Below, piece after piece: positions 1 through 57,468 of a stretch of 57,468 nucleotides of DNA. Position 1 is the stretch's first letter, and every line of letters begins with the position of its first letter. This stretch comes from Candidatus Edwardsbacteria bacterium (GTDB lineage: Bacteria > Edwardsbacteria > AC1 > EtOH8). The DNA lies in NCBI GenBank assembly GCA_025453955.1, contig JALOPJ010000003.1, positions 1 through 57,468 on the forward strand, written 5' to 3'. Position numbers and translations under genes: made by a program. The notes under the pieces were generated by a model. The model worked only from the letters and a program-made list of their open reading frames with translations. It ran no database searches and was not told the origin of the DNA.

Positions 1-203
1 GGGCCCTGGATCATGTCGCAGTTGAAGAAGCTGTCGGCGAACACCGCGCAGCCCACCGGGGCGACGCCGACGGTGCGCTCGCGGATGCCCAGCTCGTCCA
101 TGCACTCGGCCACCAGCCGGTGGACGATGCCGTGGCCGCAGCCCGGGCAGTAGCTGAAGTTGATGCCGGTCAGGCTGTCCGGCCGTTTGTTCATCTGCTG
201 CAT
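1..203 (-). CDS. 2-oxoacid:ferredoxin oxidoreductase, TPP-binding (beta) subunit, partial (runs off window)
   Basis: Manual translation [33 protein letters not shown]...APVGCAVF; YCPGCGHG motif; ATG overlaps the TGA of the upstream gene. Confidence 0.9.
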
Positions 204-1408
204 CAGTTACGCCCTCCCTTCCGGCCGCGTTTCACGGGCCGCGCGGTCTTTTTCGGCTTGGCGTTGCGCTTCGTTTTTCGGACCGTGGCCCTGGCGGGCC
301 TGGCGGTTTTCTTCCGCGGGGGAGCGGCCTTCGCCTTCGCGGGTGCCGCGGTCCCCTTGCACGATTTTTCCACGGCCGCGAACACCTCCTCCCCGGACGG
401 GATGCCGGACGGCCGGGCGTAGAGGTCGACCGGGGCGGCGCCGCACACCGCCAGCCGCACGTCGTCCACCAGCTGGCCCATGCTCATCTCGACCACCAGG
501 AATTTTCCGACCCTCTTCGCCAGCTGCGCCAGCTGTTTCGACGGGAACGGCCAGAGGGTGATCGGCCGGAACAGGCCGACCTTCAGCCCCTTGTCGCGGG
601 CCATCTTCAGGGCGGCGCTGGCGATGCGGGACGAGGTGCCGTAGGCCACGATCACCAGGTCGGCGTCGTCGCACTGGGTCGTCTCGTACAGGACCTCGTT
701 CTCCTGCACCCTGCGGTAGCGCTCGATCCGCTTGAGGTTGATCTTCTCCAGCTCGCCCTCGCGCAGGTCGTACGACTTGACGACGCGCTTGCCCCGGCCG
801 GCGCTGTTGCCCAGCGCCCAGTCCGGGGCCGGCAGCGTGGCGGGGTCGACCGGCCGGAACTTGAATTCCACCGGCTCCATCATCTGGCCCAGGATGCCGT
901 CGGCCAGGACCATGGCCGGCATCCGGTACTTCTCGGCCAGCTCGTAGCATTTCTTGGGGAAGTTGCCCATCTCGTCCACCGAGTTGGGGGCCAGCACGAT
1001 CACCCGGTAGTCGCCGTGGCCGCCGCCCCGCACCGACTGGTGGTAGTCGCCCTGGGCCGCGGCGATGTTGCCCAGGCCCGGGCCGCCCCGCACCACGTTG
1101 GCGTAGAAGAACGGCAGGTCGGCGCCGGCGCAGTAGCTGATGCCCTCCTGCTTGAGGCTGATGCCCGGGCTGGAGGACGAGGTCATCGACCGGATGCCGG
1201 TGGCCGCCGCGCCGTAGATCATGTTGATGGCCGCCACCTCGGACTCGGCCTGGACGAACCTGCCGCCCTCGTCGGGCAGCCGCCACGACATGTACTCCGG
1301 GACCTCGTTCTGCGGCGTGATCGGATAGCCGGCGAAGAAGCGGCAGCCGGCGCGGATCGCGCCCTCGGCCAGCGCCTCGTTCCCCTTCATCAGGATGCGT
1401 TCACCCAT
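203..1408 (-). CDS. vorB: 2-oxoacid:ferredoxin oxidoreductase alpha subunit (VorB-like) with basic C-terminal tail
   Basis: [29 protein letters not shown] motifs; between ferredoxin and beta subunit. Confidence 0.88.
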
Positions 1409-1457
1409 GTGTCCTATCTCCTTGCGTTGCGTGTTCGGCGGAAACGCGGCCGGCCGC

Positions 1458-1661
1458 TCACTTGAAGACGGTGATGGCCAGGTCCGGGCAGATCTGGGCG
1501 CACAGGCCGCAGCCGATGCAGCAGTCCTGCTTGGCCAGCATGGCCGGGTAGTAGCCGGTGGTGGAGAATTTCTCCGACATGGCGATGCACTGCTTGGGGC
1601 AGGCGGTGACGCACAGCTCGCACCCCTTGCACCGGGCCTCGTCCACTTTGATCTCGGGCAT
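1458..1661 (-). CDS. 2x[4Fe-4S] ferredoxin (delta subunit)
   Basis: Two CxxCxxCxxxCP motifs; AGGAG RBS before ATG at 1661. Confidence 0.92.
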   Translation of the reverse strand: MPEIKVDEARCKGCELCVTACPKQCIAMSEKFSTTGYYPAMLAKQDCCIGCGLCAQICPDLAITVFK

Positions 1662-1784
1662 GTCTGGGCTCCTGTTATGTATGAAAACTAGGTATGACGC
1701 CGGCAAAGAAAAACACAGAGGACATATGGATCAGCTGTCGGTGACGACTGATATGTGCTCTGTGGTGCGCATGATCGGACATGT

Positions 1785-1813
1785 ATTCTAACAGAAATCA
1801 ACGGCATTTGCAA
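1785..1813 (-). promoter_or_regulatory. sigma70 promoter of the oxidoreductase operon
   Basis: TTGCAA-N17-TAGAAT with extended TG. Confidence 0.6.
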
Positions 1814-1983
1814 GGGGAAACGGACTGCCGGGATCCAGGACGGCCGTCCATGATGGAAGTAACGCTTGAAGATCAAGCGCATATTTTTTAAAACGAGCGA
1901 ACATCATCGTATTCCAGATGGTTGTGCGCTTGTTATCGTGAAGATTGCCAGCCAATCGCTCAACGGCAATGCCGAGTACGCGT

Positions 1984-2018
1984 AAAAAAACACCCTCCCT
2001 CGGTGCCGAGGGAGGGTG
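1984..2018 (-). terminator. Rho-independent terminator after tRNA-Gly
   Basis: Perfect inverted repeat CACCCTCCCTCGG/CCGAGGGAGGGTG followed by T7 on minus strand. Confidence 0.9.
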
Positions 2019-2032
2019 ACGCCGATTGTCGA

Positions 2033-2107
2033 TGGAGCGGGTGATGGGAATCGGACCCACAATATTCAGCTTGGGAAGCTGACGTTCTACCACTGAACTA
2101 CACCCGC
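2033..2107 (-). tRNA. tRNA-Gly(CCC), atypical T-loop TCCGATT
   Basis: GCGGGTGTAGTTCAGTGGTAGAACGTCAGCTTCCCAAGCTGAATATTGTGGGTCCGATTCCCATCACCCGCTCCA folds as a cloverleaf with encoded CCA. Confidence 0.92.
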
Positions 2108-2115
2108 ATGTTCCT

Positions 2116-2144
2116 ATTGTACCTCATTTTGATCCCGATGTCAA
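2116..2144 (-). promoter_or_regulatory. sigma70 promoter of tRNA-Gly
   Basis: TTGACA-N17-TACAAT, 8 nt upstream of the tRNA 5' end. Confidence 0.8.
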
Positions 2145-2253
2145 GCACATCGTCGCGCAACAGTACCGGCATCGCCCGGGGCGTCACCCGATCCGTCGCT
2201 GGTCCGATCTCGTCTCTGCACGTCAGGGAACCAACCACCAGCCGAGATCGCTC

Positions 2254-4266
2254 TCAGGATACCATAATCCGGAAATTGGGGAAATGCGTGGCATTGTACT
2301 CGTTGTTCCCTGCCGGATTCTGGGCGAACCCCGCGGTCCCGGTCAGCGCCATGCAGCAGTACACCACATATTCCCCGGCGTCGCCCGGCGCCTTGATGTC
2401 GTCGCGGAGCGACACCGATTCGTTCGGGTGCACCGGCCCGGGGAGAGGAATGTTCGAATACGCGACATATCTGGTGAGGTCCTCGGCCCGGGACCAGATG
2501 CACTGGAAAATGTACTGGCCGCGTCTCTCCGCGCGTGTCTTGCTGACGCTCAGCCACGGGTTCCGTCCGGTATTCGTGACCCGGACGCTGATCCTGACGG
2601 TCCCCCGAGCCGGCACCGCGGTCGGTGATACCTCCAGGACCTCGATGGCGGCCCGGTTGCCGCGACCCATCCGCTTGGGGAAGCGCTTGATTCCGTGGCC
2701 GGGGAGCTTGATGCCAAGGGTGGCGACCTTCTTGGTCAGGCCCATCCGGGTCAGGCCCAGCCGGGCGGCGGTGGCGGTGACGTTGAAGGCGTTGGCCTGC
2801 AGCGCCGCGGCCACCAGGGCCCGCTCGTGCAGCCGCACCATCTCCTTGAGCTTGCCCTCCCGCAGCGCCAGCGTGCCGTGGATGATGTCGCCCGGCAGCA
2901 GCTCCGGCCCGATCTCCCCGGCGGGGTCCTGGGCCAGCGCGTACTGCACCGCCTTCTCCAGCTCCCGCACGTTCCCCGGCCAGCGGAAATTGTGCAGCAC
3001 CGCCAGCGCCTGCGGCGCGAACCGGTGGTCCTTGCCATGGCCGTATTTCTTGAGGAACAGCTCCAGCAGCCCGTCGAAGTGCTTCATCCGCTCCCGCAGG
3101 GGCGGCAGGTTGAGCGTCGCCCCCTTCAGCCGGTAGAACAGGTCCTCCCGGAACTGGCCCTTCTCCACCATCGCCCGCAGGTCCCGGTTGGTGCAGGCGA
3201 TCACCCGCACGTTCACCGGCTTGGGCTTGCGGGCCCCGATCCGCATCACCATCTGGTCGTTCAGGATCCGCAGCAGCTTGGGCTGCATCGCCAGCGGCAG
3301 CTCCGAGATCTCGTCCAGCATGATCGTCCCGCCGTCCGCCAGCTCGAACTTGCCCGCCCGGCCCTCGCTCTTGGCCCCGGTGAACGACCCCGGCTCGTAG
3401 CCGAACAGCTCGCTCTCCACCAGGTGCTCCGGCAGCGCCGTGCAGTCGATCACCACGAACGGCCCCTTGGCCCGCACCGACGAGTAGTGCACCGCCCGCG
3501 CCATCACCTCCTTGCCCGTCCCGCTCTCCCCGGTCACCAGGAACGACAGGTCCGAGTTGGCCAGCACCATCGCCTGCCGCCGCAGTTCCGGCCCCACCCC
3601 CGCCAGCGCGTCCAGGTCGGTCGCCGACAGCGACTCCTGCCGGATGAACCGCAGCGTCTCCCGCTTCTCCTCCTCCAGCACCACGATCACCTTGTCGCTC
3701 TGGTGGTAGGCGCTGGCCAGCAGGTGCAGCTCGTCGTCGCCGGTGCGGAACAGCACCTCCTTCTTGTACGCCGGGTAGCGCCAGAAGTCCGCCGGCGCGA
3801 ACTCCCCCAGGTTCCCCACCGTCCAGTACCGGGCCTGCCCCGCGTGCAGCCCCACCCGCAGCATCACCTTGGCCGCGCTGTTGAGGTACAGCACCGCGCC
3901 GTTGGCGTCCAGCAGCACCACCCCCTCGCTCATGTTGTCCATGATGAAGAACCGGAACTCGTCCTCCACCTGCACCCGCTCCCAGTCCAGCACCAGCACG
4001 ATCCCCTCCGCCGCGTGGTGGGTCGTGGCCAGGCACTGCAGCTCCACCCCGTTGCGCCGTACCATCACGTCCGTCTTCGACAGCGTTTCCCGCCAGAATT
4101 TCACGGGGTACAGCTCGGCCAGCTCGTCCAGCGGCTTGCCGACGTCCCCGTCCGCCAGGTCCAGGTGCTGCCGCGCCGCCGGATTGGCGTACTTGATCAC
4201 GCCGCCCTTCTCCAACAGCACAATACCCTTCGCCAATGCGTCCAGAATGATCTTGCAGTCCTGCAT
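2254..4266 (-). CDS. sigma54-dependent activator (PAS-PAS-AAA+-Fis HTH) with extra C-terminal Ig-like domain
   Basis: GESGTGKE, ESELFG..GSFTGA, LDEI, FREDLFYRL, WPGNVREL, HTH (NVTATAARLGLTRMGL), then about 140 extra residues. Confidence 0.92.
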   Translation of the reverse strand: MQDCKIILDALAKGIVLLEKGGVIKYANPAARQHLDLADGDVGKPLDELAELYPVKFWRETLSKTDVMVRRNGVELQCLATTHHAAEGIVLVLDWERVQVEDEFRFFIMDNMSEGVVLLDANGAVLYLNSAAKVMLRVGLHAGQARYWTVGNLGEFAPADFWRYPAYKKEVLFRTGDDELHLLASAYHQSDKVIVVLEEEKRETLRFIRQESLSATDLDALAGVGPELRRQAMVLANSDLSFLVTGESGTGKEVMARAVHYSSVRAKGPFVVIDCTALPEHLVESELFGYEPGSFTGAKSEGRAGKFELADGGTIMLDEISELPLAMQPKLLRILNDQMVMRIGARKPKPVNVRVIACTNRDLRAMVEKGQFREDLFYRLKGATLNLPPLRERMKHFDGLLELFLKKYGHGKDHRFAPQALAVLHNFRWPGNVRELEKAVQYALAQDPAGEIGPELLPGDIIHGTLALREGKLKEMVRLHERALVAAALQANAFNVTATAARLGLTRMGLTKKVATLGIKLPGHGIKRFPKRMGRGNRAAIEVLEVSPTAVPARGTVRISVRVTNTGRNPWLSVSKTRAERRGQYIFQCIWSRAEDLTRYVAYSNIPLPGPVHPNESVSLRDDIKAPGDAGEYVVYCCMALTGTAGFAQNPAGNNEYNATHFPNFRIMVS

Positions 4267-4318
4267 GGTATACTTGCCTGCTTAAAATGGATTCCGTGAA
4301 TGATATGCAACTAATATT

Positions 4319-4335
4319 AGCAATAATAATGCCAA
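4319..4335 (-). promoter_or_regulatory. sigma54 -24/-12 promoter upstream of the activator gene
   Basis: TTGGCATTATTATTGCT (GG-N10-GC), about 50 nt upstream of the ATG. Confidence 0.7.
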
Positions 4336-4583
4336 GATGATACTTTTGTTTATCGACATGTAATACATTATATATCAATCGAATAGGTTGGTAATCGCCG
4401 TCTATAAGCAACATTTGTTAACAATGATAATTATAAAAAATTGTAACAATCCAATTGTGTTAACTTAACAAACGTATTTTCAATATCTTATGCATTATGA
4501 CAAAAGATAACATTAGTATACTTAAGTAATGCAATTCAGTGACATGTGCTGTCATATATATTATATTCTGCAATGTGTACAGT

Positions 4584-4613
4584 AAAAAGCGGCATGCTTG
4601 CGCATGCCGCTTT
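4584..4613 (-). terminator. Rho-independent terminator after the cyclase gene
   Basis: GCGGCATGC-GCAA-GCATGCCGC-TTTTT on minus strand. Confidence 0.88.
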
Positions 4614-4627
4614 AGGCAACCGTGTAA

Positions 4628-7534
4628 TTATTTCTTCTCAGCCTGGGCTTGTTTCTCCTTCTCGGCCTTCTCCGCCTCCTCGGCCTCCTTGATCTGCCGC
4701 TCCAGCTCGGGCAGGATGCCGGCCTCGACCATCTTGTCGAACACCTCCAGCGCCCGGTCGTAGTGGGCCAGCGCCTCCTGGTTGGCGTAGGCCTTCTTGG
4801 CCTTGTCGCCGGCCTCGACCGAGTAGTAGAACGCCGGCACCCAGTTCTGGGCGTAGTAGTAGTGGTGGGCCAGGATGCCCAGCACGTCGTCGATGGCCTT
4901 CTCGTTGGTCTGCTCCAGGTGGTCGCCGATGCTGTTGTGCAGCTCGCGGCGGCGGGAGAAGGCCAGGCTCTCGTAGGCCACCTCCTGGGTCATGATGTGC
5001 TTGAAGATGTACTGCTGGGGCTGCTCGGACAGGATCAGGTCGAACCGGTTGAGCTCCTTGAGGTGGTCGGACAGCACCGTGCGCTTGGAGTAGATGGCCT
5101 CCAGCACGCCGTAGCCGAAGTGCCGGCCGATCACCGACGCCACCTGCAGCACGTCCTTGGTCTCGGGCGCCAGGTGGTCGATGCGGCTCATGATCACGCC
5201 CTGCACCGTGTCCGGGATGTGGACGTTCCTGACCTCCTGCACCGCCACCTGCCACTTGCCGTCCTTCTCCACCACCACCTTCTGCTCGATCAGCGACTTG
5301 ATCACCTCCTCGACGAAGAACGGGTTGCCCTGCGATTTCTTGAGGATCAGCTCCTCCAGCTCCTTGGGCATGCCCTCGATCGCCAGCAGGGTCCGCACCA
5401 GCTCGATGCTCTCCTCGGGCGACAGCTCCTTGAGCTGGATGTCGCTGAAGTACTCCTTGGTCTGGAACTCGTGCTTGGCGTCCAGCGGCCGGTAGAGCAG
5501 CGCCAGCAGGATGGCCTTGTCCCCGATGTTGCGGGCCACGTAGTTGAGCAGCGCCAGCGAGGCGTTGTCGGCCCAGTGCAGGTCCTCGATCACCAGCAGC
5601 AGCGGCTCCTGGGTGGCGCCCCAGGCCAGGATGTCCAGCACCAGGTCGAACAGGCGCTGCTGCCGCAGCTTGGGGTCGAGCGACTTGGTGAGGCCGGTCT
5701 CGGGGATCCAGACCCCGACCAGCTCGCCCACGATCGGCGCCCAGTCCTTGAGGGCCGGGTCGATCACCCCCAGCATCTTCTCGATCTTGGCCGCCTTCTC
5801 CTCCATGGTCGCCAGCTTCTTGGTGCCGAGGTAGCCCTCGAACAGGTCGGCCCACGGCAGGTAGGAGATGGCCGTGCCGTAGGACTGGCAGTTGCCGCCG
5901 AACATGCTGTAGCCGTGCTCCAGCCACAGCTGGGCCAGCTCCCGGCCCAGCCGCGACTTGCCGATGCCGGGCTCGCCCACCACCGCCACCACCTGGCCCT
6001 TGCCGGCGATCACCTTGTCGATCGACTGGGTCAGCACCTGCTTCTCCTGCCGGCGGCCGACCATCGACTTCGACTCCGACACCCACCGCCCGAAGATGCT
6101 GTCGGCCGCGGCCGCCTTCCGCACCACCTGGTAGATGGCCACCGGCAGCGATTTGCCCTTGAACTCGCGCTCGCCCAGGGCCGCCACCTCGAACTTGCCG
6201 GCCGTCTTGCGGTTGACCGCCGCCGTCACCAGCAGCTGCTCCTCGCCGGACTGCGACATCAGCCGGGCGGCCAGGTTGACCTCGTCGCCCATCACGGTGA
6301 ACTCGCGGCGCCGGGCCGAGCCGATGGTCCCGGCGAAGACGTAGCCGCTGTTGATGCCGAAGCGGTGCTTGACGCCGCCGAACTTGAACTCCTCGTGCCC
6401 CAGCATCTCCAGGGCGCACAGCACCGCCCGCTCGTCGTTGTTCTCGTAGGTGATGGGCGCGCCGAACAGGATCAGCGCCCGCTGCCCGGTGGCCGAGAAG
6501 TCGATCTTGTTGATGGTGCCGCCGTACTTCTCCACCGCGTCCTGCAGCACCGCGAAGTAGTTCTGGATCTTGGAGACGGCCTGGGGGTCGCCGTCGAAGT
6601 CCAGCCCCCACAGGTTGAGGAACAGCGCCGTCACCCGGCGGTGCTCGCCGAAGGTGCCCATCCCCTTGGGGTCGGCCACGATCTTCTGCATCACCCAGGG
6701 CGACAGGTAGGGCCGCATCAGCTCCATCTCGGTCACCAGGGCCTCCAGGTCCCGCGGCGCCGCGATGTCGCCGGCCGCCGCCGCCGCCACCTCCGCCGTG
6801 ATGCCGCTGAACCGGAAGGCGCCCTCGCCCTTGGGCTCGGCGGCGATGGCGGGGCCGGCCGCGGCGCGCAGCTCGGCGCTGATCAGGATCTCGCCGATCT
6901 CGGCGGTGTCCTCGATCGCGGAGACCCGGTTGGTGACGGAGCCGGCGACCATGTAGTACGACCCCTTGGCGGAGCCGCCCAGGCGCGAGGCCAGCGCCGC
7001 GCCGCAGTGCAGCGCCAGGTGCAGGTTGAGGTTGAACACGCCGGCCGAGGTCTTGACCTCGGTGAAGTTCTTGACGAAGTCCCGGATCTCCTGCGCCGCC
7101 TTCAGCGCCCGCAGCTGGTGGGACGACCGCTCGCCCGGCAGCGGCGAGAAGCTGATCGACAGCGCGTCGCCGATGAAGCAGATCACGTCGCCGCCGTAGT
7201 TCCCGACGATCTTGATGATCGGCGAGAAGTAGCTGTTGATGATGCCGGTGACCTCCTCGGCGCCCTCCTTGCCGATGCGCGACAGCCGCTCCGACAGGGT
7301 GGTGAACCCGGTGACGTCGGCCAGCATCAGCGTCTGGTCGGACCGGACGCCCCGCTCCAGCTGGGACTGGCCGGTCCTGACGCCGCGCGGCATGTAGGCG
7401 GCCATCGAGGTGTAGATGTCCGTCAGGTGCGGCAGGACCTGCTCCGTGGCGGCGGGGTCGAGCGCGCCGGACGCCGCCTTGGCCGCCGTCTCCGACGGCA
7501 GGTATATCCGCAGGATTTCCTGGCTGTGCTTCAT
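4628..7534 (-). CDS. Class III adenylate/guanylate cyclase (two cyclase domains) fused to a STAND-type P-loop ATPase and short TPR region
   Basis: ADVTGFT..FIGDA, GINSG..VMGDEVNLAARL, Walker A GEPGIGKS, Walker B IEDLHWAD, GNPFF. Confidence 0.9.
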   Translation of the reverse strand: MKHSQEILRIYLPSETAAKAASGALDPAATEQVLPHLTDIYTSMAAYMPRGVRTGQSQLERGVRSDQTLMLADVTGFTTLSERLSRIGKEGAEEVTGIINSYFSPIIKIVGNYGGDVICFIGDALSISFSPLPGERSSHQLRALKAAQEIRDFVKNFTEVKTSAGVFNLNLHLALHCGAALASRLGGSAKGSYYMVAGSVTNRVSAIEDTAEIGEILISAELRAAAGPAIAAEPKGEGAFRFSGITAEVAAAAAGDIAAPRDLEALVTEMELMRPYLSPWVMQKIVADPKGMGTFGEHRRVTALFLNLWGLDFDGDPQAVSKIQNYFAVLQDAVEKYGGTINKIDFSATGQRALILFGAPITYENNDERAVLCALEMLGHEEFKFGGVKHRFGINSGYVFAGTIGSARRREFTVMGDEVNLAARLMSQSGEEQLLVTAAVNRKTAGKFEVAALGEREFKGKSLPVAIYQVVRKAAAADSIFGRWVSESKSMVGRRQEKQVLTQSIDKVIAGKGQVVAVVGEPGIGKSRLGRELAQLWLEHGYSMFGGNCQSYGTAISYLPWADLFEGYLGTKKLATMEEKAAKIEKMLGVIDPALKDWAPIVGELVGVWIPETGLTKSLDPKLRQQRLFDLVLDILAWGATQEPLLLVIEDLHWADNASLALLNYVARNIGDKAILLALLYRPLDAKHEFQTKEYFSDIQLKELSPEESIELVRTLLAIEGMPKELEELILKKSQGNPFFVEEVIKSLIEQKVVVEKDGKWQVAVQEVRNVHIPDTVQGVIMSRIDHLAPETKDVLQVASVIGRHFGYGVLEAIYSKRTVLSDHLKELNRFDLILSEQPQQYIFKHIMTQEVAYESLAFSRRRELHNSIGDHLEQTNEKAIDDVLGILAHHYYYAQNWVPAFYYSVEAGDKAKKAYANQEALAHYDRALEVFDKMVEAGILPELERQIKEAEEAEKAEKEKQAQAEKK

Positions 7535-7561
7535 CGTCCCCTCGTTGGTGGTGTTGACCGA

Positions 7562-7590
7562 ATTGTAGTACGAAACCGGGGAAATTGCAA
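7562..7590 (-). promoter_or_regulatory. sigma70 promoter of the cyclase gene
   Basis: TTGCAA-N17-TACAAT. Confidence 0.6.
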
Positions 7591-7613
7591 GGGGGAATCG
7601 TCCCCGCGGCGGC

Positions 7614-9446
<1,833 letters not shown>

Positions 9447-9450
9447 GGCG

Positions 9451-10794
9451 CTAGCGCAGCCCCTTCACTGCGTTGACGAGCTTCCGCGCACCGGCCGCGG
9501 TCGCGGCCTCGGCGATCACCCGCACGATCGGCTCGGTGCCCGAGGCGCGCACGTGGACCCAGCCGCCGGGCAGCTCGGCCTTGACGCCGTCGCGCCGGTC
9601 GATGACGGCGCCGGGGAACGCCCGCCGCACCGCGGCCAGCAGCCGGGCCGGACGCTCGACCGCGATCGTTTCCTTGATCATCTGATAGACGGGCAGGTCC
9701 GCGGCGATGGCCGAGATGGTCCGGCCATCGACCGCCAGCGACTGCAGGATCAGGGCGATCCCGGCCGTGGCGTCGCGGGCGTGGTTCAGCGCGGGGATGA
9801 TGATGCCCCCGTTGCCCTCGCCGCCGATCACCGCGCGGTGCTCCTTCATCCCGGCCACCACGTTGGCCTCGCCCACCGGCGTGCGCACCACCGTGCCGCC
9901 GCGGCGGGCCGCCACCTCGTCGATCATCCGGCTGGTGGAGAGGTTGGTGACCGCGCTGCCGCGCCGGCGCGACAGCATGAAGTCCGCCGCCAGCGCCAGC
10001 GAGTACTCCTCGCCCAGCGCCCGGCCCCGCTCCGATACGATCGACAGCCGGTCGACGTCGGCGTCGGTGGCGAAGCCGACGTCGGCATGGTGACGGATGA
10101 CGGCGCGCTGGAGTTCGGCGAGGTTCCTGGCCAGGGGCTCGATCGGCCGCGAGAAGGCCCCGGTGGGCTCGGGATGGAGCTGGACGACGCGGCAGCCCAG
10201 CGCGCGCAGCAGCATGCCGAAGATCGGCCCGCCGGCGCCGTGGCAGGTGTCGGTCACCACGGTGAACCGGCGGCGGCGGATGGCGGCGAGGTCTAGGAAG
10301 GGCAGCCGCAGGATGGCGTCGACGTGGGCCGCGACGGCGCCGGGCAGGTCGACGACCGGCCCCAGGTGGGCGAAGTCGGCGTAGCTGATGGCCCCGCGGC
10401 CGTAGCGGTCGATCACCGCTCGCCCCTCGCGCCGGGTGAGGAACAGGCCGCGCGCCGAGACGAACTTCAGCGCGTTCCACTGCGGCGGGTTGTGGCTGGC
10501 CGTGATGGCGATGCCGCCGCGGGCCCGCAGCATCCTGGTCATCAGCTGGACCGTGGGCGTGGGCACGACGCCGATCCGCACCACGCCGCAGCCGACCGAC
10601 CGCAGCCCGGCCTCCACCGCCTGCTCGATCACCGGGCCGGAGAGGCGCGAGTCGCGGCCCACCACCACCCGCCCCCGGCCGGCGCAGGAACCGAAGGCGG
10701 CCGCGAACCGCAACGCAATGGCCGGAGTGAGGCTCGTTCCGACCACGCCCCTCACTCCGGCCACGCTGATCATCAGCTTGTCATGCGACGCCAA
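9451..10794 (-). CDS. glmM: Phosphoglucosamine mutase (phosphohexomutase family)
   Basis: TASHNP, DADVDR, GEGNGG, RASGTEP; adjacent to glmS. Confidence 0.85.
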   Translation of the reverse strand: MASHDKLMISVAGVRGVVGTSLTPAIALRFAAAFGSCAGRGRVVVGRDSRLSGPVIEQAVEAGLRSVGCGVVRIGVVPTPTVQLMTRMLRARGGIAITASHNPPQWNALKFVSARGLFLTRREGRAVIDRYGRGAISYADFAHLGPVVDLPGAVAAHVDAILRLPFLDLAAIRRRRFTVVTDTCHGAGGPIFGMLLRALGCRVVQLHPEPTGAFSRPIEPLARNLAELQRAVIRHHADVGFATDADVDRLSIVSERGRALGEEYSLALAADFMLSRRRGSAVTNLSTSRMIDEVAARRGGTVVRTPVGEANVVAGMKEHRAVIGGEGNGGIIIPALNHARDATAGIALILQSLAVDGRTISAIAADLPVYQMIKETIAVERPARLLAAVRRAFPGAVIDRRDGVKAELPGGWVHVRASGTEPIVRVIAEAATAAGARKLVNAVKGLR

Positions 10795-10848
10795 GGTGTT
10801 TCCTTCAGTGGTTCCCTGCGATGATATCCGTCCAGAAGCGGTTGGTCG

Positions 10849-10924
10849 TGGAGCCGACGAAGGGATTTGAACCCCCGACCTGAGCTTTACGAAAGCCCTG
10901 CTCTACCAGCTGAGCTACGTCGGC
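10849..10924 (-). tRNA. tRNA-Thr(CGT)
   Basis: GCCGACGTAGCTCAGCTGGTAGAGCAGGGCTTTCGTAAAGCTCAGGTCGGGGGTTCAAATCCCTTCGTCGGCTCCA, canonical cloverleaf. Confidence 0.98.
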
Positions 10925-10928
10925 TTGA
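10884..10928. repeat. att-like direct repeat copy 1 (tRNA-Thr 5' half plus 4 nt)
   Basis: 45 bp identical to 24507-24551. Confidence 0.95.
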
Positions 10929-11014
10929 TGATAGAATCCAAAGGGTTAGATCCAGGACGCCCGTTTGATAGGTCTCAATGAGTGTCCAGAATGTGGCCAT
11001 CGTACGAACACAGC

Positions 11015-11043
11015 ATTTTACCATTTTTACACGCGATTGTCAA
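11015..11043 (-). promoter_or_regulatory. Element-borne sigma70 promoter for tRNA-Thr (and probably glmM-glmS)
   Basis: TTGACA-N17-TAAAAT; homologous copy at 24638-24666. Confidence 0.8.
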
Positions 11044-11099
11044 ACCCGTTTCAAGTATATTATCCACTGCAACAACGTGCCCGCGGCACCAACGACAAT

Positions 11100-11130
11100 A
11101 AAGCCCGCGAGCGGTAAAGCTCGGGGGCTT
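11100..11130 (-). terminator. Terminator-like hairpin insulating the tRNA promoter from cargo 1
   Basis: AAGCCCGCGAGC..GCTCGGGGGCTT; homologous hairpin at 24720-24752. Confidence 0.6.
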
Positions 11131-11296
11131 GTGAGGACCGGGTGGTGTGTTGATGGGGGTTCTAGTAATGGGCGGGGCTCGATATCCTTCACCCCCTCCC
11201 GATAGCGGCAATGATGGCCTTGAGTAAAATCCTGGTTTCCTGAGTAATGGTAATAGTGTTTTCTGCCCGCCGATAGGCGATCGGTTACAAAAACAA

Positions 11297-12040
11297 CTAT
11301 ATACCGAAAATCCCCATTAGAAAAAGCATGCTGACAACGCCGGCGATGATACCCAATGGAGTGAAGTGCTCATGGCCATGTTTATGGGCGAATGGCACCA
11401 ACTCGTCAAGCGTGATGAAGATCATCACTCCTCCGGCAAATGACAACGCGGTCGGCACGATCCCCTGGAACGGCCGCAGCAACAGAACGGCCAGGGTCGC
11501 GCCCACCGGCTCGGCCAAGCCAGATAGAAACGCCAATGCAACCGCCTTCCTCTTGGAAGCTCCTCCCATGAACACCGGAACTGCCACCGCTATCCCCTCG
11601 GGGAAATTATGGGCGGCCACCGCCAATGCCACGAACACGCCGAGCGCCGGCGTGTGCAGATAACCAGCGCCGACGGCGATCCCCTCCGGGATGTTGTGCA
11701 GGGTGATGCCGGCCGCGATCAGGAGTCCCGTATTCACCATGCTGGAGCGTTTGCGGCCATTTTCCCTGACCGCGAAGCGGATGTGGGGTATCAGAATGTC
11801 CAACGCGAACATCAACAGGGCCCCGGCCGTAAACCCGATTGTGGCGACCATGAACCCCGAATGCTCCTGGGATTCGAATACCAGCCCGAACGCGAGGGCG
11901 ATCATGACCCCCGCGGTGAATCCCATCAGGAAACCGAACAGGTGTTCCCCCGGTTTGCGGATGATGGCTATCAGGCCGCCCAGGCCGGTCGCCAAGCCTG
12001 CGAGCAAACTGATGAAGATGATGTTAAGGAAGTCGGGCAT
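11297..12040 (-). CDS. ZIP (ZupT-like) divalent metal transporter
   Basis: LHNIPEG and AHNFPEG motifs, GLAEP, multiple TM segments. Confidence 0.93.
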   Translation of the reverse strand: MPDFLNIIFISLLAGLATGLGGLIAIIRKPGEHLFGFLMGFTAGVMIALAFGLVFESQEHSGFMVATIGFTAGALLMFALDILIPHIRFAVRENGRKRSSMVNTGLLIAAGITLHNIPEGIAVGAGYLHTPALGVFVALAVAAHNFPEGIAVAVPVFMGGASKRKAVALAFLSGLAEPVGATLAVLLLRPFQGIVPTALSFAGGVMIFITLDELVPFAHKHGHEHFTPLGIIAGVVSMLFLMGIFGI

Positions 12041-12204
12041 TATCACGCTGTCGTTCGTTCATACGTAGATTACACTGAATCGGAAAGGAATGCAAGCGAT
12101 TTCCGATCCGCACGATGGTGTTCATGGTTCGGCGATGAGAAAACGGGCCGTTCATCGGCCCGTCAGTTTCGTCCTCAGGGTGAACACCCTCATGATCAGG
12201 CGGC

Positions 12205-12930
12205 TTACTTCTTCCCACCCTTCCTGACCGCTTCCGTCACTTTCTCCAGCGGCAGCTTCTTGGTGCAGAAGAACCAGTCGTAGCACTTCATGTCCTCCTT
12301 GCCCTCCATCCGCTGCTTGGCGACGCCGCAGGAACCGGCCGTCGGCACGATGACATCATCCCCCGGCTGCCAGTCGGCGGGCATGGCCACCGAATAAGCA
12401 TCGGCGGTCTGCAATGCCACAACCACCCGGTACAGTTCCGCGAAGTTCCGCCCCAGGCTCAGGGGATAATAGACGATGGCGCGGATGATCCCCTTGGGGT
12501 CGATGAAGAACACCGCCCGCACCGCCTTGGTGCTGCTCTCGCCGGGCTGGATCATCCCGTACTTCCTGGCGACCTCCATGGTGATGTCCTCGATCAGGGG
12601 GAAGGTGACCTCGACGTTCTTCATCCCCTTGTACTCGATCTTCTCCTTGATGGTCCGCAGCCAGGCGATGTGGCTGTACAGACCGTCGATCGACAGACCG
12701 ACGACCTTGCAGTTGATCTCGGCGAACTTCGGCTCCATGGTGGCGAAGGTCATGAACTCCGAGGTGCAGACCGGGGTGAAGTCGGCCGGGTGCGAGAACA
12801 GGATCACCCAGCTGCCGGCGTACTGGTCCGGGAAGCTGATCTCGCCCTGGGTGGTCACCGCCTTGAACGACGGGGCCTTGTCGCCGATGCGGGGCATGGG
12901 GATGGCCTGGTTCTGGGTCGCCTGTTCCAT
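12205..12930 (-). CDS. Peroxiredoxin (Prx6-type)
   Basis: FSHPADFTPVCTSE; AGGAGG RBS. Confidence 0.95.
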   Translation of the reverse strand: MEQATQNQAIPMPRIGDKAPSFKAVTTQGEISFPDQYAGSWVILFSHPADFTPVCTSEFMTFATMEPKFAEINCKVVGLSIDGLYSHIAWLRTIKEKIEYKGMKNVEVTFPLIEDITMEVARKYGMIQPGESSTKAVRAVFFIDPKGIIRAIVYYPLSLGRNFAELYRVVVALQTADAYSVAMPADWQPGDDVIVPTAGSCGVAKQRMEGKEDMKCYDWFFCTKKLPLEKVTEAVRKGGKK

Positions 12931-12992
12931 GGTCGGTCCTCCTTGTTGAATATTAAGCTCGATTGTCATGGGGGATGCGATCTACCATCGTT

Positions 12993-13538
12993 TCATATAA
13001 GCATCATGGCCGCAGCGATCACCGTGGTCCACAGGCCGTTCTTGTTGCCCTCGGCCGACTGGACGCAGTTGGTGGTGCGGAAGATGTGGCCGGACGCCTT
13101 GTACACCTGCTTGCGCTCGTCCCAGGCCAAGCTGGGGTCCAGCGGGATGCCCAGGGTCGTCGCCAGCATCGTCGCCGCCAGGTCCTCGGCGTACTCGCCG
13201 GACATCTCCCCCTTCTCGCCGAACGCATGGTGCTCGGAGAGGTAGCCGTAGTGATGCTTGTCCACCGGGATGGCCAGGCCGATGGCCGAGGAAATCAGCC
13301 GATTGGGTTCGTTCGTCGCATTGGTGGCCATCACGCAGTAGACGATCTGCCCCGGCTTGATCTGCTTGAGGCCGTCGCCGCGGGGGATGATCCGGCAGTT
13401 GGGCGGAAAGATGCTGGAAACGTACACCAGGTTGCACATCTGGATGCCGGCGTTGCGCAGCGCCGCCTCGAAGCTGGACAGCTTCTCCCGGTGGACGCCC
13501 ACGCCCTTGACGAAGAAGATCTTCTGCGGGACCATCAT
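12993..13538 (-). CDS. Pyruvoyl-dependent arginine decarboxylase
   Basis: [21 protein letters not shown] with Ser-Ser self-cleavage site. Confidence 0.9.
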
Positions 13539-13549
13539 CGTGCTTCCTT

Positions 13550-14374
13550 CTATGAAAAGTGGAACGAATCTCCCGACGTGCCGGGACGGACCCGGTCCCC
13601 GAACGCGCTGGTCAACGCATCGATCGCGTCCGTACCGGAGCAGTGGCACGGGACCACCATCGAGGGCCGGAACGCCTGCAGCGCCTCCACCGTCATCCTC
13701 AGCCGCCTATGATCCGCATTGCCGAGGTGAAACCCACCGATGACGGCATGCAGCTTCTCTGCGTGGGCTTCCCGTAGTGCGTTCTCGATTGTATTGATCA
13801 ATCCGGCATGGCTGCAGCCGGTAAGGACGACCAACCCATGACCGGTCTCCAGCCACATGGCCATGTCGTCCTCGATTGGGTCCGGAACCGTGCCCTCGGG
13901 ATCGAGGAAGAACGGGCCGCCCGTATCCTCGTAAGCGGTCCCCCTGGGTATGGGACCCGTCAAGCCGACGCCTGAGCAGACCGTTATCGCTTTCACCACC
14001 CACCGTTTTCGCTCAACCGGCAAGGCATCCAGAGTGTCGCGACATGGGCCCGGCATGCCGACCACCGTGCCCCCCCTGCTGCCGATACTGTACCGCTTCC
14101 GCGTCACTGCTGGATGGCAGTAGACGACGGACCCGGGGGCCAGCGACAGGGTACTATCCAGTCCGCCGGTATGATCGTAGTGCCCATGGCTGAGCACGAT
14201 GGCATCGGCTGTCGCCAGGTCAACGCCAGTTATCCGCGCGTTCTTTTCCACGACGCCGCCCTGGCCGGTGTCGAACAGAACATGGCGTTCCCCGGCATCG
14301 ACCCATAGGGAAAAACCGTGCTCCGCGGAAAGGCCAGGCCCTGGGCGGTCATCGACCAGAACGGTCATCCGCAT
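13550..14374 (-). CDS. MBL-fold metallo-hydrolase
   Basis: [36 protein letters not shown]. Confidence 0.92.
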
Positions 14375-14412
14375 GGTGCCATGTATCCTTGGCGATCAGC
14401 GGGCCCTGCTGC

Positions 14413-14751
14413 TTAGTGGTCGCAGGCGTTGCCGCCGGTCTGCAATGAACCGGCCAGGTAGTCTGTCACCAGCCGCTCCGGCGTCTCCGGTGGCGCGCCG
14501 ACTATCACCGTGATACCCTGCTCGGCGAACAACCCCTGGGCGCGGTGCCCCATGCCGCCGGCGATGATCATGGTCGCGCCCTTCCCCGCCAGCCAGCGCG
14601 GCAGCAGGCCCGGCTCATGCGGCGGTGCCTCGATGTCCTCCCGTTTGAGTATCGTCTTGTCTGCCGGGCTGGCATCGATCAGGGCAAAGCTCGCACAGTG
14701 CCCGAAATGCTGGGACAGTTTCCCGTCCGCCAGGGGGATCGCGATCTTCAT
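14413..14751 (-). CDS. NifB/NifX family Mo-Fe cluster-binding protein
   Basis: MKIAIP..HFGHC..IIAGGMG..CDH. Confidence 0.9.
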   Translation of the reverse strand: MKIAIPLADGKLSQHFGHCASFALIDASPADKTILKREDIEAPPHEPGLLPRWLAGKGATMIIAGGMGHRAQGLFAEQGITVIVGAPPETPERLVTDYLAGSLQTGGNACDH

Positions 14752-14767
14752 GCCGGTATGCTCCTTT

Positions 14768-15682
14768 TCATTTGATTGTTCCGCTTGCGACGGGCGCTTG
14801 CCGTTCGCAGGTGGCGATGAGCGGGTCAATGATGCCCCGCATGATCACGGCGGTCGCCGTGGACTGATGGTGCCGCATGAACGCGCGGCCGGCATCGCCG
14901 GTCTCGGCCACTGCCGGGTCGATGGGGATCGATCCGAGGAACGGTATCCCCATGTCGCGGGCGATCGCTTGCCCGCCGCCGGAACCGAGGATCGGTGTGA
15001 CCTCCCCGCATTTCGGGCAGGCGAACCCGCCCATGTTTTCCACGATGCCCAGCACCGGGACCCCGATCAGCCGACAGAAGGTGATGGATTTCCGGACATC
15101 CACCGTGGCCACCTTCTGGGGTGTGGTGACGATCACCGCGCCGTCCGGCTGCGCCAGCTGGCAGACCGAGAGCGGTTCGTCCCCGGTGCCAGGCGGAGAA
15201 TCGATGATCAGGTAATCCAGCTCACCCCAGGCGACATCCTGCAGGAATTGCTTGATCACCGTGGTCTTCATCGGGCCCCGCCAGATCACGGCGTTGTCCT
15301 GGTTCTCCAGGAAGAAGCCGATCGACACGACCTTGATCCCGTCAATCTCGACCGGTCTCATCTCCCCGTCGGGGCCGGCAACCATCCGCCCCTCCAGTCC
15401 CAGCATGGTGGGGATGCTCGGGCCGTGGATGTCGATGTCCAGCAATCCCACGCGTTTCCCCGCCGCCGCCAGCGCCGCGGCCAGGTTGACGGCCACGGTG
15501 CTCTTGCCCACCCCTCCCTTGCCCGACAGCACGACCACCGTGTGCTGGATGCAGCACAGCCGGGCCTGCAGTTTCTGACGGTCCTTGAAATCCTCGTCGC
15601 TCTCACCCTGCTTGCGACGGGCAGCAGCGCAGGTGCCGTTCCCGCAGGTGCCACAGGTTTTTGGCGCATCACTGGAGCTCAT
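14768..15682 (-). CDS. Mrp/NBP35 Fe-S cluster carrier ATPase
   Basis: SGKGGVGKST, DIDIHGPS, WRGP, DSPPGTGD, ENM..CPKC; N-terminal Cys cluster. Confidence 0.95.
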   Translation of the reverse strand: MSSSDAPKTCGTCGNGTCAAARRKQGESDEDFKDRQKLQARLCCIQHTVVVLSGKGGVGKSTVAVNLAAALAAAGKRVGLLDIDIHGPSIPTMLGLEGRMVAGPDGEMRPVEIDGIKVVSIGFFLENQDNAVIWRGPMKTTVIKQFLQDVAWGELDYLIIDSPPGTGDEPLSVCQLAQPDGAVIVTTPQKVATVDVRKSITFCRLIGVPVLGIVENMGGFACPKCGEVTPILGSGGGQAIARDMGIPFLGSIPIDPAVAETGDAGRAFMRHHQSTATAVIMRGIIDPLIATCERQAPVASGTIK

Positions 15683-16074
15683 GAATGGCCTCTCTTCCGC
15701 TGCGAATGGGACCGGCATGCCGCCTTGAGGGTATTGGATGCCAACAGCGCGCAATGCTCGAGTTCCGGGGGCAACCCGCCGAGCGCCTGCAGGATGTCCT
15801 GTTGTCCCACGACCGCGGCATCTGCGAGCGGCTTGTCCTCTGCCAGCGTCGTCGCCATGCTGCCGCAGGCCAGGGAAGAACCGCAGCCGTCGGTGATGAA
15901 CGATATTCTCTGGATCCGCCCGTCCTTGACCGTCAGCCAGAATTCCATGGTGTCCCCGCACGGGCCGGTGATGCAGGCATGCCCGTCGCTGCCGCCATTG
16001 GGGCCATAATTGCGCGGAAACATCGCATGGTCCTTGGCCACGTCCGAAAAGACCTTGAAATCACCGCTGGTCAT
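15679..16074 (-). CDS. NifU/IscU-like Fe-S scaffold protein
   Basis: GPCGD, DGCG, HCA conserved Cys; ATGA overlaps on both sides. Confidence 0.9.
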   Translation of the reverse strand: MTSGDFKVFSDVAKDHAMFPRNYGPNGGSDGHACITGPCGDTMEFWLTVKDGRIQRISFITDGCGSSLACGSMATTLAEDKPLADAAVVGQQDILQALGGLPPELEHCALLASNTLKAACRSHSQRKRGHS

Positions 16075-16982
16075 CGAGCCCTCTCCTCTCTGATCCCGAT
16101 GGCAGCCCATACGTTCCGGATGTCCTCTGCGCTGGGCGCGGCGGTCTCGATCACTGCCCGTCCTTCGATCTGCGCGGCGGTCACCGCGTGGTCGTACCGT
16201 ATCCGACCCGCGACCGTGGCCCCGGCTTGCCGCGCCCTGCCCTCGATGCGTTCCGACATGCCGGGATTCAGGTCCCACTTGTTGACGCAAACCGCGGTTG
16301 GGATGCAGAAATGCCTCGTCAAAGCCAGCACCCGGTCCAGGTCGTGCTCGCCCGAGACGGTGGGTTCGGTCACCACCAGGGCCTGGGTTGCTCCGGTCAG
16401 CGAGGCGATCACCGGGCAGCCGATGCCCGGCGGGCCATCCGTAATGATGACGGTTTTCCCGGCCTCCTGGGCCAGTATCCGGGCACGGCCCCGGACCAGC
16501 GACACCAGTTTCCCGGAGTTCTCGGCGGCCACGCCCAGCCGGGCATGCACCATCGGCCCGCAGCGGGTGTCCGACACGTACCATTCCCCATTGACCGTGG
16601 GGGCGAAGTCGATGGCCTGCTCGGCACAAAATCGCACACAAACACCACAGCCCTCGCAGGCGATGGGATCGATGCGGAAGGTTTTCGCCACCCGGCCGTT
16701 GCCGCAGCCGTCGAAGGAGATGGCATCGTAGCGGCACAGCTCTTCGCATTTGCCGCAGGCGATGCAGTGTCCGGCCCGGATGCGCGCCTTGCCGCCGCCG
16801 ATGAACTGGTGTTTCTCGACGATGCCGGGTTGCAGCACCAAATGCAGGTCCGCGGCGTCGACATCGCAATCCGCGATGACCACGCTGCCCGCCAGCACCG
16901 CGAATGAGGCTGCCAGGCTGGTCTTCCCGGTCCCGCCCTTTCCGCTGATGATGACAAGTTCCGCTGTCCGCCCGTCGTTCAC
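16071..16982 (-). CDS. MinD/ParA-family ATPase with inserted 2x[4Fe-4S] domain
   Basis: SGKGGTGKT, DCDVDAADL, two ferredoxin motifs, ENSGKLV, DGPPGIGCP. Confidence 0.93.
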   Translation of the reverse strand: MNDGRTAELVIISGKGGTGKTSLAASFAVLAGSVVIADCDVDAADLHLVLQPGIVEKHQFIGGGKARIRAGHCIACGKCEELCRYDAISFDGCGNGRVAKTFRIDPIACEGCGVCVRFCAEQAIDFAPTVNGEWYVSDTRCGPMVHARLGVAAENSGKLVSLVRGRARILAQEAGKTVIITDGPPGIGCPVIASLTGATQALVVTEPTVSGEHDLDRVLALTRHFCIPTAVCVNKWDLNPGMSERIEGRARQAGATVAGRIRYDHAVTAAQIEGRAVIETAAPSAEDIRNVWAAIGIREERAR

Positions 16983-17650
16983 CGCGTTCCTCCCTGCTTC
17001 ATCAGCACCATCACATCGTGCATGTGCCCGCAGTTTCTGATTCCGGCACCAACACCCATGTCCCGCAGCATCGCCGCCGCCTGTTCGATGGTGACGCCAC
17101 TAACCGGATGTTGTCCACCACCGGCCCGGTGGACCGACTCGACCAGCTTGAACCCTTCGGCCGAGAATTCCGCCAGGATGTATACGCCTGACGGTTTCAG
17201 CACCCGGACGGCCTCCGACAGCACCGGGCGCGGATCCGGCAGGTGATGCAGCACGTCCATCATCGCCACGCATCCGAACATCCCGTCTGAAAACGGCAGG
17301 GACGCCGCGGTGCCATGGATGAACCTGATCGACCGCGACATGCCGGCCTCTGCTGCCAGCATCTCGGCCAGCTCGCGTTCCAGAAGATCGATGTCGACGG
17401 AAATCACTTCCACCCTACGTCTGGCGAGTGCGATGGCGGTCAGGCCGCGTCCGGTGCCGATATCCAAGACCGGGCCGGTCAGCGGACCAGCGGCTGCGGC
17501 GACGAAATCCGAGGCGGCGAACCGGTCGTGCCCGGCGCGGAGGTACTGTTCGGTCCGGGCGTCGAACGCTGCCCGGCGCTCCCTCAGACCGGACGATCCC
17601 GTGAGCGGAATAGTCCCTGTCAACGGAACCGGTGTTCGATCAACGAGCAT
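16979..17650 (-). CDS. Class I SAM-dependent methyltransferase (start uncertain)
   Basis: VLDIGTGRG, LPFSDG, LHH, RVLKPSG. Confidence 0.85.
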   Translation of the reverse strand: MLVDRTPVPLTGTIPLTGSSGLRERRAAFDARTEQYLRAGHDRFAASDFVAAAAGPLTGPVLDIGTGRGLTAIALARRRVEVISVDIDLLERELAEMLAAEAGMSRSIRFIHGTAASLPFSDGMFGCVAMMDVLHHLPDPRPVLSEAVRVLKPSGVYILAEFSAEGFKLVESVHRAGGGQHPVSGVTIEQAAAMLRDMGVGAGIRNCGHMHDVMVLMKQGGTR

Positions 17651-18821
17651 CGAACGCCTGCTGCAGGTCGGCGATCTGGTCCGCGACATCCTCGATCCCA
17701 ACCGAGAGACGGACCAGCCCGTCGCTGATTCCGATGGCCTCGCGTTCGGCCCGCGGAATCCCGGCATGGGTCATCGACGCCGGGTGCTCGATCAACGTCT
17801 CCACGCCGCCCAGCGAGACCGCCAGCGCGGCGAGATGCACCCGGTCCATCAACTTCCGGCCGGCATCCAGGCCCCCGCGCATCTCGAAACTGATCATCGA
17901 TCCGGGACCGCGCATCTGGCGTTTGGCCAATTCATACTGCGGATGGGACGGCAGGCCGATGTACCGGACCCAGGCGATCTCCGGCCGCTTCGTCAACCAG
18001 TCGGCGACTTCCTGTGCGTTCTGTTGGGCCTGCTCCACCCGCAGCGACAGGGTCTTGATGCCGCGGTGTACCAGGAATGCCTGGTGGGGGTCCATGTTGC
18101 AGCCCGTGGTCACCATGGCGTCCCGCAACCGGGCATACGTCTCCTTGCCCCCGGCGACCAGGATGCCGCCCACCAGATCGGCATGGCCGTTGACATACTT
18201 GGTGACGGAGTGCAGCACCACGTCCGCCCCGAGCAGCAACGGGTTCTGCAGGCAGGGGGACGCGAACGTGCTGTCCACCACCAGCACCGCGCCGTGCGAG
18301 TGGGCGATCTCGGCGGCAGCCTGGATGTCGGTGAGTTGCATCATGGGATTGGACGGGGTCTCGATGTAGACCATCTTGGTTTCCGGCCGCAGCGCCTTGA
18401 TGACGTTGGCGGTGTCCGAGGTGTCCACGTAGGTCGAGGCGACCCCGAAACGGGAGAAGTGCCGCTCCATCAGCAGCCGGGACGGCCCGTAGACCGAGGC
18501 GGTGCTGACCACATGGTCCCCCTGGCTCAGCAGGGCGAAATACGCCGTCATCACCGCGGCCATGCCGGAACTGGTCGCGACGCCGCCGACGCCGTGCTCG
18601 AGTTCGGCCACGCATTTTTCCAGCGCGTCGACGGTGGGGTTCCCGATCCTGGTGTAGATGTACCCCTCGGCCTTCTTGGCGAACCGGTCAGCGCCATTCT
18701 GCGCGTTCTCGAACGCGAACGTCGACGTCTGGTAGATCGGCGTCACGACGCTGCCGTAGGCGTCAGCCGCCATGCCGGCGTGCACCAGTTTCGTGTTCGT
18801 CCCCTTGTCGGCGGTATGCAT
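17640..18821 (-). CDS. PLP-dependent Cys/Met transsulfuration enzyme (cystathionine/methionine gamma-lyase family)
   Basis: PIYQTSTF, YTRIGNPT, SSGMAA, ETPSNP, HSVTKY, VSLGGVETL, RLSVGIE. Confidence 0.93.
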   Translation of the reverse strand: MHTADKGTNTKLVHAGMAADAYGSVVTPIYQTSTFAFENAQNGADRFAKKAEGYIYTRIGNPTVDALEKCVAELEHGVGGVATSSGMAAVMTAYFALLSQGDHVVSTASVYGPSRLLMERHFSRFGVASTYVDTSDTANVIKALRPETKMVYIETPSNPMMQLTDIQAAAEIAHSHGAVLVVDSTFASPCLQNPLLLGADVVLHSVTKYVNGHADLVGGILVAGGKETYARLRDAMVTTGCNMDPHQAFLVHRGIKTLSLRVEQAQQNAQEVADWLTKRPEIAWVRYIGLPSHPQYELAKRQMRGPGSMISFEMRGGLDAGRKLMDRVHLAALAVSLGGVETLIEHPASMTHAGIPRAEREAIGISDGLVRLSVGIEDVADQIADLQQAFDAR

Positions 18822-18886
18822 CACGTTCCCATCCTTCCTATGATTATTTGACTGTTTCGTTTGCGATAGATTCATGGACACATCGT

Positions 18887-19147
18887 TCATTCGTCACATG
18901 ACGGCTTGCCGCACCGCTGGTCCCTGCCGCAGCAGGTCCTGCCGGTCGTTTCCAGCGAGCAGCCGCCGGTTTTACGCCGTGAGGTGTCACCCCCGCCGCC
19001 CTTGAGGATAAAACCGACGCCCCCGCTGATGAGCCGGGTAACCTGACCACCGCACTCCGGGCATTGGGTCAACGCTTTCTCCGATATGGCCTGTTGCCGG
19101 GCGATTCTTTTACCGCATGAGGAGCATTCGTATTCGTATGTGGGCAT
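18887..19147 (-). CDS. FmdB-family zinc-ribbon protein with Cys-rich tail
   Basis: MPTYEYECSSCG..CPECGG..GFILKG. Confidence 0.9.
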   Translation of the reverse strand: MPTYEYECSSCGKRIARQQAISEKALTQCPECGGQVTRLISGGVGFILKGGGGDTSRRKTGGCSLETTGRTCCGRDQRCGKPSCDE

Positions 19148-19230
19148 TTTCACGTCTTTCTGTCGCTGATGGAATTGTCCGGTTGGACACTCGGCAAAGA
19201 TCTACTACCACACCTCGCTGTGGCCGTCCC

Positions 19231-19986
19231 TTACTGGTCGCGAAAGCACCACCGCTCGCGTCCCATCAGTCCGCAAAATCCGGCGGCGGTGATTCCGTAG
19301 AGCACGAGCCTCTTCCCTGCACTGCTCGTCAAGTGCATAATTTCATCGTACGTTCCGTTTACTAGCGTCGTGCCGGTGGCGATGATCAAATCCGAAGATC
19401 GGATCAATTCAGCGGTCTTGGCCCTTCCGTCCCAAATCCGGACCCCGGACCGTTGCCTGCCGATGCTGTTTGGATTAAGGTCGGTCATCAATACATTGAT
19501 CGTCCCGAATTCTTGGATCAACGCGTCGGCGATTGCGGGATTCAACCCGATCAGGCCGATTGTTCGTATCCCAAGACGTCGGGCCGAGGCGGCGATCTCT
19601 GTTGCGCAGAGCTCGGGGGATTCATCCTTACAGTGGGTGGTCCCTTCGACGATGCCCAGCCGCTCCAATACTGCGTTGGACACCGCCAGGAAGATCGCCC
19701 GATCACTGGCGGCCGTAAGCGCCATGGACATTACCTCATCCAGCCTACCCATGTAGTTGACTGGCGAATCGGTAAACGCCTGCCCTCTGGACCCGGAAAC
19801 CTCCGCCTCGATGACGCGCTCCTTCCCCTCGATAATCGGATAATCCCTGCGCAAGGGGTCACCGATGGCCTCCTGGGGCGTCAGCGGCTTGACCGTGACC
19901 AGCACTTCGGCATCGTTCAGCGCGTGGCTGTCGACCACCGCCCGGAGTTTCTCTCGGAACAACTCGATGGCGGCCGGTCCGTTCAC
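19231..19986 (-). CDS. DUF364-like Rossmann-like protein (putative heavy-metal chelation)
   Basis: EAIGDP..DYPI..GKE..GQAFTD, TGTTLVNGT; GTG start overlaps upstream stop. Confidence 0.7.
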   Translation of the reverse strand: MNGPAAIELFREKLRAVVDSHALNDAEVLVTVKPLTPQEAIGDPLRRDYPIIEGKERVIEAEVSGSRGQAFTDSPVNYMGRLDEVMSMALTAASDRAIFLAVSNAVLERLGIVEGTTHCKDESPELCATEIAASARRLGIRTIGLIGLNPAIADALIQEFGTINVLMTDLNPNSIGRQRSGVRIWDGRAKTAELIRSSDLIIATGTTLVNGTYDEIMHLTSSAGKRLVLYGITAAGFCGLMGRERWCFRDQ

Positions 19987-20774
19987 GGCATGCCCTTCAA
20001 CCCGGTGATGATGAACTGGGCAGACACCCACAGGAACACCAGGCCGAAGAGCAGCATCAACATTCGCGACGGTGCCCGGTGGTTGATGACGGCCCCCAGT
20101 TGCGATCCGGCCAGGCATCCCAGGCAGATCGGCACGGCCGGGCCCGGATCGACGTAGCCTTGGGCGTATTTGATCCCTGCGCTGATGAAGGCATTGGCGC
20201 AGAAACAGACGAGCGCGGAGCCGATCGCAACCTTGACGGGATTCCCGAAGAAATACCGGAAGGCGGGCACCAGAACCGCACCGGTGCCGATCCCAAACAG
20301 GCCGGGCAGAATGCCGGCGATCCCGCCCAAGACAACCTTGCCGGCCGCCGTGCCGTGGATCGTCCCCGTCGACAGCATATCATCGGGAACATCGTTCTTT
20401 TTCGACACAATATCCCAGATTATGCGCAAAGACAGTATTGAAAAAACACAACCGATGCCGAGGTCAAGCCAATGCCCACGCCTAGCTAATTGGAGAAAAA
20501 GAATCGAAAAGAAAAGGGTCGATACGGCTCCGCTGATGATCACCGGCAATAAACCTCGAAGGGGCACGTGCCCCAGGCGATAATGCTTGATTCCGCCGCC
20601 CAAAGTCGTGAAGAACACCGCAGCGACCGTGGTCCCGGCCGCGGCAGCGGGCGAAAGACCGATAAAAAATCGCAGGACCGGCATCAGGATGATGCCGCCG
20701 CCGATGCCCAGCAATCCCCCCAGCAGGCCGGCGGAGAACCCGATGATCAATAGAACAAGCCAGGTATCAGCCAT
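19983..20774 (-). CDS. Sulfite exporter TauE/SafE (TSUP) family permease
   Basis: GLLGIGGG and GLFGIGTG internal repeats, highly hydrophobic. Confidence 0.9.
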   Translation of the reverse strand: MADTWLVLLIIGFSAGLLGGLLGIGGGIILMPVLRFFIGLSPAAAAGTTVAAVFFTTLGGGIKHYRLGHVPLRGLLPVIISGAVSTLFFSILFLQLARRGHWLDLGIGCVFSILSLRIIWDIVSKKNDVPDDMLSTGTIHGTAAGKVVLGGIAGILPGLFGIGTGAVLVPAFRYFFGNPVKVAIGSALVCFCANAFISAGIKYAQGYVDPGPAVPICLGCLAGSQLGAVINHRAPSRMLMLLFGLVFLWVSAQFIITGLKGMP

Positions 20775-20783
20775 ATCCTGACC

Positions 20784-21617
20784 TCAGATCCCTGTTCGTA
20801 TCGACTGCCACAACCGGGTGAATACGGTCCGGTAGTCGGGCAGCGCGTCGACCATCAGCTCGCCACGGGAGTAGGCCTCGGCGATCCGCCGGTCGTCGGG
20901 GATCTCGGCCAGGATGGGGATACCCTGCTCCCGGCAGTACGCCTGCCCCCGGTCGTCTCCGGAACCCGCCCGGTTGACGACCACTCCGAACGGCAGTTTT
21001 AATTCCCGGACCAGATCCACGGCCAACGTCAGGTCATGCAGGCCGAAAGGAGTCGGCTCGGTGACCAGCAGCACGTACTGAGCGCCCCGGAGTGTGGCGA
21101 CTACCGAACAGGACGTTCCCGGCGGCGCGTCCAGTATCGCCGGTCGGTCAGCCGCCAGACGGGACTTGACCGCGCGGATCAGCGGCGGCACCAGGGATAC
21201 GCCGACGTCCAGCCGCCCCTGCACCAGCGTGATGTCGCCGGCATCCACGGTCTCGACGACCCCGATCCGGCGCTCGGCCTCGCTGACCGCCTGCTTCGGG
21301 CAGACCAGAACGCACCCGCCGCAGCCATGGCACAGCTCCGCAAAGACCATGGGCACCGGCTTGACCGCGGCGATGGCATGGTACTGGCAGAAACGGCCGC
21401 ACTCGCCGCAGCAATCGCATTTCGCCGCGTCGATCTCCGGGACCATGGTGGAAATGATATGCTGCTCCCGCAGCGTACCGGGCAGGAACAAGTGGGCGTT
21501 CGGTTCCTCGACGTCGCAGTCGGCCACCTGAACCGGTGATCCCAGCGTGCGGGCCAGATTCACGGCAATAGTGGTCTTGCCGGTGCCCCCCTTGCCCGAA
21601 GCTACCGCGAGAATCAT
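20784..21617 (-). CDS. MinD/ParA-family ATPase with inserted 2x[4Fe-4S] domain (second paralog)
   Basis: ASGKGGTGKT, DCDVEEPN, DAPPGTSC, EPTPFGLHDL. Confidence 0.93.
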   Translation of the reverse strand: MILAVASGKGGTGKTTIAVNLARTLGSPVQVADCDVEEPNAHLFLPGTLREQHIISTMVPEIDAAKCDCCGECGRFCQYHAIAAVKPVPMVFAELCHGCGGCVLVCPKQAVSEAERRIGVVETVDAGDITLVQGRLDVGVSLVPPLIRAVKSRLAADRPAILDAPPGTSCSVVATLRGAQYVLLVTEPTPFGLHDLTLAVDLVRELKLPFGVVVNRAGSGDDRGQAYCREQGIPILAEIPDDRRIAEAYSRGELMVDALPDYRTVFTRLWQSIRTGI

Positions 21618-22114
21618 GGCGTGCCACCGCCGCGATAACCCCGCTGCCCCCGTTTCAGCGCAGTCTCTTCGTCCACCTCGTCCTGCCAACCGTTGCGGGT
21701 CGTATGGATGTGGTCGAACTTTTCGGAATAGGGTTTGATGTCCAGCAGCGGCGTGCCGTCCAGGATGTCTGCTCCATCGAACTGCAGGTTGTTGCCATCG
21801 ACCTTGACCAGTTCCACCACGCTCAGACCGATGGGATTAGGCCGCCAGGGTGACCGAGTGGAGAAAATGCCGTGTTCGACATCCTGCAGGAACGGTCTCG
21901 CGATCAGCTTGCCGGGGCCGGCCTGGTGCAGATGGTAGATCAGATAGATATGAGAGTAGCCGTCGAGATCCTTAAGCCCCTGGGCGAACTCAGGGAAAAT
22001 CTCGGCGCGGCCCAGGCACCCCTTGGCATAGGCTGGCTGGATCGGTGTTTCTTCGGCTTTTACGTGGCAGCTGCGGATGATGCCGATCGGACGAAAGCAG
22101 ATCGAATCGCTCAA
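21614..22114 (-). CDS. trmO: TsaA/TrmO-like tRNA m6t6A37 methyltransferase
   Basis: PIG.I, GIFSTRSP.RPNPIGLS, DILDGTPLLDIKPY. Confidence 0.85.
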   Translation of the reverse strand: MSDSICFRPIGIIRSCHVKAEETPIQPAYAKGCLGRAEIFPEFAQGLKDLDGYSHIYLIYHLHQAGPGKLIARPFLQDVEHGIFSTRSPWRPNPIGLSVVELVKVDGNNLQFDGADILDGTPLLDIKPYSEKFDHIHTTRNGWQDEVDEETALKRGQRGYRGGGTP

Positions 22115-22473
22115 ACCCAGTGCCCCTCGACGTTGGATGATTCCGCCTCTGGCAGCTTGCCGGACAAATAGCGCTGGAGCGCCTCGGTCACCGTCGGCGC
22201 ATCGCAGTTGTACACTTTCACCCCGGCCGATCGCAGCACTTGGAACGCCTTCGGTCCGCAGTGGCCGGTGACCAGGGCCTGGGCCCCGGACTGCGCCACC
22301 GTGGTCGCCGACTGGATGCCGGCACCCTGGGCGGCATTCAGGTTCTGCTGGTTGTCGATCACCGAGAATGTCTCGGCTTCCAGGTCATACACCAGGAACT
22401 TGGGCGCGCGGCCGAACCGGCTGTCCAGCGGTGAGCTGAGCTGGTCACCCGATGTCGTGAATGCAATCTTCAT
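22111..22473 (-). CDS. NifB/NifX family protein (Orange-protein-like)
   Basis: MKIAFT..DSRFGRA..GAGIQ..TGHCGPKAF..EGHW. Confidence 0.9.
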   Translation of the reverse strand: MKIAFTTSGDQLSSPLDSRFGRAPKFLVYDLEAETFSVIDNQQNLNAAQGAGIQSATTVAQSGAQALVTGHCGPKAFQVLRSAGVKVYNCDAPTVTEALQRYLSGKLPEAESSNVEGHWV

Positions 22474-22506
22474 GTGCCTCCATCCTCAATATGAGATGAT
22501 CGTTGT

Positions 22507-22947
22507 TCAGTTGTAGTCCTTCTGGATGTCATCGGCCTCGTTCATCAGCGGTCCAGCTAATTCCTTCATCGCAGCGTCATTCCAAAACGGCAGTCGGCGG
22601 TGTACGTCCATGTATTTCTGCGGGATAGGATGGGTGCCGATGACGACGGGCAGGCCGTACCGCTCCTCGATGAAGGCCTTGAACGGGCGGATATTGGGAC
22701 AGGGCGGATACCCGACCACCATCCCGGTCGCCAGATGGATGGCCTGGGCTCCGTTTTTCATCATCTCCTCGGGCACGTACTCGACATTGCCGCCGGGACA
22801 GCCGCCGCAACTCGAATACCCCACGACCTCGACCGGCTCGCCGGCAGGATACCTCGCAAACCCGCCCTTCCGCTCGCGGATCGAGCGAAAACATTTGCCG
22901 CCGCCGCAGCCCTGGTAGCGATGACAGGTAATGATGCCGATCTTCAT
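22507..22947 (-). CDS. CGGC domain protein
   Basis: CGGGKC, SCGGCPG, PPCP, GTH. Confidence 0.9.
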   Translation of the reverse strand: MKIGIITCHRYQGCGGGKCFRSIRERKGGFARYPAGEPVEVVGYSSCGGCPGGNVEYVPEEMMKNGAQAIHLATGMVVGYPPCPNIRPFKAFIEERYGLPVVIGTHPIPQKYMDVHRRLPFWNDAAMKELAGPLMNEADDIQKDYN

Positions 22948-22977
22948 ATCCCCTCCGTCTCAGCGTATTAGGGAACA

Positions 22978-23018
22978 ATCTGCCACGGGTGCATGCATCG
23001 CAGGCACCCGTGGCAGAT
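22978..23018. repeat. Long intergenic palindrome
   Basis: 15-bp perfect stem ATCTGCCACGGGTGC/GCACCCGTGGCAGAT. Confidence 0.8.
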
Positions 23019-23067
23019 CGTGCTTTCAATGACCGCGCGATGCGGTCACCACAGTCTGGTCTGGAGC

Positions 23068-23430
23068 TTACTTGCCCTTGGTTTCCTCTCCGGTGCCAAG
23101 CTCCGTCAACCGCGTCTTGATGGAATCCAACGCGGATTGCATGGCATCAGCCTGAGCCCTCAGCGCCCGGCGTTCCTGTTCGGGCGTGATGGCCGGGGCA
23201 GCGGGCGCATTGCCACCGAAGCGCATCCAGCCGGGCAGGCCGGTGGCAAAGAACTGGTGCCGCCATCCACGGCCACCGCCGCCGAAGCCTCGCCCATAAC
23301 CTCCCCGGCCCATGCCCCTTCCCGATCCGTTGTTCGCGAATCCCGCCATCTTGTTCCCTGCGCAGAAACCTGCTCCACGCCCCGTCATCGGTCCCATCCC
23401 CATGGGTCCGGTTCCATCACCTCTCGGCAT
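23068..23430 (-). CDS. DUF5320 family protein
   Basis: MPRGDGTGPMGMGPMTGRGAGFC, Gly-rich linker, C-terminal coiled coil. Confidence 0.88.
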   Translation of the reverse strand: MPRGDGTGPMGMGPMTGRGAGFCAGNKMAGFANNGSGRGMGRGGYGRGFGGGGRGWRHQFFATGLPGWMRFGGNAPAAPAITPEQERRALRAQADAMQSALDSIKTRLTELGTGEETKGK

Positions 23431-23460
23431 AGCAGTACTCCTTTATCTGGTTGATTGTTT

Positions 23461-23649
23461 TTACTCCTGCCTTCTGAGAGAGATCCCGCACTTCGGGCAC
23501 TGCCGGTGGTTGCAGGGTACTCCCCGCTGATGAGGTTCGCGGTAGCCACAAACCGGACAGACGCAGAATCCTCCCGGCCCATGCTTCTTGGGATCTTCGC
23601 TTCCCGCGGCGTGGAGTCTATCGTCATGTTCGCCGAGACGGTCTTTCAT
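23461..23649 (-). CDS. Small Cys-rich metal-binding protein
   Basis: GPGGFCVCPVCG..PHQRGVPC...CPKCG. Confidence 0.8.
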   Translation of the reverse strand: MKDRLGEHDDRLHAAGSEDPKKHGPGGFCVCPVCGYREPHQRGVPCNHRQCPKCGISLRRQE

Positions 23650-23659
23650 CGCCGCGAGT

Positions 23660-24154
23660 TCACTTCGTATCGGTTCGCGAATCGTCCGGAGTGCGTTTCT
23701 GGCATCCCGGGCAAGTGCCGTAGAACGACATGTCGTGATCGGTGACCTGGTATTTGTACTTCATCGCCAGATGCTGCTCCAGTTTATGCACCAGCGTCAG
23801 TTCGTCATCCTCGAAGTCCATGTAGTTGATCACCTGGCCACACTGACGGCAGATAAGGTGATGATGGTGATCCGGCCCCCCGGCCTTATGATTCAATTCG
23901 TAGCGGGATTTGCCATCGCCGACGTCGATCGATTTGATATGTCCCCCGGACCGCAGCAATTCCAAGTTCCGGTACACCGTGGCCAACCCGATCCCGGGCA
24001 TATTATCGCGGACGTGGAGGAATATTTCGTCAGCGCTGAGGTGGCCTGGTTTGCTGGCCAATGTCTTATAAATGGCTTCCCGGGGTGCCGTCATCCTGAA
24101 TCCGCAGCCAAGCCCCCGCCAGCCATGATTGCCATGTCTACAAGGTCGGGGCAT
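23660..24154 (-). CDS. Fur-family transcriptional repressor
   Basis: RMTAPR, HLSADE, IGLATVYRNL, HHHHLICRQCG, CPGC. Confidence 0.95.
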   Translation of the reverse strand: MPRPCRHGNHGWRGLGCGFRMTAPREAIYKTLASKPGHLSADEIFLHVRDNMPGIGLATVYRNLELLRSGGHIKSIDVGDGKSRYELNHKAGGPDHHHHLICRQCGQVINYMDFEDDELTLVHKLEQHLAMKYKYQVTDHDMSFYGTCPGCQKRTPDDSRTDTK

Positions 24155-24167
24155 ATAACCTCTTAAT

Positions 24168-24215
24168 GATTATAATTATCATTATCATTATACACAAGCG
24201 AATAGCATTTGTCAA
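24168..24215 (-). promoter_or_regulatory. Consensus sigma70 promoter with Fur box over the start site
   Basis: TTGACA-N17-TATAAT (24187-24215) then GATAATGATAATTATAATC (24168-24186), 17/19 to the classical Fur box. Confidence 0.88.
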
Positions 24216-24279
24216 GGGGATAATGAGTGTTTTTTAATGATGCTTTCGGAAAGCCCGCCAAGGACAAAATGGCGTAAAA

Positions 24280-24310
24280 ATACCCCTCAGCGAGCAAGCT
24301 GCGGGGGTAT
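24280..24310. terminator. Hairpin at the inner edge of the island 1 arm
   Basis: ATACCCCTCAGC..GCTGCGGGGGTAT, followed by T-run on minus strand. Confidence 0.55.
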
Positions 24311-24506
24311 GAACCATCTTGGGAGGATATCGATGGCTTCTAAACCATGAATAATTGATCAGCCATGTTTGGTGTCCAAAAAGTGTCCACTTGTAGGCCA
24401 AAATAGGTTTAAATCTACTTAAAGTATATGTTCAATAACAAAGCGTATCTTATGACATGCAGTTGTAATGCTGATTATTGCAAATACCTGTATTTTCGAT
24501 GGTTTT

Positions 24507-24551
24507 GCTTTACGAAAGCCCTGCTCTACCAGCTGAGCTACGTCGGCTTGA
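24507..24551. repeat. att-like direct repeat copy 2 (tRNA-Thr 5'-half fragment), junction of the two islands
   Basis: Identical to 10884-10928; GTGTCCA pairs on both sides (24372, 24383, 24605, 24616). Confidence 0.95.
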
Positions 24552-24637
24552 GTTTGGATCCGAATGGTTTACACACCGGACACTGCATTCCGTAGATCTC
24601 CATGGTGTCCAAAATGTGTCCATCCACCTAACACATT

Positions 24638-24666
24638 ATTTTACCATTTTTTAGTGCGCTTGTCAA
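24638..24666 (-). promoter_or_regulatory. Second element-borne tRNA promoter, now upstream of the truncated tRNA half
   Basis: TTGACA-N17-TAAAAT. Confidence 0.75.
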
Positions 24667-24719
24667 ACATGTTTCAGCTGCTCCCGAGTACCGATCATCT
24701 GCCCCTGCGCGCACGAATG

Positions 24720-24752
24720 AAAAAGCCCCCGAGCGGCGAGGCTCAAGGGCTT
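24720..24752 (-). terminator. Terminator after cargo 2
   Basis: AAGCCCCCGAGC..GCTCAAGGGCTT with T-run on minus strand. Confidence 0.6.
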
Positions 24753-24772
24753 GTGCGTTTTTTGACGGATTA

Positions 24773-25268
24773 CTACCGGTGGCAATCATGCCCGGAATGG
24801 CAGCCACCCATCATCCCGTGTCCGTACATCGGGCCGCACACGGTTTTCATCTTCTTCTGCTGCTCGGCGGTCAGTATCTTCCGGCAATCCAGCATGTGGC
24901 TCAGCCGGGCGTCCTCGATCTTCTGCCGCAGTACGCTGATGGCCTTCGCCTTGCCCTTGATCCCGGAATCCCCCGCGTTCGAGTCCATCAGATCCTGCAT
25001 CTCCATACATGCGATCTTGAGATCGGCTTCCATCTTGATCATCGCAGTTCGGTGCTTGCTGGCCAGGTCATCGATATTCTTGACCTGGTCCTCGCTCAAG
25101 CCAAGCTTCTTGGCCATTTCGGGGGATGTGCAGCAATTGGCCCGGCTGCGCCCCATCATCCCACGCCCCACTCCCGAGTGGTGCTGCCCGCCCATGCCCG
25201 GCATGTCATAATTCTGGGCATTCATCCCGCCCGGATGGCAATCACAGGATCGTGAATATTTTCTGCAT
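24773..25268 (-). pseudogene. Spy/CpxP-like periplasmic protein, frameshifted in its signal peptide
   Basis: AAGGAG + ATG at 25268 gives MQKIFTIL-stop; the body (LGLSEDQ...ILTAEQ) is in another frame; 496 nt is not a multiple of 3. Confidence 0.7.
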
Positions 25269-25296
25269 GGTCTTCTCCTTCCGTTGGTTATTTCTG

Positions 25297-25506
25297 TTAC
25301 TTGCCCAGGTGCGCGATCTTCTCCTTGACCGCCGTCAATTCCGCTTCCAGGTTGGCCTGATAGCCCTTCAGCATCTCGAGCTTCTCGGCCTTGGTCTTGA
25401 ACCGGCGCTGGAAACCCTGGCCCTGACCGCAACAGCCTGAGTCACCGTGCCCGCCGCAGCCGCAATCATTCCCGGAATCATGATGGTTACCGCATCCGCA
25501 ATCCAT
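25297..25506 (-). CDS. Small Cys/His-rich coiled-coil protein (DUF5320-like)
   Basis: MDCGCGNHH..CGC..CC..RRFKTKAEKLEML..LEAEL. Confidence 0.75.
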   Translation of the reverse strand: MDCGCGNHHDSGNDCGCGGHGDSGCCGQGQGFQRRFKTKAEKLEMLKGYQANLEAELTAVKEKIAHLGK

Positions 25507-25542
25507 GTGAACACCCCCTTTCATTCTATCTGTAGTTTGTCG

Positions 25543-26766
25543 TTATTGGCTCCGCAATGCCTCTATCGGGTCCAGTTTCGATGCCTGCCGGGCAGGATAC
25601 ACCCCGCCCACAAAACCAACCGCCATCGAGAACGCCAGCGTGATCAGCACCGACGGCACCGAGATGCTCGTCTGCCATGCGGTCACCGCGCCCAGGAACG
25701 CCGATCCCAGCATGCCGAACACCACACCGGCCAGTCCGCCGACCGCGCTTAAGACGACGGCCTCAGAAACGAACTGTGTCAGAATGTCCCGGCGTCCGGC
25801 CCCGACCGCCATCCGCAACCCGATCTCCCTGACCCGCTCCCGCACCGACATTAGCATGATGGCCAGGATGCCGATGCCGCCGATCGCCATGGATATTGCG
25901 GCGATGCCCGCGATCAGCAGCGTGAAGGTCTCCCCGGTCTCCTTCTGGGTCGCCATCACGTCGGCCTGGCTCTGGACCAGAAAATCGTCATCCTTGCCCC
26001 GGTCATCTAGACGGTGCCGTTCCCGCAGCAGAGCCCGCACCTGTTCCTCAGCCTGGGTCATCGCCGTTGCGTCCGCCGCTTGCAGGTATACCGTGCTGAG
26101 ATACGGGACGTTGAACACCCGGCGCAGTCCGGTCAGGATGGGAATCAGTATCAGGTCGTCCTGGTCCATGCCGCCGACATCTACCCCCTTGGGTTCCAGC
26201 AGCCCGATGACCACGAACGGCACCTTGCCGATCAGGATCGTCTGGTCCATCGGGTCGACATCGCCGAACAGATATTTCCTGACGGTCTGCCCGATCACCG
26301 CCGTCCGCCGCAAACCCGTGTTATCCTCGTCGCTGAAGAACGATCCGGCCGCCAATCGGTAGTTCCTGACTTGCTGGTATGCGGCAGAAGTGCCGATAAC
26401 GGTTGTGCTGTACCCGACAGTGGAAAACTTCACTTGGAGCTTCTTCGACTGGGCCGGGGCGGCGGCGATCACGGCCGGGCACTCTTCGGCGATGGCGCGG
26501 GCATCTCCGATGGTTAGGGTGGTCACGGTGCCGCGTACCTGCGACCGCCCCGACATCTTCCGGACCTGCCCGGCCGAAACGGTCAGGAGATTCTTCCCCA
26601 TGGAATCGATCTTCGCCATTACCTCCTGCTCAGCGCCCCTGCCAACTGCCACCATGACGATGACCGTTGTTACGCCGATGGCGATGCCCAGTAGCGCCAG
26701 ACCGGTCCGCAACCGGTGCAACAATAACTGGCGGCGTGTAAGCGCGATGCTGCGGGTCAGTTTCAC
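25543..26766 (-). CDS. MacB-family ABC transporter permease
   Basis: LALLGIAIGV, GGIGILAIM, SVRERVREIGLRMAVGA, PIEALR. Confidence 0.93.
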   Translation of the reverse strand: MKLTRSIALTRRQLLLHRLRTGLALLGIAIGVTTVIVMVAVGRGAEQEVMAKIDSMGKNLLTVSAGQVRKMSGRSQVRGTVTTLTIGDARAIAEECPAVIAAAPAQSKKLQVKFSTVGYSTTVIGTSAAYQQVRNYRLAAGSFFSDEDNTGLRRTAVIGQTVRKYLFGDVDPMDQTILIGKVPFVVIGLLEPKGVDVGGMDQDDLILIPILTGLRRVFNVPYLSTVYLQAADATAMTQAEEQVRALLRERHRLDDRGKDDDFLVQSQADVMATQKETGETFTLLIAGIAAISMAIGGIGILAIMLMSVRERVREIGLRMAVGAGRRDILTQFVSEAVVLSAVGGLAGVVFGMLGSAFLGAVTAWQTSISVPSVLITLAFSMAVGFVGGVYPARQASKLDPIEALRSQ

Positions 26767-26785
26767 GGCGCGTGGCGGTACAAAT

Positions 26786-28003
26786 TCACCCGCGTAAGGC
26801 CTCAACTGGTTGGACCCGGGCCGCGCGTTTGGCTGGCTGGTAACCCGCCACGATGCCCACCGCCCCGGAGAACACCAGGCCCATCAAGACGCTGGCCCAG
26901 GAGATCACCAGCGGCATCTTGCTGAGTTGCCGCATCAGGCCGATGCCCAGCGCTCCCAGCAGCAGCCCGAACACGCCGCCGATCAGAGTGATGACAACCG
27001 CTTCGGCCAGGAACTGTTGGCGAATGTCGCTGCTGCTGGCACCGACCGCCATCCGCAAGCCAATCTCCCGCCGCCGCTCGTTCACGGACAGCAGCATCAG
27101 GTTGGCGATGACGACACCCCCGGCAATCAGCGAGATGGCGGAAACGATGATCAAAAGCACATTGAAGGTACCGGCCACCTTTTTCGCCACCTTGACGATC
27201 TCGGTCGGCGTGATCAGGGAAAAGTCATCCGGCTGGCCGGTCGCGAGCTGATGGCGGCTGCGCAACACCGTCCTGACTTCCTCCGCTTTTTGCTCGATGG
27301 AACCCGACCCGCCGAACCGCACCCGTACCCCCGAGATATAGTCGACATTGTCGACCCGCTTCATGAAGGTGCTCAGCGGCACGAAAATCCGGTTGTCCAT
27401 GTCGCCGCCGCGCGGGCTGGTGCCCTTGGATTTCATCAGGCCCTTGACCTCGAAGGCCACGCTGCCGATCATGATCCGCTCGCCCACCGGGTCGGCCGTG
27501 GAATCGAACAGGGCCTTGTACACCGTGGTGCCCAGGACGCAGACCCGGTTGAGACCTTCCATGTCTTCGTCGGTGATGAAATCGCCTTCAGTCACGTCCC
27601 AGTCCCAGACTGGCACCCACGACGGCGTCACACCGAAGATGTTCGTGGTTGCCGTCCTGTCCAGATACTTGATCTCGACCCTGCCTTTTTGGCCCATCGG
27701 GGCCACGCCCACCACATCGGGTACCTCGTGCGCAATGGCATCGACATCATCGACGGTCAGGGTGTTTGTCGGTGTGCCGCCGCTGGGTTGTGTGACCTCG
27801 CCGCCGCCGGCATGGATCATGATCGCCGACACGCCGAAGACCTTGACCCGGTCCATCACCCGCTTCTGCGAACCCAAGCCGGCCGATACCACCATGGTCA
27901 ATGCGGCAATGCCGACGACGATGCCGATCATCATCAGGAACGAACGGAGGCGGTAACGCCGCAGGCATTTCAGGGCGGTGCTGATCGTCCTATTTGTTCT
28001 CAT
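26786..28003 (-). CDS. MacB-family ABC transporter permease
   Basis: RSFLMMIGIVVG, SVNERRREIGLRMAVGA, PVEALR. Confidence 0.93.
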   Translation of the reverse strand: MRTNRTISTALKCLRRYRLRSFLMMIGIVVGIAALTMVVSAGLGSQKRVMDRVKVFGVSAIMIHAGGGEVTQPSGGTPTNTLTVDDVDAIAHEVPDVVGVAPMGQKGRVEIKYLDRTATTNIFGVTPSWVPVWDWDVTEGDFITDEDMEGLNRVCVLGTTVYKALFDSTADPVGERIMIGSVAFEVKGLMKSKGTSPRGGDMDNRIFVPLSTFMKRVDNVDYISGVRVRFGGSGSIEQKAEEVRTVLRSRHQLATGQPDDFSLITPTEIVKVAKKVAGTFNVLLIIVSAISLIAGGVVIANLMLLSVNERRREIGLRMAVGASSSDIRQQFLAEAVVITLIGGVFGLLLGALGIGLMRQLSKMPLVISWASVLMGLVFSGAVGIVAGYQPAKRAARVQPVEALRG

Positions 28004-28730
28004 TGCGCACCTCCTGCTTGGGGATCTGGTCCAGGGCCAGCGCGGCATCCTTGGGGCTGGCATTGGCCTGGTCGCTGACGATGCTGCCATCGGTGATCTT
28101 GATGATCCGCTTGGCGTACTCGGCGATATCCGGCTCATGGGTCACCAGCACCACGGTCTTGCCCTGCTGGTTCAGCTGTTGGAACAGGGCGATGATCTCG
28201 TAGCTGGAACGGGTGTCCAGGTTGCCGGTCGGCTCGTCGGCAAAAATGATCTCCGGCTGGTTGACGATGGCACGGGCGATGGCCACCCGCTGCTGCTGGC
28301 CACCCGACAGTTCGCCGGGGTTGTGATGGATCCGGTCCTTGAGCCCGACCGATTCCAGCGCCTCGCGGGACAGCCGGGTGATGTCCGCCTTGTCGGAATA
28401 GATCAGCGGCAGCTCCACGTTCTCCAGGGCATTGGCCCGTGGCATCAGATTGAATGACTGGAACACGAACCCGATCTTCTGATTCCGGACCTTCGCCAGG
28501 GCCTGGTCGTCCATCTGGCTGACCTCCTGGCCGTCGAGCAGCAGCTGCCCGCCGCTGGGCTTGTCGAGGCAGCCCAGGATGTTCATCAAGGTACTCTTCC
28601 CGGAGCCGGACGCGCCCATGATGGCCACGAACTCGCCCTGCTGGATCTCCAGGTTGACCTCCCGCAGTGCCTGGACTGAAGCCCCGCTGCCCTTGTTGTA
28701 GGTCTTGGTAATCCCTTTGGCCTGAACCAT
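27990..28730 (-). CDS. ABC transporter ATP-binding protein (MacB/LolD type)
   Basis: [26 protein letters not shown]. Confidence 0.96.
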
Positions 28731-28757
28731 GCTGTGCTCCTGTATATTTGGTAGTTG

Positions 28758-29033
28758 TTATCCGTTTTTCTGCGGAATGCCAATTTCCTTCTTCATCTGC
28801 TCGTATACCTCTTTGTCGATCTCCCCCGCACAGTACCGCTTATTGAGTATCTCCAGCGGGCTGGCCTGGGTGCCATCCGTGTTGTAGAAAAGGTCAGACG
28901 GCTGCTTGGGGCTTTTCCTGAAGATCAAGGCACAGACGAGAGCAATAACGATGATGCTGCCGGTGATCGCGAACACCCACCACAGACCAGCCCCGCCTGC
29001 TGCAAAGTGCATGTGTCCCATCGTTCCCTCCAT
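28758..29033 (-). CDS. SHOCT-domain membrane protein
   Basis: One TM, then PLEILNKRYCAGEIDKEVYEQMK. Confidence 0.85.
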   Translation of the reverse strand: MEGTMGHMHFAAGGAGLWWVFAITGSIIVIALVCALIFRKSPKQPSDLFYNTDGTQASPLEILNKRYCAGEIDKEVYEQMKKEIGIPQKNG

Positions 29034-29048
29034 CAGTTGTTGTTGCGG

Positions 29049-30116
29049 TCAGATATCCTTGCCATTGGACCCGGACACGATGATAGTGTCCCCTTCCTTA
29101 AGGCCGCTCAGAATCTCGGTGTACGTAGCATCCTTCCATCCCGTTTTGACGGGTTTCGCCGTGCCAGTCCTGCCGTCCGGGACCAGCACGTACTTGCCGC
29201 CCTTGCCCCGCTTGATCGCCGTCGTCGGGACCGCCAAGACGTTCTTGTGCATGCCGAGCGACAGAGAGACGTTGGCCGTCATTTCCGGGCGCAAGGTCTT
29301 CCCTTGGAAATCCTCGATCCGGATGGTCACGATATAGTTGACCACGTTGTCCTGGATCACGGCGGCCGGGTAGATGGCGGTCACCGTGCCCTTGAAGTCG
29401 TTCTCCATGTAGGTGTCCACCGTGAACGACGCCGACTGCCCGACATTGATTTTCCCGATATCGGTCTCGTCGACGTAGGCGCGGACCTCGAGCTTTTTCA
29501 GGTTGATGATGGTGACGAACGTTGGGGCCGAGAAGCTGGCCGACACCACCTCGCCTTCCTGCGTCGACACCGACGCCACTACGCCGGATATGGGCGCGGT
29601 GATGCGGGCATAATCGAGCTGTATCCTCGATGATTCCAGGTTGGCCTGCGCTAGCTTCAGCTGGGCCTCGGCAGCCTTGATGTTCTTCTGGGAAAGGTCG
29701 TATTCCTGGCGGGATATCAGCGTCTGCTCGAACAGCGCCTTCTGCCGGGCGCTTTCCGACAGGGCGTACTCCTGCGCGGCCTGGGCGGTGATCAGCGCGG
29801 CCTCGCTCTGCAGCAGCTTGGCCTTCAGGTCCAGGGTGTCCAGCTGGGCGATCTGCTGACCGGCCTTCACGTAATCGCCGATGTTGGCGTACAGCTTAGT
29901 GACGATGCCGGATATCCGGGAACCGACCTTAACCTCGGCCCCGACCATCGGCTTGATGATACCGGTGGCCGTCACCGATGAGTTGATGTCCCGGCGCGCC
30001 ACGCTGACGGTCTGCAGGGCTGCGGATTCCTTCTTCCCACACCCAGCAAGCCCCGTGATGACCAACCCCGACATTAGAGACGTGAGGATAACCGTTCGGT
30101 AAAACTTGCCCCGCAT
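29049..30116 (-). CDS. MacA-like periplasmic adaptor (MFP), lipoprotein
   Basis: LAGC lipobox, VGSRISG, ITAPISGVV, VDETDIG, LRPEMTA. Confidence 0.93.
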   Translation of the reverse strand: MRGKFYRTVILTSLMSGLVITGLAGCGKKESAALQTVSVARRDINSSVTATGIIKPMVGAEVKVGSRISGIVTKLYANIGDYVKAGQQIAQLDTLDLKAKLLQSEAALITAQAAQEYALSESARQKALFEQTLISRQEYDLSQKNIKAAEAQLKLAQANLESSRIQLDYARITAPISGVVASVSTQEGEVVSASFSAPTFVTIINLKKLEVRAYVDETDIGKINVGQSASFTVDTYMENDFKGTVTAIYPAAVIQDNVVNYIVTIRIEDFQGKTLRPEMTANVSLSLGMHKNVLAVPTTAIKRGKGGKYVLVPDGRTGTAKPVKTGWKDATYTEILSGLKEGDTIIVSGSNGKDI

Positions 30117-30185
30117 ATCAAAGTCCCATCGAAATGTGTGAACAGCTAACATGATGAACGAAAGAAACGTTGAATCGAATGCAAC

Positions 30186-30734
30186 TTATCCCTTTTCCTT
30201 CTGGGGCGCACTGATGACGAACTGCTTGTCGCGCAGATACCATTCCATGATGAAACCGATGGCGATGAACACCGGCAGAGTGAACAGCGTCCGCAGCAAG
30301 GAGAACTTGAGACCCAGGAAACCGATCTCGAACGTCAGCATCGGGATCTTCATGGTGGAGAACGCGCCCAGATAGATGAAAATATTCCTGACGCCACAGC
30401 CTTTCTTCCAAAGCAGGTAGGCCACGGGGAAAGCCCCGTACAACGGCCCCGCCTGCAGCATAGCGAGCAGGATCACCCAGAACGTCCCGGTGAAACCCGA
30501 TCCGGGGCCGATATGCCGCTCGACCTTCTCCTTGGGCAGCCAGACGTCGATCAGCCCGATCAGGATGAACATCAGCGGCAGGAACGCGATCATTTCCGAG
30601 AAGAAGGCCCAGAAGTTCCTGCCCGCGCCCAAGCCGAAATCCCATGCGGCCAGGCGCGAGACCAACAGCAACGACCCGAACGCCAGGGCCAGTAAATACT
30701 CGCCCACTCCCAGCTTTTCGATGATCTTCCTCAC
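30186..30734 (-). CDS. Predicted permease (DUF318/ArsP-like half)
   Basis: Hydrophobic, QAGPLYGAFP, KIPMLTFE. Confidence 0.75.
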   Translation of the reverse strand: MRKIIEKLGVGEYLLALAFGSLLLVSRLAAWDFGLGAGRNFWAFFSEMIAFLPLMFILIGLIDVWLPKEKVERHIGPGSGFTGTFWVILLAMLQAGPLYGAFPVAYLLWKKGCGVRNIFIYLGAFSTMKIPMLTFEIGFLGLKFSLLRTLFTLPVFIAIGFIMEWYLRDKQFVISAPQKEKG

Positions 30735-31201
30735 ATGAACACCCGTATCAGCAGGCCGACGATCAGCGCGCCGATGAAGCTCAGCCCGTTGCGCAGCAGG
30801 GCAACCGGCCTGCCGAAAAACCGGCTCTCCAGCGGCAGAGTAACAATACCGACCATCATCAGGGTCGTGATGAAGACCGCCACCACGGCATACCCCGCGC
30901 CGGTCTTGAGTATCAACGCGCCCAGCGGGAAGGCGACGAACCCCGGGATCATCGCGATGGATCCGATCACGGCCGCCACCGCATATCCGGCCACCCCGGA
31001 ATTTGCCCCCAGCCAACGGACGATGGTCTGCTGCGGCACGAGGGTCAGAGCGAGACTGACCAAGATCAACATATTCAGCAACGCCGGCAAGATGCCGACG
31101 AACATCTTGAGGCCGCGACGTAAGCCTGCCGTCGTCTTGCGGCGGTCAGCAACGAACGAAACGACCACCACTACAGCAGTGATACAGATCAGTATCAGCA
31201 T
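30731..31201 (-). CDS. Predicted permease (DUF318/ArsP-like half)
   Basis: Hydrophobic, IPGFVAFPL, MVGIVTLPLE. Confidence 0.75.
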   Translation of the reverse strand: MLILICITAVVVVVSFVADRRKTTAGLRRGLKMFVGILPALLNMLILVSLALTLVPQQTIVRWLGANSGVAGYAVAAVIGSIAMIPGFVAFPLGALILKTGAGYAVVAVFITTLMMVGIVTLPLESRFFGRPVALLRNGLSFIGALIVGLLIRVFM

Positions 31202-31253
31202 CGGTAGGTGCGCATGCGCTGACAGTCGGGACAGCCAGTTCTGATAATGCCTG

Positions 31254-31682
31254 TCACTTTTCCCTGACCGCAGCCTTGCGCGAGGGTGAACTGGTCACCT
31301 CCCGGTAGGCCGCCAGCAACCGCCCTAGCCTCTCCCGGCGCTCCTCGATGCTCTGGGCCCAGGCCGACAAGAGCTTCCGGCCCTTCGGGGTGATCTGGTA
31401 GGAGCGGCGGGCCGGGCCGGAGGATTTGGTGGCCCATTGCGATTTGACCGTGCCGTTGAGCTCCATTTGCCGCAGCAGCCGGTAGATGGCGGCTTGGTCC
31501 GGGACGCCATCCTGTAGCTCTTGTTTCTTCATGTCGTCCCGCAGGTGGTAGCCGTACGACTGGCCCTTCGCCAGCAGGATCAATATGGCAGGCATCAGGA
31601 ACTTGGAGGTGCGCTGGGTATGGCAGCCGCACTCCTTTAACATATCCTGTCCACAGGAACACGCCTTCTTCCCATCGCACAT
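31254..31682 (-). CDS. PadR-family regulator with Cys-rich N-terminus
   Basis: SYGYHL, IYRLLRQME, GPARRSYQITPKG; AGAGAGG RBS before ATG at 31682. Confidence 0.9.
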   Translation of the reverse strand: MCDGKKACSCGQDMLKECGCHTQRTSKFLMPAILILLAKGQSYGYHLRDDMKKQELQDGVPDQAAIYRLLRQMELNGTVKSQWATKSSGPARRSYQITPKGRKLLSAWAQSIEERRERLGRLLAAYREVTSSPSRKAAVREK

Positions 31683-31694
31683 GATAAACCTCTC

Positions 31695-31743
31695 TATGTT
31701 CATTAGACATATAGATGATACAGGAGGTTTAACCGAAAGTCAA
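31695..31743 (-). promoter_or_regulatory. sigma70 promoter and PadR-type operator
   Basis: TTGACT-N17-TATCAT (31715-31743); TATGT-N7-ACATA palindrome (31695-31711). Confidence 0.7.
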
Positions 31744-31786
31744 GAGTGTTTCATAATTTCTTGCCGGGGCCGGGGCGAGAACAAAG

Positions 31787-31825
31787 AAAAGGCCGCTGCA
31801 TCATCCAATAGATGCAACGGCCTTC
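31787..31825 (-). terminator. Hairpin/terminator at the inner edge of the island 2 arm
   Basis: GGCCGCTGCATC..GATGCAACGGCC with T-rich tail on minus strand. Confidence 0.6.
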
Positions 31826-32007
31826 AATGCCCGGACCACGGCTGCGATCTCCCTTTACACCCCACCGCGAAAGATGTAAAAAAGACCACTTAGTGGACGA
31901 AAAAGGCGTGAGCGTGCTTAAACAATAACATCAACAACGAACCGTAACTTGCACATTGGATAGCTAATGGAATATTGCGCAGTAGGCTTCGAATCAATGG
32001 TTTCTTC

Positions 32008-32045
32008 TTACGAGAACTTCGCGCTGACCGTTGCGCTACGCTGGC
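32008..32045 (-). pseudogene. Diverged tRNA-Thr(CGT) 5' half (third att-like site)
   Basis: GCCAGCG TA GCGC AACGGTCA GCGC G AAGTT CTCGTAA: same 38-nt layout as the intact tRNA 5' half, 25/38 identical. Confidence 0.8.
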
Positions 32046-32082
32046 TTTATGCAATACTGTACAGGAAAAAACCGGATGCAAG

Positions 32083-32856
32083 TCATTCAGCGGCCCGCCG
32101 GGCCTTGCTTCCCAGGACGATTGCCGTGACTAGGGCCGCGGCCAGCAGGGCGACGCTCACCCACTGGTTGTTGGTCAGGCCCAGCGCGGCGACCTGCGAC
32201 CGCTCGTAATGCCGCAGGAAGTCCAGGAAGAAGCGCCACACCGAATACAGCGCGACGAACCCGCAGATCAGCAGTCCCGGGACGGTCCTGCGCCGCGCCA
32301 GGTGCAGGAACAGGGCGAATGCCGCGAACCCGAACGCCGCCTCGTACAGCTGGGTGGGCTGCAGCGCGCAGCCCATCGACCCCGCTGCGCTGCCGGCCGG
32401 GAAGGTCACCGCCCAGGGCAGCTGCGACGGCTTGCCGTAGCAGCAGCCGTTGAGGAAACAGCCCAGCCGTCCCAGGCCGATGCCCAGCGCGAACGCGGGG
32501 GCGATCAGGTCGGACATCGTCCAGATCGGCAGCTGGCGCCGGGCCATGCAGGCGAATCCCGCCGGCACCGCCAGCAGCACGCCGCCGTAGAAGGTCAACC
32601 CGCCCTCCCACACCGCCAGCACCGACCACCAGCAGCCGCGGTAGTCGTCGAGGTGCGACAGCACGTAGAAGGCGCGCGACCCGACCACCGCCGCGGCCAT
32701 GATCACCAGGGCGCAGTCCAGCACGGCGTCGCGGTCGAGGCCGCGGGCCGCGGCCAGGCGCTCGATCAGCAGCGTGCCGGCCAGGAAGGACAGCGCCAGC
32801 GCCAGGCCGTAGCTGTGGAGGGTCAGCGGACCGATGGAGACGATGTCGGGCAGCAT
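32083..32856 (-). CDS. lgt: Prolipoprotein diacylglyceryl transferase
   Basis: HSYG, GGLTFYGG, GRLGCFLNGCCYG, PTQLYE, RFFLDFLR. Confidence 0.95.
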   Translation of the reverse strand: MLPDIVSIGPLTLHSYGLALALSFLAGTLLIERLAAARGLDRDAVLDCALVIMAAAVVGSRAFYVLSHLDDYRGCWWSVLAVWEGGLTFYGGVLLAVPAGFACMARRQLPIWTMSDLIAPAFALGIGLGRLGCFLNGCCYGKPSQLPWAVTFPAGSAAGSMGCALQPTQLYEAAFGFAAFALFLHLARRRTVPGLLICGFVALYSVWRFFLDFLRHYERSQVAALGLTNNQWVSVALLAAALVTAIVLGSKARRAAE

Positions 32857-32885
32857 GGTGCGGTGCGGTCGATTCTAGAGAATGG

Positions 32886-34115
32886 TCAGTATTCGTAGCG
32901 GCGCAGGCCGATGCCCAGCACGATCCCGGCCATGGCCAGCATGGTGATCACCGCCGAGCCGCCGTAGCTGACGAACGGCAGCGGGATGCCGGTGACCGGC
33001 ATCACGCCCAGGGTCATGCCGATGTTCAGCACCACGTTGAAGCCGATCACCGTGACGATGCCGGTCGCCGCCAGCGAGGCGAACCGGTTGCGGGTCTGGC
33101 GGGCGATCTGGATGCCGCGGTACAGCAGCCAGCCGTACAGCAGCAGCAGCAGCAGCACGCCCCACAGGCCCAGCTCCTCGCCGATGGTCGAAAAGATGAA
33201 ATCGGTATGCTGGGCGGGCAGGAACGAGAGCTTCTTCTGGGTGCCCTGCAGGAACCCCTTGCCGGCGAGGCCGCCCGAGCCGATGGCGATCTTCGACTGC
33301 AGCACGTGCCATCCCGACCCGCGGGGGTCGATGCCGGGATTGAGGAAGATCAGGATCCGTTTCTGCTGGTACTCCTTGAGGCCGTGCCACAGCCAGGGCG
33401 ACAGCGACCCGATGGCGATGTTCAGCAGGAACAGCGGCAGGGCGGCGGCGAACCGCACGCGGAACAGCAGGAACGCGCCGAACAGCACGGCGACGAACAC
33501 CAGGAAGCTGGGCATCGAGAACACCGCGACCATCGAGAGCAGCGGCGACAGCAGGAAGAAGATGTCGCGCAGCGGCGTTCCCCGCCAGAACAGCACGGCC
33601 AGCAGGATCACCGGGAAGGACAGCGACGTGCCGAGGTCGGGCTCGATCAGCACCAGGGCCATCGGCGCCGCGGTCAGGACGATCGGCAGCCCGTAGCGCA
33701 GGACGAAGCTCCGGGCCTTGCGCCACTTGTCGGAGACGGACGCCAGCAGGAAGATGGTCGCCAGCTTGGCCAGCTCCGACGGCTGGGCCTGGAAGAATCC
33801 CAGGTCGATCCAGCGGTGGGTCCGCTGGTGCGCCGGCAGGAACAGCACCAGCACCAACAGGCCGAGCGCCGCCAGGTACAGCGGCCAGGCGAACGCCTCC
33901 CAGTACCGGAACGGCAGCGCCGCGCCGAGGGCCATGGCCAGGAGGCCCAGGGCGACCCACAACAATTGGCGCTGCCACAGCCCGGCCAGCGCTGGCTGGT
34001 CGACCTGGGTGGCGCTGTAGACGGAGAGCACGCCGGCCGCGGACAGCAGCACCACGGCCGCCAGCAGGCCGCCGTCGAGGTCGCGGCTGAAGCCGAGGGA
34101 GCGTCCGCCGGTCAT
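32886..34115 (-). CDS. rodA: Rod shape-determining protein RodA
   Basis: QPSELAK, EPDLGT, AIGSGG, LPAQHTDFIF, TGIPLPFVSYGGS. Confidence 0.96.
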   Translation of the reverse strand: MTGGRSLGFSRDLDGGLLAAVVLLSAAGVLSVYSATQVDQPALAGLWQRQLLWVALGLLAMALGAALPFRYWEAFAWPLYLAALGLLVLVLFLPAHQRTHRWIDLGFFQAQPSELAKLATIFLLASVSDKWRKARSFVLRYGLPIVLTAAPMALVLIEPDLGTSLSFPVILLAVLFWRGTPLRDIFFLLSPLLSMVAVFSMPSFLVFVAVLFGAFLLFRVRFAAALPLFLLNIAIGSLSPWLWHGLKEYQQKRILIFLNPGIDPRGSGWHVLQSKIAIGSGGLAGKGFLQGTQKKLSFLPAQHTDFIFSTIGEELGLWGVLLLLLLYGWLLYRGIQIARQTRNRFASLAATGIVTVIGFNVVLNIGMTLGVMPVTGIPLPFVSYGGSAVITMLAMAGIVLGIGLRRYEY

Positions 34116-35920
34116 TCGGCGGCCAGCGTCGCCTGTCCCGGCGACCGGGGCTGGCGGCGTCCCAGGTAGGTACGGACGATGCTGCCGGCGATGGGCGCCG
34201 CCACCGCCGAGCCGTGGCCGGCGTTCTCGACCAGCACGGCGACCGCGATCGACGGGCGATCGGCCGGAGCGAAGCAGGCGAACCAGGAATGGTCCTCGCC
34301 GTGGGGATTCTGGGCGGTGCCGGTCTTTCCCGCCACCGCCACCCCGGCCACCCGCGCCGCGCCCCCGGTGCCGCCCGGTTGGTTGACCACGTCGGCCAGC
34401 GCCCGCTTCAGCGCCGCGATGGTCGCCGGCGAGAGGGGCAGCCGGTCGTAGATCTTGAGCTCCTTGCGGAACACCGCCCCCTCGGCGGTCTCGGCGGAGA
34501 CCAGCAGATGCGGTTTCCAGCGCTGGCCGTCGTTGCCGATGGCGCCGTAGAGCGACGCCAGCTGCAGCGGCGTCACCATCAGCTCGCCCTGCCCGATGGC
34601 CATGTTGGCGGCGACGCCCCCCCGCCAGCTGCCCGGACCGGTGCGACGCCGGTACCAGGAACTGTCCGGCACCAGCCCCGGGCTCTCGATCGGCAGGTCG
34701 ACCCGGGTGCGGTCGCCCAGCCCCATCCGGCGCGACCACCGGGCCATCCGCTCGACGGTCAGCGCCAGCCCCAGCTGGTAGAAATAGACGTCGCAGGAAT
34801 GGACCATCGCCCCGTGCAGGTCCAGCGACCCGTGCCCCCCCTTGTCCCAGCACTTGAACACCCGGTTGCCGATCCGCAGCGAACCGCCGCAGGCCCGCGG
34901 CATCCGGCCGTCCGCCGTGATCAGCGACTCCTCGAGCGCCGCCGCCGCGGTGACCACCTTGAAGGTCGATCCCGGCGGGTAGGCGCTGCGGACGGCGCGG
35001 TCCCACATCGGGAAATCCGGATCGTTGGCCAGCCGGTTCCAGTCGGCGGCGCGGATGCCGGTGGCGAACTGGTTGGGATCGAAGTTGGGACGGCTGACCA
35101 GGGCCAGGATCCTGCCGGTGGACGGCTCGATGGCGACGGCGGCCCCCTTCTGGCCGACGGCGAACAGGCTTTCGGCCGCCAGCTGCAGGCCCCAGTCGAT
35201 CGAGAGGCGCAGCGTGGATCCCGGCACCGGCTCCACCGGCTCCAGCGCCTGCGGCGCTCCCCGTTCCCGTCCCCGGGCATCGACCTCGTACAGCTCGTAC
35301 CCGTCGCTGCCCCGCAGGATGTTCTCGTACTGCTGCTCCAGGCTGCCCTTCCCCAGGAAATCGTCGAGGCCGTACCCGTAGTCCCGCAGCGAATCGTACT
35401 GGTTGACCGCGATCCTGCCGGTGAACCCCAGCAGATGGCTGCCGACCGGGCCGAAACATGCCCGCCGCAGCGACGCGGTCTCGATCCGCAGCCCCGGCAG
35501 GTCATCGAGGTGCTCCTCGATCCGGGCCAGCAGCGGCGGCGGCAGGTCGCGAACCAGCACCACCGGATCGCGCGGGAATTGCCGGCGCTGACCGGTGACG
35601 GCGGCGAACATGGCGGCGCTGTCCAGCGCCAGCAGCGACGCCGCGCGGGACACCGGCGCGGCCCAGTCCGCGGTCGCGAACAGCACCAGATTGAACCCCG
35701 GGCGGCTTTCGGCGATGATGACGCTGTCGGCCGTGAGCACCAGGCCGCGCGGGGCGGCCAGGTCGATCCGCCGCAGGCGGTTCTGCCGGGACAGCATCCC
35801 GTACTTCGAGGAATCGAACACCTGCAGCTGGGCGCTGCGCACCAGCAGCAGGGACAACGCCGCGCCGCAGATGGCCATCAGCGCCAGCGTCCGCTCCCGG
35901 GATCCGATCTCCTGGGCCAT
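34112..35920 (-). CDS. mrdA: Penicillin-binding protein 2
   Basis: PGSTFK, SCDVYFY, GKTGTAQ; in mre operon. Confidence 0.96.
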   Translation of the reverse strand: MAQEIGSRERTLALMAICGAALSLLLVRSAQLQVFDSSKYGMLSRQNRLRRIDLAAPRGLVLTADSVIIAESRPGFNLVLFATADWAAPVSRAASLLALDSAAMFAAVTGQRRQFPRDPVVLVRDLPPPLLARIEEHLDDLPGLRIETASLRRACFGPVGSHLLGFTGRIAVNQYDSLRDYGYGLDDFLGKGSLEQQYENILRGSDGYELYEVDARGRERGAPQALEPVEPVPGSTLRLSIDWGLQLAAESLFAVGQKGAAVAIEPSTGRILALVSRPNFDPNQFATGIRAADWNRLANDPDFPMWDRAVRSAYPPGSTFKVVTAAAALEESLITADGRMPRACGGSLRIGNRVFKCWDKGGHGSLDLHGAMVHSCDVYFYQLGLALTVERMARWSRRMGLGDRTRVDLPIESPGLVPDSSWYRRRTGPGSWRGGVAANMAIGQGELMVTPLQLASLYGAIGNDGQRWKPHLLVSAETAEGAVFRKELKIYDRLPLSPATIAALKRALADVVNQPGGTGGAARVAGVAVAGKTGTAQNPHGEDHSWFACFAPADRPSIAVAVLVENAGHGSAVAAPIAGSIVRTYLGRRQPRSPGQATLAAE

Positions 35921-35923
35921 CGG

Positions 35924-36412
35924 CTAGCGCTCCCTGCCGGACGGTCGCGGGAACAGCAGGCGGTTGTACAGCGGCAGCAGCAGCACCGCCGCCGCCGCGG
36001 TATAGACAGCCGAGCCGATGCCGTGGCGCAGCAGGATCGACAGGTAGCCGCCGCCCGACCGCAGCGAGGCGATCACCGGCACCACCGCCAATGCCAGGGC
36101 CGCCGCGGCCGCCACCTGCCCCGCCAGCTTCTCCGGATACAGCCGGTCGCGCACGGCGCCGCCGGCGAAACCGGCCACCGTGTAGCAGGCGGCGCACAAT
36201 CCCATCGTCGCGGGGTGGTAGCAGTCGGCCAGAAATCCTCCCAGGAACCCGATCCGCATCGCCGCCAGCGGGCCGATCCGCAACGCGGCCAGCATCACCA
36301 GGATGCACAGCAGGTCGGGGGCCATCCCGGCGACGGTGATGGCGCCCCCCAGCGCCGACTGCAGGAAGACGCTGAGCCAGGCCGCGAAGATTGCCAGGAT
36401 GCCCCGCCTCAT
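35924..36412 (-). CDS. mreD: Rod shape-determining protein MreD
   Basis: Hydrophobic, PDL, GFLAD; position between mreC and mrdA. Confidence 0.9.
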   Translation of the reverse strand: MRRGILAIFAAWLSVFLQSALGGAITVAGMAPDLLCILVMLAALRIGPLAAMRIGFLGGFLADCYHPATMGLCAACYTVAGFAGGAVRDRLYPEKLAGQVAAAAALALAVVPVIASLRSGGGYLSILLRHGIGSAVYTAAAAVLLLPLYNRLLFPRPSGRER

Positions 36413-37362
36413 TCGCCCCGCTCCGGGAGCATTTGCAGCGTCTCCGGCAGCTCCACCCTGGTCGCGGGGACGCTGATCCGCAGCGCGGCGGGCGGTTCGG
36501 CCCGCCGCCGTCGCGGCGGGACCGGCGGTACGCCCGGGACGGCCGCCGGTTCCAGCGAGGCCGGCCGGCCGTGGTCCCCGCCGGTGATCACGAACAGGTG
36601 GGTCAGGCGGTTGATGTCGAGCGCCGGGCTGACGTCGATCAGGCAGGTCAGGCTGCTCTTGCGGGTGGTGACGCCGGAGACGGTCCCCAGCGGCAGCCCG
36701 AACGGGAACAGCTGGCCGTAGCCGGAACTGACGATGGTGTCCCCCACGCGGACATCGCTGCGCAGCGGCACCCGGTCCAGGATGCAGTGCGTCCCTCCCG
36801 CCGTGCGGAACACGCCCAGCACCCTGCTGCGCAGGTCGATGGCGCTGACCCGCGACTGGGGGTCGAAGACGGTGCGGACGGTGGCCGATCCGCCCTGCAC
36901 CGCCGTCACCGCTCCCACCACGCCGTCGGGCGCGAAAACGATCATGCCCGGCCGCAGGCCGTCATCCGAACCGCGGTCGATCCGCAGGTCCGGCGTCAGC
37001 AGGGCCGGTTCGCGCCCCGACACCTGTGCCGTCACCACGGTCCAGGCGCCGCGCTCCCGCAGCGACAGCAGCGACCGCAGGCGGTCGTTCTCGAGGCGGG
37101 CCTCGGTCAGCCTGATGGCGGTCAGCCGGGCCGCGGCCAGCTGGTCGCGGAGCGATTCGTTCTCGCGCCACGACGACCGCAACGACCGCAGCTGGAACGC
37201 CGGCAGCTCCAGCGGGGCGAAGCAGATCCGCACCACGCCGTCCCCCAGGCCCTGCCGCCATTCGGACGGGAAGGCCGAGAGCACGAGGCTGGCCAGCAGC
37301 AACGCCGCCAGCAGGGCGACATCGTGCCGGCGCAGCAATTTGACGGAGCCGAGGCGGATCAC
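36409..37362 (-). CDS. mreC: Rod shape-determining protein MreC
   Basis: ENDRLRSLL, IDRGSDDG, SSGYGQLFP.GLPLG. Confidence 0.93.
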   Translation of the reverse strand: MIRLGSVKLLRRHDVALLAALLLASLVLSAFPSEWRQGLGDGVVRICFAPLELPAFQLRSLRSSWRENESLRDQLAAARLTAIRLTEARLENDRLRSLLSLRERGAWTVVTAQVSGREPALLTPDLRIDRGSDDGLRPGMIVFAPDGVVGAVTAVQGGSATVRTVFDPQSRVSAIDLRSRVLGVFRTAGGTHCILDRVPLRSDVRVGDTIVSSGYGQLFPFGLPLGTVSGVTTRKSSLTCLIDVSPALDINRLTHLFVITGGDHGRPASLEPAAVPGVPPVPPRRRRAEPPAALRISVPATRVELPETLQMLPERGE

Positions 37363-37387
37363 GGCGTCACCGGGCGTTCCTGCCGCG

Positions 37388-38440
37388 TCATTCCTTGCGG
37401 CTCTGCATCAGCACCTTGTGGTGCCGCTCCGGGTTCTCCAGCACCTTGCCGGCGCCCAGCACGATGCACTCGCGGGTCTGCTCGGCCACCCGGATCGACA
37501 GGTTGGTCTCCTCCCGCAGCAGGGCGTCCAGGCCCTTGAGCAGCGACCCGCCGCCGGTCATCACGATGCCGGTGTCGACGATGTCGGCCGCCAGCTCGGG
37601 CGGCGTCTGCTCCAGCGCCCGCTTCACCGCCACCACGATGGCGTTGACCGGCTCGCGCAGGGCCTCGCGGATCTCCTCGCTGCGGATCTTGATGGCCCGG
37701 GGGATGCCGCTCACCAGGTCGCGGCCCTTGACCTCCATCTCCCGGCTCTCCTCCACCGGGAAGGCCGAGCCGATCTTGATCTTGATGTCCTCGGCGGTCT
37801 GCTCGCCGATCAGCACGCTGTAGTTCTTGCGCAGGTACTCGACGATGGCGTCGTCCATCTCGTCGCCGGCGATGCGGATCGACGTGTTGGAGACGATCCC
37901 GGACAGGGCGATCACGGCGATCTCGGTGGTGCCGCCGCCGATGTCGATCACCATGCTGCCGACGGCCGAGTCCACCGGCAGGCCGACGCCGATGGCGGCC
38001 GAGATCGGCTCGGCGATCAGGAAGACCTCGCGGGCCCCGGCGTGCTCGGCCGAGTCGCGCACGGCGCGCTTCTCCACCTCGGTGATGCCCGACGGCACGC
38101 AGATGATCACCCGCGGCCGCACGATGGTGCGCCGTTTCTGGGCCATCTTGATGAAGGCCCGCAGCATCTCCTCGCAGATCTCGAAGTCGGCGATCACGCC
38201 GTCCTTCATCGGCCGGATGGCCTTGATCTCGTCGGGCGTGCGGCCCAGCATCCGCTTGGCCTCGTCGCCCACGGCGATGGCCACCCCGGTCTTCTTCTCG
38301 ATGGCCACCACCGACGGCTGGTGCAGCACGATGCCCTTGCCCTCGACGTAGACCAGCGTGCTGGCCGTGCCCAGGTCGACGGCCATGTCGTGCGAGATGA
38401 CTCCCGAGAAGAAATCCTTCAGGTCGGCAAGTGTGAACAT
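37388..38440 (-). CDS. mreB: Rod shape-determining protein MreB
   Basis: DLGTA, RPMKDGVIADF, DIGGGTTE, TPPELAADI, TGGGSLL. Confidence 0.98.
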   Translation of the reverse strand: MFTLADLKDFFSGVISHDMAVDLGTASTLVYVEGKGIVLHQPSVVAIEKKTGVAIAVGDEAKRMLGRTPDEIKAIRPMKDGVIADFEICEEMLRAFIKMAQKRRTIVRPRVIICVPSGITEVEKRAVRDSAEHAGAREVFLIAEPISAAIGVGLPVDSAVGSMVIDIGGGTTEIAVIALSGIVSNTSIRIAGDEMDDAIVEYLRKNYSVLIGEQTAEDIKIKIGSAFPVEESREMEVKGRDLVSGIPRAIKIRSEEIREALREPVNAIVVAVKRALEQTPPELAADIVDTGIVMTGGGSLLKGLDALLREETNLSIRVAEQTRECIVLGAGKVLENPERHHKVLMQSRKE

Positions 38441-38493
38441 GCTTCCTCTATCCTGCTTCATTTAATTGTGCGTGAACGCTCCGGGGACCGGGG

Positions 38494-39294
38494 TCAGCTG
38501 CCGGCGCTTTCGTAGCGCCGGACGCCGCGGCGCCACACCGCGGCGGCGACCAAGGCCGCGGCCAGGGCCGCCAGCGGGGCCAGGACGACCATCGTCCCCG
38601 AGCCCGGCTTGCGCAGCAGCCAGGCCGACGGGTAGAACGCGGCGAAGGCGAACGGCACCACCCAGGTCAGCACCGACTGCAGCCATTTTCCGAAGATCGT
38701 CGCCGGGTAGCGGGCGAACCCCTCCAGCATCAGCACCACCGAGGCGATGCTGCCGCGGTCCCTGAACCAGAACGTCAGGCCGGCCAGGGCCGTGAACACG
38801 GCGGCGTAGATGGCGCAGCCGTTGGCCAGCGCCAGCGCCACCAGGGCCACCCGGCCGGGCGTCGGGTCCAGGTGCAGCTTTCCGGCGGCGTAGCCCGCCA
38901 TCAGCAGCCCCAGCAGCACGCCCGGCAGGTCCTCCAGGTCGATGCGCTCGGTCACCACCTGGAAGTAGCTGCCCAGCGGCCGCAGCAGCACCCGGTCGAA
39001 CCCGCCCTCCAGGATGTAGCGGCCGGACAGCTCGAACAGGTTGGTGAACAGCACGTTGAACAACCCGAACACGGCCTGGGCGATGCCGAAGATGAACAGG
39101 ATCTCGTGGCGGCCCCAGCCGCGGATCTGCGGGATCCGCGCCGTGAGCGACGTGATGAACAGCACGCCGATCAGCTGGATCATCAGGTTGGCGGTGAAGC
39201 CCACCCAGAAGTCGGCCCGGTAGGCCATCCGCGACTTGACCGTGTTGGCCAGGTAGGCCCCGTACAGCTGGCTGTAGAAGAAAAAACGTTTCAT
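38494..39294 (-). CDS. ABC-2 family permease (DUF990-like)
   Basis: YRADF, GGFDRVLLRP, ARYP, YESAGS. Confidence 0.9.
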   Translation of the reverse strand: MKRFFFYSQLYGAYLANTVKSRMAYRADFWVGFTANLMIQLIGVLFITSLTARIPQIRGWGRHEILFIFGIAQAVFGLFNVLFTNLFELSGRYILEGGFDRVLLRPLGSYFQVVTERIDLEDLPGVLLGLLMAGYAAGKLHLDPTPGRVALVALALANGCAIYAAVFTALAGLTFWFRDRGSIASVVLMLEGFARYPATIFGKWLQSVLTWVVPFAFAAFYPSAWLLRKPGSGTMVVLAPLAALAAALVAAAVWRRGVRRYESAGS

Positions 39295-39315
39295 CGCGTC
39301 ATGCCGGCATACCGC

Positions 39316-40116
39316 TCATCCCCCCTGGATCTCCAGCCGCTTGATGGCGAAGTGCCACAGCAGCTGCCCGGCGGCGTAGATGATGATGATCCACATCACC
39401 TGCAGCAGCACGCCCTGGTGCACCCGCGACAGCGGCTCCATCCCCAGGTAGATCCGCAGCGGCACGTAGGCGATGTACTTGAACGGCAGCCAGAACAGCG
39501 CGCCCTGCACCCAGGCCGGGAAGAACGAGATCGGGATCATCACGCCGGAGAACACCTCCACCAGCATCTGCTTGAAGCGGAACACCCCCTCGTTGTTGCG
39601 GGTGAAGAACGCCATCAGGCCGGTCAGGTAGCTGATGCCGGCGTGCAGGAAGAAGCTCAGCACCACCGACAGCGGGAACAGGTACGGGCCCAGCCGGCCG
39701 CTGGGCGGCTTGATCGGGAACAGCAGCGAGGCCACCACGATGATCGGGAGCGTCATGAAGACGAACATGAACACCGCCCGGCCGAACGACCGGAAATAGT
39801 GGTAGAGCTGGAAGTTGGTCGGCTTGAGCAGGTCCATCACGATCGAGCCGTCGCGCACCGCGTCGCCGATCATCCGGTCGATGCGGTTGGCGAAGAAGGT
39901 CCGGGCCGACCAGCCGATCACCACGTAGGTCATCATCTGGCTCATGGTGAACCCGGCGATCACCGGGCGGCTGGCGAACACCGCCCGCCACAGGAAGTAG
40001 TTGAGCGCGATCACCAGCAGGTAGGACAGCACGTTCATCAGCACCTGGAAGCGGTGGGCCAGGTAGGCGATGAACCCGATCCGCATGAACTGCCAGTATT
40101 TCGCGACCTTCTTCAC
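39316..40116 (-). CDS. ABC-2 family permease (DUF990-like)
   Basis: DGSIVMDLLKP, SGVMIPISFFP, C-terminal IQGG; GTG start. Confidence 0.9.
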   Translation of the reverse strand: MKKVAKYWQFMRIGFIAYLAHRFQVLMNVLSYLLVIALNYFLWRAVFASRPVIAGFTMSQMMTYVVIGWSARTFFANRIDRMIGDAVRDGSIVMDLLKPTNFQLYHYFRSFGRAVFMFVFMTLPIIVVASLLFPIKPPSGRLGPYLFPLSVVLSFFLHAGISYLTGLMAFFTRNNEGVFRFKQMLVEVFSGVMIPISFFPAWVQGALFWLPFKYIAYVPLRIYLGMEPLSRVHQGVLLQVMWIIIIYAAGQLLWHFAIKRLEIQGG

Positions 40117-41126
40117 CGCGCGTCGCCCGGCGCCCCGCGGTCGTAGATCTGCCGGACGATCTCCTCGATGGCCGGCTCCTCCAGCTCCAGGTCGCGCACC
40201 TCCAGGGTGTCCAGCAGCAGCTGCATCAGCTGGGGCAGGTTGACCCGGCCCTTGCTGAACGACAGCTCCCAGCGGTAGGGGTCGAGCGCGGTGATGCCCA
40301 GCCGGTAGTCCTTGAGCAGCAGCATCATCTTGCTGGCGTTGATCGGGAAGATGGTCTCGACCAGCAGCCGCCGCGGGATGTCGACGCGCTCCTTCAGCTC
40401 GCGCAGGCCGCCGTCGTAGATCAGCTTCCCGGCGTCGATCATGATCACCCGGCTGCAGAGCTCCTCGATGTCGGACAGGTCGTGGGTGGTCAGGATCACC
40501 GTGGTGCCCTGCTGGCGGTTGGTCTCGCGGATGAAGTCGCGGATCGACGCCTTCACCGCCACGTCCAGGCCGATGGTGGGCTCGTCCAGGAACAGGATCG
40601 CCGGATTGTGCAGCAGCGACGCGGCCAGGTCGCAGCGCATCCGCTGGCCCAGCGACAGCTTGCGCACCGGGATGTTGAGCAGGTCCTCCAGGCCCAGCAC
40701 CTGGTTGAACTTCTTCAGCCGCTGCCGGTACTCGTCCCTGGGTATCTCGTAGATCTTCTGCAGCAGGTTGAAGGCCTCGATCACCGCGATGTCCCACCAC
40801 AGCTGGGTGCGCTGGCCGAACACCACGCCGATGGTGCGGACGTGGCGGTAGCGGTCCTTGTGCGGCACCAGCCCCTGCACCGCCAGCGAGCCCGCGGTCG
40901 GCACCAGGATGCCGGTCAGCATCTTGATGGTGGTCGACTTGCCGGCGCCGTTGGGCCCGATGTAGCCGATGATCTCGCCGCGCTCCACCGAGAGGTCGAT
41001 GCCGTCCACGGCGCGCACCACCTCGTACGTGCGGTGCCACAGGTCCTTGACCGCGCCGACCAGGCCCGGCCGCCGCCGGAACCGCTTGAAGTGCTTGCTG
41101 AGGCTGTGGGCTTCGATGATGGGCAT
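40113..41126 (-). CDS. ABC transporter ATP-binding protein
   Basis: GPNGAGKST, FGQRTQLWWD, LSLGQRMR, LDEPTIGLD. Confidence 0.95.
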   Translation of the reverse strand: MPIIEAHSLSKHFKRFRRRPGLVGAVKDLWHRTYEVVRAVDGIDLSVERGEIIGYIGPNGAGKSTTIKMLTGILVPTAGSLAVQGLVPHKDRYRHVRTIGVVFGQRTQLWWDIAVIEAFNLLQKIYEIPRDEYRQRLKKFNQVLGLEDLLNIPVRKLSLGQRMRCDLAASLLHNPAILFLDEPTIGLDVAVKASIRDFIRETNRQQGTTVILTTHDLSDIEELCSRVIMIDAGKLIYDGGLRELKERVDIPRRLLVETIFPINASKMMLLLKDYRLGITALDPYRWELSFSKGRVNLPQLMQLLLDTLEVRDLELEEPAIEEIVRQIYDRGAPGDAR

Positions 41127-41193
41127 CTTGCTGACAACGGAATAAATGCCGAAAAGGATGTAAATGCGACAAAGGTTGCTCGAATCTAGCCGA

Positions 41194-41871
41194 TCAGAGA
41201 ACCTTTACTCCCTTTCGCACGTTTACAACTTTTAGATCTTTGAGTGGACAGCCAGAACAGTCAGGTTTCGAGCGGCAGTGGTCCTTGGCCAGCCGGACGA
41301 TCAGCGCGTGGTATTCGTTGTACAACCGGGCGTGCTTCGGCAACCGCTCCGTGAAGAAGCGCTGCCAGTATTCGTATGCGTCATACTCGCCCAGGACGCC
41401 GTGCCGGGAGAAGACGCGCCTGGTGTAGGCGTCGATCACGAAGACCGGCCTCCCCAGGGCGTACAACAGGATCGAGTCAGCTGTCTCCGGGCCGATCCCC
41501 TTCAAGCCCAGCAACTCTTCACGCAGTCTTCTGACCGGGGCCGACCGCATCCGATCGACGTCGGCACCATGCCTCGAAACGTAGTAACGGCAGTACGACT
41601 TGAGATACTCGGCTTTCTGGTTGAAAAAGCCAGACGGTCTGACCAGTTTCGATAAACGCGACGTCGTTGCTACGTGAATGCGGTGAGGTTCGAATAGACC
41701 GGCGTCCTTGAGGTTCCGGATCGCCAGCTCGACGTTCTTCCAGTTGGTGTTCTGGGTCAGGATCGCGCCGGCCATCACCTCGAACGGCGTGTCCCCGGGC
41801 CACCAATGCTGCGGGCCGAACCGCTCGAGCAAGATGCGGTAAATTCCGGTCAAATCAGTAGTTGCCCGCAT
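41194..41871 (-). CDS. Endonuclease III-related HhH-GPD protein
   Basis: GAILTQNTNW, LKGIGPETADSILLYA, C-terminal Cys cluster. Confidence 0.92.
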   Translation of the reverse strand: MRATTDLTGIYRILLERFGPQHWWPGDTPFEVMAGAILTQNTNWKNVELAIRNLKDAGLFEPHRIHVATTSRLSKLVRPSGFFNQKAEYLKSYCRYYVSRHGADVDRMRSAPVRRLREELLGLKGIGPETADSILLYALGRPVFVIDAYTRRVFSRHGVLGEYDAYEYWQRFFTERLPKHARLYNEYHALIVRLAKDHCRSKPDCSGCPLKDLKVVNVRKGVKVL

Positions 41872-41880
41872 GGAATTGCG

Positions 41881-41909
41881 ATTTTAACACAGATACCTAT
41901 GGTAGTCAA
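41881..41909 (-). promoter_or_regulatory. sigma70 promoter
   Basis: TTGACT-N17-TAAAAT, 10 nt from ATG. Confidence 0.6.
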
Positions 41910-41949
41910 CGCTATAATGGCCGATTTTCGAGAAAACAGCAAAAAAACG

Positions 41950-41969
41950 AAAAACCCGCGATTGCGGGT
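41950..41969 (-). terminator. Terminator of the ABC/TolC operon
   Basis: ACCCGC-AATC-GCGGGT followed by T-runs on minus strand. Confidence 0.6.
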
Positions 41970-41983
41970 CCCCGAAGGTTCTC

Positions 41984-42107
41984 GTCATCCTGAGATCGCC
42001 CGGGTCCGGACAGGACGAAGGATCGCTCCGTTGCCTGGCTGATCAAAGGACGGCGAATACGGGATCATCACTCATTCAGCAAGGCATGAGGGCATGCTCG
42101 GGATGAC
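41984..42107. repeat. Palindromic intergenic repeat (REP/MITE-like), copy A
   Basis: Ends GTCATCCTGAG...CTCGGGATGAC. Confidence 0.75.
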
Positions 42108-42126
42108 CATGCGCCCGATCATGTGG

Positions 42127-43251
42127 CTATTCCAGCTTCCGGCGGAACCGCAGCACGCTCAGCGTCAGCACGGCCGAGCCGAAGGCGAACAGCGCCAGGG
42201 CCTGCGGCCACAGCTCGGAAATCCCCACCCCCTTCAGGAACAGCCCGCGGATGATCACGAAGTAATAGCGCAGCGGCAGCACGTAGGTGGCCCACTGGAT
42301 CACCCGCGGCATGTTCTCGATCGGGAACACGAACCCGGTGAGGATGATCATCGGCATCATCACGAAGAAGATGGCCGTCATCATCGCCTGCTGCTGGTTG
42401 CGCGACACCGTGGAGATCAGCAGGCCCAGCCCCAGGGTGTTGAGGATGAACAGCAGCGACAGCCCGTAGAGCAGCGCCAGGCTGCCGGCCAGCGGCACCC
42501 GGAACCACAGGGTGGCCACCGCCACCACCAGCGTGATGTCCACCAGGCCGATCGCGGCGAACGGCGCCAGCTTGCCGACGATCAGCTGCCAGGGCCTGAT
42601 CGGCGTCACCAGCAGCTGGTCCATGGTGCCGGACTCGCGCTCCCGCACCACGCCCAGCGAGGTCAGCATCATGGTCATCACCATCAGCAGCATCCCCAGC
42701 ACGCCCGGCACCATGAAGTTCCTGCTCTTGAGCGAGGGGTTGTACCAGACGCGGGGCCGGGAGTCGATCCGCACCAGTAGTCCGGCCGGCCGGCCGGCCA
42801 GGACCCGCTGCTGACGCCGCATCAGCTCGCGGTTGACAATCTGGGTGGCGTAGGCCAGCCCGATGCCGGCCGAGTTGGCGTCGGCGCCGTCGGCGATCAC
42901 CTGCACCCGCGGCGGCCGGCCGGCCGCCAGGCCGGCGGCGAAGCCGCGCGGGATGACGATGCCGATGGCCGCAGTGCCGTTGTCGATCAGCGGGCCGATG
43001 GCCTCGGCCGACGCCGCCCGGCCGGCGTCGGCGAAGTAGCCGGCGTGGAAGAACGAGCCGGCGAACTCCCGGCTCTCCCGGGTGCGGTCCTGGTCGCAGA
43101 CCACGGTGGGGATGGTGCGGACGTCCAGCGAGGCGGCGTAGGCCAGGATCAGCAGCTGCAGCACCGGCGCGATGAACGACAGCGCCAGCATCTTGCGGTC
43201 GCGCCGGAACTGGATGAACTCTTTCTGGATGATGAACAGGACGGTGCGCAT
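42127..43251 (-). CDS. ABC-2 permease (YbhR/YbhS-like)
   Basis: KEFIQFRRD, VWYNP, RERESGT, GFVFPIENMP. Confidence 0.94.
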   Translation of the reverse strand: MRTVLFIIQKEFIQFRRDRKMLALSFIAPVLQLLILAYAASLDVRTIPTVVCDQDRTRESREFAGSFFHAGYFADAGRAASAEAIGPLIDNGTAAIGIVIPRGFAAGLAAGRPPRVQVIADGADANSAGIGLAYATQIVNRELMRRQQRVLAGRPAGLLVRIDSRPRVWYNPSLKSRNFMVPGVLGMLLMVMTMMLTSLGVVRERESGTMDQLLVTPIRPWQLIVGKLAPFAAIGLVDITLVVAVATLWFRVPLAGSLALLYGLSLLFILNTLGLGLLISTVSRNQQQAMMTAIFFVMMPMIILTGFVFPIENMPRVIQWATYVLPLRYYFVIIRGLFLKGVGISELWPQALALFAFGSAVLTLSVLRFRRKLE

Positions 43252-43265
43252 GACTCAATTTCAAT

Positions 43266-43355
43266 CAGGAAGCCATGAATGCATGAAAAAAGATGTCCAA
43301 GGTGGCAGCTAAGAATCCAGATATCTCGTGTCTATTCGATGTTCATGGTTTCCTG
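43266..43355. repeat. AT-rich intergenic element with 14-bp inverted ends
   Basis: CAGGAAGCCATGAA...TTCATGGTTTCCTG. Confidence 0.6.
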
Positions 43356-43383
43356 GCTTCATTATGGAAAGATCGTAACATCT

Positions 43384-44028
43384 TCATACTGATCCTGACC
43401 TCCGTCGACAGGCCAGTACCCAGGACAAGGTCGACAAACGTTCATACTCGATGGCATACCCCAGCCGTTCAAGCAGCGGGACATCATGAGAAAGGTCCAG
43501 GAATGACTCCTCGTTGAGCTCCTCGATCATGTCCTTGCGTCCCTCCGACTCGAACGTGCCCACTAGGTCTTCCCGCTGTTTTTCATCCTGGAACATGAAA
43601 TCACCGATCACGATCCGTCCTCCGGGACGCAGCACCCGGTCCATTTCCCGGTACGATCGCTCCTTTTCTTCCGGGCCGAGATGATGGAATGCGAAGCTGG
43701 AGACGACCCGGTCGAACGAGGCTTCCCGGAACGGTATTGCCTGGAAGCATCCGTACGAAAGCCGCAGCTGCAGGCCCTTGGACCTCGTCTTCTTCATCAT
43801 GCTGCCGGAGATATCGATGCCGTAATACGCGACGTCCACCTTGACCCGCTCAGGCAACAGGCCGGTCCCGACGCCGATGTCGAGCACCGACTGGCCCGGC
43901 GCGAGTTCGGCGCAGCCAATGACGCGGTCGAGGACCCCGAAGTAGTTTTCCCTGATATAGTCGCCCAGATGCCGCGCCACCCGCTCGTCGTAGTGCTCGG
44001 CCTGCGCGTCGTGACAACCGTGTCTCAT
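43384..44028 (-). CDS. Class I SAM-dependent methyltransferase
   Basis: VLDIGVGTG, GIDIS, SSFAFHHL, RVLRPGG. Confidence 0.9.
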   Translation of the reverse strand: MRHGCHDAQAEHYDERVARHLGDYIRENYFGVLDRVIGCAELAPGQSVLDIGVGTGLLPERVKVDVAYYGIDISGSMMKKTRSKGLQLRLSYGCFQAIPFREASFDRVVSSFAFHHLGPEEKERSYREMDRVLRPGGRIVIGDFMFQDEKQREDLVGTFESEGRKDMIEELNEESFLDLSHDVPLLERLGYAIEYERLSTLSWVLACRRRSGSV

Positions 44029-44040
44029 CCGGTCGCCCGC

Positions 44041-45180
44041 CTAGAGTTTCTTCATCCTGATCCGCACCGCCGCGGCGCCCAGCATCGCGGCCGCGAAGGC
44101 GCACAGCGCCAGCACCTGCGGCCAGAAGGCCTCCAGCCCCGCCCCCTTCAGGATGATGGCCCGGATGCAGACCAGGTAGTAGCGGCCCGGCACCAGGTAG
44201 GTGATCAGCTGCACCGGCAGCGGCATGTTGCGGATCGGGAAGACGAACCCCGACAGGATGTACGACGGCAGCATGGTGGCGATCACCGCGATCATGAAGG
44301 CCACCTGCTGGGTGTCGGCCAGGGTCGAGATCATGATGCCCATCCCCAGCGCGGCCAGGATGAACACCAGCGTCACGCCGTACAGCAGCAGCAGGCTGCC
44401 GGCCACCCGCACCTCGAACAGCCAGGCGCCCAGCAGCAGGATCATGGTGGTCGACAGCAGGGCGATCAGCACGTAGGGCGCGGTCTTGCCGACCACCAGC
44501 TCCAGCGGCGTCACCGGCGACACCGCCAGCTGCTCCATGGTGCCGCGCTCCTTCTCGCGCACGATCGACAGCGTGGTGGAGATCACCGCCACCACCATCA
44601 GGATGAAGCCGATCAGGCCCGGGATCAGGAACCTGGCGCTCTTGAGCTCGGGGTTGAACCAGACCCGCGGCCGGTAGTCCAGCGGCAGCGTGACGCGGGA
44701 GCCGCCGCGGCGCATGATCCGCTCGGCGGTCAGCCGCAGCGAGTACTGCTGCATCATGGCCTCCAGCGAGCCCAGCACCGAGGTGGCGGCGTTGGAGTTG
44801 GCGCCGTCGACGATGAACTGCACCGACGGCGACCGGCCCGCCGCCAGGCCGGCGCCGAAGCCCGGCGGGATCACCACCGCCAGCCGGGCCCGCTCGGTGC
44901 CCAGCAGCCGGTCGATCTCGCGCTGGTCGCGCAGCCAGTAGCGCAGGTCGAAGAACTCGGTGCGGCCGAACTGCTGCCACAGCTCGCGGCTGGCCGGCGT
45001 GCGGTCCAGGTCCAGCACGGCCACCGGCGTGTGCTTGACGTCGAAGTTCAGCGCGTAGCCGAACATCATCAGCATGAACACCGGCACGAACAGCAGGATG
45101 CCCATGGTGCGCGGGTCCCGCCGGATCTGGCGGAACTCCTTGCGGATGATCGGGACGATGTGTCCGGGCTCGTGCCGCAT
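44041..45180 (-). CDS. ABC-2 permease (YbhS/YbhR-like)
   Basis: KEFRQIRRD, VWFNP, REKERGTME. Confidence 0.94.
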   Translation of the reverse strand: MRHEPGHIVPIIRKEFRQIRRDPRTMGILLFVPVFMLMMFGYALNFDVKHTPVAVLDLDRTPASRELWQQFGRTEFFDLRYWLRDQREIDRLLGTERARLAVVIPPGFGAGLAAGRSPSVQFIVDGANSNAATSVLGSLEAMMQQYSLRLTAERIMRRGGSRVTLPLDYRPRVWFNPELKSARFLIPGLIGFILMVVAVISTTLSIVREKERGTMEQLAVSPVTPLELVVGKTAPYVLIALLSTTMILLLGAWLFEVRVAGSLLLLYGVTLVFILAALGMGIMISTLADTQQVAFMIAVIATMLPSYILSGFVFPIRNMPLPVQLITYLVPGRYYLVCIRAIILKGAGLEAFWPQVLALCAFAAAMLGAAAVRIRMKKL

Positions 45181-45194
45181 TGTCCGCTCGCGAG

Positions 45195-46130
45195 CTATGT
45201 TTGCTGCTCGATCACCTGGATGAACACGTCCTCCAGGGTCGGGGTCACCCGGCCGATGCGGGCGGCGGGGATGCCGCGCTCCGCCAGCGTCCGCCGCACC
45301 AGCCGCTCCCCCTCCACCGCGTCGTCCACGCTGACGTGGAGGCTGGTGCCGAAGATCGACGTCTCCTTCGCCCAGTCCTGGCCCTGGATGGCGTCCAGCG
45401 CGGCGATGGCGTCGGGGCTCTCGACCTCCAGGATCGGGTTCCTGATGTGCTCGGCCTTGAGGCTGCCCGGGCTGCCGCCGGCCACGATCCTGCCGGCGTG
45501 CATCAGCATGATGGTGTGGCAGTACTCGGCCTCGTCCAGGTAGTGGGTGGTGACGAACACCGTGGTGCCGCCGGCCGACAGGTCGCCGATCAGGTCCCAG
45601 AACCTGCGGCGCGACACCGGGTCCACCCCGCCGGTGGGCTCGTCCAGGAACACGATGCCCGGCCGGTGCAGCACGGCGCAGCCCAGCGCCAGCCGCTGCC
45701 GCATGCCTCCCGCCAGCTCGCGGGCCAGCGACCGCTCGCGGCCCTGCAGGCCGGCCATGGCGACGGCCCACTCGCGGCGCTCGCGCAGCACGCTGTCGGA
45801 CAGGCCGTAGACCCCGCCGAAGAAGGTCAGGTTCTCGGCCACCGACAGGTCCTCGTACAGCGAGAACCGCTGCGACATGTAGCCGATGGCGCGTTTCACC
45901 CTGTCGGATTCGCGGTTGATGTCGTGCCCGCCCACCGTGGCCGTGCCCGAGGTCGACTGCAGCAAGCCGCACAGCATCTTGATGGTGGTGGTCTTGCCGG
46001 CGCCGTTGGCGCCCAGGAACCCGAAGATCTCGCCGGCCCGGACGCTGAACGAAACGTCGTCCACCGCGGTGAAGCCGCCGAAGCGCTTGGCCAGGTTGTG
46101 AACCTGGATGGAATGCTCGCTTAGCTTCAT
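45195..46130 (-). CDS. ABC ATP-binding protein (YbhF-like, second half)
   Basis: GANGAGKTT, GYMSQRFSLY, LDEPTGGVDP. Confidence 0.95.
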   Translation of the reverse strand: MKLSEHSIQVHNLAKRFGGFTAVDDVSFSVRAGEIFGFLGANGAGKTTTIKMLCGLLQSTSGTATVGGHDINRESDRVKRAIGYMSQRFSLYEDLSVAENLTFFGGVYGLSDSVLRERREWAVAMAGLQGRERSLARELAGGMRQRLALGCAVLHRPGIVFLDEPTGGVDPVSRRRFWDLIGDLSAGGTTVFVTTHYLDEAEYCHTIMLMHAGRIVAGGSPGSLKAEHIRNPILEVESPDAIAALDAIQGQDWAKETSIFGTSLHVSVDDAVEGERLVRRTLAERGIPAARIGRVTPTLEDVFIQVIEQQT

Positions 46131-46138
46131 GCAGTCCC

Positions 46139-46248
46139 GTCACCCTGAGATAGCATCGTGCCTGGTGGATTGAAGGGTGATCGTTGGCCGATCGGCGATG
46201 TTGCGTTCATCCCTCATCCGGCAAGGCGTGGTGCGATCTCGGGATGAC
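46139..46248. repeat. Palindromic intergenic repeat, copy B
   Basis: GTCACCCTGAGAT...ATCTCGGGATGAC. Confidence 0.75.
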
Positions 46249-46258
46249 ATCTGTGCGT

Positions 46259-47584
46259 TCACTCCCCCACCGCCTTGGCCAGCCGCGCTGCGGCGATCTG
46301 GCGCTCCACCAGCGCCCGGGTGTGGTTGAGCCGGGCCTGCAGCAGCAGGTTTTCCGCGTCCAGCAGGTCGCTGTTGGTGGCCAGGCCGTTCCTGAACCGC
46401 TGGTCGCTGGTGCGGAAGTTCTCCCGCGCCTGGTCCACGCCGTCGGCCGTGACCGCGATCTTCTCGCGGCATTTTCCCAGGTCCAGCCAGGCGACCCGGA
46501 CCTCGGCCATCACCCCGTCGCGGGCCTGGGCCAGCGCGTCCTCGGCCTGCGCCAACTGGGCCCTGGCCTGCCGCACCTGGTGCCGGGTGGCGCCCCAGTT
46601 CCAGACGTCAAGCGACAGCGCCACGCCAACGTCCCAGGTGCCGTCGAACCGGTCCCGGGCCGGGAAGATCCGCTGGTTGGGCCGGGCGTAGGCGTAGTTG
46701 GCGGTGCCGAACACCTGCGGGTACCAGCCGGCCCGGGCCATGCCGACCGTGGCGCCTCCGGCCGCCACCCGGTCCTGCAGCGCCCGCAGCTCGGGCCGCG
46801 AGGCGGTGGCCCGCTCCAGCAGCGGGCCGAGCTCCGGGTCCCCGGCCTGGCTGGTGTCCGGTTCCGATGCCAGCGCCACCGATGCGTCCAGCGGCCTGCC
46901 GCAGATGTTGTTGAGGCCGATCTCCGCCACCCGGGCGGCGTTGGCCGCGTCGATCCGCAACAGCCGGGCAATGGAAAGCTGCAGCCGCACTTTGAGCCGT
47001 TCGTTGTCGGTGGCCATGCCCTGCGCCACCAGGTTGTCCATGTCGCGGAGGTGAGACTCCACCTGCCGCACGTTGTCCCCGACCACGCGCTCGACCTGGC
47101 GGGCCTGGTACAGCGACCAGTACGCGGTGCGTACGGCCAGCGCCAGCTCGCCTTGCTCGGCCAGCAGTTCCTGCCGCGCGGCGGCGGCTCCGGACCGCCG
47201 TGCCGCATGCTGCGAGGTCAGGCGGTTGCCCAGGAACAGCGGCTGCTGCAGCGTCAGCTTCGACTGGTAGCTGTTGAGCACGGCCTCGGACAGGGTCATC
47301 GACAGCGGCCGCTGGTACGACGGGATGGTAATGCTGAAGTCCGGCACATTGGACAACCGGGAATAGCCGGCCGTCGCTTTGAGTGTCGGCAGCAGGGCCG
47401 AGAACGACTCATCCTGTCTGGCCTCGGCCTGAGCGACCCGCATCTGGGCTGAGTGCAGTTTCCTGTTGTTCTGCAGCCCCAGCCGTACGAAGTCATCGAC
47501 CGATAGCGGATCGACCGGTTGTAATTGAGCAACAGCAGCATTGCCAATGCCCAACAACGCAATTAGTACGATGCTCTTATGCAT
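46259..47584 (-). CDS. TolC-family outer membrane efflux protein
   Basis: Signal peptide, two OEP-like repeats (LLPTL, WYPQV, RPEL, GLATNSDLLDA). Confidence 0.9.
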   Translation of the reverse strand: MHKSIVLIALLGIGNAAVAQLQPVDPLSVDDFVRLGLQNNRKLHSAQMRVAQAEARQDESFSALLPTLKATAGYSRLSNVPDFSITIPSYQRPLSMTLSEAVLNSYQSKLTLQQPLFLGNRLTSQHAARRSGAAAARQELLAEQGELALAVRTAYWSLYQARQVERVVGDNVRQVESHLRDMDNLVAQGMATDNERLKVRLQLSIARLLRIDAANAARVAEIGLNNICGRPLDASVALASEPDTSQAGDPELGPLLERATASRPELRALQDRVAAGGATVGMARAGWYPQVFGTANYAYARPNQRIFPARDRFDGTWDVGVALSLDVWNWGATRHQVRQARAQLAQAEDALAQARDGVMAEVRVAWLDLGKCREKIAVTADGVDQARENFRTSDQRFRNGLATNSDLLDAENLLLQARLNHTRALVERQIAAARLAKAVGE

Positions 47585-47597
47585 ATAACACCCGAAT

Positions 47598-48539
47598 TTA
47601 AAGCGTCACTTGATCGCCCTGTTTTCTTTGCTCCATCAGGCTGATGAACACGTTTTCCAGCGAGGGCGAGATCTCCCGCCAGATCTCGCAGGCTACGCCA
47701 CGGCCCTCGATCGTTTTCCGGACCTTGGGCCAGTCGCGCGGAGCATCGTCCACGATGATGTTGAGCCGGTCGCCGAAGGTCTGCACCTCCCTGATCAGCG
47801 GATCGGCGGCAAGTTCCCGGGCGGCCACCCGGGCGTCGGCGCAGACCAGCTCGATCACGCCTCCCCGCATCCGTGACTTGATTGCGGCGGGCGCGTCGCA
47901 GGCCAGCAGCCGGCCCTTGTCCATCAAGCCGACCACCGAGCAGCGCTCGGCCTCGTCCATGTACGGGGTGGTCAGCACGATGGTCAGGCCGGTGCGCAGC
48001 AGGCCGGACAGGATCCGCCAGAAGTCGCGCCGCGACACCGGGTCGACGCCGGTGGTGGGCTCGTCCAGGAACACGATGCGCGGCGTGTGGACCAGGGTGC
48101 AGGCCAGCGCCAGCTTCTGCTTCATGCCGCCGGAGAGCCGGTCGGCCAGCCGACTGCGGAAGGCGGCCAGACGCGTGAACGCCAGCAGCTCCTCGCGCCG
48201 CTTCCGGCAGTCCCGCACGCCGTGGATCTCGGCGAAGAACTCGATGTTCTCGTCGACCGTCAGGTCGCTGTACAGCGAGAACTTCTGCGACAGGTAACCC
48301 ACCAGCGGCTTGATGCGCGGCATTCCGGTCGCGATGTCCTGGCCGCAGACGCGCGCGGAACCGCCGTCCGGCGCCAGGATGCCGCACAGCGTGCGGATCA
48401 GGGTGGTCTTGCCGGCCCCGTCCGGCCCCACCAGCGCCAGCATCCGGCCGGCCGGCAGCGACAGCGACAGCCCGTCGACCGCGGCCAGGCCGCCGTAGCG
48501 CTTGGTGAGGTTCTCGATCTCGAGGATCGCGTCCGGCAT
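47598..48539 (-). CDS. ABC ATP-binding protein (YbhF-like, first half)
   Basis: GPDGAGKTT, LSGGMKQKL, LDEPTTGVDP. Confidence 0.95.
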   Translation of the reverse strand: MPDAILEIENLTKRYGGLAAVDGLSLSLPAGRMLALVGPDGAGKTTLIRTLCGILAPDGGSARVCGQDIATGMPRIKPLVGYLSQKFSLYSDLTVDENIEFFAEIHGVRDCRKRREELLAFTRLAAFRSRLADRLSGGMKQKLALACTLVHTPRIVFLDEPTTGVDPVSRRDFWRILSGLLRTGLTIVLTTPYMDEAERCSVVGLMDKGRLLACDAPAAIKSRMRGGVIELVCADARVAARELAADPLIREVQTFGDRLNIIVDDAPRDWPKVRKTIEGRGVACEIWREISPSLENVFISLMEQRKQGDQVTL

Positions 48540-48558
48540 GGCCCTGCGTCCGGAGGCG

Positions 48559-49362
48559 CTACGGCCGGATCACGGCGTCGGCCGGCAGGCCGGGCTTGAG
48601 CTCCCGGCCCGGGTTGTCGATGGCGATCTTGATCCCGAACACCTGCTTCACCCGGTCCTCGCGGGTCTGGACGTTCTTGGGCGTGAACTCGGCCTGGGGC
48701 GAGATCCGGACCACCGACCCGCTGAAGGCCCGGTCGGGAAAGGCGTCGACGCTGACCGCGGCCTGCTGGCCCAGCCTGACCCGGGCCAGCTCCAGCGCGG
48801 TGACGTAGATCACCAGCTCCACCCGGTCCAGCCGGGTGACCGTGGCCAGCGTGGCGCCGGGTCCCACGGTCTCGCCGGGCTCGAAGGCGCGGGTGGTGAC
48901 GGTGCCGGCGGCGGGCGAGGCCACGCGGCAGTCGGCGATCTGCTTGCGCACCAGGTCGGCCGCGGCCCGGGCCTGGTCGCAGCGGGCCTGGGACGCCCGC
49001 AGCCGGGCCAGGGCGTCGTCGCGCTGCTTGGCGGTGGCGCTGCCCGAGGCGAACAGCGTCTCTGACCGGCGGCTGTCGGCGCGGTCGTTGTCCAGCTGGG
49101 CCCGCGCCAGATCCACGCCGGCATCGGCCTGCCGCAGCTGCAGGTCCAGCGTGGCGTGGTCGATCTCGGCCAGCGGGTCGCCGGCGCGGACCTCGCTGCC
49201 CTCGTCCACCGCGTAGCGCAGGATCTGGCCGCCGGTCCTGGCCGCCACGTCGACCGAGACCGCCTCGATGGTGCCCGAGGCCCGGATCGCGCCGTTGTCG
49301 CGGCCGCCGCAGGAGGCCAGGGCCAGTCCCAGCAGCGCGATGATGGGTGCATGCCTACGCAT
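48559..49362 (-). CDS. HlyD-family adaptor (YbhG-like), lipoprotein
   Basis: LASC lipobox, ASGTIEA, AEFTPKNVQT, LKPGLPAD. Confidence 0.93.
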   Translation of the reverse strand: MRRHAPIIALLGLALASCGGRDNGAIRASGTIEAVSVDVAARTGGQILRYAVDEGSEVRAGDPLAEIDHATLDLQLRQADAGVDLARAQLDNDRADSRRSETLFASGSATAKQRDDALARLRASQARCDQARAAADLVRKQIADCRVASPAAGTVTTRAFEPGETVGPGATLATVTRLDRVELVIYVTALELARVRLGQQAAVSVDAFPDRAFSGSVVRISPQAEFTPKNVQTREDRVKQVFGIKIAIDNPGRELKPGLPADAVIRP

Positions 49363-50002
49363 GATCGAACTCCTTTCGCAGCTTCGTCAGTTTGCGGAAA
49401 TGGACGATCTTGGCCCGCTCGGTGAGGATGCCGACGAACATGGTCTTGCCCACGGCCTGGAACAGCCGGGAGGGCGTGGCGTGCGGCAGCGTCGCCAGCA
49501 CCCGGGGGTTGACCACGCCCTGGATGGTGGCGGCGTAGATCACGGTCAACAGCTCGGGATCGACGTCGCCGCGGATGGCGCCTGCGGCCTGTCCCCGGCG
49601 CACCAGCCGGCCGAAATTGGCCATCACCTTGCGGTGGCGGAACCGCTCCACCTCCCGCCACAGCTCGGGCGCGTGCTTCCGCAGGTCGTCGGCGAACTGC
49701 GAGCCGATCCGGGCGACGCGCGCGCTCATCAGCCGCATCAGCCCGATCAGCTGGTCGATGAAGTCGCGGCGATCGTCCCCCACGATGGCCTCGACCTCGG
49801 CCGCCACGTCGTTGATCATGCCCCGCACCACCGCCTGCAGCAGCCGGTCCTTGCCGGCGAAGTGCTGGTAGAGGGTCTTCTTGCTGATGCCCAGCTCGGC
49901 GGCGATCTCGTCGACGGTGACCTTGGCGAAGCCGCGGCTGAAGAAGATGCCGCCGGCCACCTCGATGATGCGCTGGCGGACCTGGGATCGTGCGGTGTCC
50001 AT
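49355..50002 (-). CDS. TetR/AcrR-family regulator
   Basis: VTVDEIAAELGISKKTLYQHF HTH. Confidence 0.95.
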   Translation of the reverse strand: MDTARSQVRQRIIEVAGGIFFSRGFAKVTVDEIAAELGISKKTLYQHFAGKDRLLQAVVRGMINDVAAEVEAIVGDDRRDFIDQLIGLMRLMSARVARIGSQFADDLRKHAPELWREVERFRHRKVMANFGRLVRRGQAAGAIRGDVDPELLTVIYAATIQGVVNPRVLATLPHATPSRLFQAVGKTMFVGILTERAKIVHFRKLTKLRKEFDHA

Positions 50003-50011
50003 GGTACGTTA

Positions 50012-50069
50012 GAAACTGTTTTCGTTTTATTAGTTTCCGAAATATACCACGGAGGCGTCCGGTTGTCAA
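50012..50069 (-). promoter_or_regulatory. sigma70 promoter and candidate TetR operator
   Basis: TTGACA-N17-TATATT (50041-50069); GAAACT-N14-AGTTTC (50012-50037). Confidence 0.7.
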
Positions 50070-50083
50070 GGGCAAAACGCAAC

Positions 50084-50104
50084 AAAAAAACCGCCCTGCG
50101 GCGG
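50084..50104 (-). terminator. Rho-independent terminator
   Basis: CCGCC-GCAG-GGCGG-T7 on minus strand. Confidence 0.7.
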
Positions 50105-50121
50105 CCGTGAGGCTGGATCGC

Positions 50122-51309
50122 TTATCCGGCGAGATCGACGATCCTGCGCTCCCACCCCGGCTGATAGAGTTCGTCGCTCACCAGGGCGGATCCGTTCCCG
50201 CCCCGGCGGGCGGCCAGCACCGCGAAGGCCACCGTGCCGATGCCGCCGCGCTCCAGGCCGTCGCGGTACATCCGGTAGGTGCGGCGGTACGTCTCGAGGT
50301 CGCGCGGGCCGGACTTGCGCAGGGCCTCGTTCAGCGCGTACTCATCGGCGCTCCAGTGCTCGGCGTGCCGGACGACCAGCGTCCGGTACTCTCCCGCCGG
50401 GAACTGCCGAGCCACCCAGTCCTGGATGTCCCGGTCGTCCCGGTATCCCAGGTGCAGCGAGCAGAGCAACAGGCCGCCGTCGGCCAGCCGCGGCAGGGCG
50501 CCGGCGATGGCCGGCTCCACCACCTCGCGGCCGGCCGTACCCCCCTCCCGGTTCCAGGCCCGCACCAGCCCCGGCGCCGATGGCGGATTGGCCAGGATCA
50601 GGTCGTGATGTTCCTGCCCGAGTCCGGCGTAGAGGTCGCCCTGCCGGAACTCCGCGTTCGCCGCGCCGTTGAGCCGGGCGTTGAACCGGGCGACGTTCAC
50701 CGCCCGGGGGTTGATGTCCGTCCCCGTGATCCGGCCGGCCCGGCCCGCCAGCAGCAGCGACAGCGCCCCCGAGCCGCAGCAGGGTTCCAGCACGCTGCGC
50801 CATCCCCGGCGGGGCAGGGCCCGGGCCATGATCCTGGTGGTGCGGTCCAGCCGCCACACCGCGTTCTCGGAGGACAGACCTTCGGCGGTGAATCCCGGGT
50901 CCGCGTTCATGAACAGCTTGTCGCTGACGACCTGAAGGTGCTGGAACGGGACGACGGACAGCAAGGCGTGGAACATCCCCTCCTGCTCGACCGCCAGGCC
51001 GGCCCGCAGCATGAAATCGACGCTGCGGTCTGCCAGCGCCGCGCACAGGGGCTGGGAACGGACCGGCAGGCCCAGCAGCAACAGCTTCACCGCTACGGCG
51101 CGGGGGCGAGATGACGACTCCAGCCGGTCCAGCAGGACCGGCAGCAGGCGGTAGTCGAGCGGGTACAGCGCCTCGACCGACGGCACGCCCAGCTCGGCGG
51201 CGGCCTCCGCCGGCGCGTAGCCGATGCCGGCCAACTCCTCGCGGAAGGCCGCGAAGTCGGCATCCCCTGCCCAGTCCCACTGCAGGGGGTTCTCGAGACT
51301 ATTGCCCAT
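50122..51309 (-). CDS. Class I SAM methyltransferase (NPP motif) with long N-terminal domain
   Basis: LEPCCGSG, TDINPRA, GDLY, ILANPPS. Confidence 0.85.
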   Translation of the reverse strand: MGNSLENPLQWDWAGDADFAAFREELAGIGYAPAEAAAELGVPSVEALYPLDYRLLPVLLDRLESSSRPRAVAVKLLLLGLPVRSQPLCAALADRSVDFMLRAGLAVEQEGMFHALLSVVPFQHLQVVSDKLFMNADPGFTAEGLSSENAVWRLDRTTRIMARALPRRGWRSVLEPCCGSGALSLLLAGRAGRITGTDINPRAVNVARFNARLNGAANAEFRQGDLYAGLGQEHHDLILANPPSAPGLVRAWNREGGTAGREVVEPAIAGALPRLADGGLLLCSLHLGYRDDRDIQDWVARQFPAGEYRTLVVRHAEHWSADEYALNEALRKSGPRDLETYRRTYRMYRDGLERGGIGTVAFAVLAARRGGNGSALVSDELYQPGWERRIVDLAG

Positions 51310-51332
51310 TGCGCCTCGTCATTCCCGCATTC

Positions 51333-51433
51333 GTCATCTTGAGCGGCGCGCCCCGCCGTGCCCGCGGAAGATCGTCGCTCGTTCCTCGGATAGATTCTTC
51401 GCAGGTCAGGCACGGGGACTGCCTCAGAATGAC
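51333..51433. repeat. Palindromic intergenic repeat, copy C
   Basis: GTCATCTTGAG...CTCAGAATGAC; shares GTCAGGCACGGGG with copy D. Confidence 0.75.
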
Positions 51434-51485
51434 GGCGGCAGAAAATGGCGCGAGGCGCCAACTGATGCTGAGGCCTCGCCGGCCG

Positions 51486-52898
51486 TTATTCCCCGAACTT
51501 CTTCCGCCGGACCGTCTGGCCCCGCGGCGTGTCCTCCACCACGAACCCCTGCGCGGCGATCTCGTCGCGCAGCCGGTCGGACTCGGTCCACTGCTTGGCG
51601 GCGCGGGCCTGCTTGCGCTGTTCCAGCAAGGCGGCGATGGCCGGCGGCACCTCGTCGCCCGACGGCAGGTCGAGCAGCTTCAGCCCCAGCACCGTGTCGA
51701 ACTCACGCACCAGGGCCAGCCTGGTGACCGCGGACGTCCCGTTGTCCTTCAGCAGGTCCCACAGCACGGCCAGCGCCTGCGGCATGTTGAGGTCGTCGTT
51801 GACCGAGTCCAGGAACTTCGACCGCCCCGCCGCCGCGGCCGGCCCGTCCGGCTCCCCCCCGCCGCCGGCGGCCAGCACCAGGCGGCCGACCTCGGCCCGC
51901 AGGTTCTCCAGCGCCCTCTGCGCCGCGGTCAGCGATTCCCAGGAGAACCTGAGCTGGGTGCGGTAGTGGCCGCCCAGGCAGAAGTAGCGGTAGGCCAGCG
52001 GGTCGTAGCCCTTGTCGGCCAGCAGCCGCAGCCGCAGGAACTCGCCCGAGCTCTTGGCCATCTTCTCCTCGCCCAGCTGCAGGAAGAAGCCGTGCAGCCA
52101 GTAATTGGCGAGCCTGGTGCCGTAGGCGGCCTCGGTCTGGGCGATCTCGTTGGTGTGGTGGACGGCGATGTGGTCCTCGCCGCCGCAGTGGATGTCGAAC
52201 AGGGTGCCCAGGTACTTGGCGGACATCGCCGAGCACTCGATGTGCCAGCCCGGGAACCCCTTGCCCCACGGGCTGTCCCACTCCATCTGGCGCTGGCTGC
52301 CTTGTGGCGAGAACTTCCACAGCGCGAAGTCGGTGGCGGAGCGCTTCTCCCCCATCTCCACGCGCGAGCCGGCCTGGATGCCCTCGATGTTGGCCAGCCC
52401 GGCCAGCGCGCCGTAGCCCGGCAGCTTCTTCGTGTCGAAATAGATGCCGTCGGACGTGCGGTAGGTGTAGCCGTTCTGCTCGATCAGCCGGATGGTCTCG
52501 ACCTGTTCCCTGATGTGCTCGGTGGCCTTGCACCAGACGGCGGGCTCCAGGATGTTGAGCGACCCCAGGTCGTCCCGGAAGGCCGCGGTGTACTCGGCCG
52601 CGATCTGCCAGGCGGTCTTGCCGGTGCGGCGCGCGCCCTTCTCCATCTTGTCCTCGCCGGAGTCGGCGTCGGACTCCAGGTGGCCGACGTCGGTGATGTT
52701 CATCACGTGCCGGACCGCGATGCCGTTGTACTCCAGCACCCGCCGCAGCGCGTCCTCGAAGACGTAGGTGCGCAGGTTGCCGATGTGGGCGTAGTCGTAG
52801 ACGGTCGGTCCGCAGGTGTACAGCCCGGCGTGGCCGGGCCGGATCGGCCTGAAGACCTCCTTGGTCCGGGTCAGGGTGTTGTAGAGCTTGATGTCCAT
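51486..52898 (-). CDS. cysS: Cysteine--tRNA ligase
   Basis: [32 protein letters not shown]; GAAGGAGG RBS. Confidence 0.98.
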
Positions 52899-52919
52899 GG
52901 GACCTCCTTCGTACTGCCA

Positions 52920-52949
52920 ATTATATTGTTTACCGCGATATTTTGTCAA
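52920..52949 (-). promoter_or_regulatory. sigma70 promoter of cysS
   Basis: TTGACA-N18-TATAAT. Confidence 0.7.
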
Positions 52950-52980
52950 TGGAATAGTACATCACCGCGGGCCGGGCCAG

Positions 52981-53093
52981 GTCATTGGCCATACCTGCGA
53001 AAGCAGGGATCCATCCCCTCCCTCATATCACTCCGGCATTTTCCCTGGATCCCAGCCGGAGTTTATCCCATCGAAGGATGGGGCCGGGATGAC
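52981..53093. repeat. Related palindromic element between divergent promoters
   Basis: GTCAT...ATGAC ends, internal CCTGC-GAAA-GCAGG, GGGATCCA/TGGATCCC, CCCATC-GAAG-GATGGG. Confidence 0.65.
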
Positions 53094-53177
53094 CGCACGA
53101 CGAAAATGACATCGGACAAGTATCAACGGAACGCGGTGTCCATAGGTTCGCCCGGTCCGATTTTAACCCGATTTTGG

Positions 53178-53206
53178 TTGACAAGGGCTGCTAAATGTGA
53201 TAACGT
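53178..53206 (+). promoter_or_regulatory. sigma70 promoter of the plus-strand operon
   Basis: TTGACA-N17-TAACGT with extended TG. Confidence 0.6.
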
Positions 53207-53233
53207 TTTCAGATGTTTTCTTGATGCTGGAAC

Positions 53234-53401
53234 ATGAGAATTGAGGACTTGTTGCCGGGCCGGCTGCGTGTCCTGCTCTTTTGCCTGATGGTCGTGGCCG
53301 CCGGTATCTATCTCATCAGATCGCACATCGTTGTGCCGGGAATCATCACGATCGCGTGCGCGGTCGCATTCATCGTCATCACGACCAAGCTGGACAGTTA
53401 G
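53234..53401 (+). CDS. Small 55-aa two-TM membrane protein (not in the ORF track)
   Basis: MRIEDLLPGRLRVLLFCLMVVAAGIYLIRSHIVVPGIITIACAVAFIVITTKLDS; lies between promoter and next gene. Confidence 0.6.
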   Translation: MRIEDLLPGRLRVLLFCLMVVAAGIYLIRSHIVVPGIITIACAVAFIVITTKLDS

Positions 53402-53432
53402 AATCAAACCAATCGATACGGAGTGTACGACC

Positions 53433-53945
53433 ATGCCGGACATCAGCGACAAGCTCAGGTCCTTCCTGGAAAAGATGATGCGGGTGATCCCGGGGTACGG
53501 CGGATACGCCGAGCGCGAGGCCCGGCGCAACTCCGACAAGGTGCTGCGGGTGTTCCTGGCCGGGATGCTGCAACAGGCCAAGACGACGTTCGACGCCTTC
53601 ATCGCCGAGCTGACCACTCGGCCGGGCGGGCTGGACTTCATGACGCAGGCCGGCTCGGTCGCCAAGTCGCTGGAAAAGGCGGTCGACCGCCTCAAGTTCG
53701 CGGACTACGGCTACACCGGGTTCTTCGACGCCGAGCGGGTGCAGCAGCCGCAGCTGGACGCGCTCTACCAGTTCGACCGCGACCTGGCCGGCGGCATCAC
53801 CGACCTCAAGTTGAAGATCGAGAAGCTGTCCGCCGACAGCCCCGGCACGGTGGGCGACCAGCTGAAGGAGCTGCAGGCCGACCTGCGCCGCCTCGACGTC
53901 AAGATCGACGGGCGGCACGACGTCATCAACAGCAAGGCGGTGTGA
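53433..53945 (+). CDS. Hypothetical helical protein
   Basis: IPGYGGY..REARRNSDK..YGYTGFFDA..LYQFD; strong GC3 bias; GGAG RBS. Confidence 0.8.
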   Translation: MPDISDKLRSFLEKMMRVIPGYGGYAEREARRNSDKVLRVFLAGMLQQAKTTFDAFIAELTTRPGGLDFMTQAGSVAKSLEKAVDRLKFADYGYTGFFDAERVQQPQLDALYQFDRDLAGGITDLKLKIEKLSADSPGTVGDQLKELQADLRRLDVKIDGRHDVINSKAV

Positions 53946-53957
53946 CCTGCCCCTGCC

Positions 53958-54071
53958 GTCACCCTGAGACGACCCCCCGCCCCGCGGGTCGACGGGTGAC
54001 ATCCTTCCCTCGATTCGTCGGGCACGGAGCGATCCTTTGACTTGTCAGGCACGGGGTGATCTCAGGATGAC
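53958..54071. repeat. Palindromic intergenic repeat, copy D (inverted relative to A)
   Basis: GTCACCCTGAG...CTCAGGATGAC; reverse complement shares GTCATCCTGAGATC and AAGGATCGCTCCGT with copy A. Confidence 0.8.
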
Positions 54072-54129
54072 ATGACGCGGGACGACCTGATCCACTCGCC
54101 GAACAGCAAGAGCCAATAAGGAGTTTGCC

Positions 54130-55152
54130 ATGGCCACATTCATGGAAGTGATCGAGTTCCTCGACAACAGCGGCCTGCAGATGGTGCACCGCGTGCCCGA
54201 GGACGGCTCGGGCGAGGCCAAGATCGGCTCGCAGGTGGTGGTGCGCGAGAGCCAGCAGGCCGTGTTCTTCCGCGACGGCAAGGCGCTGGACGTGTTCGGC
54301 GCCGGCCGCCACACGCTGACCACCATGAACCTGCCGCTGCTGGCCGAGCTGGTCGGCAAGGCCTTCGACGGCAAGAGCCCGTTCCGGGTCGAGGTCTGCT
54401 TCGTCTCCACCAAGGTCTTCACCGACCTGAAGTGGGGGACGCCGGAGCCCATCCCCTTCCGCGACGCCGAGCTCCAGATGATCCGGCTGCGCTCGCACGG
54501 CATCTACTCCACGCGCATCACCGACCCCCGGCTGTTCGTCAACAAGATGGTGGGCACCCAGGGCTTCTACACCACCGAGCAGGTCGACAACTTCCTCAAG
54601 AGCATCATCTCCTCGCGGCTGGCCGACTACCTGGGCGAGAACTACAAGTCGATCTTCGACGTGGCCAGCCACTACGACGAGCTGGCCGCGGGGCTGAAGG
54701 CGCGCCTGCAGGAGGACTTCTCCAAGTACGGCCTGGAGACGGTCGACATCTACATCAACGCCATCACCCCGCCGCCCGAGGTCACCGCGCGGATGGACGA
54801 GCGGGCCGGCATGGCGGCGATCGGCGACATGAACCAGTACCTGAAGTTCAAGGCGGCCAACGCCATGGGCGACGCCGCCAAGCAGGAGGGCGGCGCCGCC
54901 GGCACCGGCGTGGGCATGGGCGCCGGCCTGGGCATGGGGATGATGATGCCCGGCATGCTGTCGCAGGCCATGGCCGCCGGCCCGATGCTGGCCTGCCCCA
55001 AGTGCGGGACCCAGAACCAGCAGACGGCCAGGTTCTGCTCCAACTGCGGCGGGCCGGTCGGCGCCGTCGCGGCGACGTCGCCCTGCCCCACGTGCGGCAA
55101 GCCGGTGCCGGCGGGCAGCAAGTTCTGCAACGACTGCGGGGCGAAGATCTAA
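54130..55152 (+). CDS. SPFH/Band-7 domain protein with double zinc ribbon (YdjI-like)
   Basis: GSQVVVRESQQAVF..G.HTL.T.NLP, KWGT..PI.FRD, Gly/Met linker, four CxxC. Confidence 0.9.
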   Translation: MATFMEVIEFLDNSGLQMVHRVPEDGSGEAKIGSQVVVRESQQAVFFRDGKALDVFGAGRHTLTTMNLPLLAELVGKAFDGKSPFRVEVCFVSTKVFTDLKWGTPEPIPFRDAELQMIRLRSHGIYSTRITDPRLFVNKMVGTQGFYTTEQVDNFLKSIISSRLADYLGENYKSIFDVASHYDELAAGLKARLQEDFSKYGLETVDIYINAITPPPEVTARMDERAGMAAIGDMNQYLKFKAANAMGDAAKQEGGAAGTGVGMGAGLGMGMMMPGMLSQAMAAGPMLACPKCGTQNQQTARFCSNCGGPVGAVAATSPCPTCGKPVPAGSKFCNDCGAKI

Positions 55153-55162
55153 AAAACACCCG

Positions 55163-55681
55163 ATGGCCATGACACAAGTGTCCAGCCATACAGGTTCAAG
55201 ATTTGGACTGCTGGCCCTGACCGCCGCCACGGTCCTGGCGGCATCCTGCCAGCGCCAGAGGAGCACCATGCGACCGGACCAACAGACCGAGCGCGCCGCC
55301 GTCGAGGCGGCCATCCGCGCCACCATCGGCTGGGCCAAGGACAAGGACTTCAAGCTGCTGTTCTCCACCATCGCCAACGACGGGGACTACCTGGAGGTCC
55401 AGCCCGGCAAGACCGTGACCCGCGGCTTCGAGCAGTTCCGCCAGTGCGAGACGTTCTTCGGCAGCCCGGATTTCAAGGCGGTGCGCTACGAGATCCGCGA
55501 CCTCACCATCACCTTCTCCCGCTGCGGCGACGTCGCCTGGTTCTACTGTGTGCTGGACGACATCAACGAGTGGAAAGGGAAACCGGCCAACTGGGAGAAC
55601 ACCCGCTGGACCGGCGTGCTGGAGAAGCGCGATGGCAGATGGGTGATGGCGCAGATGCACTTCTCGTTCGCCCAGGAATAA
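55163..55681 (+). CDS. SnoaL/NTF2-like lipoprotein
   Basis: LAASC lipobox, GDVAWF, TRWTGVLEKRDGRW..QMHFS. Confidence 0.85.
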   Translation: MAMTQVSSHTGSRFGLLALTAATVLAASCQRQRSTMRPDQQTERAAVEAAIRATIGWAKDKDFKLLFSTIANDGDYLEVQPGKTVTRGFEQFRQCETFFGSPDFKAVRYEIRDLTITFSRCGDVAWFYCVLDDINEWKGKPANWENTRWTGVLEKRDGRWVMAQMHFSFAQE

Positions 55682-55932
55682 TCACGGGCGTTCTTTCTGC
55701 CCGATCAGAAAGAACCAAAGAATCGCCGGGGCCGCAGGGCTCGGCATGATCACGACGACATTCGGGGAATGATGGCAATGTTCATCGTCCACCCCTCGCA
55801 ACAACCGGACTCCGCTGACGCTCTCGTCCTCATCGTAAAACGCTCTGCGCCCCCGGACCCCTCACCTGACGTCCTGCGGATTGACGCAGTCCATCAGGTC
55901 CGATCGGGAAATGCTCGAGGTGGGATTACCAG

Positions 55933-56334
55933 ATGGGAATGAAGGAACCTTCCGAGAAGGACTTCCTGGCCCTGACCGGCAAGCGCGCCGCGCTGTGGAC
56001 GGAGTTGCGGACCTGGCTGTCCGGGCACTATCCCCATTCGCCCGAACTGTCCGTCGGGAAGAAGGCGCACGACTGGACCATCCGCTACCGCAGGTCCGGC
56101 AGGACGCTGGTGACGCTGATGCCGGAGCCCGGCGGCTTCTGCGTGCTGGTGGTGCTGGGCAAGGACGAAGTCGTTGCGGCGAAGCGTCTCGAGTTGAACG
56201 CCGGCATCCGCGGCGCGCTCGACACCGCCAAGCAGTTCCACGACGGCCGCTGGCTGTGGATCCGGCCGAGGACCATGGGCGACCTGGATTCGATCAGGCG
56301 GCTGCTGGCGGTGAAGCGTCCCCCGTCGCCGTGA
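55933..56334 (+). CDS. DUF3788-like protein
   Basis: W.IRYR.SGRTLVTL.P, FHDGRWLW, LLAVKR. Confidence 0.8.
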   Translation: MGMKEPSEKDFLALTGKRAALWTELRTWLSGHYPHSPELSVGKKAHDWTIRYRRSGRTLVTLMPEPGGFCVLVVLGKDEVVAAKRLELNAGIRGALDTAKQFHDGRWLWIRPRTMGDLDSIRRLLAVKRPPSP

Positions 56335-56445
56335 TGGAACCCTGACAAGCGCGGCCCTGTCTCCTGCCGCATCGAACCCCCGCAATCCCGCGTCGCCAGA
56401 TGCGATCGACCGGAGCGCGGGACGCCGGCCACGAGAAGGAAATGA

Positions 56446-56856
56446 ATGAACCCACGCCCATTCTTGAAACCCAAGGTCCAGCCGGACGACAAGGCCCTGC
56501 GCGCCGCGCTGGGCAAGGCGTTCGCGTTCCATGCCAAGATCCTCAGGATGACGCGCGCCTTCCCCCGCCAGTGGGCGTTCTCCAAGAGCAGCGGCTGGAT
56601 GCTGAAGGTCCATGACGGGAAGAAGGCGCTGCTGTACCTGATCCCGCTGGCGGGCGGGCTGCGCGTCAGCCTGACGATGCGCGAGGACGAGCGGGCGCGG
56701 CTGATCGACGACGTGGAATTGACCGGCATGCGCCAGCGGATCTGGACGGCCCGCAGATTCACCGAGGGCTTCGCCCTGGTGTTCGAGATGCGCGGCGAGG
56801 CCGAGTTCAAGCCCTTCGCCGCCTTCCTGGCCAAGCTGATCGCCATGCGGGAATGA
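56446..56856 (+). CDS. DUF3788-like protein (second, divergent)
   Basis: W.FSKSSGW.LKV..KKAL.YLIP, FTEGFAL. Confidence 0.7.
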   Translation: MNPRPFLKPKVQPDDKALRAALGKAFAFHAKILRMTRAFPRQWAFSKSSGWMLKVHDGKKALLYLIPLAGGLRVSLTMREDERARLIDDVELTGMRQRIWTARRFTEGFALVFEMRGEAEFKPFAAFLAKLIAMRE

Positions 56857-57236
56857 CGCGGGCCGTGGAATCGACCATCCATTTCCTCTGCCCCGGCTGC
56901 GGCGCGACCGCGCTGGTGCGCGAGACGCCCGGCTCGTACGGGTGCGCGGCCTGCGGGCTCGATTACGTGGCGCTGGCGCGGGACAAGGAGCGGTTCGACG
57001 CGGCGCTGGTCGCGAACATGCGGACCGGCCTGGACGGCGTGCTGATGGCGCTGGCCCTGCACCAGCTCGCCGGCGGCCTCCCTCCCGCCCAGTCGGCGGA
57101 GCACGTCAGGGCGCTGGCGGAACGCAGCGGCATCGATATCCCCGAGTACCAGCGGCCCACGAACATCTTCCAGACGGTCCTGTGCCTGCTGGTCCCGTCG
57201 CTGGGAATCAAGAAGCGAACTTCGCGCCGATCATGA
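56853..57236 (+). CDS. Hypothetical protein with N-terminal zinc ribbon
   Basis: CPGC..CAAC; ATGA overlaps on both sides. Confidence 0.7.
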   Translation: MTRAVESTIHFLCPGCGATALVRETPGSYGCAACGLDYVALARDKERFDAALVANMRTGLDGVLMALALHQLAGGLPPAQSAEHVRALAERSGIDIPEYQRPTNIFQTVLCLLVPSLGIKKRTSRRS

Positions 57237-57468
57237 ACAAGACCATACCATTGATCCTGTCCGCGGTGATGTTCCTCACGTCCTCGACCTGCGACAAACG
57301 GAACCGACCGACGACCATGAGCGATCCCCGCGTCGACATCAAGCTGAACACCGATCAGGCCGCGGCGGTGCTGGCCATCCTGGACGACGCCTCGTCCGGC
57401 CAGGCCCCCGACTCCGCCATGTGGGGCAGGCTCTTTTCCTGCGAGCCCTATGTCCGCCTGAAACAGCG
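57233..57468 (+). CDS. Exported protein, partial (possibly DUF5700-like Zn protease)
   Basis: MNKTIPLILSAVMFLTSSTCDK..DQAAAVLAIL..WGRLFSCEPYVRLKQ; open to window end. Confidence 0.6.
   Translation, partial: MNKTIPLILSAVMFLTSSTCDKRNRPTTMSDPRVDIKLNTDQAAAVLAILDDASSGQAPDSAMWGRLFSCEPYVRLKQ

Follow-up and report, generated by a model that had tools for sequence, protein, structure and literature searches.

Two tandem integrase-less elements at a bacterial tRNA-Thr(CGT) gene, probable derivatives of islands that target the tRNA 5' half

Two integrase-less elements, E1 and E2, are stacked upstream of a tRNA-Thr(CGT) gene of Candidatus Edwardsbacteria bacterium (assembly GCA_025453955.1), and it is probable (about 0.65) that both are CIME-like, non-autonomous att-flanked derivatives of islands that target the 5' half of this tRNA. 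They were studied in a window of 57,468 nucleotides, the whole stretch of contig JALOPJ010000003.1 that was analysed, and all features described below are located on its minus strand. The earlier note on this DNA had proposed tandem integrase-less cassettes at the tRNA, each with a 5' half and a promoter for it, and this anatomy holds: both blocks are discrete att-flanked units upstream of the tRNA.

The intact tRNA gene (10849-10924) was called by ARAGORN and scores 65.7 bits in the Rfam tRNA search; no other of the 52 tRNAs detected in the assembly is a Thr(CGT). On its 3' side lies the host gene glmM (9451-10794), which encodes a phosphoglucosamine mutase family protein with four PGM_PMM domains (Pfam) and is orthologous to the GlmM of relatives at 58-70% amino acid identity, while lgt (32083-32856; Pfam LGT) is the host gene that borders the islands at their other end. 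A repeat finder pairs 10884-10958 with 24507-24581, and on direct reading the first 45 nucleotides of this repeat (10884-10928 and 24507-24551) are identical and comprise tRNA-Thr(CGT) positions 1-41 plus 4 nt upstream. The first copy of this core joins E1 to the tRNA 3' part, and the second is an orphan 5' half at the E1/E2 junction, in which neither ARAGORN nor the Rfam search calls a tRNA. A third copy (~32004-32045) adjoins the lgt stop codon. The three 5' halves had been noticed before, the last of them as a diverged copy; it is indeed a real 5' half, but its acceptor strand (GCCAGCG), compensated D stem (GCGC/GCGC) and anticodon loop (CTCGTAA) mark it as a well-formed Thr(CGT) variant of another sequence type, not a copy in decay. 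Direct repeats from the target gene flank both units, perfect over 45 bp in E1 (13.6 kb, 10929-24551) and formed by copy 2 and the diverged copy 3 in E2 (7.5 kb, 24552-32045). The GC content of E1 and E2 is 61.5% and 59.6%, compared with 66.6-67.6% in the flanks and 67.8% in the genome, and the GC3 of the island is also below that of the host.

It is very improbable that the tandem is an artefact in which the assembly misresolved the 45-bp repeat, the true arrangement being a chromosome with E2 directly at the tRNA, as in the same-genus relative G001, plus E1 as a circle or in another strain. Logan k=31 contigs break off within the repeat (at 10899 and 24536) and are compatible with both resolutions, and the G001 scaffold is gapped within the same tRNA; yet contig depth in the probable source run is similar for E1 (10.8-15.4) and E2 (9.7-12.0). 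A 45-bp repeat would, moreover, generally be shorter than the reads and the largest assembly k-mers, which counts against an artefact, and even then E1 would be an excised element of the same kind.

The arms of the two blocks are homologous, as had been claimed, and the similarity stands out from AT-rich controls. The left, tRNA-proximal arms (10929-11140 and 24552-24765) align with a local score of 61 and the right, distal arms (24300-24506 and 31800-32003) with a score of 24, values reached by 0/300 dinucleotide shuffles in either case (left: mean 9.4, sd 1.4, maximum 16; right: mean 9.2, sd 1.2, maximum 15), and four other AT-rich spacers of the window score 7-10. Within-genome BLAST gives 79% identity over 170 nt (E = 3e-32), and the E2 left arm shares 84% identity with the G001 arm that adjoins the intact tRNA. 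The left arms carry a motif at 10982-10998 and 24605-24621, placed 55-57 nt upstream of the tRNA 5' end in all six aligned left arms (E1, E2 and the elements of G001, G008, G002 and G007). In the right arm of E1 (24370-24506), which can be aligned with its counterparts in the G003 and G008 elements, the motif GGACAC-N5-GGACAC is intact at 24372-24388, as it is in G008; it is partly kept in G003 and degenerate in G001 and in the E2 right arm (31870-32003).

The layout shared by both blocks was likewise borne out. Each left arm contains a predicted tRNA-directed promoter (11043-11015 and 24666-24638; TTGACA-17-TAAAAT, 11/12 matches, with an extended -10 TG) and a cargo terminator (a hairpin at ~11095-11133 in E1, -21.6 kcal/mol, z -2.7; 24752-24723 in E2). 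At the other end, the promoter scan places a TTGACA-17-TATAAT promoter (24187-24215, 12/12 matches) before the E1 operon, overlapped by an AT-rich tract that, judged by eye, may resemble a Fur box, and a promoter with 10/12 matches (31715-31743) before the E2 operon. Terminator-like hairpins at 24255-24315 (separating the right arm of E1 from the promoter of the Fur operon; -23.5 kcal/mol, z -3.0, with a U tract after it) and at 31780-31830 (terminator scan; -28.3 kcal/mol, z -6.1) would insulate the cargo operons from transcription entering from the orphan halves. The minus strand carries four such hairpins in all, with z-scores from -2.7 to -6.1.

Both cargoes begin with a regulator gene. 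In E1 (11297-24154) this encodes a Fur-family protein (23660-24154) and is followed by genes with Pfam matches to DUF5320, CGGC, two NifX-like proteins, a TrmO-like protein, two MinD/ferredoxin ATPases, Mrp/NUBPL, TauE, DUF364, a zinc ribbon, a Cys/Met PLP enzyme, a SAM methyltransferase, a metallo-beta-lactamase fold protein, a pyruvoyl arginine decarboxylase, a peroxiredoxin and a ZIP transporter; NCBIfam matches are Fur and TsaA/TrmO. In E2 (24773-31703) a PadR regulator gene (31254-31703) precedes ArsP-like permease ORFs, HlyD, a SHOCT protein, a MacB-type ABC ATPase with two FtsX permeases, a 75-aa ORF and an LTXXQ/Spy-like protein. A scan of 30 ORFs across 11297-31703, four of them without any Pfam family, detected no integrase, transposase, relaxase, transfer or phage family, and none of the phage structural, replication or packaging genes that Pfam families would reveal. 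None of the three six-frame PF00589 matches in the source genome is on the island contig, and the G008 integrase used as a tblastn query finds no match there, in agreement with the absence of mobility genes first read from the letters.

Comparison with 16 family relatives shows that the tRNA site is variably occupied. It is empty in 8/16, with lgt directly upstream of the tRNA. In 3/16 an integrase or its pseudogene reads into the tRNA 5' end: the tyrosine integrase is intact in G008 and G002 and a pseudogene in G007. G001 has E2 alone, directly at the tRNA, G003 has a homologous right arm beside a different cargo (a ClC channel), the site lies in another context in G012, and its state is unresolved in two (G004, G013). 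The G008 locus displays the full autonomous form of the island family: lgt is followed by an orphan host-type 5' half ending at position 41, by a right arm with the motif and by at least 17 kb of AT-rich element DNA (HTH, ArdC, RadC and others) up to a contig break, after which come a 372-aa tyrosine integrase, the intact tRNA and glmM. In E1 and E2 the place of the integrase body is taken by the terminator and the near-consensus sigma-70 promoter. E1, E2, G001 and the metagenome contig L118, whose cargo is a radical SAM enzyme and an AMP-binding enzyme, share homologous copies of this terminator-plus-promoter segment, and the integrase-less backbone is therefore a lineage and not the product of two independent decays. 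The earlier note had suggested looking for an empty site, an autonomous copy and other cargoes; the first two occur among the relatives, and other cargoes in G003 and L118.

In 14/30 integrase loci examined across 41 genomes, the integrase match is followed on the same strand by a tRNA no more than about 150 nt further downstream; insertion at the 5' side is thus habitual in this integrase clade. The tyrosine integrase of the parent family would recombine element-borne tRNA-Thr(CGT) positions 1-41 with the chromosomal gene, probably with a crossover in or beside the anticodon arm; the incoming element would land upstream of the gene, push away the resident 5' half and its promoter, and bring its own. 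The paired GGACAC-type repeats kept in both arms, spaced as in the integrase-bearing relatives, are presumed arm-type integrase sites. E1 and E2 themselves may have been moved by an integrase acting in trans, as the earlier note proposed. In the integrase-less units, the integrase gene body would have been swapped for a cargo terminator and a strong sigma-70 promoter that keeps the tRNA expressed. Since each newcomer would enter between the tRNA 3' part and the previous element, the newest unit should be the one nearest the tRNA, i.e. E1 after E2. The same order, which the earlier note had inferred, follows from G001, where E2 is found at the tRNA without E1.

E2 carries a horizontal-transfer signal in its nucleotide identities, being closer to its G001 counterpart than the host genes are: 7/10 of its ORFs are 83.9-95.5% identical to those of the G001 element, the other three having no match on the G001 contig, whereas five flanking host genes are 71.3-80.9% identical between the two genomes. 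The cargo could in principle also move by homologous exchange, with the arms and the tRNA as homology anchors, cargo blocks swapped between related strains by transformation and RecA, and the tandem produced by unequal recombination. Arms that are 75-84% conserved across elements with different cargo, family-typical genes among the cargo and the missing integrase would suit this explanation, which is nonetheless improbable: the edges of the units fall exactly on the tRNA-derived core, as they do in the integrase-bearing G008 element, and no high-identity tracts reach into the host flanks when the source genome and G001 are compared. An identity of 75-84% over ~200 bp is, in addition, a poor substrate for homologous recombination, which counts against exchange of this type.

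The gene order of the E1 cargo recurs at other loci in four relatives (G007, G008, G012 and G014), to which the cargo is 70-73% identical at the amino acid level, a divergence of inter-genus size, and E1 holds the only copy of the Fur-headed cluster in the source genome. A five-taxon tree of the cargo places it unlike the GlmM tree, with moderate support (88/93), and no recent donor of the E1 cargo was identified. The cluster is family-typical rather than foreign to the lineage, in which it may have been resident for a long time.

These properties of the E1 cargo count against the CIME-like reading, as do further results. A Thr-type integrase was found neither in the source genome (88% complete) nor in G001 (94% complete), and no excisionase candidate was identified. 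The only related integrase in the source genome (53% identity over 159 aa) is located on another contig (C169), at tRNA-Ser(TGA). These absences would fit a rather unlikely alternative in which both units are fixed, immobile relics that now serve as ordinary chromosomal operons, their arms and orphan halves being decaying scars. E2 alone does look immobile now, with a degenerate distal arm motif and orphan core, and the family-typical E1 cargo, as the only cluster copy of the genome, may be selected to stay. However, the 45-bp repeat of E1 is perfect and both of its arm motifs are intact, in contrast to the G001 orphan half, which is only 88% identical to the core, and to copy 3, which has diverged much further. 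The high similarity of E2 between the two genomes relative to host genes, and the occurrence of at least three different cargoes at the left arm of the integrase-less backbone, also speak against relics.

Islands with 5' tDNA fragments, tandem arrays and integrase-less att-flanked elements (CIMEs) have each been published already. CIMEs and tandem accretion at tRNA genes are exemplified by ICESt1/ICESt3 and the streptococcal tRNA-Lys elements, for which PMC5704250 gives a definition and a three-step model. Like CIMEs, E1 and E2 keep attL and attR as target-derived direct repeats, are devoid of integrase, relaxase and transfer families, and have arms that align with the G008, G002 and G007 elements at the same tRNA. 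Unlike CIMEs, they duplicate the tRNA 5' half, they have in place of the integrase gene a terminator and a promoter on which transcription of the tRNA must depend, both tandem members lack an integrase, and their backbone recurs with different cargo, a pattern more suggestive of a lineage that propagates than of one decaying where it sits; they would need to be mobilised in trans, or in cis once a helper arrives. In Table 1 of Islander, 159 of 3919 islands have a 5' fragment and 2083 an anticodon-centred site, and 125 tandems of at least two are counted; its rule combines an intact tDNA with a cognate fragment of one end that is oriented alike and, if it comes from the 5' end, is located upstream (PMC4383910). 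The present locus has this arrangement, but Islander requires an integrase gene per island, which E1 and E2 lack and with which the autonomous G008 and G002 relatives would qualify. The ssrA-targeted islands of Dehalococcoides are described as operon modules mobilised site-specifically at a single-copy small-RNA gene (PMC3146451). Their target is a tmRNA, whereas that of E1 and E2 is a tRNA.

Integron cassettes are recombinase-less modules dependent on promoter context that gather at one site via a recombinase encoded elsewhere. Their likeness to E1 and E2 is functional only, an analogy: the latter have no attC, IntI or platform, and each is an entire regulated operon, 7-14 kb in size, under promoters of its own. 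As a tentative extension, for which we would claim only a modest chance, the integrase-less units may constitute a persistent lineage of minimal tRNA-anchored cassettes, a tRNA-based analogue of integron cassettes, that shuttles whole regulated operons within this uncultured bacterial family and is moved by the integrases of related autonomous islands. A minimal cassette would combine a pair of arms and a pair of insulating terminators with a regulator-first operon and with a tRNA promoter and 5' half of its own, and the shuttled operons would include clusters typical of the family.

The members of this one family form a natural series, from an intact integrase via an integrase pseudogene to a promoter in the integrase's place, which would illustrate how an integrative island becomes a non-autonomous module, and does so in the rarer orientation, in which the tRNA 5' half and its transcription have to come from the element. 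This raises the questions of whether the arm sites alone suffice for mobilisation by a related integrase, and how the cell copes when the promoter and one half of a single-copy tRNA are replaced again and again. Annotation is affected too: programs that call an island only when it has an integrase would overlook these 21 kb. If the cassette lineage is real, each arrival would rewire the promoter and 5' half of an essential single-copy tRNA and force its 3' half to co-evolve, leaving a genus tRNA-Thr(CGT) unlike those of relatives in both halves. Two observations made here count against the CIME-like reading: both halves of the tRNA-Thr(CGT) of the source genus depart from the family consensus, and copy 3 would not pair properly with the tRNA 3' half of today; a pure swap of 5' halves explains neither.

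The tRNA-Thr(CGT) gene (10849-10924, minus strand) is the sole gene of its kind among the 52 tRNAs found in the Candidatus Edwardsbacteria genome (G000), a metagenome-assembled genome of 2.52 Mb in 211 contigs, 88% complete, of which the window is contig C13. The glmM gene starts 55 nt past the tRNA 3' end, while lgt, which ends at 32083, is separated from the tRNA by an interval of 21 kb. The two islands that fill it, E1 (10929-24551) and E2 (24552-32045), have GC contents of 61.5% and 59.6% against 66.6-67.6% in the flanks and 67.8% in the genome, and a GC3 of 0.73-0.90 in their genes against 0.93-0.99 in the genes flanking them. The sequence at 10884-10928 recurs exactly at 24507-24551 and spans tRNA positions 1-41 plus 4 nt upstream. 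Because the tRNA gene lies on the minus strand and the islands at higher coordinates, they are situated upstream of the gene and have duplicated its 5' half, which is the usual arrangement mirrored. A third 5' half (approximately 32004-32045) had been described as a diverged copy; the copy is real, but it is another well-formed Thr(CGT) half and not the first sequence in decay: its acceptor strand is different, its D stem is altered on both sides with the pairing kept, and its anticodon loop carries CGT. The tRNA-Thr(CGT) of the genus is unlike the sequence common to 11 family relatives in both halves, and copy 3 represents a third variant, which against the present 3' half leaves one acceptor position mispaired and another as a wobble pair. 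A plain swap of positions 1-41 explains neither the two-sided difference nor this mispairing; the 3' half may have co-evolved, or an earlier replacement may have come in from the 3' side. A 35-nt tRNA stretch retrieved from a viral collection four large contigs (L120-L123, IMG/VR, 19-175 kb) with arrays of 10-31 tRNA genes, in which no integrase match was found; their tRNA-Thr(CGT) equals that of the window, which differs from its own family relatives, over 48 nt (positions 2-49).

Both blocks are assembled in one identical order, and the common layout proposed in the earlier note is thus correct. In the direction of the genes, the right, lgt-side arm is followed by a terminator-like hairpin, a near-consensus sigma-70 promoter, the regulator and the cargo, and then by the cargo terminator, a second promoter, a direct pair of GGACAC-type repeats (the arm motif), a 57-nt spacer and the tRNA 5' half. 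The second promoter of each block, TTGACA-17-TAAAAT with an extended -10, is predicted to be aimed at the tRNA half. The left, tRNA-proximal arms of E1 and E2 align with a score of 61 (shuffle maximum 16) and the right arms with a score of 24 (shuffle maximum 15), so that for either pair 0 of 300 shuffles reach the observed value, and the window's other AT-rich spacers give scores of 7-10; the similarity claimed for the arms therefore stands clear of shuffled AT-rich controls. Within G000 the left arm has a single match, its partner arm (79%, E = 3e-32). Counted alone, the arm motif is not enriched in the window, with four matches at two or fewer mismatches against 7.4 expected; its weight comes from position and from conservation across elements. 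In all six tRNA-proximal arms that were aligned (E1, E2 and the elements of the relatives G001, G008, G002 and G007) it lies 55-57 nt before the tRNA start. The five distal arms (E1, E2, G001, G003, G008) can be aligned as well, and place the motif some 130 nt from the core; E1 and G008 have it unbroken, G003 retains part of it, and the E2 and G001 copies are degenerate. That the arms are a known non-coding RNA was rejected, as there is no Rfam match in them; over 10500-32500 the Rfam search returned nothing besides the tRNA.

The state of the site was compared in 16 other species-level genomes of the family. The empty site that the earlier note anticipated is present in eight of them (G005, G006, G009, G010, G011, G014, G015 and G016), where lgt lies directly upstream of tRNA-Thr(CGT), in G006 with a spacer of 146 nt. 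The same-genus relative G001 shows, from the lgt side, an orphan 5' half, an E2-like element, an E2-type left arm, the tRNA and glmM, without E1. E1 is hence a discrete, core-bounded unit of variable presence, and its place on the tRNA side of E2 is the position expected of a later arrival; G001, with E2 at the tRNA and no E1, supports the proposal that E1 is the more recent of the two. In G003 lgt is followed by a decayed orphan half, a homologous right arm, a different first gene (a ClC channel) and the contig end; G012 has another upstream context and no arms, and in G004 and G013 the site is cut off by contig ends. A tandem duplication of the region upstream of the tRNA was ruled out by the empty sites together with the integrase-bearing elements that carry the same arms. 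The G011 locus (L100, G011:C60:15000-34600, 9074-19601) has 7-9 kb between the tRNA 3' side and glmM despite the adjacency of lgt and tRNA, and an additional fragment of the 5' end of glmM; the tRNA 3' side may therefore be another insertion site.

The tandem could in principle be a mis-resolved repeat in the assembly. Five sequencing runs were found, all as Logan contigs, and four were compared with the window; the contigs end within the 45-bp repeat and so carry no junction information. Each listed contig joint has sides of 20-34 nt with a likeness of 90%, and these appear to be cross-matches among ABC and MinD paralogues; in runs X3 and X4 there are E2-like pieces that differ by 3-9%. We regard misassembly as very improbable. 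The G001 scaffold (L037, G001:C68, ~11873-11950) has a two-N gap in the anticodon region of tRNA-Thr(CGT), which is where a repeat-induced assembly break is expected.

An autonomous copy with homologous arms and a tyrosine integrase, foreseen in the earlier note, exists at tRNA-Thr(CGT) in G008 and G002. In G008, an assembly of 9 contigs that is 100% complete, the first feature after lgt is a host-type orphan 5' half whose last base is exactly tRNA position 41. Next come a right arm bearing the repeat motif and AT-rich DNA that runs for 17 kb or more until the contig stops, encoding Cro/CI-type and other HTH proteins, ArdC, RadC, two very large secreted proteins and a radical SAM enzyme. A second contig starts with a 372-aa tyrosine recombinase whose frame enters the intact tRNA-Thr(CGT), followed by glmM. 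G002 has the same arrangement (integrase 63-64% identical), and G007 carries an integrase pseudogene with two stop codons at the same position. In these three elements the arm motif lies inside the C-terminal coding tail of the integrase, whereas upstream of the motif in E1, E2 and G001 a promoter and terminator take the place of the integrase coding sequence. A survey of the integrase clade yielded 30 loci in 41 genomes; 14 have a tRNA (Thr, Ser, Met, Arg, Gly, Lys or His) on the integrase strand within about 150 nt downstream, four an opposite-strand tRNA within about 125 nt, and the remaining 12 none that close. The two intact integrase genes at the Thr site (L068, G008:C7 156-1274; L070, G002:C161) stop at tRNA positions 43-45, just past the 41-nt core; elsewhere in the clade five end 3-13 nt short of the tRNA, and in four the frame stays open across the entire tRNA. 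Frames that abut or overlap the tRNA leave no space for a separate tRNA promoter, and the idea was raised that RNase P processing of a co-transcript might remove the integrase stop codon in the integrated state. The integrase belongs to no curated NCBIfam family, every match being below the cut-offs; with its protein sequence the viral collection gave two distant relatives only (27-31% identity), and the best identity among phage records was 29%.

We favour, with a probability of roughly two in three, the reading that E1 and E2 are CIME-like (cis-mobilizable element) derivatives of islands that target tRNA 5' halves. Both would have arrived through integrase-mediated recombination at the anticodon arm, E2 before E1, and E1 could still be recombined by a Thr-type integrase that an incoming relative brings with it. 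The observation in the earlier note is confirmed, and its reading is largely right as to anatomy and order of arrival; mobilisation in trans is a conjecture. That no integrase, transposase, relaxase or phage gene is present holds for the 30 ORFs scanned in E1 and E2 (four of them without a Pfam family). A six-frame integrase-family scan of G000 gave three matches, all on contigs other than C13; the clade member in this genome (L002, G000:C169:1-620), cut by the contig start, reads into tRNA-Ser(TGA) and is 53% identical to the G008 integrase over 159 aa. The Thr-type integrase was not found in G000 or G001, both incomplete assemblies. These absences, and the degenerate distal motif of E2, would also suit two dead remnants, a reading that we consider rather unlikely, since a backbone without integrase that bears several cargoes, together with an exchange of E2, is evidence, at the level of sequence, that the integrase-less form propagates.

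A homologous segment with promoter and terminator stands in place of the integrase in E1, E2, G001 and a metagenome contig (L118). The left arm of L118 is 79% identical to that of E2 and adjoins genes for a radical SAM enzyme and an AMP-binding enzyme, so that three different cargoes accompany the left arm, and a fourth, in G003, accompanies a homologous right arm. Seven E2 ORFs are 83.9-95.5% identical at the nucleotide level between G000 and G001, compared with 71.3-80.9% for five flanking host genes, and the host flanks beside the element show no rise in identity; for three further E2 ORFs of G000 the G001 contig offers no counterpart. As E2 exceeds the host genes in identity and the flanks remain flat, the exchange of E2 is more recent than the split of the hosts and did not proceed via recombination in the flanks. 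Homologous recombination through the arms is an alternative route of exchange, for which the arms offer shared sequence; we deem it improbable. A metagenome scan with the cassette promoter pattern gave three contigs, one of which (L118) has arm homology. In species-representative genomes 12 loci matched a combination of tRNA start and arm motif, including those of G002 and G007, an Auribacterota contig with a related integrase fragment reading into tRNA-Phe and a Terriglobia contig with integrase fragments near tRNA-Thr. The other eight had no integrase match, and ten of the 12, which lack arm homology to the window, were treated as chance.

E1 and E2 are a variant of an already known kind of element. 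Three sequence-level features of CIMEs are found in both, while the internal integrase on which Islander relies is absent from either. In the Islander paper (PMC4383910), a 5' fragment must sit upstream, and 5' fragments are reported for 159 of 3919 islands, alongside 2083 anticodon-centred sites and 125 tandems. What seems particular to E1 and E2 is a dedicated tRNA promoter in place of the integrase, a cargo insulated by predicted terminators at both ends, and the recurrence of the integrase-less backbone with several cargoes. A narrow literature search found no description of these three together, nor anything on 5' fragment, promoter and crossover combined.

The cargo of E1 opens with a Fur-family regulator, followed by DUF5320, CGGC, two NifX-like proteins and a TrmO-like protein; two MinD-type ATPases with ferredoxin inserts, Mrp/NUBPL, TauE, DUF364 and a zinc ribbon protein; and a Cys/Met PLP enzyme, a methyltransferase, a metallo-beta-lactamase fold protein, a pyruvoyl arginine decarboxylase, a peroxiredoxin and a ZIP transporter. 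The domains point most probably to an operon for metal and iron-sulfur homeostasis. The Fur-headed cluster recurs with its gene order kept at other loci in G007, G008, G012 and G014, most proteins being 60-89% identical in amino acids; in G000 it is confined to E1, and G001 has just the peroxiredoxin-decarboxylase part. By these comparisons the cargo is typical of the family and not exotic. Over five concatenated proteins E1 is 70-73% identical to the four relatives, which among themselves share 70-77%, and the comparison with their clusters identified no donor. In a tree of these proteins from five genomes G000 pairs with the G007 genus at moderate support (88/93), and the congeneric G012 and G014 do not pair with each other; in a GlmM tree of 15 genomes G000 falls in the clade of G003, G002 and the G008 genus, apart from G007. 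The Fur-headed set (11297-24154; L136-L139 in the four relatives) is a conserved group of genes at differing loci. E2 begins with a PadR regulator, followed by ArsP-like permease ORFs, an HlyD adaptor, a MacB-type ABC exporter and an LTXXQ/Spy-like protein. At 30186-31201 two overlapping ORFs each match the ArsP-type permease family, and represent one frameshifted gene or else two genes side by side; this stretch is absent from the E2 copy of G001 and has relatives of 74-81% nucleotide identity elsewhere in genomes of the family.
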